Assembly: GCA_002256025.1 (NCBI GenBank)
Contig: NKIB01014603.1
Span: 1-42,156, forward strand
Length of the DNA stretch: 42,156 nucleotides
DNA from: Asterionella formosa
Taxonomy: Eukaryota
Reading direction: 5' to 3'
Position 1 is the first letter of the stretch. Every line of letters begins with the position of its first letter. The notes below the pieces were generated by a model. That model worked only from the letters and a program-made list of their open reading frames with translations. It made no database searches and was not told where the DNA came from. This document shows, piece after piece, positions 1 through 42,156 of this stretch. A program made the position numbers and the translations under genes.

Positions 1-1
1 T

Positions 2-124
2 GTCCTATCTGGCGTGCTACGCATCCTAAAAATTGACACTGCAGTCAACCCCGCCGACATTTTTACCAAAGGTCTTGTTGCTGAGAAATTTACAGCTATT
101 CGCAAACTCGTCTGTGGTTGGTGA
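2..124 (+). mobile_element. 3' end of Ty1/Copia pol (RNase H C-terminus), truncated by the window edge
   Basis: Frame 2 reads VLSGVLRILKIDTAVNPADIFTKGLVAEKFTAIRKLVCGW*. ADIFTKGL is the Copia RNase H C-terminal motif. A polypurine tract GAGAGGGAG(AG) follows at 148-158. Confidence 0.88.
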
Positions 125-156
125 CATCTTGCCTCCCTTGCTCAGCTGAGAGGGAG

Positions 157-534
157 AGTTAAATACCAACTTATACCTCTCTGCCCATCGTGGATACTCC
201 ACCTACTACTAACTTTCTGTCTCTTAACAGCCCTGCCAAGACTGTTGTTTCTCCTCTATTACTATTTTCTTGTCCCACAACAGTCCTGTCCATCATGGTT
301 ACTCCGCCCCCTATTAACAAGTTCCGGTCCCACAACAGTCATGTCCATCGTGGTAACTCCACTATTAATAATTTCCTGTCTCTCCAACTTGACTGTTGTC
401 AACTGGCGACAACTCCTAGCTTGTTCTACTTTTATCATTTAACATTTAGCTCACTTTATTCCGAAACATAGAGTCTACAAGCCTTCATTTAAGTTACTAT
501 TCTTCAATTATCTACAGTTTCCATAACACTTTCA
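157..534 (+). repeat. Putative 3' LTR of the Copia element
   Basis: Starts directly after the polypurine tract and ends in TTTCA at 534. At 535 the sequence switches to homology with the pogo-like element (reverse complement of about 19000-19040). It contains imperfect internal repeats (TCCCACAACAGTC.TGTCCATC.TGGT.ACTCC at about 272 and 328). Confidence 0.65.
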
Positions 535-561
535 AGTAGCCATACCTGGTGTTGGGCAATT

Positions 562-906
562 GTGAGGCCTAATGATTGTGATCAACTCAAGGCATCAGTG
601 GTCTTAATTGATGGAGTTGACCGGAGAGGGATCAAGGCTGTTCTGAGGATCCTTGATGAGACAGAACTGTGCACCTGCCTTGGCAAGAATAGTGCAGCTC
701 TGAAGAAATCAAGCAACGATTTTGTCAACAATTTTTTTCAAGTCATTGAGCTGTATGACTGTAATGAAAATGCTGCCAAAAGGGCAAAAAGCAACAATAA
801 TGACATTGCAGTTTGTTCATTCCAGCGTCTCATGGACATTCAGATTCTGGAACAGATGTTACAAGAACAGGACAAGCCTTCAAGTCCTTCAATCAATCTC
901 CATTAG
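562..906 (+). pseudogene. Second, convergent ORF of the pogo-like element (unknown function; 5' part removed by the Copia insertion)
   Basis: Translation matches ORF 18719-19003(-): LGKNSAALKKSSNDFVNNFFQVIELYDCNE vs LGKNIAALEKSSDRFVINFAQVIELHDCNE. Confidence 0.55.
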
Positions 907-915
907 AAGATTAAC

Positions 916-1880
916 TTACACTTGAAGTCTAGAAGTGTAGCCTGGGAGGAAGTAATCAACCTCAGTGCTGCAATTATTAATTGTATTGACAGAAAATCCT
1001 ACCATGTGGACAGTAAAATCATCCATAAGAATGCGAGTCATACGCTTGCTGCCATTTCCCAAAGCAAATTCATGCCAAATCTTTTCGATCCATTGTAAGG
1101 ATGACTGTACAAAACCTAGCTTTGGGTTGACAAACATATTTAATACTGACCAAAAAAGTTGTTGATTATTGACTAGTAATCCCAATTGCCTGGCAATGTG
1201 TCCATCCCTTGTTCCTGTAAATACAATGATTGGTGGCAACTTTCACCATTCATTGTCACACATAACAACACAGTGCAGTGATTCGAATTTCCTCTTGTTT
1301 GAAGCTCGAAGGTCCTTTCACCACGGTTTGACGAAGTCTTTGATAGAGACATGTCAAAATTGATGTTCATCTCATCAATATTGACACTGTTCCAAGAAAA
1401 AAATCCTAACGCAGCAATTTGATTGTTGATGTAGCCAACAAAATCCCGAATCTTCTCCTCATCCAATTGCCTTGTATTTTGGGTGACATGAGTCACAGGT
1501 CGGATGACGATGTCCTTACAGGCAAGCTAGCGCATGATCCGCTTTTCAAGTGCCTTCAGAGACACATTTGCATTCTCAGGTTGCCTCTTAGGCTTAACAC
1601 TGAGCATCCTAGTGGCGCAGGCCCTATCTTGAAGCCGCAACTGGTAGAATAGATTACTTAAGCCTTCAAAGTTAGCATTACTTTTTGTAGAGCAGCCCAG
1701 GTGAGCGCTTTTTTCATCTACACCTGCCTCTAATCTCCGCCACCACTGCCGGAACCACAAAAACCATTGCATCGTCCAGCATAGACATGCAAATCCGGAT
1801 CTTCTTTGGCTGAATGTAATATGCTCTGGCAGTCGCCTTGACATTATTGGGCTTGCTGTAGCTTGCTGTAGAACCAACAC
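916..1880 (-). pseudogene. Frameshifted pogo-family (DDE_1/CENP-B-like) transposase
   Basis: Fragments in several frames: THVTQNTR, NIDEMNINFDM (DET-like), CTVLLCVTMNGE, PPIIVFTG, ILMDDFTVHM, FLPGYTSRLQV. Confidence 0.8.
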
Positions 1881-2642
1881 AGATTTTCAAATCGTAGAAT
1901 AAGGTACAAACGCGTACACAACACTCTATAAACAGCTATTGAAGCCATCACGAAATTTGGGCTTGCCGGTTAATCAAAAATGGAAGTTTAATTCATCCTA
2001 GAAACCGATTGAACTTAAAACAATATCTCTTTTAAGGTGGTAATTAATGTTCTGGCTAGTTTATGGAGAAAATTTTGAAGCTGGTTTTTCATAATATTTA
2101 GCAATCAAAAAAGCAAGGTATAGTTTCTTGTATCCCCTCCAAATAAAATCAATCGTGGCTGTGTACATTGAGGGGTACAGGACGCAAGGTTTCACAGGGT
2201 GTTATTTGAAATTCCAACACCCCTATGCAGTATACAGATTACCAAGGCGAATAAAATCTGTTGAAACTGGTGGGCACCATAGAATGAAGCATGATGTCAT
2301 TCAACCATTACTATCCAGCCTATTCCCAACAGTTTTCTACACACCTGTTATTTCAGATTTTCGTACTAAGTAAGTCTAATTAAAATTATTGTTACCTACC
2401 AAGGCTTAATGATTAATCTTTTCCAAATATGCCTACTTTCAAGGTATTTTTAATAATAGTAACCTCATTTATTAAGCGCTTTAAAACTTCTCTATTGCTG
2501 GAGAGCTTCCTGGCATTGCCCGCCTTGGTGTTCTAAATTACTTTCCAACCCAGTATCAACCCAACAAACATGGTGACTTTGGGCGCTTGAACGCGGGGAA
2601 AAGGATGGATACACTCCCTTGAGTGAGAGTCGAACAATTTTG

Positions 2643-2697
2643 TTGTGCTGTGGTTGTGCTGCGGTTGTCCTGTGGTTGTCCTGTGGTTGTCCTGTGG
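2643..2697. repeat. 11-bp tandem repeat (TTGTSCTGYGG) x5
   Basis: Read directly: ttgtgctgtgg ttgtgctgcgg ttgtcctgtgg ttgtcctgtgg ttgtcctgtgg. Confidence 0.9.
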
Positions 2698-3450
2698 ATA
2701 ACATCAGTCTTGTGCAGAGATTATCTCCCTGATAATAATGTGGATAGCTTGGTTTGGACTTGAATCTGAGAATATTGTGGCATCAGTTCACTGGAATTCT
2801 GATCACTGTCCTTTTGCTGTGCTAATGAGATTTCGAAGTCCATCCGGAAAATCTCTGTTGTTCCTTTGTCTTCAACGATAATAGTTCTTGGTGCTTTATT
2901 TGCCCGGTTTCCTTCCTTTGGAAGCCATTCGGACTCTTCATCTTGTTTTTTTGCTGCAATAATGCTGCTTCTATTTTGAGGGAATATTATGTTGTTGTTC
3001 TTTTTGCCCGTGCAAGTTTGGCTGCATGCTCTTCTTACTTCTCTGCTTTACCAAAGTCTTCAAAGGAATGAAATTAGGAATGTCCCCAATCTCTTCACAC
3101 TAGTTCTCGTTCTCTCGATAGCGTTCACTATTGGATCAGACTCCTTGTTTGCGGATTTGGCTCCATTTATATTGTTTGCTTTCAGTTCTGGTTGGTCTCC
3201 TTTGATTTTCATATACTCTAATGTCTTGGTATGATCCGTTGTATAATATTCCATCATTTTTGATCATGAATCCACAGCAACCTGTTTGTTAAATGTGAAT
3301 TGTAAAAATCGCATTATCTACTGTCTATGAAAAGTAAAATAGAAACAATTACAATTGCTTTGTAGGACGCTATGAAAAAATGTTGTTGGGGATGGAGCAG
3401 GTAAAATGGACAGGACCAAAAAAGGTTGACTATAGCTGCACATTGATTTT

Positions 3451-4569
3451 CTAATTTCGACGTGGAGTTTTCAAATCTCCAAATACTTCTTCATACAAGT
3501 CAACTTCACCATTTGCAGACAAAGTCTTCATCAGAAGAGGCTGGAAAAAGTCTTCCCCTCCTGAGGTTCCAGATCCATGACCACGGTTGATCACAATGCC
3601 ACCCAAAAGAGTAATTTCTGAAATCTTGCTCCAGAATCCATCGCTAGCCTTAACCGTATCCACTTGAGATTGAAGAAGTTCATAAATGATTTCAAACATT
3701 TGAGTAGCCAGAAAAGCATCGACCTGTCCACCACCTTTTTGCAGTTCCACAGAAACTTGATCCCCAATCTGCTTTTGGAGCCTGCTGATAATATAATCTC
3801 CTTCTAAATCTATTCCGCTGTCAACTGCCTTCTTTTTTGATTTTATTCCATTGTATGCATCCACGACAGCTGCGCACGAAGGTGTGGCGTCGGTCTGACC
3901 AATTCGTTCCACCTTTCCAACCTGGCCACCTTCGGATATGCCCACGTGAGGTCCAAAGAGGATAAGGAGCTTGCCATTTTCAGGACAGTGACTGACGAAA
4001 TTACTAAATCCCAATGTTCCGGCGAAAGGAATGCCGCCTTGTCCACCAAGATTGTAAATCCCAACACTTTTGGTGTCTACAAACACGTTGGCAAGATCTC
4101 TTACAAGGCTTTGCGGGGAATTGTTGATTTCATCAGGGCATAAGGACGCCGCGAATATCACATTGTACTGCCTGTAATTTCTTTTACGAAGAGCCGAAAG
4201 GACCCGCAGAGTGATGACAGAGCTTTGCAGGGAGCCGGGAAAGTAGCGTTTGAGTGAGACATCAAAGGCGTCACCGGACACCTTCGCAGCAAAGGCAACG
4301 TTGGGCCCTAGAAAGGCGGCTAGCACGGCTGATATTGGACTAACGATACGCGCCGTACGAGCAGGCACTCCAATATTGGATAAAAGAATAAAATTTCGAT
4401 CGTCTGTATCAAGTGACAGTGGCGCAATGTCCCGAAAATTATTCAAAGTGTGCAATTGACGGCCCTTGAAAATTGATGGGGCAAATCCCGTCGAAAAAAC
4501 AACGAGACCAAGCAGGAGATTCAAGACAAGCCAAATGGTCTGTGTAGGAAGCGAACTGCTGTGAGTCAT
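3451..4569 (-). CDS. Theta-type carbonic anhydrase / LCIB-family protein, single domain, plastid (probably thylakoid-lumen) targeted
   Basis: Intact 372-aa ORF. LCIB/theta-CA motifs SLCPDEIN, LGGQGGIPFAG, FGPHVGIS..G.VGKVERIGQ, PSCAA and LLGGIVIN supply the Cys/His/Cys metal ligands. The signal peptide ends at TG|FAP, and a second hydrophobic segment ends at AFA. Confidence 0.92.
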   Translation of the reverse strand: MTHSSSLPTQTIWLVLNLLLGLVVFSTGFAPSIFKGRQLHTLNNFRDIAPLSLDTDDRNFILLSNIGVPARTARIVSPISAVLAAFLGPNVAFAAKVSGDAFDVSLKRYFPGSLQSSVITLRVLSALRKRNYRQYNVIFAASLCPDEINNSPQSLVRDLANVFVDTKSVGIYNLGGQGGIPFAGTLGFSNFVSHCPENGKLLILFGPHVGISEGGQVGKVERIGQTDATPSCAAVVDAYNGIKSKKKAVDSGIDLEGDYIISRLQKQIGDQVSVELQKGGGQVDAFLATQMFEIIYELLQSQVDTVKASDGFWSKISEITLLGGIVINRGHGSGTSGGEDFFQPLLMKTLSANGEVDLYEEVFGDLKTPRRN

Positions 4570-4982
4570 TCTTCTGGCTGCTTATACAGTAGTCTGATGC
4601 GAATACCCTGTTTTGTTGTATCAACTGCCTACCGTCATCACGACGATGTACGGTGCGTAGGTTCCAGTTACCTGGTAACTACTGTATGTAGCGTGAAGGC
4701 AAATTAAAGTGCAATGCATTTTTGAGAAAAAATGGACTTCGAATCCTGTGGAATAAAAGTTATTACCAGGAAGGTCCGGTAATCAGCGCATTGAGCGCAA
4801 TATTTACTAAAAATACCACATACCGGTAGCGGTTTCAACCTACCGGTACTTCATTGGAAGTCTGACCGGCTCACCAATTCTGAAATGATGAAAAATCTCA
4901 AAATATTTCCATTTTTTTATATTACCTGTAACCGTTATAAAGTTTCAAATGGAAAAGCGCTGCCACCTTTCACAGCAGAATC

Positions 4983-5565
4983 GCTGACTACCAACTTCAA
5001 CTTGCTGACTGTGGACTTCTTGTTGCTAACTGCTGTAAAAATTGGCAGAAAATTTGAAATATTTGCTGACTACTGACATGCATTTGCTGACTGCTAACTT
5101 CAACATGCTGATGTCAAGCAACCTACTTTGTACACAGGAAGAGACCAACTACCGGTACCAGTGTACGAATCGTGTTTACTTTTCATATTTGAATAACGAT
5201 GGAAACGCATCTTTCCGTTATTGGGATACTAAACACAATGCCTTCCATGTGCATAGTACTACCTGGTACCGGGAGTAACACAGAGGTTCCTGGTACTCCA
5301 TACATGATTAAACTGTGAAATAGCTAGACATAGATGCCTGAAAAAATTAATACTATGTATCTACTTCTTCATATTGCTACCATGATGTACTATCGTAAAA
5401 ATGATGACTTCAACTTGCTAACTACTGACTGCAGACTTCGTTTCGCTGACTGCTGACTTGATTCGCTGCAATTTTGAAAAAATCGCTGACTGCTGACTTC
5501 TTTTGCTGACTGCTGACATGAAATTGCTGACTGCTGAATTCAACTTACTAACTACTGACTTCAAG
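4983..5565. repeat. Degenerate ~21-bp tandem repeats (GCTGACTGCTGACTTCAACTT-like) in two blocks, about 4983-5130 and 5405-5565
   Basis: Repeated gctgactgctgac/gctaactactgac units seen directly. Confidence 0.8.
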
Positions 5566-5863
5566 TTCATTTTGACAATAAAACGACTAACGGCTTAACG
5601 TCTATCTAAGCAACTATTTGAAGAATAACGGAGTAGCGCAAAATTTAGGGGTTCGATAATTTTGGGGGGTTTACCCCTGCCTTTTCTTGTATGTGAATCG
5701 ATGAACAGAAAACGAGCAACTTGCACGCTATGTGCATTGATTACCGGACCTTCCAGTACATATTATATTCTTTACCTGGAACAGGTACCAGGTACAGTGC
5801 TGAAGGCAATTCCCGCTCCAGCTATCGTCTTGCCATTCGGGTATTTCTACAAAGTAATTTTTA

Positions 5864-8707
5864 GGCTCTAAGTAATTTTTATTTAGGGGCAAAATGGGCC
5901 ACATCGAGTTTTTCGGCAAAAATTGCCGATTTTAGGAGGACAGCCAGAATAACGGTAAAATACATAGAAATGGTACAACAAGCGCAAACACACGAGAATG
6001 ATTGTAACATACAACACCAATGAAAATTGAACATGCATGATGTTTGGAGCAACCAAAGTATGAAATGCGATGGAATAAGTAGCGTCAAATGAGAAATAGA
6101 AAAAATTGTTTTGGGTTAGAAATGAGGAAGTAAAAAATAGGAGTTTCAATGGAGACGTATGCACTGTGACATTGTAGTACTTACACAGGTAGCATTGACT
6201 TTCCATCACCACACAATCAAAGACCGAAATAAGAAAAAAAAAGCTGAACCCAAGAATTTAGAACTGCATCGTTATGTAGCGTAGATGATCTTGTTGCTGC
6301 AACCATGCACATCGCTGTAGTAGCCTGACACAAGTTGCACCAGTCCTTCCGCCCACAGTCGTTCCTCCCACCAAACAACCCTGATCATCATTCCATTCCA
6401 ATCCATTCTGATTGAGTATAATCGCCAGGCTGCTCCAGCACTTTCGACTCCCTCTCGCTGAATATACGTAGCTTGTGATACGATCTCGTAGTAGAAATGT
6501 AGCAAAGAGCGTTAGTACAAGAAAGGCATTGCTTGGCGGCAATATTGAAATCATTGTCAACAACTATACAAATCAACAAATACGATCAACAACACAATAC
6601 ATTGTCAAAGAGTAGTCAACGACAAATACATTGGTTCTCATGTAAATAGATACAATCGAAACAAAAAGACAGTGCGGAACAACAAACAACGATAGAAGCG
6701 ATCAAAATGGACCATGGAAGCAAGCAATCAAATCGGAAATTCGACAATCGTATCTATGATCAAATTCAGTGCATGACAAATGTAGTACTCACCGATCCGC
6801 TCTAACAAGCGTAACATGCAGCAGACGATGGGCTCATAGGAAAGTCGAAAGTTCCTGTTGTAAGCCCGAATTGAGCAACGGCAGGCAGGATTGAGTGAGA
6901 ATTATAATTGTGAGGACGAAATCGGGCATACGGTACATAAAATCAATCAATATGTGAACGATATAATTTAACATTCTGGTCTCATAAAATTAATACCGAG
7001 TCTACATAGATAACATTATAACGTGCTCAAAGTAAGCGTTAAAGTTTAGCTTAAACCATGCATGGTTGTTTTCAGTACCACGCACGTATGTAGGCTAGAT
7101 GACTACTGATACCGGTAGAATATCCGTTAAGCATCATCACATGCATGACCTGAGCAAAAACTTGCCACCAACATCAGATGTATCGATATATGTAGAGTTT
7201 TTTGATTATTCAATCCTGCAATCGCCCATCATATAAAACATATTTTGTGTATTTCATATGCTCTGTTTTTGGACTGCAAAACTACCTTAAATATTTTCAA
7301 TAGCCCGCTGTTCAAAAAAATAGCATTGTTTCTGCAGGTTAGTCTATCTAATCACAATTATTTTTATTACTTCATTATCGTAAATTGACAATGACAATGC
7401 GAACCAGAAGCCACTTCTGGTACCCTACTGAAAGAGCCATGAGAAACAACTCCCAAGTGGACAACTGGAATCATCAAACCGCGCCTGTTGTCTTGTTGGT
7501 TAGTTCATTATGAGATGTTCTGTTGGTTGTTGTTGTTTAGTCGCTTCCATGTGAGTCACGGCAATACCAATAATCCAACTATATTATTTTCCACATAGAA
7601 CATCTTGACAATGTATATCTTACTCACAATCCAAATATCCAAGGAGCCAGCATCACATTTTTTCCTTCCAGTTATAGCTGCAATGTCCCTAATGTCTCAA
7701 AAAAATTCCAAGCAGTGGTAAGTTCTGTTGATTGTTTCATATACTTGCTTCCATTCGTCTGCTGTGAAACTCAATACCTTTAGTAATTTACTCCAGTTCA
7801 CATTGTCGAACAAGAATCGCCAGTTGGAACATTCCACCAGCCAAACAAGCAGCAACTGAATGATTTCCAAAACAATATTGGAATCATTATGACCTACATC
7901 ATTTGCGCCACCAACACGACTTTCAATGTACCATGTTCCAGCAACACACCACACCCAAGAACGCAATTGACAAGTCAGGTTGATTGCCATCCCCATTTAA
8001 TTTCTTCTTGAGTGAACCCTACTGTGATTGAATTATGTGACTCCATCGCTGTATACAATCACATTTTCTACCATGATGATGATCTTGATCCCGTTCCTTG
8101 CTTGAAAGTTCATCCATCCGGGCGGGTCATCTTTCTCCTTCTCCTACAATATAGAAACTTTCACACCACACTGATGCCACCAAAGTTTACAATCATGCCG
8201 GTGCTCCTTGCTTCCTCCACAACCACCACAAGTCACAGTTCTTCCAGCACCATTGCCTGCCGAGCTGGTTGAACTATTGGTTGCTGCTTCTCCAGGCCTG
8301 ATTGAACATTTCATTATTATGCTTTGACGACATGAAAGAAGTGTAAGTTGGCGATTGTTGATGAACATGCATGGACAATTTTTCAAACAAATTTTCCACT
8401 AACTCAATTTCTTTTTCACTTTTTATTCTACTCCCTGATCGTCATTGTCACTTCTTAATTTTTGATTTCCATTTCATACTTTGGTTGCTTAAGAAATCAT
8501 CTAGAATTTTTTGATGCTTGTTACAATCATTCTTGTGTGACTATTTTTCATACATATTTGGGGATTCATCCATTTTTTGTGTGGCTGCTTTCGCATGAAA
8601 ATTCTACTCCTGACGTTGCTCGATGGTCCCTGCTCAAACCTAAAATTGATTGCCAAAAAATCCACTGTGCCCCATATTGCCCCTAAATAAAAATTACTTA
8701 GACACCC
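5864..8707. mobile_element. Putative non-autonomous TIR DNA element, about 2.85 kb
   Basis: 5867-5898 TCTAAGTAATTTTTATTTAGGGGCAAAATGGG matches the reverse complement of 8671-8702 at 31/32 positions, with weaker similarity continuing inward. No recognisable transposase, and no TSD resolved. Confidence 0.6.
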
Positions 8708-8714
8708 ACAGTTC

Positions 8715-9330
8715 TCATCGAAAAGCAAGACGATAACTAGGGTGGGGGTTGAGGGATAGTTCCTCTGTTTCTAATTTTTCTTGGACATGCACACCATAAC
8801 ATGTATATGCAGAGGGGCTGTCAACCTCTTGATAAATATGGTTCCGAATCACAGCAAAAGGGAATACTTTGTACTCTACTCTCATTGCATGTGTCATAGA
8901 GGGCTTTAAATAAAGGTGCATGCCTTCATCAATGCCACACTTAAGGGGCTTTTTGCCCTTCGACTCATGCCATAGAATATTCCACAGACTGGCTCTCTGT
9001 ATTCCTTGCAAGAGTGCACAATCAGAGTCTTCCTGCATATGCATGTAGTCCTTATAATGGCCTCTCACAGATTATTCAAGTTATTCCTAAATTTGTAAAA
9101 GTCGAACTTGGTATTGGGGTTGCATATTGTACACAACATTTGCTGCGATGCTTGCTGAGACTGCACCACCAGACATGATGTCATCATGCTGTTGTCTCAT
9201 TGACATTGCTGAAAAGCACAAATCCTGTTCTTGGCGCATACCATGGACTTGAGCGCAGGCCTTCCATTCCAATACCAGCAACATCTCCTTGCAGTGGGAT
9301 TGCTCTCTGAGAAAACTTTCAAAATCAAAC
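8715..9330 (-). pseudogene. Decayed copy of a repeat-associated protein with KP....R.EY..F....R.HIYQE modules
   Basis: KPSMTHAMRVEYKVFPFAVIRNHIYQEV, plus a more decayed upstream module (AANVVYNMQPQY). Stops and frameshifts throughout. I recall the motif from multicopy diatom hypothetical proteins; not verified. Confidence 0.4.
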
Positions 9331-9952
9331 CACTTGAAGCACAGTATCCTTGTTGAGGTCACAAGTCAGTTTCGATGCATCCTTGACTTTTCCTTCACAC
9401 AATCTGTAACTCAAGCGTTATGATCATGTCGGCAGTTTCGACATTCTTGCTCAAACATTAACTTGGTAACATTCCGATTTCTAACGCAATCGTCACCATC
9501 TGTACACTGTCCTCAGGCCTTCCCTTATCGAGTCGTTGTTGGTGCAATAATGCTTTGATCAGCGGTGTTTGCCCCTCGTTGGCGTAAATAATGACCATAG
9601 AAGTTTGGTATCTTCTTGTGGTCAATGCTTCAACTCTATGTGCCTCCTCAAATTCTTTTTCCACTTCCAGAGACCATCACTTTTTTCAATTCATTGCATT
9701 GTATCCTCTCTTGTTTGAAAACTCGGACACAAATTAGAACTGGGGGGCGGGGGGGGGGTGCCGCACAAGAAATGGAAGAAAACAGTTCCAATTGCTGTTT
9801 CTCTTGAACAACGTGGACATGCATCTTTTCGTTGTGAGATGCATACTCAAGCGTTCCCTACTATTTTCAGGAGTAAAATAGAGGTAAAAAAACTATTAAA
9901 TAGACTATTAAATAGTCATTGCTATCAAATTATAATTTTGCTAGACTACATA

Positions 9953-10140
9953 GGAGAATGGCTTAATTGGTTAGCAAACCTTGCTCATGAAGTGGGGGGT
10001 TCGATTCCTGCATTCTCCCCCTGTCTTTCGTTTATGTAGTCCCTAGGGTTCCAGGGGGTGAGACTGACAAATAGACAGGTCCTATTGTACCATACAGATG
10101 AATAAAACCGGTACCAGGTACCAGGTACTAATTGGGCACA
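9953..10140 (+). mobile_element. tRNA-derived SINE, copy 1 (3'-truncated)
   Basis: A box TGGCTTAATTGG and B box GGTTCGATTCC, followed by the family body (CCTGTCTTT..TGTAGTCCCTAGGGTTC..GACAGGTCC..GAATAAAACCGGTAC). Confidence 0.8.
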
Positions 10141-10424
10141 CTTCGAAATTTAAAAAATATTATACCATGTGTATTATAACATAAATTATTGCACTCATAA
10201 CCCCAAAATTTGGTCAACACAAACACTAATTTTTTTACAGTTAGAAATAACAGTGCAAAATATAGAAATATGTTTATCCATGTTTGACTACATATGATTT
10301 CCCAGAATATTTCATGACTTGCGTGCTCATACCCGAAATGGCTTGCTCTCGCCAAAATAGGTACCTGATGGTAATATGCATGTATATGTACACATCAATC
10401 AGCCTTATGTATATTGTTCGTCAT

Positions 10425-11149
10425 CCTCTGTTTGCCCTCCTGAGGTTCAATACGCTAAGCAAGTATTCCGAAAAATAGAGGAAAGAGCAGATGCTAGTGG
10501 TGAAGTTGATTCTACGGACCTTGGGATAGAAGATGGCAACAATGTCAATGATGAATTCATGGTACTTGAGGACAGTCAAGACAATGCTGAAGCGGTTGAA
10601 ACTTCGGAAAGCTATACTGCAAATGCCTCTGATTTCATTGAAGCAACTCCTGCTCGTCCTGAAGCAACTCCTGCTGTTTCCGCTGGAGCAACTGTTGCAA
10701 TATCTGCTAGTGCAAGATTTCATTGTCCTATGGTATCCCCTTGGCTCAGGGATAAACCTTTGTCAAACAGTCTTGACAAAATATTGGCTCTAGTTTCAAC
10801 ACAATTGATTCAAAAAGCGGAAAAGAATGATAATATTCCAATGCAGATGCAAATGCAGCAACAGCAGCAACAGAACGTGATGAACATCATGATGATGTCA
10901 ATCATATCATCCATGTTGAACCATGGGACATCACAAACAACCACCTCAACTACCATTGTCGAAACCATTCAGGCCATGATGAATTAAATGATAGCTTCGA
11001 ATATGCTATCAATGCAGCAATTATTGCAATCTCCAAGCACAACAACGCCAAGTAAAAATGCACAACCATCTTCATCTGCATCCATAGAATTTCAAACCCC
11101 AAATGATAATGATGGTGACAACAAAAGCAGTAGTAGTGATGATGAATAA
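10425..11149 (+). pseudogene. 5'-truncated DUF6818-like (transposon accessory-type) protein remnant
   Basis: CPPEVQYAKQVFRKIEER followed by an acidic linker and a Q/M-rich tail. Coding-like sequence continues past the TAA ending at 10987. Family call is from memory of the CP..V..AK....I motif. Confidence 0.4.
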
Positions 11150-11906
11150 GTTAAATGAAGATAGTAAATCTAAGTCTTTAAAACATTACTCTATGACTAA
11201 AAATGCATATCTGTTAGCACTTCTATGCAAATAGGGCATGTAAACCGAAGCAATTTGATTCTGACCGACTTTACTGGCACAAAAATTGTATAGTAAAACA
11301 ATCATTAGGAGTACAGACACATGTACATATATTTTGTACATAACCTGATACATATCACATGTCTTCAACCTGTACTCGATTCACAACACACAACAGAACT
11401 CAACATATGTATGCCTTGTGAATAGTAGCTGATCCATTTCTCCTTACAAACACCTATTGAATACTTCTTTAGCTGCACACAAGGATTACCTAAAATGCAT
11501 AAGCTCATTATGTTCAACAAATACTACTGGTACCGGTATACTGGCTTGTAGGAGTCATACCTGGTGCGGAGTACGGTAGGAGTGGTCCCTGGATGCTAGC
11601 TACGTATATTTTCAACGTACGTAGTAGGAACCATCGCCCGTCTTCTACCGCAACTCCACTGGCACCTGGTACCAGGGCAGGGCAGTACCAGGTACCGCCA
11701 AGCAAATGGTATTAAATTTCGAGCAACAAAAAAAAGCGAGCGAAGGGAAATCAACCGCCTTGCTTGTCGTGGTATGTATTTTTTTGAACTTGGCACAAGT
11801 TCAACACTTCAAGGAATCTTTCTCTTATACCGGGTAGTGGAACAGGTTAACCGGTAAAGAACCCAACGTATAGAGAATAGGTATCAGTGACGAACAAGTT
11901 GATGCC

Positions 11907-14306
11907 ATGCATTTCTCGGCTCGTTCAGCGAAGGTGCTGATGTGTCTATTTCTCCCTCTGTTTCTCCTGATATCGTCCCAACTTGTTGGTTTCCTCTACC
12001 TATTCCAGATCGCCATTGAAATCAATGACGATGATGTATGGACAAAATCTTTCAGGCGAGAAGAAGAGTACCCCATGACCATTGTACTGCTTCGATCTAT
12101 AGGGAACGCGCTGCCTCCACGACATCAAATTTCTCAGACGCTAGACAATCTCAATTTCACATTGACTTACGAAAAGTCGTTTCCAAATGTTATCAAGCAC
12201 TGGGTTCTCAACCGTTTCGTGGAAAAGGAAGTGGAACGACAGGTAGTCGAGCTGTTGGATCAGTATAGGCAAAACTATACTATCATCCCTTTTGACTTGA
12301 AAGAATATTCAGAACTGAAACTCGACTTTGATTTATTTGAACCCGGGGGCCAGCTTGATTATGTTCACGACATCAAGTATTTCAGGAATGACATGGATCA
12401 CAAAATGTTCAAGCAAGCCATTGAAGTGGAGAAAAATCTTTACGTATGTAACGTTAATGGCGCACGGAATAAAATGATCGACATTGGACTATCGATGGGA
12501 GCTACATGGATTCTTCCATGGGACGGAAACTGCTTCATCACGAATTACGCCTTTTGGTACATACAAAACCAGCTTGCCAAGGAGAAGGGAAAGTATGTCG
12601 TAACTCCTACACATAGGGTAGTTGGCGAAAATTCCCAAATTCTTGACTCGAAATACCGACGGGAGCCTTCGGAGGAGCCAATGATCAGTTTTCGGAAAGA
12701 CGCTGTCGGCAGATTTCATCCTAGGTTATGGTACGGTCGACGAGACAAGGTGGAACTACTCTGGAGAATGAATGTTTCCGGGCCGTGGGACAGCTGGTCG
12801 AATTTTTCAGTTTGGGAACAAGAGAAGTTGTTACTTCCTCGGTTATCGTTGCTGACTGATAGTGGCGGGGGAAATGTGTCAAAAGTAGGATGGACATACC
12901 GTCTGAATTCTGGAAATCCCCATTTAGAAGGTTCTGTAAACAACTCCAAAAGAATGCTTGCTCGAACAGAAAGCGTTACTTTGATGTTCGACAAACTTGA
13001 TTACAGGGTTGTAACTGAATTATTTGGATTCTCAGAGAACTCTCTTCTTTTCTATAACGAAAGCTCACTAGCTGAAGATCGCCGCCTCTTCAAGTCCAAG
13101 GATCCTCAGATTTCATCCCTGCGAGCTCAATTACTGCAACTTGCTGACCACTCCCTTTCCTTTGGTCCTTGGTCCGTCATGGATAAGCCAAAGAGTAGCT
13201 GCTCGCTGAGTAATAATTGTCATGACTACTACAGCTGGCAACCATACGTTTGGATACTTCGAGGAAAGGAAGTTAAGAAAACTAAATACGTTTGGCGTGA
13301 CTCTGTGATGTTACCTGCCACTTTGTTTAACGGAATCGCTAGTCAACGTTTTGACAGAACTCGACTTTGTTATATGCAGTACAATACCACTACCTTGACG
13401 TTGGCTTATTTCATGACTGGGAATATGACATACGCGTCCCATGCAGCAGAGGCAGTTCGAACATGGTTCATCAGAAATGAAACAAGGATGAATCCGCATA
13501 TGCAATATGCTCGAGTCTACCATTGGATTGCAAACGAAACTGAATCAAATGATGGCATCAGAGAGATGAAGGATGTCTACTATTTTCTCGATGCCGTTCG
13601 AATTCTACGGCAGGCGGGAACCCTTTCTGACGAGGATCAACTGGCGCTGCATGAATGGTTCACACTTTATTTATTCTGGCTCGAATCCTCACGCAAAGGA
13701 AGGAACGAATATACAGCCCCGAACAATATTGGAGTTTACTTCGACATTCAGATAGTCTCAGTGGCAGCCTTTGTAAACGACACAAAGACAATGTTATGGT
13801 ATTTGGATCGATCTGTCTCTCGCCTAAAGACACAAGTGAACCAGAGTGGGGCGATGCCGTGGGAACTTCGTCGAGCAAATTGCGAACACTATCAGCTTGT
13901 CGCCCTTCAAGGCTGGTTCACGTTGGCCAGAATTGGCAAGATTGTTGGGCGCAATTTATGGGATGCATTTCCGGAGGTAGTAGATGGTATGCATCTTTCG
14001 GCACTTTGTCGTGCGGCCTACTATGCTATTCCATTTTTTCGACCGAGAGAAGAATGTCCTGGCAACAAGCGGCCGGAGAACCCAAGACGATGGTGGCCAC
14101 TATGGTATGAAGCTCAACTCAATTGTCCGGGTCTACCTACGGCGAATGGAAACGGGCTATCGCCGCTGAATTCTGATTCGAATGGTGGCGAGTTCCTCAA
14201 ACCTTTCAAAAAACCTCCACCTACGAGTCGTTTCAGCATGCCAAGTATGTTTCATCCATATGATGGCATCGCACCCTTCTGGAACCTTGGTCTTGCTGGC
14301 AGCTGA
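11907..14306 (+). CDS. Type II membrane protein: N-terminal glycosyltransferase-like domain plus C-terminal alginate-lyase-like (PF05426-type) domain, paralogue 1
   Basis: Intact intronless 799-aa ORF with an N-terminal TM anchor. Motifs: IGNALPPRH, NVNGARN, WILPWDGNCF, GPWSVMDKP, HDYYS, FDRTRL, RTWF...TRMNPHMQYA, NNIG, ELRRANCEHY. Confidence 0.88.
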   Translation: MHFSARSAKVLMCLFLPLFLLISSQLVGFLYLFQIAIEINDDDVWTKSFRREEEYPMTIVLLRSIGNALPPRHQISQTLDNLNFTLTYEKSFPNVIKHWVLNRFVEKEVERQVVELLDQYRQNYTIIPFDLKEYSELKLDFDLFEPGGQLDYVHDIKYFRNDMDHKMFKQAIEVEKNLYVCNVNGARNKMIDIGLSMGATWILPWDGNCFITNYAFWYIQNQLAKEKGKYVVTPTHRVVGENSQILDSKYRREPSEEPMISFRKDAVGRFHPRLWYGRRDKVELLWRMNVSGPWDSWSNFSVWEQEKLLLPRLSLLTDSGGGNVSKVGWTYRLNSGNPHLEGSVNNSKRMLARTESVTLMFDKLDYRVVTELFGFSENSLLFYNESSLAEDRRLFKSKDPQISSLRAQLLQLADHSLSFGPWSVMDKPKSSCSLSNNCHDYYSWQPYVWILRGKEVKKTKYVWRDSVMLPATLFNGIASQRFDRTRLCYMQYNTTTLTLAYFMTGNMTYASHAAEAVRTWFIRNETRMNPHMQYARVYHWIANETESNDGIREMKDVYYFLDAVRILRQAGTLSDEDQLALHEWFTLYLFWLESSRKGRNEYTAPNNIGVYFDIQIVSVAAFVNDTKTMLWYLDRSVSRLKTQVNQSGAMPWELRRANCEHYQLVALQGWFTLARIGKIVGRNLWDAFPEVVDGMHLSALCRAAYYAIPFFRPREECPGNKRPENPRRWWPLWYEAQLNCPGLPTANGNGLSPLNSDSNGGEFLKPFKKPPPTSRFSMPSMFHPYDGIAPFWNLGLAGS

Positions 14307-15019
14307 TTGTGATTCGACACAGGATCCCTGCTTGCACTTTCGAAATCTCATACTTCTTTTGTCAAGCATCCCTTTCGGTCCATGGCCTTTTAGCAGGAGA
14401 AAGTGAGCAGCATGAAAATTAAGAAGCTTATCTTCTCAATTTTTCATAACTTTAATGAGGTACCGTGCCTTCCTCGTTACATTCTATTGAGTTTCAGTCT
14501 CGTCACGTGATGCAAAATAGAATGAATATTTGCTGCAGTGATGGAAATAGGGTTTGGTATTATGATGGGAACCAATGCTCTTATCTCCTCCGCATCATAC
14601 AAGTATGCAACAATCTACGTTCGCGAAGTAATTGTTTCTCTGGTCTTTTCTGGATAGACTCTACCAACCACCATATTTTGTATTAGGGGTACCATGGCTG
14701 GCTATATACATTCATCAAGGTACTTGGTAATCATGCAACATTTTCTACCGAACAAAACTGATACCATACACTGGGAATCCGGGAAAGTCCAAATCTATCC
14801 CTATTCTTTGAAACTCGTTCGTGCAGGTAGGAATGCCCTCATCATGGTCACTGTCAGTAGCCTGTCAGTGTCATGGTAGAGGCCGACCTGGCATGCATAT
14901 GAAGGGATCAGGTTTATGACTAGACCTAGTAAATAGGGAGTCTTATGGTTGGAACTCAAGGTACCAGGACCAGGTACAACCGGCTACTAGGTATGGTCAT
15001 CAACCCAACACCAGTCAAG

Positions 15020-16200
15020 GTCATGATATGAATAGTATTCCCACTCATTTCAAGATGCTCCTTGTACAAGGTAGTAACTTCTGCTTGCTTTTACTTCCAT
15101 TTCGACACATAATTCACTCCTTGCATGACAGCATGGCTTCTTGAAACTATGAGATGATCTATCTAACAGCAAACAAATAGTACCATTGAATTTTCTGGGT
15201 TACATTCCCAACTCTTTAAGCCTACATTGGCAGACTGTAGCACTGCGCCGACACTTGTCATTTATCATGTCCTCCTAGGACACTTCCACTCCCTTTGCTT
15301 ACTCATCCTCCACTCTTATTCATGCCCAACATGCTCTGTGAGACCTGCTGGTCACTCCACAGCAAAAATCAGTCAAATTTACCAGCTCCATCCTGCGAAA
15401 ACAAATTTTGCCTACTTTCTACACCTGTCACAGCAATTTCCTCAAACAAATGCTTATTCCTCTTCCCATGACTTTTCTGTCCCTCTCTACTACTTCCAAT
15501 TCTCTCATATTCACCTGGAAGACCCCTAGACTCTCTGGAAATTCCAAGAAATTGTTTTCTATTGCTCACACTCTCTCCCATCAGACACCAAAGAAGGCAC
15601 TAGCAGGAATATCACTTTCCTCTGTTCTCCCTACTGCATTGACAATCCAAGAGTCTTCTCTCTTGACTTGCTCCAAATCCACCATTGGCTAATCTACCAT
15701 CGGCTTCATCATTTCATCAAGTATTTTAGATTTATTTATTGTCTAAACCTGTCACCAGTCTAATTTCAGTCAATTACACCTCAGAACAAGTCGATGCCAG
15801 CACTGTCAAGCAAGACCTCCCTTCCAGCAAAAATATGCTTCCATCCCTTCTTTATTTCTTCTATCCTTTTGATTACCAGCAATTAAAAAGTACTTCAGTA
15901 CGCAAGCGTCAAGAATTCCTTTAGCTATAAATTTATTTTGGCTGCAGCATTTCATTCATCCAAAGCATATTGATACCTTTTTATCGATTCTAGCTTCATG
16001 CTATTTTTCCCACTCTCACCACTCTCTCTTTCTACTGATACCATGCATCAACTATCTCTTAAAGTATTTCTCCAACCCTGATTCAAAGCTTTTTTGTCAA
16101 CTCCTGTTGTCAGTGCTATCACCTACTGCTATTCTTACTTCTCCCCTCACTCATTACCACATGTTATCTGACTATGTACACACCTATTAGCTACAGTTAC
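15020..16200 (-). mobile_element. Possible highly decayed non-LTR retrotransposon fragment
   Basis: Purine-rich, stop-riddled coding-like sequence on the minus strand, with a WKCPRR segment reminiscent of LINE C-terminal zinc knuckles. Weak evidence. Confidence 0.25.
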
Positions 16201-16560
16201 AAAAAAATAAAAAAATTCTCCTCTTATTCTAAGAGCCACATGGGCAGAACTTGGTAGCTTGTACTAGACTTGATTGTTGATACCACTACTGTAAAACCCG
16301 CTGTCCTGAATGTACACAGCCAAGATTGATTTTACGTAGATAGAAGGGCTACGACACCATGCCAGCCCTTTTTAATTGCCAAACATTATGAACAAACCAT
16401 CTTCAACACCATTTTTTACTTAGTCTAAAACATAAATAAAATCATCAAAAGAGATATTGTTTTAGGTTCAAACAGTTTCTGAGATCAATTGAACTTCCAT
16501 TTTTGGTGCACTGGCGCTCCCAAATTATGCACTACAGCTGCTGGGATCATGATAGTAGAT

Positions 16561-16793
16561 TTTTTTAATTAAATTTTATAGTACATTAAAGCTATTCAAT
16601 AATTGCACTCGGGCCCACCAAATAGATGGACACAATTAGTACCGGTTTTATTCGTCTGTACGGTACAACGGGACCTGTCTTTTCGTCAGCCACACACCCC
16701 AGAACCCTAGGGACTAAATGAAAAAGACAGGTGGAGAATGCAGGAATCGAACCCGCCACCACAGTGGGTGTGCTAACCACTAAGCCATTCCCC
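16561..16793 (-). mobile_element. tRNA-derived SINE, copy 2 (full length)
   Basis: A/B boxes, short A tail, and a perfect 20-bp TSD CTGGGATCATGATAGTAGAT at 16541-16560 and 16793-16812. Confidence 0.92.
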
Positions 16794-17162
16794 TGGGATC
16801 ATGATAGTAGATATTGAGGTCAGCCAGTTAAATTTCGCGTTATTATCAACATGACAGCCAAGAAATATCGATGCATCAGGCAGAATACGCATGGTACTAT
16901 GCCGAAAAATATCAAGGGCACCACCAAAGCATTTACAGTCCATCACAATCAGATCCATAGCTTGAAGTGAGTGTTGCTGGATGATGAATTGCTGGGGGTT
17001 CAGGCAGTGGTGCTGGCCAAGGTTCCCATTCAAGAAGAATTATTCCTTCAGAGACAGGTATTTCTAGAAAAAGCGCTCAGCACCTAGGCCGCTCCCCCAA
17101 AAGTACTGCTGACTTCGAAGAGTTGAAGGTTATATTTTACTAGTAGTGGCTACAAGATACTA

Positions 17163-17404
17163 TGGGAACGGCTTAGTGGTGAGCACACATGTTGCGGTGG
17201 CAGGTTCGATTCCTGTATTCTCCACCTGTCGTTCTTTCATGTAGTCACTAGGGTTCTAGGGTGAGTGGCTGACAAGGAGACATGTCCCATTGTTGTACCA
17301 TACAGACGAGTAAAACCTGCACTAATTGTGTCCATTTATTCATTTATTTTGGGTATGAGTGCAATTATTGGATAGCTTTAACGTACTATAAGATTTGATT
17401 TTTT
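17163..17404 (+). mobile_element. tRNA-derived SINE, copy 3 (full length)
   Basis: A/B boxes and a 17-bp TSD GTGGCT(A/C)CAAGATACTA at 17146-17162 and 17405-17421 (one mismatch). Confidence 0.9.
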
Positions 17405-17465
17405 GTGGCTCCAAGATACTAGGGCCTCTACTACTACCATAATGCTCAGTGTTGAGCTGAAGAGG

Positions 17466-18250
17466 ACCCCCAGGGAAAGAAAATGGTGTGTCTCTGAAGG
17501 CACTTTGCCCTAAGCTGCTTGGGTGATCTAATCCAAACGTGTTCAGGGCATATGAAAAGAGTGAGCTATGTTTGCTTGCTGGGTAAATTTCATCTTGGAA
17601 AGGGGCATTTGATAACACTTGAGGCTGCATGGACCATTATGACTTGTTACCTTTCTTGGCTTACACTTGAGGGTAATTTTGTTCATTCACTAATCTAGCT
17701 TTGTTAAATCTTATGGGATACAGCTTACTAGAGCATAAGTCTTGGTTTCGTCTAGGTGTCCCTTTAACCATTAGGGAATCAATATATGAGACCCTACTCA
17801 AGATCAGACATTGTATTGAGTGGTCTGAAGGGCTTTTCAACCCAAATCTTGGTTCGATACTGATATATTCATGCAATGGATTGAAAATGTTTGGAAACCA
17901 TTTACTCCACTAGTAAGCAAAGGAGGAGATCCAACTCAACTCACAATGAATGACTTTTCAATCCATAAGGTTTGACAGTGTGTGGATGCATTTAAAAATT
18001 GCAGAACTGAAGTGGACTACATTCTTCCAGACTACATTCCAGACGTAGTAGGGGTCAAAAATTGTTTAAGGACTACATCAGGGGATACTGAGAAGATCAA
18101 ATGGTCAACAAATTGGACAACAGAAGAGGAGTCTAAAGGCATGACATTGGTTGCTCTGTGATACTCCAGAGTCACAGCACAAACAATCACCAATATCTGG
18201 AGGAGCATTGGGTTTGGGGGCTTTGCTAGTGAGAACAAGTCAATTAGTAA
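17466..18250 (-). mobile_element. Possible non-LTR retrotransposon RNase H-like fragment
   Basis: Not homologous to pogo copy 1. The minus strand has KGHLDETKTY, resembling the VKGHQD RNase H motif. Many stops. Confidence 0.3.
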
Positions 18251-18261
18251 AACATTTGATC

Positions 18262-18498
18262 TTTTTGTCAATTAAATCTTATAGTACATTAAAGCTTTCC
18301 AATAATCGCACTTGTGCCCAAATATATGGAAAAAATTACTAGTACCGTCTTTATTCGTCCGTAAGGTACAACGGGACGTGTCTCCTTGTCAGCCACTCAC
18401 CCTAGAACCCTAGTGACTACATGAAAGAACGACAGGTGGAGAATGCAGGAATCGAATCTGCCACCTCATGAGGTGTGCTTACCACTAATCCATTCCCC
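18262..18498 (-). mobile_element. tRNA-derived SINE, copy 4 (full length)
   Basis: A/B-box head and family body. Degenerate TSD AAACATT(T/C)GATC at 18250-18261 and 18501-18512. Confidence 0.88.
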
Positions 18499-18659
18499 TT
18501 AAACATTCGATCATTTGATTTTACTTCAAAACGTAGTGGAACAATCATTATTGTCGTTTAGATTAATGATAGCAAAGTCTATTAAAATAAAAAAACATTT
18601 TGAAATGAAGCAAGAATGATAGTTTTGAAAATGTTAAATTTCTAATAAGATTATTAATG

Positions 18660-19110
18660 TTCTCATGTAGATTGATTGAAGGACTTGAATTTTTGTCTTG
18701 TTTTTGTAACATCTGTTCCTAAATCAAAAAGTCCTTGAGACGCCGGAATGAACAAACTCCAAGGTTATTTTTGCTTTTTGCCATTTTGGTAGCTTTTTCA
18801 TTACAGTCATGCAGCTCAATGACTTGAGCAAAATTGATGACAAACCTGTCACTGGATTTCTCCAAAGCTGCAATGTTTTTTCCAAGAAAGCCAACCATGC
18901 ACAGCTCTGTCCCGCCCATCAAGTACCAGGACAGCCTTGATCCCTGCCTGATCACCTCCATCAATAGTATGCACCACTGAAGCATTGAACCTGACACATT
19001 CATTGGGCCTCACATTTGCCACACAACAGGCATGCTACTCACGACTTATTCCATTGGTAGTAACTCTGGGCCAATGATTTCGCCATGATGAATGTCATCC
19101 ACATTTGTCA
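18660..19110 (-). pseudogene. Second, convergent ORF of pogo-like copy 2
   Basis: Homologous to 562-906. The additional upstream part reads VDDIHHGEIIG..TNGISRE*HACC across a frameshift and a stop. Confidence 0.55.
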
Positions 19111-19208
19111 TGTAGTTTGTTGCTGCATGCTGTATATGTGAAGATACTTCACTTGTACCAGTAATATACAAAAATGCGAATCAATAAATAGAATTTAAGT
19201 TTCACTTA

Positions 19209-20872
19209 GAGCATCGCCACCGCATCGACCAAATACCAAGCCAATTGAAGTTGCGGGTCATTACACGTCATGATGCGTTGTGTTGGTCGAAAAAGCAAAA
19301 ATATTTTAGCCACCGCATCGACCAAGACCAAATATGCTTTGGTCTTGATCGAGGATGACCCCCTTATCGACCAAATATCAGGTATTTGGTCGATTAGACT
19401 CCGACTGTAGCCAAATAAAAGGAGCATTTCTATTGGTTTAGATTGTGGCTCGCGCCGGCAACATAACGTCAACTATTTAATTGATCCACAAACGCTTACA
19501 ATACACATTTACCTTACTCTCTTGATGTAGACAAATAATAAACTTAAGTACAAAAACCTTTGAATAATACCGGCAGCTATCTATAAAATGTTGTCCCTCG
19601 AGTCTTTGACGATCCCAATAAGATATCGTCATCCATTGTTGTCAAAGCAGCATGATACATGAGAAGGAGCAGCAGGAGCCGCAGGAGCAGCAGGAGCAGC
19701 AGGAGCAGCAGGAGCAGCAGGAGCAGCAGCCAACGAGGATGATTCATCGTTGGTTTCAGACAAAACCAAAGTTGGATTATTTTGGCGCTGTCAAGAGCAA
19801 CAATCGATAGCGATATGCGAGTTTCGTCAAGGCAGCATTGTTCCTCATGTACTGTGATGTGTCATTGTTGGCAGACTGCTGCATGTCCCTGGCTAGTATC
19901 GATATCTTCTTCCCTTGCATGCCATGGGTATATTGTGTAACATTTTACTGTGTCGATGGTTGATTAATCAGCCAAAGAATTTCAAAAATGTATCCAAGAG
20001 AGTTGTGCCATTTAATGAAGGGTTTCACGCCAATAAAGGCAATGCCATTTAATGGAAAAAATGAAGGAGGGATTAGATGTGATCCAATTGCATCTCAATA
20101 ATTCAAGTGCTTCCAGTACTCCACTGTCCCATCTGTCATCCACCACTGATGATTTTGATGTAGTAGATGATTCCAAATGAAGGAAAAATAATATAGATAA
20201 CATGTCATTGCTAGTATGATTGATTAGAAAGCTAGGCTATCGCTCTAGCTAATTGGAAAAACGGAAGGTTTTTCTATTCTAGAATACCAATATACAAATG
20301 CATAGTCATATTAGTTTTTAATGGGCAGTTTAGATAGGCGTAGTACTAGCTGCGTAAGAATAATGAAAAAAAAGGAAACGTGGTGCTACAACTATTCAAA
20401 AAACTACAGGTACAGACTACCAGTAGCTAAGCGACTTCCTTTTATCCTCCGCCTCCTCCTTCGGTTGCCTTTTCTCGTTTTCTTCTTGTATAGGTATGTT
20501 TAACTGGTATGTACGGAAGTGTAGGAGCGGTCGTCATCTGATGAGTCGCTATCGTTGCTCATTTCATCAGGCAGATACATATGGATGAGTACCCTGGTAT
20601 GCTACCACAAACCACGCAGTGCGTCCCATCATTTTCTTATTGGTAGTAATCGGGTTTATTAATATAACGATACACATGTATAACAGTCTAGTGCTATTTC
20701 TATTCGCTAAAAGTTTTGGCGCGAGGTTTGACTATTCTAGGATTTGGTCGATGCGGTGGGAAAAAATATGAAAAATTCGACTATTGATAAAAAATTTCTC
20801 AACCAAGTCACGTGTATTGATATTTTCAACTGCAATTGGCTTTGGTATTTGGTCGATGCGGTGGCGATGCTC
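19209..20872. mobile_element. PIF/Harbinger-type non-autonomous DNA transposon (1664 bp)
   Basis: TIR GAGCATCGCCACCGCATCGACCAAATACCAA(A)GCCAATTG at both ends. TTA TSD at 19206-19208 and 20873-20875. Subterminal repeats CCACCGCATCGACCAA at about 19310 and about 20745 (inverted). Confidence 0.9.
19665..19730. repeat. (GCAGGAGCA)n 9-bp tandem repeat, about 7 copies (poly-APA on the minus strand)
   Basis: Seen directly inside the Harbinger-type element. Confidence 0.9.
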
Positions 20873-21035
20873 TTATATCAAGCTCTTTTAAGACTACTCA
20901 TTTGCGAGACCGCGTAGCGCTTCTTGGCACTTCCAGCCCTTGATGTTCATGTACATATGTATACCGGTACTTAATTACCAACCCAGGGTCATCCGAACAA
21001 ACGTCGTGACTTCGGGCGCTGGTGTGCAAGGATCA

Positions 21036-21213
21036 GTACCTGGTACCTGGTACCGGTTTATCCTCTGTATGGTACAGCGGGGACCTGTCTTTTTAATTCA
21101 TTAGCCGCACCCCCGGAACCTTCGGGACTACAAAGAAAAAGAAAGACAGTCGGAGAATACAGGAATCGATCCTACCACCTATGAAGGTATGCTAACCAAC
21201 TAAGCGATCGTCC
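21036..21213 (-). mobile_element. tRNA-derived SINE, copy 5 (diverged, 3'-truncated)
   Basis: Reverse complement reads GCTTAGTTGGTTAGC..GGATCGATTCCTGTATTCTCC..TGTAGTCCC..GACAGGTCCC..TAAACCGGTACCAGGTACCAGGTAC. Confidence 0.8.
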
Positions 21214-22440
21214 TGCAAATTAAAAAATAGAATACTTCAATGCAATGGATGTGGCAGTTTTTTTAATAGCACAGATAATATATTTGGGAGTGTTGCGCCA
21301 GATGAACAAAGGGCGGATGTACTACTTTGTAAGCAACTATGGGAGACAGGACACCGGGTTTACGGTGCTACCACTACATAGCGATTCTAAGTAACTTTGA
21401 CACAATTACCATCTTGTATGTTTCGTCTTTCTCCATAGTATGTAGACCGTGTGGGATTGTAAGTAAATGTAGGAGTAAATTTGATGCGAACCGTAGAATA
21501 CTATAATAGCGAGCCAAGAATAACGCTAAGTATGCATCGTAAATGGCTTTTTGAGTTCATTGCTAAGTAATGTGTTCCATTCCCTAACTCCGGGTTCAGT
21601 CCGTGTCTTTACTCCGGGTTCTGCGGCAGTCGAGTTGCGCTTAGCTGACTATATATGGCAGATGGCTTGGCAATGCTTTAGACCGCTTCTCTGAATTGGC
21701 TTCAAAGAATTGTGCGCTTTGCCCCTGTACTATTTCGATGAAGATAACCTTGTGTGGTTGCTCTCTTCTCCTCTTGCATGAGCTGCTGGCTCTTGGTTGT
21801 TCAATTCAACTCTAAAAGCTAGATCTTAATAGTTGCATTGTCACTTTTTATGTCTCAGCTTCGACTCCTTCGATTCGGTTGCAAGATCATTTGTAATACT
21901 AGCTCGTCACTTGGCATCGCCCCCATTGCGTCCATCCTTGGACCAAAATACCGGTAGATCTGAACAGCATGATTGTACAGTCGAACATACGACATGTTCA
22001 GTAGTACTGGTATGGCAGTACACTGGTAAATAAAGTCTACCAGTAGACGTCAACAGTAAACGATTACCGGTACCGGTAGCTGGTGAAACATACCAGGTAC
22101 TAGCTAAGTACCACAGTCTGTATACCTTACTGTAATTGGTAGAATTAAACCCAAGTTGAATTTTCCTGTAGGCCTCTGGTATATGTATACTGGGTCATTT
22201 CAATACTGGCACGGTATTGATCTGAAAATACAAGTGGAAGGACCGTGTTACAACAGTATTTGCCAGTAGAAAACCCGGTTTAACTGTGGGGGTTTAATTA
22301 TTTGGTTTAATGAAACCTTGTAGGAACGTGCTACATGTAGTACTAGCTAGTACTACTCCAGTACTTCTACGCTGCTAAAAATTAAACCCATCACCATGAT
22401 GATTGATGGTGGGAGTGAATACTAAAATAAAGAGGTTTGG

Positions 22441-24260
22441 ATGAACACCACAATGAAACGAGTCAATGAGCCGCAGCAAGTTAGTGCCTACAGGAGTATC
22501 CTAGTACTAGTATCTGTGATGTCCTACAAAGATTGGACAACATATGACAATGGCAATGAGTTTACTAGTGATGAGCAGCTAAGTAAGATTATGCCCAAGG
22601 ATGTATACAAATGGATGGCAATGAAGGAGTATGGCAATCCTGACCTATGCCCAAGGATGTATACAAATGGATGGCAATGAAGGAGTATGGCAATCCTGAC
22701 CCTGGACAGCATGATGACAATCCAACACTTGGATGTTCGAGTTCCCTGGAATATTACAAGAAGGCCTTGTCATATTTCATTCCTTACAGACTTGCCTCCT
22801 GGAATCCCATGACAAATTCTGGCAACCCAATAAGGTCTCAACCCATCATAGAGGGCAACATCAGCAGTGCGACCACTAGAGGCAGAAGAGTTTGCTTCGA
22901 TATTGAATTTATTACGAAAATACCCTGACATTCTACGACGATTTCAAATGCCTGCTCTATGCACCTTCCAGTTCCACATGATTGGACGCATTGACGATTG
23001 CTGCAAATTATTGAAAGAAAATTTGACAAGCAACCGGCGCTTTCTTCCCTTTATATTGGCAGCTAAGCTCTGCTGGTCAAAGAATGTGAAAGAGGAGCGT
23101 GAGGCACCAAAGCAAGTCCTTATCGGTTCAATGTCTACAATCTACTGTGTTCTACCTACTTTGGCTGTGCACCTTGAAACGTCCATCAAATAAGTGTTTC
23201 GCACCAAACCAGTCGCTTTGTCTTCGATATCCAAACTGACTCCCCCCAAAACACAAAGAACAGAGCATATCGGATCCAGCAAGACGATGTTTGGGTAAAG
23301 AGTGAATTCGAGAAAGTTGTGACAGGTCTCATTGGAACTCACAGCCTCCTAAAATATCCGTCAACGCATGCACGAAGAAATGGATGCTCCAGGGATGATA
23401 TTGACATCTGCGGGCGCTGTAAAAGAAGTACAAGGCAGGTGGATATGTGCATTGATGTAGAGCTCCCCTACCCTGATGCCAAGGTGGCCGCAGCACTTTG
23501 CATTGGTGGAGCATGCAAATATGTCATAAAGGAATCAAAAGGAGTGTCAGACAGCTGGCTTTTACAGTATGTGGTCTCAAATATTTACACTGAGTACGCA
23601 CATGACGTTGCACTGGTGCTGGCACCTCCACTTTTGTGGGCAGTGTTTGAGCCTACACTGCAGGGTTACCTGACTCAATCACTAACACATAGGATTAAAG
23701 CAACTTATGAAACCATCTGTCCTCCTCAGCAGCCAGAACATCGACTACTATACTCCAGTTGAGCGGCGACTGATTGTTGTTAATGGTTCAGAGGTGCAGG
23801 TGTACATTGATGAGGTTGGAGCTGATGTGGAGGCTGCAGTAGATGATAGTGTGGCTGCTGGTGGAATAACAACAGCAACAACCACAGGTGGTGAAAGGGG
23901 TGGTGGAAAACATGCTCGAGCTGCCAGGCATAGTCGAAACGAGATCCTTGGGCTGTGCTCCCAGGAGAGGGTGACACAACATGGGATGAAACAGTTACAA
24001 TTGGTGGGGGACGAAAGGCAGCTAGAATATTTACAAGGGTTGATAGGGGAAGAGTCAAGGTGCAGTATTTTTGGCGCCGGGTTGTGTGGGATACTGTGGC
24101 TGACTTAGTTTGAGCTGGATTCACTGCTCATACTGCAATTGACAAAATATCATGATATGACGAGGCAGGTCTATGGTCAAGATAGAGCAGTAACACAGAT
24201 TGTCAATCAAATGATGCGAGATCATTGCACTGGTGCTGGTCATCCACAGCTTCGCATTAA
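22441..24260 (+). pseudogene. Tyrosine recombinase pseudogene (CryptonS-like)
   Basis: Motifs LEYYKKALSYF, GNPIRS, FQFHMIGRIDD, WSKNVKEEREAP, GTHSLLK, GRC, IDVELPYPDAKVAAALCIGGACKY, and C-terminal GGRKAARIFT..RRVVWD. The expected HxxR Arg, Trp and Tyr positions appear mutated; frameshifts and stops present. Confidence 0.78.
22590..22701 (+). repeat. Perfect 56-bp tandem duplication that frameshifts the recombinase gene
   Basis: 22590-22645 is identical to 22646-22701. Confidence 0.95.
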
Positions 24261-24606
24261 AAAATTGCAGTTACTAGCATACATGATTTTTTACATTAGC
24301 TACATTCATTGCTTGTGTTCACTTCATTTCCGGCATCATGTTGACATCATAGAATGGAAATACCCATAAAATGCGATTGAGTTGTTTGCCCGGTATGTAC
24401 CAAGGTACCTGGTATACCGGCAGCATTAGTAGTACCACCATCTCCCATATTTTTTGCAGAAAGAAAATACACGATGAAGCTAGCAGCAATGGTATGATCA
24501 TTGTCTCTAGCTTGTGCACGGTACCAGTACCAGGTTCTACCGGTAGTCAACTACTACTAGTAGCACTAGTAGCTTCCACAACGGGTTTAACTACGACTAC
24601 GTTCCC

Positions 24607-26276
24607 GTAATTGGTAAAATTACACCCAAGTTGTATTTTCCTGTAGGCCTCTGCTATGTGTCTACTGGGTCATTTTAATACTGCTGGCACGGTATTGATC
24701 TGAAAATACTAGTGGAAGCACCGTGTTACAACAGTATTAACCCGGTTTAACTGGGGGTTTAATTTTTTGGTTTAATTAAACCATAACCGTACGCACGATC
24801 ATCGTAGGAATATACACTGTACGAGAACATGAAATTAGCTATTACACTGTCATGGTACCGGTAGTACACACAAATTAAACCCCATCCTCATTCATTTACC
24901 ATTGGTACTTGGTAACTGGTACCAGGTACTCGGTATTTCGGTATGCAGCAGCGGTAAGGAGAGGAAGGTGTGACTGATGGGACACCAACAGCAGGTGAAG
25001 GAGGGAAGTATGAGCTGCCAGTTTGTTTTTGGAATTATAAACTTGGGTTGTACTCCCAGCAGATCGAGATGCAATGTCGCCTAGTTTTGAAACTAAGGTG
25101 GATGACATCAGCCAGTCGACTCTTGTCTTGAAGGAGTGTTGACTCCTGACTACTAGTTATTGGTGGTAGCAGGAGTGACAAGTATGCAGAATGATGATTG
25201 AGAGTCCAGAAATGCCTCAAATGTGGCGTTTGAAGAAGTTTTCGACAATTAACAAGTTGATGAACCAACAGAAATGATGCAGGATGTGTGTCAAAGAGGT
25301 AGGAGGGAGGAAGCAATTCTGTCAGCATTGCAGTCTTTCTGTTACACCAAAAACTATTTGTTCTTTGGTAGCAATGCAAAAAGTTGGAATTAGGTTTGTA
25401 AGGTGGCTGAAATTTTTACAAGGGTTGAGCAGGATATAGTAAGAAAGGTGGAGTATTGTTGCTTGGCAAAGCGTTGTGTGGGATATGATGACTGCCCTAC
25501 TTTGAGCTGCGTTTTTTTCACTGCCACATTGCAAATTGACAAAATGTATCAGGTATATATTCCAGAGAGAACAGTGCCACAGATTAGATTGCCAATCAAT
25601 TGAGGATATCTGCTGATCATCACACTGGTGGTCATACACAGCTAGTATGTGTTTAGGTTATTATTACACAGATGCATGATTTCATACAACTGTAGCTACA
25701 TTATTTTTTCACTATTTTTCATTTGCTATATATTGATTGTTTTCACTTCATTTCGGGTATATGTGTATTAGACATATACACCCACCCCTATAATAAAAGA
25801 CTTGGTCCTCTATTTACTGTAATATAGTGCTATAGTATATGTACTCGTGGTGACTCCATATTAAGTACTAGGTACTCTAAATACATGAAATGGTCTATTC
25901 CCGCATTCACGTACCCTGGTACGGTACCTGTACCTGGTAACCTGGTAACCAGTCGATACGAGCAAATGGGCGCCGGTACTAGGTACTGGTACCTGGTACC
26001 ACAACCGGTATTGTCGCTAAGAATAGCTTTGTGCACTGTACTGGAGTACTAGTAAACTACTAGTGCTAGCTTCCACTACGGGTTTAACTGGGAGTTTAAT
26101 TTTTTACGACTACCACCATCTCCTATATTTTTTGCAGAAAGAAAATACACGATGACGCTAGCAGCAATGGTATGATCATTGTCTCTAGCTTGTGCACGGT
26201 ACCAGTGCCAGGTTCTACCGGTAGTCAACTACTAACACTAGCTTCCACAACGGGTTTAACTACGACTACGTTCCCG
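24607..26276 (+). mobile_element. Crypton-like unit 2 (shorter, more diverged)
   Basis: Block A' at 24607-24782, C-terminal remnant AEIFTRVE..FTA...IDKMYQVY at about 25400-25640, block B' at 26111-26276. Confidence 0.62.
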
Positions 26277-26485
26277 GTACCCGTACCCTGGTACCAGGAA
26301 CCAACCAGGTATGGTACCTGGTACAGGTAGATTGTTTTCTCTCATTCTTCTGGGCGGAGTACATAAGGATACGTGTATAACCATCATACGAGTACATATT
26401 ATTTCGAGATTGGCTGCTTCAGATGGTTTCATCACGATGTCCAGGCCAACTACAAATTTGTTGACTTTGCCTCCTTTCAGTTAAC

Positions 26486-28858
26486 ATGAAGCAATCGTTC
26501 ACGCTACTGGTAATCGCTGTGCTGATTTCTTTCCAGCTTGTTGGCTTCCACTATCTTTTCCATCCCCTCGTGGAAATCTCTGACGATCGAGAGACAAAAC
26601 CGCACACGCATCAACGACAAGACAGGCAGCCCATTACCATAGCGCTGCTCCGAGCTATAGGAAATGCACTGCCGCCCAGGCATCAAAGTACGCAAACAAT
26701 GGATAACCTCAATTTCACATTGACCTACGAGAAGTCGTTTCCTAATGTCTTCAAACACTGGGTTCTGAACCGTCTCGTGGACAAGGACGTGGAACAACAA
26801 GTGGTGGAGCTGTTGGAACGTCACGAGCAAAACTATACTATCATCCCTTTTGACTTGAAAGAATATTCAGAACTGAAGCTCAACTTTGATTTATTTGAAC
26901 CCGGGGGGCAGCGTGATTATATCCATAGCTCCAAGTATAAGAAGGAAAAATTCGTTCTGTTTGAACAAGCCGTTGAAAGCGCAAAGACACTTTACGTATG
27001 TAACGTGAATGGTGCTCGCAATACAATGATTGACATTGGACTTACAATGGGAGTTACATGGATTCTTCCATGGGACGGAAACTGCTTCGTCACCGATGAT
27101 GCTTTTCTAAATTTGCAAAAAGTGCTTGCCAAGGAGAAAGGAAAATATTTCGTGACCCCTGCTCATAGGGTGGTTGGCGAGAATTCTCAAGTTCTTCACC
27201 CTGAGTACCGACCAGCACGTTCAGAGGAGCCAATGATAAGTTTTCGGAATGACGCTGTAGGCAGATTTCATCCTTTGTTATGGTATGGGCGAAGGAATAA
27301 AGTCGAGATGCTTTTAAGGTTGAAGGTTCCCGGTATTTGGGACAATGCATACAAATTTGCAAAATGGGAAACCGAAAAGTATGTCCCTCCTCTATTATCA
27401 CCTCTAACCGATATTGGTATAGGTAATGTATCACAGTTAGGATGGTCGTTCCGCTTGAATTCTGGAAATCCTCATTTAGAAGTGCTTGGGAAACAATCCA
27501 AACGACAGCTTGCGAGGACAGAAAGCGTTACACTCATGTTCGAAAGACTAGATGACAAGGTTGTAAAGAAATTATTTGCATTCTCAGAGAACTCTCTTCT
27601 TTTCTATAATGAAAGCTCACTAGCTGAAGATCGCCGTCTCTTCAAGTCCAAGGATCCTCAGATTTCATCTCTGCGAGCTCTATTGCTGCAACTTGCTGAC
27701 CACTCGCTTTACCTAGGACCTTGGTCCGTAATGGACAAGCCCAAGAATAACTGCGCATCAAGCAAAAACTGCCATGACTACTTCAGCAGGCATCCCCATA
27801 TTGTAAGTCGGGTTGGAAAAGAAGGGAAGAAGATACTTGTTTCTCAAGAATGGACAATAGTTCCTGATGCTATGCTTGACGGAAACTCCAGTCACTTGTT
27901 TGACAGAACTCGACTTTGTTCGATGCAGTATACAACAACAACCTTGGCATTGGCTTATTTTGTGACTAGGAATATGACTTACGCCTCTCGCGCAGCAGAG
28001 TTAGTTCAAACGTGGTTCATCAGAAATGAAACAAGGATGAATCCGCATATGCAATATGCCCAAGTCGAACCTGGACCCAAGGTCAAAAGTAAACCACCTC
28101 CTCAAGGTATCATAGAGATGAAGGATGTCTACTATTTCCTCGACGCTGTTCGAATTCTACGGCAGGCGGGAACCTTTTCTGACGAGGACCAATTGGCGCT
28201 GCATGAATGGTTCAGGCGTTACTTGTTGTGGCTCGAGGCTTCTAAACAAGGCAAGAAAGAATATTTAGCCATGAACAGTAATGGAGTATACTACGACATT
28301 CAGATAATCACAGTGGCAGCCTTTGTAAACGACACAAAGACAATGTTATGGTATTTGGATCGATCTGTCTCTCGCCTAAAGACACAAGTGAACCAGAGTG
28401 GGGCGATGCCGTGGGAACTTCGTCGAGCAAATTGCGAACACTATCAGCTTGTTGCTCTTCAAGGCTGGTTCACGTTGGCCAGAATCGGCAAGATTGTTGG
28501 GCGCAACTTTTGGGATGCATATCCGGAGGTAGTAGATGGTATGCATCTTTCGGCACTTTGTCGTGCGGCCTACTATGCTATTCCATTTTTTCGACCGAGA
28601 GAAGAATGTCCTGGCAACAAACTATCTCCAAACGCAACACGATGGTGGCCACTATGGTATGAAGCTCAACTCAATTGTCCGGGTCTATCTATGGCGAATG
28701 GAAGTGAGCTATCGGTGGTGATTTCTGAGTCGAAAGGTGGCAAGTTCTTGAAACCTTTCAAAATTGCTCCTCCTTCAAGCCGTTTTAGTATGCCCAGCGT
28801 GTTTCATCCGTATGATGGCATTGCACCTTGGTGGAACCTAGGCCTCTCTGGCAGGTAA
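26486..28858 (+). CDS. Glycosyltransferase-like plus alginate-lyase-like type II membrane protein, paralogue 2
   Basis: Intact intronless 790-aa ORF, colinear with 11907-14306 and carrying the same motifs (NSNG in place of NNIG). Confidence 0.88.
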   Translation: MKQSFTLLVIAVLISFQLVGFHYLFHPLVEISDDRETKPHTHQRQDRQPITIALLRAIGNALPPRHQSTQTMDNLNFTLTYEKSFPNVFKHWVLNRLVDKDVEQQVVELLERHEQNYTIIPFDLKEYSELKLNFDLFEPGGQRDYIHSSKYKKEKFVLFEQAVESAKTLYVCNVNGARNTMIDIGLTMGVTWILPWDGNCFVTDDAFLNLQKVLAKEKGKYFVTPAHRVVGENSQVLHPEYRPARSEEPMISFRNDAVGRFHPLLWYGRRNKVEMLLRLKVPGIWDNAYKFAKWETEKYVPPLLSPLTDIGIGNVSQLGWSFRLNSGNPHLEVLGKQSKRQLARTESVTLMFERLDDKVVKKLFAFSENSLLFYNESSLAEDRRLFKSKDPQISSLRALLLQLADHSLYLGPWSVMDKPKNNCASSKNCHDYFSRHPHIVSRVGKEGKKILVSQEWTIVPDAMLDGNSSHLFDRTRLCSMQYTTTTLALAYFVTRNMTYASRAAELVQTWFIRNETRMNPHMQYAQVEPGPKVKSKPPPQGIIEMKDVYYFLDAVRILRQAGTFSDEDQLALHEWFRRYLLWLEASKQGKKEYLAMNSNGVYYDIQIITVAAFVNDTKTMLWYLDRSVSRLKTQVNQSGAMPWELRRANCEHYQLVALQGWFTLARIGKIVGRNFWDAYPEVVDGMHLSALCRAAYYAIPFFRPREECPGNKLSPNATRWWPLWYEAQLNCPGLSMANGSELSVVISESKGGKFLKPFKIAPPSSRFSMPSVFHPYDGIAPWWNLGLSGR

Positions 28859-29559
28859 TATCAACATGGATTCTTCTATATCTGACGGAAATGATGCAAT
28901 GCGACCAAAATGCTGAATTGGTAGAGTCGTCATTTCTCCAATTGCTCTTTCGAATAGTCTAAAATCGCATCAGCGGTTCAAAGTTGCCAACATTTTGGCT
29001 GGTAGATTTCTCGCACTTTCTCAGTTGTATCTCCGTGCCCCTGGTAAAGCCAAATCCACAAAAATCAGTTTCAACTCTGAGTGTGTTTACTTGTCAGCGC
29101 TAACACAACTTTCAGGCCGCTGCTTTGGAGCTTGCTTCGATGGTATTAATCACAAAAATGACGATCGCCTGCTCCACAAGCTTATCGTTCTCCGTTAAAC
29201 ATGGAAAATGCACACCGTCAATCTGTAGATACGTGCCATTTCGGCGTTGTGTGAAATGTTGATTCATCCGTGTATCCTAGCTCTGCACATGTGATCGGAA
29301 TATCTATTTCCTATGGAGTTATGAGGGATACTGAAAGGCTGCGCTTTCACGTTGGCAAAGCATGCAAACTCTAGTAGCTCCTTGATCTTACAATAAGACT
29401 TATTTCATCATGAGACTGACGAAAATAAATTTTCGGCAACTACCGATAGACTCTTTGCTACCTAACCAGAGAGCTCTAGAGGATACAATACTGGAATAGT
29501 ACCCTCGACGTTTGCTTATTACAGCTCAATTGCTACATTAGGTACGAAGGCCCGGCAGT

Positions 29560-31491
29560 TCACAACAACTTGCATTCACATGGGATTTTCAAATCTCCAA
29601 ACACCTTCGGGAATAAATTAACCTCGCTTGTGGGAAGAAGAGTCTTTAGCATGAGCGGTTGAAAATAGTCTTGCACTACGACTGATCCAGGCTGACCACG
29701 GTTGATTACAATGCCACCTAAGAGTGTGATTTCCGATACCTTCTTCCAAAATCCAACCCTGGCAGTGATGGCATCGATCTGACCACGAAGCAGTTCGTAT
29801 GCCATTTCATACATTTCATACGTAACAAAAGCAACTGTTTCGGCCTCGTCGCCGGCAAGCCTTTTACTAGCCATCCATCCCATCCGGTCTTGGAGCCCTT
29901 TGATAATAAACTCTTCTTCCAAGTCAATTCCATTACCACCAGTTTTCTTCTGTTCCAATATATGCTTGTAGGCACCCACAGCTGCTCCACACGATGAAGT
30001 GACTTTGGTCTGACCCATTCGTTCCACCTTTCCAACTTTGCCTTCTTGAGAAATACCCACATGTGGTCCAAAAAGGATGAAGAGCTTGCCTTCGACCGGA
30101 CAATGACTGACAAAGGCACCAAAGCCAGATAAACCAACATGCGGAAGACCACCAAGGCCACCAAGGTTAAAAACACCACCATTTTGGTCGTCCACCATGA
30201 CTTTGGAAAGTGAAGCAAAAAGACTCTGAGGACCATAGTTGATTTCATCAGAGCACAAGGAAGACCCAAAAAGCACATTGTTTTTCAAGTAGCCTCGAGC
30301 TCGCACTGCAGCAAGGACTCGCAAAGTAAGCTGGGAGTTTTGCATAGCTCCAGGAAAGTACTTTTGGAGAGACGCTTTAAATTCTTCACTCGACGATGTA
30401 GGTTGGTTCAAGTCTATGAACACTTTTCGGTATAAATCAATCTCTCCTTTGGCATTGATACTCTTCATCAGGAGAGGCTGAAAATAGTCTTGACCTCCTC
30501 CGGTTACTCCATGTCCGCGGTTAATCACAATTCCACCAAGGAGGGTGATTTCCGAAACTCTGGTCCAGAAGCCATCCCTCTTTTTGATGACATCCACTTG
30601 AGCGCGAAGAAGATCATATATGAGTTTGAACATCTGCGTGGTCACAAAGGCGACGGCCTCGTCTTCCCCTTCCTGCAGCTCTTTACGCTTTACATTACCA
30701 ATCAAGGTTTCGAGTCTTTCGATAATGAATTCTTCTTGCATGTCCAGCCTGTTTCCAGCAGCTTTGGTCTGGGCAATGATTGCCTTGTATGCACCTACAG
30801 CTGCTCCGCAAGATGTCGACGGAGTGACTTGACCAATTCGTTCAACTTTTCCGACTTTTCCTTCTTGGGATATACCGACGTGAGGTCCAAAGAGAATAAG
30901 GAGCTTGCCGTCCTCGGGACAGTGGCTAACATAAGCTCCCATTCCTGAGACTCCAACGAAGGGAAGGCCACCAAGTCCACCAAGTTTAAATACCCCACCG
31001 CGCTTCAGGTCCACAAAGTTTTTGCTTAGACCCGCAAGAAGGCTATCGGGAGACTCATTAATTTCATCAGAACAGAGGGAAGTCGCAAACAGCACATTAT
31101 CTCGTTTGTAGTTTCGTTCACGTAAAGCGGCAAGGACGAGCAAAGAAATATCTGAGTTTTGCTTGGCTCCAGGAAAGTATCTCTTGACAGCGGCGTCAAA
31201 ATTTAATGTCCCTGGTGGACTGACGGCAAAGACAACGCTGGGATCGAGAAATGCCGCAATCAATGCAGATACTGGAGTCACAATACGCGCCATGCGAGCT
31301 GAAACTCCAAGATTCGATGAAAGCAGGACATCGTTGTCGTCTGATTCACTCGACGACGCAATGGACAAATTAGGAGCACGCACATCACGACGATTGGAAA
31401 CTGTTAGAGCAGAGAATCCCTTCGCAAGAAAAAACTTTCCGAACAGGAGGGTTGAAAGGCAAAGGGCCAGTGCGGGTGTGGTGCGAATCAT
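29560..31491 (-). CDS. Theta-type carbonic anhydrase / LCIB-family protein with two tandem domains, plastid/thylakoid targeted
   Basis: Intact 643-aa ORF. Each domain has YFPGA, SLCSDEIN, LGGLGGLP, FGPHVGIS, SCGAAVGA and LLGGIVINRG. The signal peptide ends at KG|FSA, and a second hydrophobic segment ends at VFA. Confidence 0.92.
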   Translation of the reverse strand: MIRTTPALALCLSTLLFGKFFLAKGFSALTVSNRRDVRAPNLSIASSSESDDNDVLLSSNLGVSARMARIVTPVSALIAAFLDPSVVFAVSPPGTLNFDAAVKRYFPGAKQNSDISLLVLAALRERNYKRDNVLFATSLCSDEINESPDSLLAGLSKNFVDLKRGGVFKLGGLGGLPFVGVSGMGAYVSHCPEDGKLLILFGPHVGISQEGKVGKVERIGQVTPSTSCGAAVGAYKAIIAQTKAAGNRLDMQEEFIIERLETLIGNVKRKELQEGEDEAVAFVTTQMFKLIYDLLRAQVDVIKKRDGFWTRVSEITLLGGIVINRGHGVTGGGQDYFQPLLMKSINAKGEIDLYRKVFIDLNQPTSSSEEFKASLQKYFPGAMQNSQLTLRVLAAVRARGYLKNNVLFGSSLCSDEINYGPQSLFASLSKVMVDDQNGGVFNLGGLGGLPHVGLSGFGAFVSHCPVEGKLFILFGPHVGISQEGKVGKVERMGQTKVTSSCGAAVGAYKHILEQKKTGGNGIDLEEEFIIKGLQDRMGWMASKRLAGDEAETVAFVTYEMYEMAYELLRGQIDAITARVGFWKKVSEITLLGGIVINRGQPGSVVVQDYFQPLMLKTLLPTSEVNLFPKVFGDLKIPCECKLL

Positions 31492-32595
31492 ACTTCTGGC
31501 TTCAGCTAGTTTTGCGATTCAGAATTGACGGGTGAGATCAACGAACGATGCTACGCCCGTATCTTTCCAGGTTGTGCAATACGTCGGTGCAGCTACAGTC
31601 AGTTGAGTGAGGTTGTTGCGCCTGGTGCGTATTGTCTTATAGCTAAGGGGGTGTCGCAGAGACCAAACTGCCAATCGATGAGAGGGACGTGTTGCTGTGG
31701 TTGGTGATACAGTAAAGGGTGATGGTTTGGTGACGGGATTTGACAGAGGTATGAAACCAGCATGGTAAATCTGGTACGGTACCAGGTACCGGGTACCGTA
31801 TTATTGCTGAGATTTGAAGTTTTGGAATGCTGATGACGTACCTGATGATGCAAGCACACCCAGCAGTAGTACCTGGTACCTGGCACCAGGTACCGGTATG
31901 TTTTCTTTGGGTTCCTATAACTACATTATCCATACATGAGTACATGAAAAATTAACAATTTGCCCTTGCTTATTGGCTTGATACGCACCATCTACATACC
32001 GGTATGTACGGAGTACTCGGCATATGGATCGCTCCCACACATATCATACTCCCTCAATTTTTAATCATCATAAGGACATTTATACCGGTATACCAATAAT
32101 TGTTCCTTAGTATAATAATTACCGCTAACGTATAAACCATGCGTGCATACGTACGTGTGAAAATATGTAGGTAGTGTTTGAACACGAGTTGGGCGATTAC
32201 GATACCAGGGGTACCTGATAGTAAGTAGAGCACCAGAAGAATCAGGGAGGAAATTGGCGATGTGACGAGGATTCAAAAATACTGCATAAGGAACTCCTCC
32301 GTGTACGATGTTACATACTATCGTTGCGTTTACACATAGTTAGTATGTACAAATTAGGTTGTGACAAGAAGCTAGAAGATATGGTACGCACTTGGCGTAC
32401 ATGTAATGCATAAAAGAAACAGATGTGCTCCCAATGATAAATACCAGTACATGTCGTATGTAGAAATCCGACAGGTGTCAGGTGCAAGACATAGTTTTCA
32501 CACCATGACATGTGCTCCGTTGTTTTTGTATGAGCTATACTGTACAAATTAAGTGAAGATACCAGGTACCAGGTGGCGGAAAGCGATGTAGTTGA

Positions 32596-32646
32596 TGACG
32601 CAAGGAAGACGTCAGTGATTGTCATGCGCTGGTGATGCTCACGTCA
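32596..32646. promoter_or_regulatory. Cluster of three CCRE-like (TGACGT/C) motifs upstream of the double-domain theta-CA
   Basis: TGACGC at 32596-32601, ACGTCA at 32609-32614 and ACGTCA at 32641-32646; another TGACGT at 31834-31839. About 1.1 kb from the ATG, so function is uncertain. Confidence 0.3.
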
Positions 32647-33189
32647 CAATATCGTAGGTTGAAGGCGACGCACGAACAGAAAAATTGTTGTTGGCCGACC
32701 CCCGAGAACGGCCGAGGCAACAAACATTTCCTATCATGCTGTCGTATTGGTATACTACGATGTACCAGTTATAAAATGGCATTGAGCCACATTATTATTG
32801 TATCGTTTTCCGACTAATTCTAGAATTAGCTAAAATCGATCCCCTCTTTTGCCCATTGGCGCGATGTTAGTTAGTTCATTAAGCTACGTGAGAATTAGAT
32901 CATTTTTTACTTGAACATATGTTTACTGAGATCTATCCATTTTAAAAGTGACAAAACCGGTCAAAGTGGCTCAAAGTCATTGATTAAAATTGTAGTAGTT
33001 ATTTTATAGGCAACGGTTAGAAAATATCATATGCATCGTTTGCATTTTTTTCGCAGTACCGGTAGTTGCATCATTATTATACTGGTGGTCATCCCATTTT
33101 ATCTTGTTGGTTCCATCAAAGACTCCTTTAATAGTTTTCGCAGTTTTCGCAGTAGTTGTTGCATTGCCCATTCTTAGACTGGTGGTTCT

Positions 33190-33650
33190 CCCATCATATC
33201 TTGTCATGTAATTGAAGCAACTGAAGGGTGAGGAAGTGGTGGCACCATTGCAGTTGTAACTGGTAGACCTACTGCAGCGTGGCCATGCACCATGGTGTCA
33301 TGGTATCTGGTAAGTAGAAGTTGCTTCATTGTTGGTAATGGAAGATCGCCTGCTCGCTTGTACCACCAGTACCACGTTGCCATTGTTTTCGTTTGTGTCA
33401 CTGTCCACTCTGCAGGCTGTTTGTTTAGAGTTCTGATTGCATAAACCTTGTTTGCAAGCAAGCGCCGAGTGTGCATCTATTTTCTTATTCTCTCGCTCAC
33501 TCTGCACTTCTTCTTCCTGATGCCTCATGATCTCTTCTTGTCAGCTGGTCATCAACCACTTCAGGAGTTGAACTAGCTACCTGCCTGCAGTGACATGAAG
33601 ACCAGCTGTGTGTCGCTTAGTTCTTGCAATCGCCCTTAGGGCCAATACCA
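33190..33650 (-). pseudogene. Probable C-terminal fragment of a DNA transposase
   Basis: A K/E-rich stretch followed by KQPAEWTVTQ.K....W.KRAGDLPLPTMKQLLLTRY, a tail motif I associate with stramenopile DDE transposases. Frameshifted. Confidence 0.4.
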
Positions 33651-34612
33651 GTGTAGAGGGTGAAAAAAACCAGAAAGTTGCGAGTTGCGTTGTTGTTAAA
33701 AATCTACAACATCTAAGTATATATTTTGTATATTAGACTATATATTTGTACTCTGTATGTACTACTAGGAAAGGATTCGCTGGGCACCCTATAAATGTTG
33801 AAGAATACTCCTACCATATTCCCTACTACATGATTTTAAAATTGATAATGAATACTAGATGCATGTAAATAAGGAAATCTTAAAGTGTACATACTTCATG
33901 TTTAGATATGAATCTCTCAAGGAGGGGGAATGAAGTTGCTTGCACTTGTATCAAGATGATCACAGCTACTAGAGGAGTTCAGAGTACATGGAAATCATAG
34001 TGAGCTAATTGATATTAATCTAGATTTCCTTGCTTGTTTGATTTATTCCTACAAAGATTCATTTCAAGAACCCTTGTAGACATTTAAATCTTCTTGCTAC
34101 TAATGTCTAGGATATTAAACAGCTAGTATAAATTATTGGATATCCATTTTCAGGACTTTGACAGTAGTCTATTTTTACATAGGGGTTAGTATGACTGAAA
34201 GATAAGCCTGAATTTAGTTTGATTGGCCTTTTAACCGTGCAATAGAGAATTGTTAAGATCAGGCTGCCACTCTGGTAAGTATTCTAAAGAATAACTATGT
34301 CTCTCAATAGGGATAGGCTGAATATTAGTCTTAGATGACTTTAACTGCATCAAAGATCTACTACCGGTAGTTCATTGAACCTAGTAGTACACTATTCATT
34401 TATGTCCGGTCCACGGAGCTACTCCAGCTTTTACAATAGTTGTAGCACTGGAGCTTTTGGATTTTAGTCCACTTTCTTTATAAGATTAAGGTTAATTTAT
34501 AGCTAAGCATGTAGCTAGTTAAAATATTGTGTTTCTATAAAAAAGCAACGTATGACAGAAACAAATAAAGCTACACAAACTTGCTAGATTCAGTTTAAAA
34601 AAGTTGTTTTTG

Positions 34613-34634
34613 AACCCTACTTCGAAGTAGGGTT
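34613..34634. repeat. Perfect 22-bp palindrome
   Basis: AACCCTACTTCGAAGTAGGGTT equals its own reverse complement. Confidence 0.9.
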
Positions 34635-37016
34635 TGCAAGGAGACAAACATACTTTTTATATTTTATATACCTTTCTCTAATGTATTCATTTTCTAGGGA
34701 ACTTGCGTCAATTACATATGTTGAGAATTGTGAAATGCATGGTGCACTGCAGTAGTTGAAATTTGATATGTAAATTATGGCTAATGATTTCAGCAGGATT
34801 GGCTGGAAGTCGTGGATTCTTAGGTTCAGCTTTGACTGTCTATATTTAACCTTAAACGCTCAGTAGTGGGTAAAGCAAGGTTTTCGAAAAGCGACGTCAG
34901 TTTTGGAGTAAAAGTGAATTTTGAATATCCACTGGATATGATCTTTTGGCTGATTCTTTCAACATGCTTCGGTCATTGTAATTTTAGGTTCTTTTGGGAA
35001 GAATTTGATTTTTTATCAAAGCCATTGGTAATATATTTCAGGTTTTTACTAATGACGATGCTAGTATTTCGATATTACTAGATGGTTAAAAAATTGCCAT
35101 GAAAAAGGGGACTTCATATACTGCCCAGTGAATTCTTTCAAAAAATTGAATGGACTCACTGTAAAAGATGCACGCTGGAATCATTGCTGTAAATTTGCGA
35201 GGAAAAATTTTTTGCTGATGACAGCAATCCACAAGGATGCGAATTTCACTCAGAATGAATTATTTATTCATTCATGGAAGGTGAAGCCCAAAATGACGGC
35301 CTCCTCGTACCCTACTAGTTACACGATAAACGCGTGCAGAAACTTTTGACTTCTTCAGTGTGATCAGTGACTTTTATTAGTAGGTACATGAATTCGACTC
35401 GCTCATCCAGCCTCCGCAATGACTTTTAGTAGGTGATGGATCAAATGAAGATTTGATTGCCATAGAAATAGTTGTGGTGGTCAAAAAATTCTTCTATTTA
35501 GTGCTGTCTCGAAACCGCTGTGCGTGGCAAATTCAAGTTTCCAGTTTGCTAGATTAGTCAAAGATTCTACAACATGAGGCAAGCTGGTTGGCTGACTAAG
35601 TCATATTTCAACATCGAATTGAAGACCATCTTTTTTTTCTGTCCTTTATTAAATTCACAATTTAAATTATCAAGCTAGCAGCATTTAGAAATGAAAAGCA
35701 GCCGGAAACTCATGATGACAATAACAACATTGTGGGAACTAAAACTATTCTGTAAGATTACCACGTGTGGTTGGAAAAATTGCAAAATCACGTACAATTC
35801 GTTGGTCCACAGCTTCTCAAGGCAGCAATTCTCTGGAGTCAAATCACCTGCGAAGCAATTTGTTTCAAAAATTCGAATTGACATGAAGATGAATATTTCA
35901 TGATTAGCAAGGGAACTGAACAGAACAATACTAGTCTACCAAGTTTGAAGAAGGGATCATGGAAATTTTCATTCCATTGCTGATGACTTGTTGTCCCTGA
36001 TGTGGTGGTGGGCAGTTGATGTTGCTTAGTAGGATCAAGATCATGAAATCTACTGTAGGTGCAGCCAGTCGCTATGATCAGGAAATATTGGCAGTATACT
36101 TAATTAGCAAAGAAAGATAGAGAAAACCCATGAAGAAATATTGTGACCAAATAACAAGGGGAAATCTTGGTTCTGATTGTTCTGCTTTTCTATGATCCCA
36201 GCCAGCAAGAAGGAAAGTCATTCATTTTGCACCTTGGGTGCACTATTAGCTACTACTAGCTAATTCTTACTTTCTTCTGACCATGAAGGGAACAAAGAAA
36301 CATTATGAGTACTCTTTCTTTAAATCAGCCAAAATGTTTAATCAAGAAAAACATAGACAAATGATCATGATTGTTGAGGCAAATGCCAACATCATAGCAG
36401 TTTTGGAATTCAATATTTTTAATTAGAATAAATAGTTGTATTGGCTAGCCTAGTTATTTTGTGAGTCTGACTAGTTCAAGAAATAATCATGTAATCAATC
36501 TCAATATTAAAAATCAATCCTCTTATGAAAACATCATGGTTGTGGTTTTTGTTGTTAGTGGTTTCTGTTGCATCCTAATTCAGCCATGATTGTAGATTGG
36601 CTTCAAATGTAATTTTTGATGACCAATAGAATGATGAGTCACTTTAGAAAGTTGAATGATTCAAAATATTACCTTTGCTCTAAAGAGTATTAGGTGCACA
36701 CTGCCCTACTACTGTGGGACATCCTAGCTAGTAGGGTAGCCACAGCAATAAACTCAGTTTGTCAATCTGAGAAAGTGCCACAGACATTCAGCTAAATAAT
36801 CAATTGTTCCGCTATCATTATAGATAATTATTTGATTAGCTCTAGCAAGGAATAAGTGTAAATTAAATGCTTCAAGCAAGGGACATACTATAGCTAGTAG
36901 AACTAGTACTCCTCACCAATCAGTTTGTGCATTTAAATGTAATGTACCATCCATCACTGAATTGTATCAATATTTGTATAGATAAAGTTTAGCATTAATT
37001 GTCATCTGTTACGGAA

Positions 37017-37088
37017 TCCGACATAGTATAGTGGCTAGTATCCCCGCCTGTCACGCGGGAGACCGGGGTTCGATTCCCCGTGTCGGAG
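37017..37088 (+). tRNA. tRNA-Asp (GTC)
   Basis: Acceptor stem TCCGACA/TGTCGGA plus discriminator G. Anticodon stem CCCGC/GCGGG with loop CTGTCAC. T arm CGGGG-TTCGATT-CCCCG. Downstream T run. Confidence 0.97.
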
Positions 37089-37963
37089 AGATCACGCGTT
37101 TTAATTATGGTAAAATTTGATTGATCGACGACTTTTTCTTTTATTACCTGTTTCAACTATTTCTCTTAGATTTCTTGACCAAATTGTACACAGTCAACGT
37201 GCAGACGAAAAGAGGATAGATGTTCTGGTAGGTTGCAGAGTATGGTGTAAGACCAATTATCATATATATCGTCTCCCGGTAGCAGGTGCCCTGGTACAAA
37301 ACCTTACATGATACCGGCACGAATAGCGGTGTGTGATGGGTTCAACAACCAGCGGAGATCCTTGCTGTGGTATTGGAACCTGGCGCTACCGGTAGGGTAC
37401 TCGAGCACTATGGTATGAAGTAAAAAGTATATACCGATTTGTAAATCATGTGACTTGAAAAAAGCTACTCCATACTCCCACCAGGTACCTGGTACCATGG
37501 TCCAGGTGTAGTAGGAATTATGAATACCGGTACCAGTACCGGTATGGTACGCACCTAGTAAGTATTCTCCAGAGTCCAGAGTACACAAGCACGTTTATGA
37601 AAGAGACTCACAGGGCTGACATTATATGTACATACTGGTTGGTACCTGGTCCCTGGTACCTGGTACTGAGTACCGGCCAAAGAAGTCGTCCCCTTTTTCC
37701 ACCGACCAGTTTTCTTATTCGGTATATTTGTTACTGCGGCATTTATGTAGCCCGGAGTCTTGCATTACCGCTTGGTTCTGTATTTATTTTCTTATTCAGG
37801 CACACCAACTTTCTTCCTTTCACGACAGCAGCGGTTTGAGCTCCGCGCATTTCATTAGAAGAGATTTGCAGGTTAATGCAGTCCCCTCGTGAACTGCCTG
37901 GAGGACGTGATATTTCTCTTTCACTTCTTATTTTTCCGATTGCATCACGTCCCATCAGCAGCG

Positions 37964-39528
37964 ATGTTTAGATTCCCCATGCAGGAAACAGTACCAGAGG
38001 ATACTAGCAGTGACCCCGACTATTTCGCAGGAGAAGCAGTACTGGTAGAAGGAGAAGGGGGTGCGCAGGGAGAGAATATTGAAGACGCAATGAAGGAGGA
38101 AGTCGCCACAGAAGTAAGTCGAAGAAATGAACTTGTCGAGCTTGCAACATGTTCCCTGCCGTTAAGTACGGGACCCTCACCACGCCATTCCTTTCAGGCC
38201 CCTGTACACACTACAGTACCAGCGCAACAGACAGTTGGCTGCACTTCACACGTTAAGAATCCAGCAATCCCAGCATTTTGGCGTTACGGAATCGTAGTGT
38301 ATTTGCTGGTAATTTTCTGTATCTTAGTAGCTTGTGATGTGGGATCGGGTGTTTCAGCCGAATACGTCCTGTTGAATCCCGACGGAACGATCTTCAAGCA
38401 GCGGTCATTGTTCCATGTTAGTATCTTCACTTCCGTAAAGAAACTATGGAATACTGGATCTTATCCTTTAGCGATCTTTATTGTTCTTACTTCCATCTCA
38501 TGGCCGTTCGTGAAATTGGGCTTGAGCTTGTTTTCTTGGGTGACGCCATTCACGAATGTAAAACGACGTGAGCGATTGCTTGAAGTGATTGATATGCTGG
38601 GAAAGTGGTCCTTTGTCGACATTTTTGTGCTCTTGATTATCATGGTGGCTTTTCGATCAAATCTTGAACTGGGTTTTGGAGGTATGTCAACCAAACTTCG
38701 CCTTCAAAACAATTTCATTCAAGGTCAACTGTTCCTTCTATACTTACATGTGCTTTCTTCGCAGTCGTTCTTGAGATTGTCATCGTTCCTCGCTGGGGCT
38801 TGTACGGATTTGTGGCGGCCAGCATGCTGTCTATTCTTGGAACCCACAAAATCTTATTCTTTCACCGACGCCTGCAGTATCACAATGAGGACGGCTCAGT
38901 TAAAGACATTATAACCGAAACCGATCAACTCTATTCCAGCCCAGAAAAGGATACCCTGGCAAAAGAAACAAAGGTATCAATACCAGTGATACTTGCTTTG
39001 CTCATCAGTTCATGCGCGCTACTTATTGCCGCATTTGCGATTGATATTTATGAAGTTACTGCAGAACGACCCGAGGGTACAACTTCAGAGGCATATTCTA
39101 TTCTCCGAGTCGGATTGGACTTGCCACCATCAGCCCTTGAACCTAATAGCATCGGAACTCGATGGATCCAACTCATGTTCTTTTTATTCCTTCTTGCATT
39201 TCCTATGTGCAATGTATTGCTCTTTGGTACACTCTATCTGTATCCCATGACCAAGGCACTGCGTGAACGAGTTTTTCTTCTTGCGGAAATTTCTTTCAGT
39301 TGGACATGTGTTGAAGTTTTTATGGGGTCTGCCATCTTCAGTGTCTTGCAAATTCCCAAGTTTGGAAACGGTCTTATCGATGCTGGTTGCCCACAATGTT
39401 TCAAGGTCGGGTCCAAGATATTGCCAGCCTTCTCAATTTTGGTAATAGCGTCTGTGGTGCAAATCTCGGTAAATGTGTGGCTATTCCGAAAGGCTCATAG
39501 GGCTGTATATCCAATGGTTCAAAGCTAA
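37964..39528 (+). CDS. Paraquat-inducible protein A (PqiA)-domain multi-pass membrane protein; exons 37964-38681 and 38765-39528 (493 aa)
   Basis: SIFTSVKKLW..GSYPLAIFI...S..WPFVKL and LGKWSFVDIF motifs, with a second repeat (FSWTCVEVF). An 83-bp intron GTATGT..CTTAC..GCAG (38682-38764) joins the two ORFs in frame. The start could alternatively be ATG 37979. Confidence 0.88.
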
Positions 39529-39777
39529 TTTGGTTTGGCTTTCGGCTTGTGTATGATACTGAAGTTCCATATCAATCAACTGTCGTTCTAGCCTAGTATC
39601 TTTTTATCCAACCCAATCTATGTCAAATAGTGACTACCTCAATTGGAGGCAGGTTCAACATGCAGCACATGCTGCATCTAATAACAGAACATGCGATTCC
39701 CATCGCCTGACTTCAGGTACAGTCATACCAAGCTCAATGCAGAAAATGACCAAGGCATACCTCAACTTAACAGCATT

Positions 39778-39835
39778 GGGGGGGGGGGGGGGGGCCCCGT
39801 TTAAAAAACAAAAAAAAANNNNNNNNNNCCCACAC

Positions 39836-39868
<33 letters not shown>

Positions 39869-39885
39869 CGCCGCCCCCCCCCCCA
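39778..39885. other. Assembly gap (10 N at 39819-39828) with low-quality homopolymer flanks
   Basis: N run flanked by poly-G, poly-A and poly-C. Confidence 0.95.
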
Positions 39886-40429
39886 CGATTTCATAACCAA
39901 AAAAACTCTGCAGAGAGCATACCTGAAAACATTTTGCTTGTATAAAACCATTTCATTTCTTGCGTGAGAGCTTTCATAACTAGCCATAAGTCCATGCATG
40001 AATCGAGCGCATTTACATGGTACATAGCTAGCAGCATACCTGATATTCATTTATGATGGTACCTGGTACCTTGTGGCTGAAGGCTTGTTACTATCAGTGA
40101 GATAAAGAGCAACATAGGGTGTTGTTGCACCTGAAGTTGAGCATTCTGTAGGTTTCAGCATCACTACTGTTACTCAGCAAATAGGCTACTTTATATCAAC
40201 ATAAAAGAATTAACATGAAGATTGACATGAAAATTAAAATCAAGAGTAACATTAACATTAACCCTTTTTAGCCAAGTATAAAGGCAAGTTGAATAAGGAC
40301 TTACATAGTTTGTTGCCAAGAATGGTTCGCCTGCTCCTGTATTTCCTAAGAACATCTATGTCGCTTATTTCTTGGACAACACTGTCATAAAAGCGACTTT
40401 TAGGGCTTGCAAGAAGGCAAGGATAAGGT

Positions 40430-41245
40430 CAACAAGGACTTGGCAATGATGTGATGAATGAAGTGTCACAACCAATTGATTCGATTTGTTCAAGAGGAAA
40501 AGGGGGATACAAGATGTACATGGCAACAGTGTCTAGAATGTTCAATTGTTATGATGAATGGTCTTGGTATTGAAGCATACTTCTTTTGGATAACCCTTGC
40601 ACAATGGAGTAAATGGTATGGTCATGAGAAGGTTAGTACCTTAGTCTGCCATCAAGTGTCCATTGCTGAGTGAATACATCAAGCAAGAGTTGAATGCTCC
40701 GAGGTGGATGAAATTTACCACCACAGAACAATCTAAACTTCTATAGTCACAAGGTTTAGATTTTGAAAAAAATTGGATTTCATGATCGAGATGACAATGG
40801 AATCCCTATGGTAGATTTTCACGCTGAAAACTTCGAAATGTCACCAAATAATCCAAAGGGACGCAATTGTAGTGTACCAAAGAGCAAAGAAGAGCAAACT
40901 ATTATGATTGCTGGACAACAAGAATCAATTTTCAAACCATTTTGGTTAAAAACTAAAATGTGGACAAGTCCCAAAAATAGCGAGTGAGCGAACCCTACTA
41001 CCAGCCAAGCAAAGGATGAGGGTGCTGCTATAATGATCAGCGGTTAATTAGTTACTGGAGAACATGATTTGATCCAACACACCGATGATTCTCACTCAGC
41101 TTCTTAATCTGCTTTGATCGTCAAGAAAGGCACGGTAGAGTGGATACTGGAACTTCAATTATTTGGTGTGTCAGTTCGAAGACAAAATTGATGTTCTAAA
41201 GGTAATGCATCCAAGTTATATGTTTGTTTACCTATTTGAAACAAA
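40430..41245 (+). pseudogene. Degenerate DDE transposase (IS630/Tc1/mariner-like group)
   Basis: IMIAGQQESIFKPFWLKTKMWTSP (GQDES-type first Asp motif), then K.EGAA.MIS, GYWN and Q.EDKIDVLKVMHPSY.F.YLF across frameshifts. Confidence 0.55.
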
Positions 41246-42156
41246 ACAAACAATGCATATTCAGTTCAAACGGAGGGCAAAGAACAATCAAGAGAAGGGT
41301 ATACAGCCACAGTAACCAGAATGCACCAACAGCCAGCTCCTTGTTTCCAACAATAAGATCCAAAGGGATAACAGCAGAAACAACAGATAGCGACAACGTC
41401 AATGACAACGACAACAATAAAAACAACCACAATGCATAATGCATTTTACCACGAAAGTGATAATTTGTTTCTTCACCACGTTCTAGCCAGTAGCTGTTTT
41501 CCATTAAAAGAAACCTGGCGCGGACGGTCCTCCTCCTATACCTTTGCTTTGTACTAGCCATGTGTACATTCTACATAACAAAAAGCTGGCGCGCAGTCTA
41601 TGCTTTGTCAGTATACTTTTTGGCGAGCAATGCAGACCTCACGAAAATCTGACGAACATGGTGAATCGTCACGATTTTCAACGTTGTGATTTGCAAAAGG
41701 TTGGTACCAGTAATAACGCTAGATTGCACTACATAGGATGTCTGAATTAATTTAACTATTTTTCCCACCTTTTCGGAGCGTCTAAAAGCAAAACTACCGC
41801 TACAATGAAGACTCCAACAGGGAAAATATCTAGCTGTAGCAAATCTATCGAATATGCGAATTTTTTTACACAGAAATAGCTGTTGCATGTATTCGCGTTC
41901 ATCTGATGATCATGTCATTGTAGTCGGCCTGAGTAGAAAATAAGAGCTGCAACCAAAGCTATTTCTTTTCGGAAAGGCTACAATTTGTCTACAATGATTA
42001 TTTTATCAAATGAAATTCGGTTAAGAAATCAAATCAAAAGAAACGTTGGTAGATATGTTTTATATATACTGGCACCCGTAGCTAGTTCCATAGAAAAAGG
42101 AGTCGCATACCGGTACTATTTTAGTGTTCATCGAATATCGTTGTAGTCAGTCGAAA

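What the first reader, a model, noticed from the sequence alone, without database searches (positions are those of the whole stretch)
5260..40070. Pervasive (GGTACCW)n heptamer expansions seeded at GGTAC sites in non-coding DNA
Seen: GGTACCAGGTAC/GGTACCTGGTAC-type runs at about 5260, 5783, 10110, 11667-11696, 14960, 21036, 24400, 24919, 25910-26000, 26276-26328, 31772-31895, 37482-37545, 37641-37672 and 40058, and I see none in the five intact CDSs. The SINE gives an internal control: copy 2 has AAAACCGGTACTAATTG, whereas copy 1 has AAAACCGGTAC-CAGGTAC-CAGGTAC-TAATTG and copy 5 shows the same expansion. The array is near self-complementary (overlapping GGTACC and CCWGG). Inference: a sequence-directed insertion or micro-duplication process, or a dispersed protein-binding or methylation signal, acting genome-wide.
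Basis: partly seen in the sequence, partly recalled or inferred. Interest (0 to 1): 0.72.

Follow-up and report, generated by a model that had tools for sequence, protein, structure and literature searches.

The report
Transposon scars stacking into heptamer arrays
The GGTACC-rich runs in the non-coding DNA of this alga are most likely scars left each time a cut-and-paste jumping gene landed on a TA site and left again, and because one family's scar rebuilds the site it prefers, the scars pile up into short repeats.

Summary
The runs are real and genome-wide: GGTACCAGGTACC occurs 9,910 times against 5 for the reversed control. They are better read as TA + CCWGG + TA, with an equally common sister, TA + CCGG + TA. 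In repeat copies, 42 of 64 informative sites have a paralogue without the unit (controls 13-19%), and only 1 of the 42 is a tandem duplication. So the units are inserted words, not local copies. The genome holds pogo-type transposons whose ends fit. CCG-ended families and CCGG units show no flank bias. CCA-ended families sit after GG-TA (286 of 420 ends), as CCWGG units do. Best reading (0.7): excision footprints, where each CCWGG scar turns one GG-TA-CC target into two, and slippage extends some arrays. An 88-bp CWG-duplicating MITE uses the arrays as targets. No site was seen in all three states (empty, element, scar), and there is no read-level check. SINE copies 1 and 5 belong to different subfamilies, but their independence is doubtful. 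The scan reached the same footprint idea earlier on other pieces of this genome.

The parts
10112..10127 (+). two stacked TA-CCAGG-TA units inside SINE copy 1 (subfamily A)
   Evidence: 61 other readable A copies are plain
21037..21052 (-). two stacked units (CCAGG on the SINE strand) inside SINE copy 5 (subfamily B)
   Evidence: 28 other readable B copies are plain, L185 has one unit at the same site
20962..20969 (.). TA-CCGG-TA unit in the body of SINE copy 5, absent from related copies
7110..7117 (.). TA-CCGG-TA unit in a repeat that has empty paralogues
4669..5794 (.). cluster of CCGG and CCWGG units upstream of the LCIB-type carbonic anhydrase gene at 3451-4569 (-)
11531..11836 (.). cluster of units upstream of the alginate-lyase-domain gene at 11907-14306 (+)
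22065..22099 (.). two stacked CCGG units and one CCAGG unit
24398..24928 (.). units inside a locally duplicated non-coding block
25912..26323 (.). dense, partly decayed cluster upstream of the second alginate-lyase-domain gene (26486-28858 +); a 94% identical paralogue in L147 carries one extra TA-CCAG-TA unit
31780..32090 (.). cluster upstream of the double LCIB-type carbonic anhydrase gene (29560-31491 -)
37387..37665 (.). cluster upstream of the PqiA-domain gene (37889-39528 +, two frames)
40060..40068 (.). single CCTGG unit in a GG-TA-CC context
9952..10132 (+). SINE copy 1 (subfamily A)
16560..16800 (-). SINE copy 2, plain, flanked by a direct repeat (target duplication)
17153..17400 (+). 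SINE copy 3, plain
18263..18499 (-). SINE copy 4, plain
541..2195 (-). decayed copy of the CCG-ended pogo (DDE_1) family, candidate maker of CCGG units
16287..21316 (+). second decayed CCG-ended pogo copy in pieces, interrupted by SINE copies 2-5
33279..33452 (-). remnant of the transposase C-terminal part of the CCA-ended family

Best explanation
The units are excision footprints of TA-duplicating pogo-type (Tc1/mariner superfamily) transposons. An element inserts at TA and duplicates it. On excision it leaves a few of its terminal bases between the two TAs. CCG-ended families leave TA-CCGG-TA (3-base overhangs annealing through CG, or 2-base overhangs filled in) at almost any TA. CCA-ended families leave TA-CCWGG-TA (two CCA overhangs joined with loss of one base, so A or T by chance) and prefer G-TA-C, best GG-TA-CC. 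Each CCWGG scar at GG-TA-CC leaves two such sites where there was one, and each CCGG scar makes two half-sites. Insertion and excision therefore recur at the same spot and stack into (GGTACCW)n; slippage lengthens some arrays. SHOWN: insertion of fixed words at TA, resident elements with matching ends, matching flank preferences by class, elements abutting arrays. INFERRED: that excision made the words, the overhang lengths and the joining chemistry, and the ratchet.
For: Filled/empty test: 42 of 64 informative sites have an exact-length empty paralogue (38 keep the TA, 1 is a tandem duplication), against 231 of 1,196 and 142 of 1,068 for other TA-N4-TA and TA-N5-TA words (Fisher p 8e-15 and 4e-20). 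Word spectrum in 599 kb: CCGG 246 observed/4.9 expected, CCWGG 270/5.5, minor CCSGG 24/1.8. Makers: 93 DDE_1 matches. A 99-100% identical family ends TA|CCGTAAAACCTGG on both sides, and a second begins TA|CCGTATACTTCA (105 ends of the first). TA|CCACYTAAAAACTG gives 420 ends, including a 738-bp copy with perfect 20-bp TIRs. Sister CCAG-ended elements carry transposase remnants whose relative P0020 has a DDE_1 domain upstream. Flank match: GG precedes 286 of 420 CCA ends and G precedes 370 of 420. CCWGG units have G at -1 in 77% and at -2 in 65%. CCG ends have GG in 0 of 19; CCGG units have GG on 6% of outer sides; background is 7%. At event sites, G/C neighbours are 23 of 30 for CCWGG and 13 of 54 for CCGG (p 7e-6). 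Adjacent W letters differ in 28 of 69 pairs, which pure slippage would not give. Mechanism in print: 2-3-base 3' overhangs, footprint flanked by the duplicated TA (PMC3878927, passages); TIR bases at empty sites of a pogo-related MITE (PMC1636448, passages).
Against: No site was seen in all three states (empty, element, scar). No read-level or between-strain data were obtained; one search found only one distant locus. The 5-base core is longer than the 2-4 bp quoted for Tc1/mariner (PMC7913693, passage), and the CCA+CCA join has no tested precedent here. Roughly 20-30 thousand units of each class (extrapolated from a non-random sample) stand against about 500 counted intact ends, so very many excisions are needed. 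A CAG-ended pogo family is present, yet TACWGTA is only mildly enriched (131/97). Mixed W could also come from template switching in near-palindromes. The filled/empty test is lenient (controls score 13-19%), some sites are copies of one repeat, and a few have array-like flanks. The DDE_1 link is indirect and covers the CCAG-ended elements, not the 420-end CCAC family. The TA duplication of that family rests on a 50 versus 19 asymmetry (p 2e-4) that later small insertions could inflate.
Confidence: 0.7

Rival explanations
1. A host replication or repair process, with no transposon involved, writes CCGG or CCWGG at TA sites (template switching in palindromes, polymerase-theta-like fill-in, slippage). 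The transposons merely share or exploit the words.
For: Short tandem duplications are common in the SINE copies (251 of 930 three-base indels). Pure arrays exist, up to 10 identical units. Same-W pairs are 41 of 69.
Against: The same 6-base word is inserted at 27 sites with varied flanks and no local template. Only 1 of 42 events is a duplication. The two word classes track two end classes in flank preference.
Confidence: 0.13
2. The words are selected protein-binding sites (a promoter code) that arise by ordinary mutation and are kept upstream of genes.
For: Within 1 kb of 87 long ORFs, CCWGG is 102 upstream against 26 downstream and CCGG 104 against 32 (67.7 kb against 48.0 kb; p 5e-7 and 2e-5). 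In the window the count is 21 against 1. TACCGGTA and TACATGTA are promoter motifs in Phytophthora (PMC3597505, passages), and a Myb protein binds TACATGTA (PMC11134190, passages).
Against: Units appear as whole-word insertions inside SINEs, MITEs and dead transposons, and they decay: TACCAGTA, the CpG-transition neighbour, is the commonest variant at 152. Insertion into open chromatin would give the same upstream bias. Selection may filter scars without making them.
Confidence: 0.08
3. The 88-bp MITE with ends CAAGTTGCGGT, which sits in the arrays, makes them.
For: 267 copies with both ends perfect. The flanks read GGTAC-CWG on the left in 13-17 of 20 copies per position. Read naively, its ends look like CCW...WGG between TAs.
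Against: W is the same on both sides in 15 of 16 informative copies and splits 10 A to 9 T for one element orientation. So CWG is the target duplication and the element needs a unit that already exists. Elements joined by a bare CWG occur.
Confidence: 0.03
4. A cytosine-methylation signal (CCWGG, CCGG) or methylation-linked repair creates or marks the arrays.
For: The cores are CCWGG and CCGG, known methylation contexts (recalled). CCGG units show CpG-type decay.
Against: Enrichment depends on the flanking TAs: bare CCWGG is only 1.5 times denser outside ORFs, TACCWGGTA about 58 times. Methylation does not insert fixed words.
Confidence: 0.03
5. Assembly or library artefact.
For: No read-level check was obtained. 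The assembly is fragmented (15,436 contigs).
Against: Units avoid ORFs, favour upstream regions, decay by point mutation, are shared by some paralogues (22 of 64 sites are filled in all paralogues seen) and are targeted by a MITE. An artefact would do none of this.
Confidence: 0.02

Closest known systems
Excision footprints of Tc1/mariner elements, e.g. Sleeping Beauty C(A/T)G+TA (PMC3878927 passages; PMC2874221 passages; PMC7913693 passages)
   Same: TA duplicated around a fixed word made of the element's terminal bases; an A/T ambiguity in the middle.
   Different: Core of 4 or 5 bases (CCGG, CCWGG) against the 2-4 bp quoted; fixed in the genome in tens of thousands of copies; stacked into arrays because the scar rebuilds the preferred GG-TA-CC target.
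pogo-like Lemi1 and its Emigrant MITE in Arabidopsis (PMC1636448, passages)
   Same: pogo-type elements; empty sites carrying TIR bases read as footprints.
   Different: Two cases there; a genome-wide word class here, with two end types and different target tastes.
Phytophthora promoter motifs M93 TACATGTA and M94 TACCGGTA (PMC3597505 passages; PsMyb37, PMC11134190 passages)
   Same: The same TA-X-TA palindromes, abundant upstream of genes in a stramenopile; M94 is letter for letter the sister unit.
   Different: Described as transcription-factor sites; the word 'transpos' does not occur in PMC3597505. No CCWGG arrays in the passages seen. Their origin was not tested here.
NuwaI group of PHIS (PIF/Harbinger-related) elements with CWG target duplication (PMC4482050, passages)
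   Same: The 88-bp MITE that sits in the arrays duplicates CWG.
   Different: Its TIRs begin CAAG, not GGG; it is outside animals; no autonomous partner was sought; it uses the arrays and does not make them.
Ordinary microsatellite or minisatellite slippage (established knowledge, recalled)
   Same: Explains pure runs, such as the 10 identical units in L184.
   Different: Cannot create the first unit, and does not give mixed W (27 of 55 multi-unit arrays).

Membership tests
Tc1/mariner-pogo excision footprints | target TA duplicated on both sides of the inserted word | tested here: met
   38 of 42 empty paralogues keep a single TA
Tc1/mariner-pogo excision footprints | inserted word composed of the first and last bases of a resident element | tested here: met
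   CCG ends give CCGG and minor CCSGG; CCA ends give CCWGG
Tc1/mariner-pogo excision footprints | not a copy of the flanking DNA | tested here: met
   1 of 42 is a tandem duplication
Tc1/mariner-pogo excision footprints | same site seen empty, occupied and scarred | tested here: inconclusive
   only empty/scarred pairs, and elements abutting arrays, were seen; no allele data
Tc1/mariner-pogo excision footprints | core of 2-4 bases | tested here: not met
   met by CCGG; CCWGG has 5 against the range quoted in PMC7913693
Tc1/mariner-pogo excision footprints | produced by the transposase in an excision assay | not testable with these tools
   needs an experiment
pogo elements (CCG-ended families) | DDE_1 transposase, TIRs, TA duplication | tested here: met
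pogo elements (CCA-ended families) | DDE_1 transposase | tested here: inconclusive
   indirect: remnants in CCAG-ended elements match the C-terminal part of P0020 (E 3e-8 to 4e-8), whose first 145 residues score 0.94 to DDE_1 clusters with TM 0.75; Pfam gave no hit; no coding copy of the CCAC family was read
pogo elements (CCA-ended families) | TA duplication rather than a 4- or 6-base one | tested here: inconclusive
   50 ends with H-TA-C against 19 with TA-D favour TA, but most targets are palindromic and cannot decide
PHIS NuwaI (88-bp MITE) | CWG target duplication | tested here: met
   W matched in 15 of 16 informative copies; exact 3-base repeat in 9 of 20
PHIS NuwaI (88-bp MITE) | TIRs usually starting GGG | tested here: not met
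   TIRs start CAAG against PMC4482050
PHIS NuwaI (88-bp MITE) | autonomous partner with DDE and Myb/SANT ORFs | not tested
   not sought
Slippage microsatellite | neighbouring units identical, first unit copied from the flank | tested here: not met
   28 of 69 adjacent W pairs differ; first units are not duplications

The most novel reading that the evidence does not exclude
A self-feeding scar ratchet: a transposon whose own ends rebuild and double its preferred target at every excision has written a genome-wide repeat class upstream of genes. A second family seeds the half-sites and a third, unrelated superfamily has come to target the product. The arrays are then a countable fossil record of past transposition. 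By the same logic the abundant TA-X-TA promoter palindromes of oomycetes, one of which binds a Myb factor, may be co-opted transposon scars.
Probability: 0.4. Interest if true: 0.78.

Novelty: new variant of a known kind. Interest (0 to 1): 0.57.

Why it matters
Excision scars are normally treated as rare and hard to read. If this reading holds, they are the most over-represented 8-11-base words of this genome's sampled DNA and a source of new tandem repeats that needs no slippage to start. They would record far more transposition than the surviving elements show. It also gives a testable origin for TA-flanked palindromes that motif finders report as promoter elements in stramenopiles, and warns that such motifs can be mutational products.

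Tried and rejected
Inherited SINE subfamily trait: rejected. Local tandem duplication as origin: rejected. The 88-bp MITE as maker: first adopted, then rejected when W proved to be its target duplication. Tc1-type DDE_3 transposase: no match in the genome (absence not shown). A supposed link between the CCAC family and the CAG-ended pogo was dropped, because that pogo is inserted into it. CpG decay of CCCGG as the source of CCWGG: rejected, since the mirror product CCCAG is rare (6 against 270). Metagenome scan for other strains: 1 of 38 candidate stretches encoded a relative, at 34% identity, with no usable flanks. The run search listed 20 holders in 15 studies, but none was laid on the motifs, so it is not used as evidence. 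For the CCA-element remnant: Pfam none, word-based homologue search none of 732 candidates, first atlas query below the bar, PDB none, local pogo profile not significant for P0020. One search was a first, laxer filled/empty test (62 of 119) with array-to-array false hits; one search replaced it. Literature searches listed no paper that, by title or abstract start, describes these arrays or genome-wide stacked footprints. The library holds only open-licence PMC papers and bioRxiv, and no supplements were read.
Full report
Setting. The window carries two LCIB-type carbonic anhydrase genes, two alginate-lyase-domain genes and a PqiA-domain gene. It lies in a 68.4-Mb assembly of 15,436 contigs. 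The gene set suggests a diatom (inference; earlier scan notes say the same).

Observation. All 14 cited places hold the motif. In non-coding DNA of the window GGTACC occurs 42 times (order-2 expectation 10.4), TACCGGTA 21 times (0.5) and TACCAGGTA 20 times; all three are absent from the 9.5 kb of CDS. That absence alone is not significant for GGTACC (shuffle expectation 1.6, P(0) = 0.17). Genome-wide, GGTACCAGGTACC gives 9,910 matches against 5 for the reversed control. I read 60 stretches (599 kb) from 20 other contigs. Twelve contigs were picked from repeat-hit lists and eight from the motif list, so the sample is not random. In it the best-enriched TA-bounded words are CCGG (246 observed, 4.9 expected) and CCWGG (270, 5.5), followed by CCAG (152, 23), CCAGGG (30, 1.0) and CCSGG (24, 1.8). 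TACCWGGTA occurs twice in 183 kb of long frames and 268 times in the other 416 kb. Arrays are short: 383 single units, 60 pairs and 16 longer runs in sample plus window.

The SINE control. Of 100 distinct copies, 92 were readable at the site: 89 plain, 3 expanded. Copy 1 is in subfamily A and copy 5 in subfamily B, which has a different 3' body; from copy 1, copy 5 ranks 52nd of 91 in identity. So the expansion is not a subfamily trait. The insert is not a copy of the adjacent seven bases. One caution: an anchored genome-wide search found only copies 1 and 5 and L185 expanded at that site, plus L183 expanded at another site. Two of the three lie 11 kb apart with the same 14-base gain. Local conversion or local hopping may link them, so they should not be counted as independent.

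Filled and empty sites. Of 617 distinct unit-bearing sites in all held DNA, 94 had a paralogue with unique flanks and 64 were informative. Of these, 42 had an exact-length empty paralogue, 38 of which keep the TA, and 22 were filled in all paralogues seen. One of the 42 is a tandem duplication. Other TA-N4-TA and TA-N5-TA words score 231 of 1,196 and 142 of 1,068, which is the method's background (p 8e-15 and 4e-20). Some sites are copies of one repeat and a few have array-like flanks, so 42 overstates the number of independent events. The 27 CCGG events sit at varied TAs (G/C neighbours 13 of 54). The 15 events with CCWGG sit mostly in G-TA-C (23 of 30, p 7e-6). At L035:2381 and L145:1519 the base before TA is C, which fits a TA duplication with a 5-base core, not a GTAC duplication with a 3-base core.

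Candidate makers. DDE_3 had no match; DDE_1 (pogo) had 93. A family with copies 99-100% identical ends TA|CCGTAAAACCTGG on both sides, a second begins TA|CCGTATACTTCA, and a third is CAG-ended. The first has 105 exact ends and two decayed copies in the window. None of 19 CCG ends with a readable flank follows GG, matching CCGG units (GG on 6% of outer sides; background 7%). A separate group begins CCA. A 738-bp copy with perfect 20-bp TIRs sits in GG-TA-CC beside a CCAGG unit. Its end motif has 420 matches, 286 after GG and 370 after G, close to the flanks of CCWGG units (G 77% at -1, 65% at -2; 69% G and 39% GG when a neighbouring unit is excluded). Ends with a non-G before TA (50) outnumber ends with a non-C after TA (19), favouring a TA duplication (p 2e-4). 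Sister ends beginning CCAG (L147, L184, L024 and others) enclose ORF remnants of a family with 429 candidates in the genome. A database relative, P0020, matches these remnants in its C-terminal part. Its first 145 residues resemble DDE_1 by language-model features (0.94) and predicted structure (TM 0.75), though Pfam gave no hit. The link to pogo is therefore indirect.

Mechanism. Tc1/mariner excision leaves 2-3-base 3' overhangs, and repair gives a footprint flanked by the duplicated TA; Sleeping Beauty leaves C(A/T)G (PMC3878927, passages). Inference: CCG overhangs anneal through CG to give CCGG, with CCSGG as a minor product. CCA overhangs cannot pair, lose one base and give CC(A/T)GG. A CCWGG scar in GG-TA-CC leaves two such sites, and a CCGG scar anywhere makes two half-sites, so the CCA group returns to its own scars. 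Adjacent W letters are the same in 41 of 69 pairs and differ in 28 (not different from even, p 0.15). 27 of 55 multi-unit arrays are mixed, while one run has 10 identical units. Both repeated events and slippage therefore act.

A third party. An 88-bp MITE (267 copies with both ends perfect) lies in the arrays. In 20 copies, W matched on both sides in 15 of 16 informative cases and was independent of element orientation. It duplicates CWG, like NuwaI elements (PMC4482050, passages), and uses existing units.

Position. Following a lead from earlier scan notes, I tested gene polarity. Within 1 kb of 87 long ORFs the units are 2.3 (CCGG) and 2.8 (CCWGG) times denser upstream than downstream; in the window the count is 21 against 1. 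Insertion into open chromatin or selection could each cause this. In Phytophthora, TACCGGTA and TACATGTA are reported as promoter motifs (PMC3597505, passages) and a Myb factor binds the latter (PMC11134190, passages).

Against. No site was seen empty, occupied and scarred. No reads or other strains were examined. The 5-base core exceeds the 2-4 bp quoted for the superfamily (PMC7913693, passage). Rice excisions are mostly irregular (PMC4423477, passages), whereas these units are stereotyped. The extrapolated 28,000 and 31,000 units (probably high, given the sample) far outnumber the ends counted. The CAG-ended family has left little trace (TACWGTA 131 observed, 97 expected).

Novelty. Footprints are known. 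Their fixation in such numbers and their stacking through a self-rebuilt target were not found in ten library searches (listings and abstract starts only, apart from the eight papers read as passages; no supplements). I formed the footprint reading. Earlier scan notes on other pieces of this genome, opened, state the same idea and are not independent support; the look-up for other genomes showed nothing. Verdict: real, a new variant of a known kind, mechanism 0.7, interest 0.57.

Noticed in passing
G000-wide; e.g. L142:1500-1595, L193-L212: 88-bp MITE (267 perfect copies) with a CWG target duplication that targets the arrays; TIRs start CAAG, unlike NuwaI; no autonomous partner sought.
   Followed up: partly
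window 16287-21316: A decayed CCG-ended pogo copy has been interrupted by four SINE copies and by a 1.6-kb inverted-repeat element: a nested insertion hotspot.
   Followed up: partly
window 19208-20873: About 1.65-kb element with 47-base, 96% complementary terminal inverted repeats; family not identified.
   Followed up: no
window 5867-8702: Inverted repeats of 53 bases, 2.7 kb apart: possibly another old DNA transposon.
   Followed up: no
window 9952-21214 and L002-L091: SINE with at least two subfamilies that share the 5' part and differ in the 3' body; 735 candidates for one query; some loci hold an A copy and a B copy in tandem (L088, L091).
   Followed up: partly
SINE copies L010-L060: Frequent 3-4-base tandem duplications, many at TA-containing triplets; ACT-class triplets are the commonest 3-base indels (166 of 930).
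   Followed up: partly
L005, L067, L080, window 18337: TA-CTAG-TA also shows filled/empty pairs and is about four times enriched; it may be the scar of a CT-ended family that I did not look for.
   Followed up: no
G000:C14068:500-904 (-) and G000:C1997:17287-20192: A 779-codon open frame of the CCA-element protein family, and a 2.9-kb span between two CCA ends: candidate autonomous elements, not read.
   Followed up: no
window 25930-26080 and L147:970-1160: Part of the array-rich region upstream of the second alginate-lyase-domain gene has a 94% identical copy on another contig, so some arrays spread by segmental copying.
   Followed up: partly
window 3451-4569, 29560-31491, 11907-14306, 26486-28858: Duplicated gene pairs: LCIB-type carbonic anhydrases (one with two domains) and alginate-lyase-domain proteins about 80% identical in DNA.
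   Followed up: no
window 39778-39884: Poly-G and poly-C runs around a 10-base N gap; likely an assembly junction.
   Followed up: no
window 4980-5570: Degenerate 7/21-base GCTGACT-type tandem repeat upstream of the first carbonic anhydrase gene, unrelated to the GGTACC units.
   Followed up: no

What the first reader, a model, noticed from the sequence alone, without database searches (positions are those of the whole stretch)
9953..21213. tRNA-derived SINE family with TSDs, five copies in 11 kb
Seen: an element of about 235 bp at 9953(+), 16793(-), 17163(+), 18498(-) and 21213(-), with Pol III A/B boxes and a shared unique body. TSDs are 20 bp (perfect), 17 bp (one mismatch) and about 12 bp (one mismatch). 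Known: variable-length TSDs plus a tRNA head are hallmarks of LINE-mobilised SINEs, and to my knowledge SINEs are poorly documented in diatoms. Inference: a probably undescribed, abundant SINE family. Four of the five copies landed inside one dead DNA transposon.
Basis: partly seen in the sequence, partly recalled or inferred. Interest (0 to 1): 0.8.

Follow-up and report, generated by a model that had tools for sequence, protein, structure and literature searches.

The report
Diatom tRNA SINEs sharing LINE tails
These short repeats are real jumping elements built from an alanine tRNA; they end in the same sequence as a group of larger retrotransposons in the same diatom genome, which most likely copied them, a familiar arrangement in animals and plants but barely described in diatoms.

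Summary
Real. All five copies carry a head derived from this genome's tRNA-Ala(AGC) plus a shared ~95-bp core, but they are not one 235-bp family. Three are family A (~235 bp). The copy at 21213 is family B (~345 bp, different tail), split by a MITE. The copy at 9953 is recognisable only for 162 bp. The three stated TSDs are confirmed; genome-wide, 39 of 62 independent A sites have one (control 2 of 3782), mostly 18-19 bp. Four copies do lie in one pogo-like relic. The B tail matches the 3' UTRs of decayed RT-RNase H LINEs (10 of 40 LINE ends). The A tail matches a second group of the same LINE clade, but only modestly. The one young poly(A) LINE matches neither. Verdict: a SINE2 superfamily with swapped LINE-derived tails, a new member of a known kind. 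No intact partner LINE or Pol III transcript was shown; Repbase, Dfam and SINEBase could not be searched. This scan already reported the same SINE and LINE tail on other contigs of this genome.

The parts
9953..10114 (+). Copy 1: tRNA head plus core only; the following ~75 bp is at best a degenerate tail; no TSD found
   Evidence: 84% to the A consensus over 162 bp; genome search with 9953-10200 gave matches ending at query 154-165 in 38 of 39 other hits; TSD search negative
16561..16793 (-). Copy 2: full-length young family-A SINE
   Evidence: 97% to consensus; 735 first-look candidates
16732..16793 (-). tRNA-Ala(AGC)-derived head of copy 2, with A and B boxes and a ~12-nt internal deletion relative to the tRNA
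   Evidence: Rfam tRNA 26.2 bits, E 0.072; tRNA-Ala(AGC) best of 23 genomic tRNAs for all three family consensuses
16541..16560 (.). TSD of copy 2 (partner 16793-16812), 20 bp perfect
17163..17404 (+). Copy 3: full-length older family-A SINE; TSD 17146-17162 / 17405-17421
   Evidence: 81% to consensus; removing it restores collinearity with the second pogo relic
18262..18498 (-). Copy 4: full-length older family-A SINE; 12-bp TSD 18501-18512 / 18250-18261
   Evidence: 84% to consensus; TSD
20873..21213 (-). Copy 5, main part: family-B SINE (same head and core, ~180-bp LINE-derived tail); 5' TSD 21214-21232
   Evidence: 81% to the B consensus over 336 bp; family alignment
19192..19205 (-). Copy 5, last 14 nt beyond the MITE, followed by the 3' TSD at 19175-19193 (16 of 19 identical)
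19209..20872 (.). MITE with ~45-bp terminal inverted repeats and a TTA duplication (PIF/Harbinger-type by recalled hallmark), inserted into copy 5
   Evidence: relatives in other loci; very high read depth
16288..21367 (+). Decayed pogo-like (DDE_1) DNA transposon hosting copies 2-5 and the MITE
   Evidence: terminal repeat pair; both ends in L123; weak DDE_1 hit E 0.083 at 17787-17975; 63-79% to a second relic at 535-2205
2453..3263 (-). Headless non-autonomous LINE-like element (family E1, 5'-truncated) ending in the family-B tail; outside the finding
   Evidence: 71% to the B tail over 167 bp; family search; extent

Best explanation
A superfamily of non-autonomous retroposons (SINE2 type). 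The head is this diatom's tRNA-Ala(AGC) with an internal deletion and supplies an internal Pol III promoter (sequence shown; transcription inferred). A ~95-nt core is shared. The 3' tail differs by family and is taken from the 3' UTRs of a resident clade of long LINEs that encode RT, RNase H and a C-terminal zinc-finger-like motif (shown for B; modest for A; unresolved for C). The LINE protein most likely binds a terminal stem followed by an A-rich motif, nicks the target, primes on the T-rich RNA end and reverse-transcribes it in place, leaving a 16-20 bp duplication (inferred from TSDs, 5' truncations and the shared stem). Tail exchange let one head-core module ride different LINE subfamilies at different times: B and C are older, A includes a young burst.
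For: Head origin: tRNA-Ala(AGC) scores 72/80.5/65.5 against the A/B/C consensuses, next tRNA 55/52.5/49.5, among 23 tRNA genes. TSDs in 39 of 62 independent A sites versus 2 of 3782 mismatched pairs; 29 of 37 among copies at least 88% identical; mode 18-19 bp; first base T in 24 of 39. B: 6 of 27 versus 0 of 702. B tail matches 10 of 40 LINE 3' regions (scores 111-162, antisense maximum 77; BLAST 62-71% identity in 9 of them) and 2 of 21 regions; one of these (C1668) is collinear from RT to tail. The LINEs: weak RVT_1 and RNase_H hits, Atlas clusters mostly Bacillariophyta at 0.95-0.96, ~2000-aa relatives with endonuclease, RNase H or zf-RVT hits. A tail versus 11 LINE ends: six score above 98% of 3000 random genomic 95-mers, best 0 of 3000. 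Terminal 6-bp stem 95% paired across 14 LINE and 2 SINE-B ends, covariation score reached by 1 of 500 shuffles. Headless tail-B elements have the same kind of TSD: 11 of 28 versus 1 of 756. LINE copies 88-96% alike overlap in age with young A copies.
Against: No intact partner: longest open frames at the matches were 355 aa and 273 aa. The A-tail match is short, AT-rich and needs a gap of about 15 nt; in the 40-region test only 3 sense scores beat the antisense maximum, one at an unrelated place. The C tail did not beat its antisense control. The stem is mostly invariant: one of six pairs changes on both sides, and 'pairs with a change on both sides' did not exceed shuffles (475 of 500). TSDs of headless elements (11-18 bp) run somewhat shorter than those of family A. 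A run of five T follows the head in 33 of 37 young A copies, while 20 of 21 tRNA genes have T4-T6 just downstream, so full-length Pol III transcription needs read-through. No Pol III transcript could be shown: only assembled contigs were available.
Confidence: 0.85

Rival explanations
1. Family A is a SINE but is mobilised by the young, abundant poly(A)-tailed LINE of this genome (L035/L101) through loose 3'-end recognition; its likeness to the RNase H LINE ends is ancestral or chance.
For: This is the only LINE with a long open frame found (1008 aa, contigs 98-99% alike), and family A has young copies (32 of 62 at least 93% identical).
Against: It ends in poly(A) and its 3' end does not resemble any SINE tail (88%, 62% and 97% of random sequences score as well). 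The SINE ends in T-rich, not A-rich, sequence. Its own TSDs were not measured, since its contigs are collapsed.
Confidence: 0.08
2. The partner is an RTE-clade LINE, as for T-tailed plant SINEs.
For: T-rich end and TSDs starting with T match the RTE signature in PMC6007223.
Against: That paper gives 7-15 bp (mostly 10-12) for RTE TSDs and a T stretch near position -10; here the mode is 18-19 bp and no T excess appears at -10. No RTE-like copy was identified, though RVT_1 scored only 150 of 224 candidates and PF14529 found none.
Confidence: 0.04
3. Not retroposons: tRNA pseudogenes, a MITE family, or copies spread inside larger repeats or segmental duplications.
For: One insertion has been amplified inside another repeat (nine of L063-L075 share flanks); four window copies sit in one transposon.
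Against: Unique flanks at 62 sites, long variable TSDs, 5' truncations, a fixed 3' end and no terminal inverted repeats.
Confidence: 0.02

Closest known systems
tRNA-derived SINEs with LINE-derived 3' tails (Repbase class SINE2/tRNA; e.g. plant Au-like SINEs with RTE LINEs, PMC6007223)
   Same: tRNA head with A/B boxes, unrelated body, 3' end shared with a LINE and able to form a hairpin, T-rich end, TSD starting with T.
   Different: Partner is an RNase H-bearing diatom LINE clade, not RTE; TSD mode 18-19 bp against 10-12 bp (RTE) or 13-15 bp (L1) in that paper; no T stretch at -10; TA preference just before the element's 5' end.
SINE superfamilies with a shared central domain and exchanged tails (CORE, V, Nin-DC, MESC, Snail; PMC4758252, PMC5786205)
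   Same: One head-core module combined with different tails; internal T run followed by C, as noted for mollusc Vhc SINEs.
   Different: Sharing is shown within one genome only; the core was not compared with the known domains (no library available).
Reported diatom SINEs (13 putative SINE pieces, 1,454 bp, in Phaeodactylum, PMC5859163; SINE class in Cyclotella cryptica, PMC7466962)
   Same: Same host group and class label.
   Different: The passages read give no head, tail, TSD or partner; this family has hundreds of copies. Sequences could not be compared and the Cyclotella supplement could not be read.
Ambal clade of non-LTR retrotransposons (listed in Repbase, PMC5753468; its diatom origin and RNase H are recalled, not read)
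   Same: Long diatom LINE ORF with endonuclease, RT, RNase H.
   Different: No named reference sequence was available, so clade membership is untested.

Membership tests
SINE2/tRNA | 5' head derived from a tRNA, with A and B boxes | tested here: met
SINE2/tRNA | Short, non-coding, interspersed at many unique sites | tested here: met
SINE2/tRNA | Variable-length TSDs, 5' truncations, no terminal inverted repeats | tested here: met
   39 of 62 versus 2 of 3782; truncated copies with TSD
SINE2/tRNA | Transcription by RNA polymerase III | not testable with these tools
   Only assembled contigs of RNA runs were available
SINE-LINE pair with shared 3' end (family B) | Tail homologous to a LINE 3' UTR | tested here: met
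   10 of 40 LINE 3' regions, sense strand only
SINE-LINE pair with shared 3' end (family A) | Tail homologous to a LINE 3' UTR | tested here: inconclusive
   Six of 11 ends above 98% of background; weak in the 40-region test
SINE-LINE pair with shared 3' end | Conserved 3' stem-loop | tested here: inconclusive
   Stem 95% paired but mostly invariant; family A was not in that alignment, its tail folds into a matching stem in single-sequence folds
RTE-mobilised SINEs | TSD 7-15 bp, T first, T stretch near -10 | tested here: not met
   T first met; length and T stretch not met
Ambal clade (partner LINE) | RT phylogeny placing it with Repbase Ambal elements | not testable with these tools
   No named references; hits unnamed
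Central-domain SINE superfamilies (CORE, V, Nin-DC) | Core homologous to a named domain and conserved across taxa | not testable with these tools
   No SINE library; no other diatom genomes searchable

The most novel reading that the evidence does not exclude
This is the first SINE superfamily driven by the diatom RNase H-bearing (Ambal-like) LINE clade, with a clade-specific insertion signature (two nicks 18-19 bp apart, T at one, TA at the other). One tRNA-Ala head-core module captured tails from several LINE subfamilies and outlived its drivers, and the same LINEs also produced headless non-autonomous elements, a trait PMC5786205 reports for only four LINE clades.
Probability: 0.5. Interest if true: 0.62.

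Novelty: new member of a known kind. Interest (0 to 1): 0.48.

Why it matters
SINEs were long thought rare in unicellular eukaryotes, and the diatom reports I could read are counts from annotation pipelines. Here the head, tails, TSD signature and likely partner are all identifiable. That extends the SINE-LINE shared-tail model to stramenopiles and to a little-studied LINE clade, and gives a testable RNA element and target geometry for that clade's enzyme. Hundreds of datable insertions could also serve as population markers. The architecture itself is conventional.

Tried and rejected
Young poly(A) LINE as tail donor: no match. RVT_1 and PF14529 searches missed the partner clade; it was found through the headless tail-B element at window 2470-2640. 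My first guess that the upstream frame of that element was a restriction-like endonuclease domain found no support (one search gave one unnamed 204-aa hit) and was dropped. My interim view that only three copies lie in the transposon was reversed. RTE signature: not met. Consensus fold of the core gave no pairs; the A sequences were cut before the closing strand, so this is uninformative. Whole-element fold z = -1.99 only. The automatic TSD search had a scoring bug and was replaced, which left out 6 of 34 copies with no locatable end. Atlas with an 80-aa piece: no usable hit. PDB: none. Viral contigs: 0. Metagenome scan: 4 loci, no new host information. RNA runs: contigs touch the copies but cannot show start, end or strand; runs with small shares were not used. 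Depth arithmetic (about 800 and 400 copies) is not a copy number by the tool's own warning.

Full report
Observation. Self-comparison finds five related stretches at the stated positions. Copies at 16793(-), 17163(+) and 18498(-) align over about 235 bp and are 97%, 81% and 84% identical to the family-A consensus; the copy at 9953 matches only its first 162 bp; the copy at 21213 matches a different consensus over 336 bp. The window is contig C14603 of a 68-Mb assembly. The best named relatives of its theta carbonic anhydrase come from diatoms, and the element occurs mainly in freshwater runs (15 runs hold half or more of its words).

Families. A search with copy 2 gave 735 first-look candidates, 40 scored, all 90-100% identical. 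A search with copy 5 gave a second family, B, about 345 bp, with the same head and core but a different ~180-bp tail. A third, C (~215 bp, 5 copies), turned up in flanks. Median divergence from consensus was 6% (A, 40 sites), 14% (B, 27) and 13% (C, 5); these samples are the best hits and lean young. All three heads match tRNA-Ala(AGC) best among 23 tRNA genes taken from this genome, with about 12 nt missing between the D arm and the anticodon region. The 23 are a subset of the 62 matches plus the window's own tRNA.

Retroposition marks. Of 95 full-length A hits in the fetched loci, 62 were independent sites (one is a metagenome contig). 39 of 62 had a TSD, against 2 of 3782 mismatched pairs; 29 of 37 among the better-preserved copies. 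Lengths ran 10-22 bp, mode 18-19; 24 of 39 began with T. T was enriched 19 and 18 bases before the element (21 and 20 of 39), and T and A at the last two bases (21 of 39 each); uncorrected p values were 0.001-0.009 over 45 positions examined, so the base preferences are suggestive. No T stretch lay 10 bases before the TSD. PMC6007223 (abstract, first two text parts and section 15 read) gives 7-15 bp for RTE and 7-18 bp for L1 TSDs, and that T stretch for RTE-driven SINEs. 5'-truncated copies with TSDs exist.

Setting. Copies 2-5 lie in one decayed pogo-like transposon at 16288-21367: its terminal repeats pair, a weak DDE_1 hit lies inside, and L123 holds both ends in a short derivative. Copy 5 was later split by a MITE (19209-20872, TTA duplication); its last 14 nt and a 19-bp TSD with 3 mismatches lie beyond it. 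Contigs of a second study cross a junction of each of copies 2-5, so those insertions are not private to one sample; only part of the joints table was shown.

Partner. The only LINE with a long open frame ends in poly(A) and shares nothing with the tails. A headless B-type tail at window 2470-2640 led to longer repeat families of 0.8-1.4 kb and to a decayed LINE 3' half in L283. Two protein searches from this clade gave 65 and 115 matches. The copies show weak RVT_1 and RNase_H hits; Atlas neighbours are mostly diatom clusters, 18-22% of members with RVT_1; 3222 relatives exist at E up to 0.001, the long ones near 2000 aa, 4 of 7 scanned carrying endonuclease, RNase H or zf-RVT hits. I fetched the 3' regions of 40 of the 115 matches. 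Ten match the B tail on the sense strand only. Another ten carry a second type of end (0 antisense) that resembles the A tail at two blocks separated by a gap; against 11 LINE ends, six beat 98% of random genomic sequence and three did not beat 94%. In the 40-region test the A signal was weak and the C signal absent. Both LINE end types and SINE B close with a 6-bp stem before an A-rich motif; it is 95% paired but varies on both sides at one pair only. Headless elements carry 11-18 bp TSDs in 11 of 28 cases. Several LINE pairs are 88-96% alike, an age overlapping young A copies. No copy had a long intact frame at the matched sites. 'Ambal' is my recollection for such diatom LINEs; PMC5753468 (one passage) only lists the name.

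Mechanism. Shown: tRNA origin, interspersion, TSDs, truncations, LINE-derived B tail. Inferred: Pol III transcription, tail recognition, target-primed reverse transcription, and the A partner. One tension: five T follow the head in 33 of 37 young A copies, and 20 of 21 tRNA genes are followed by T4-T6. The run is followed by C, which PMC4758252 (passages) cites as favouring read-through in yeast, and it lies in a predicted hairpin.

Literature. Searches. None of the listings or passages seen describes a diatom SINE with its head, tail or partner. PMC5859163 (passages and section 12) reports 13 putative SINE pieces in Phaeodactylum; PMC7466962 (passage) reports a SINE class in Cyclotella, and its supplement, which may bear on novelty, could not be read. 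PMC5786205 (passages) has no mention of diatoms or Ambal. Earlier notes of this scan, read after my own reading was formed, report the same SINE, swapped tails and LINE tail on other contigs; they are not independent support.

Verdict. A real, abundant SINE2 superfamily with LINE-derived tails: conventional design, poorly charted host and partner clade.

Noticed in passing
L063-L075 (e.g. G000:C10562:4636-4788), L189: One family-A insertion, with its TSD, has been multiplied inside another repeat: nine loci share the same flanks.
   Followed up: partly
L079 (minus strand, ~820) and L117 (minus strand, ~1118): A fourth element starts with the same first ~20 nt but continues with two B-box-like motifs in tandem; possibly a dimeric tRNA-derived family.
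   Followed up: no
L035, L101, L168 (G000:C14560, C15294, C14311): A young, high-copy LINE (1008-aa open frame, poly(A) end, contigs 98-99% alike) with telomere-like AACCCT repeats downstream in one contig; may be subtelomeric.
   Followed up: partly
L109 (G000:C9266, 642 bp): A contig whose frame reads like human LINE-1 ORF2 (resemblance recalled): likely contamination of the assembly.
   Followed up: no
L222-L238, L292-L299: Family E2: ~0.85-1.4 kb non-autonomous elements with a fixed 5' end, internal tandem repeats, the B-type tail and TSDs; one copy (L225) has an inverted 5' part.
   Followed up: partly
L139 (~1581-1730): A 3'-truncated A-type head-core inserted into a B tail with an ~11-bp duplication, suggesting priming inside the RNA.
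   Followed up: no
window 11874-14306 and 26465-28858: Two ~800-aa alginate-lyase-domain paralogues, 81% alike; the first is covered by poly(A) RNA contigs.
   Followed up: no
window 3451-4581 and 29560-31518: Theta/LCIB carbonic anhydrase paralogues, the second with two tandem domains.
   Followed up: no
window 535-2205 (-) and 10140-11600: A second pogo-like relic related to the host transposon, and a separate high-depth repeat right after copy 1.
   Followed up: partly
window 37017-37088: An intact tRNA-Asp(GTC) gene.
   Followed up: no
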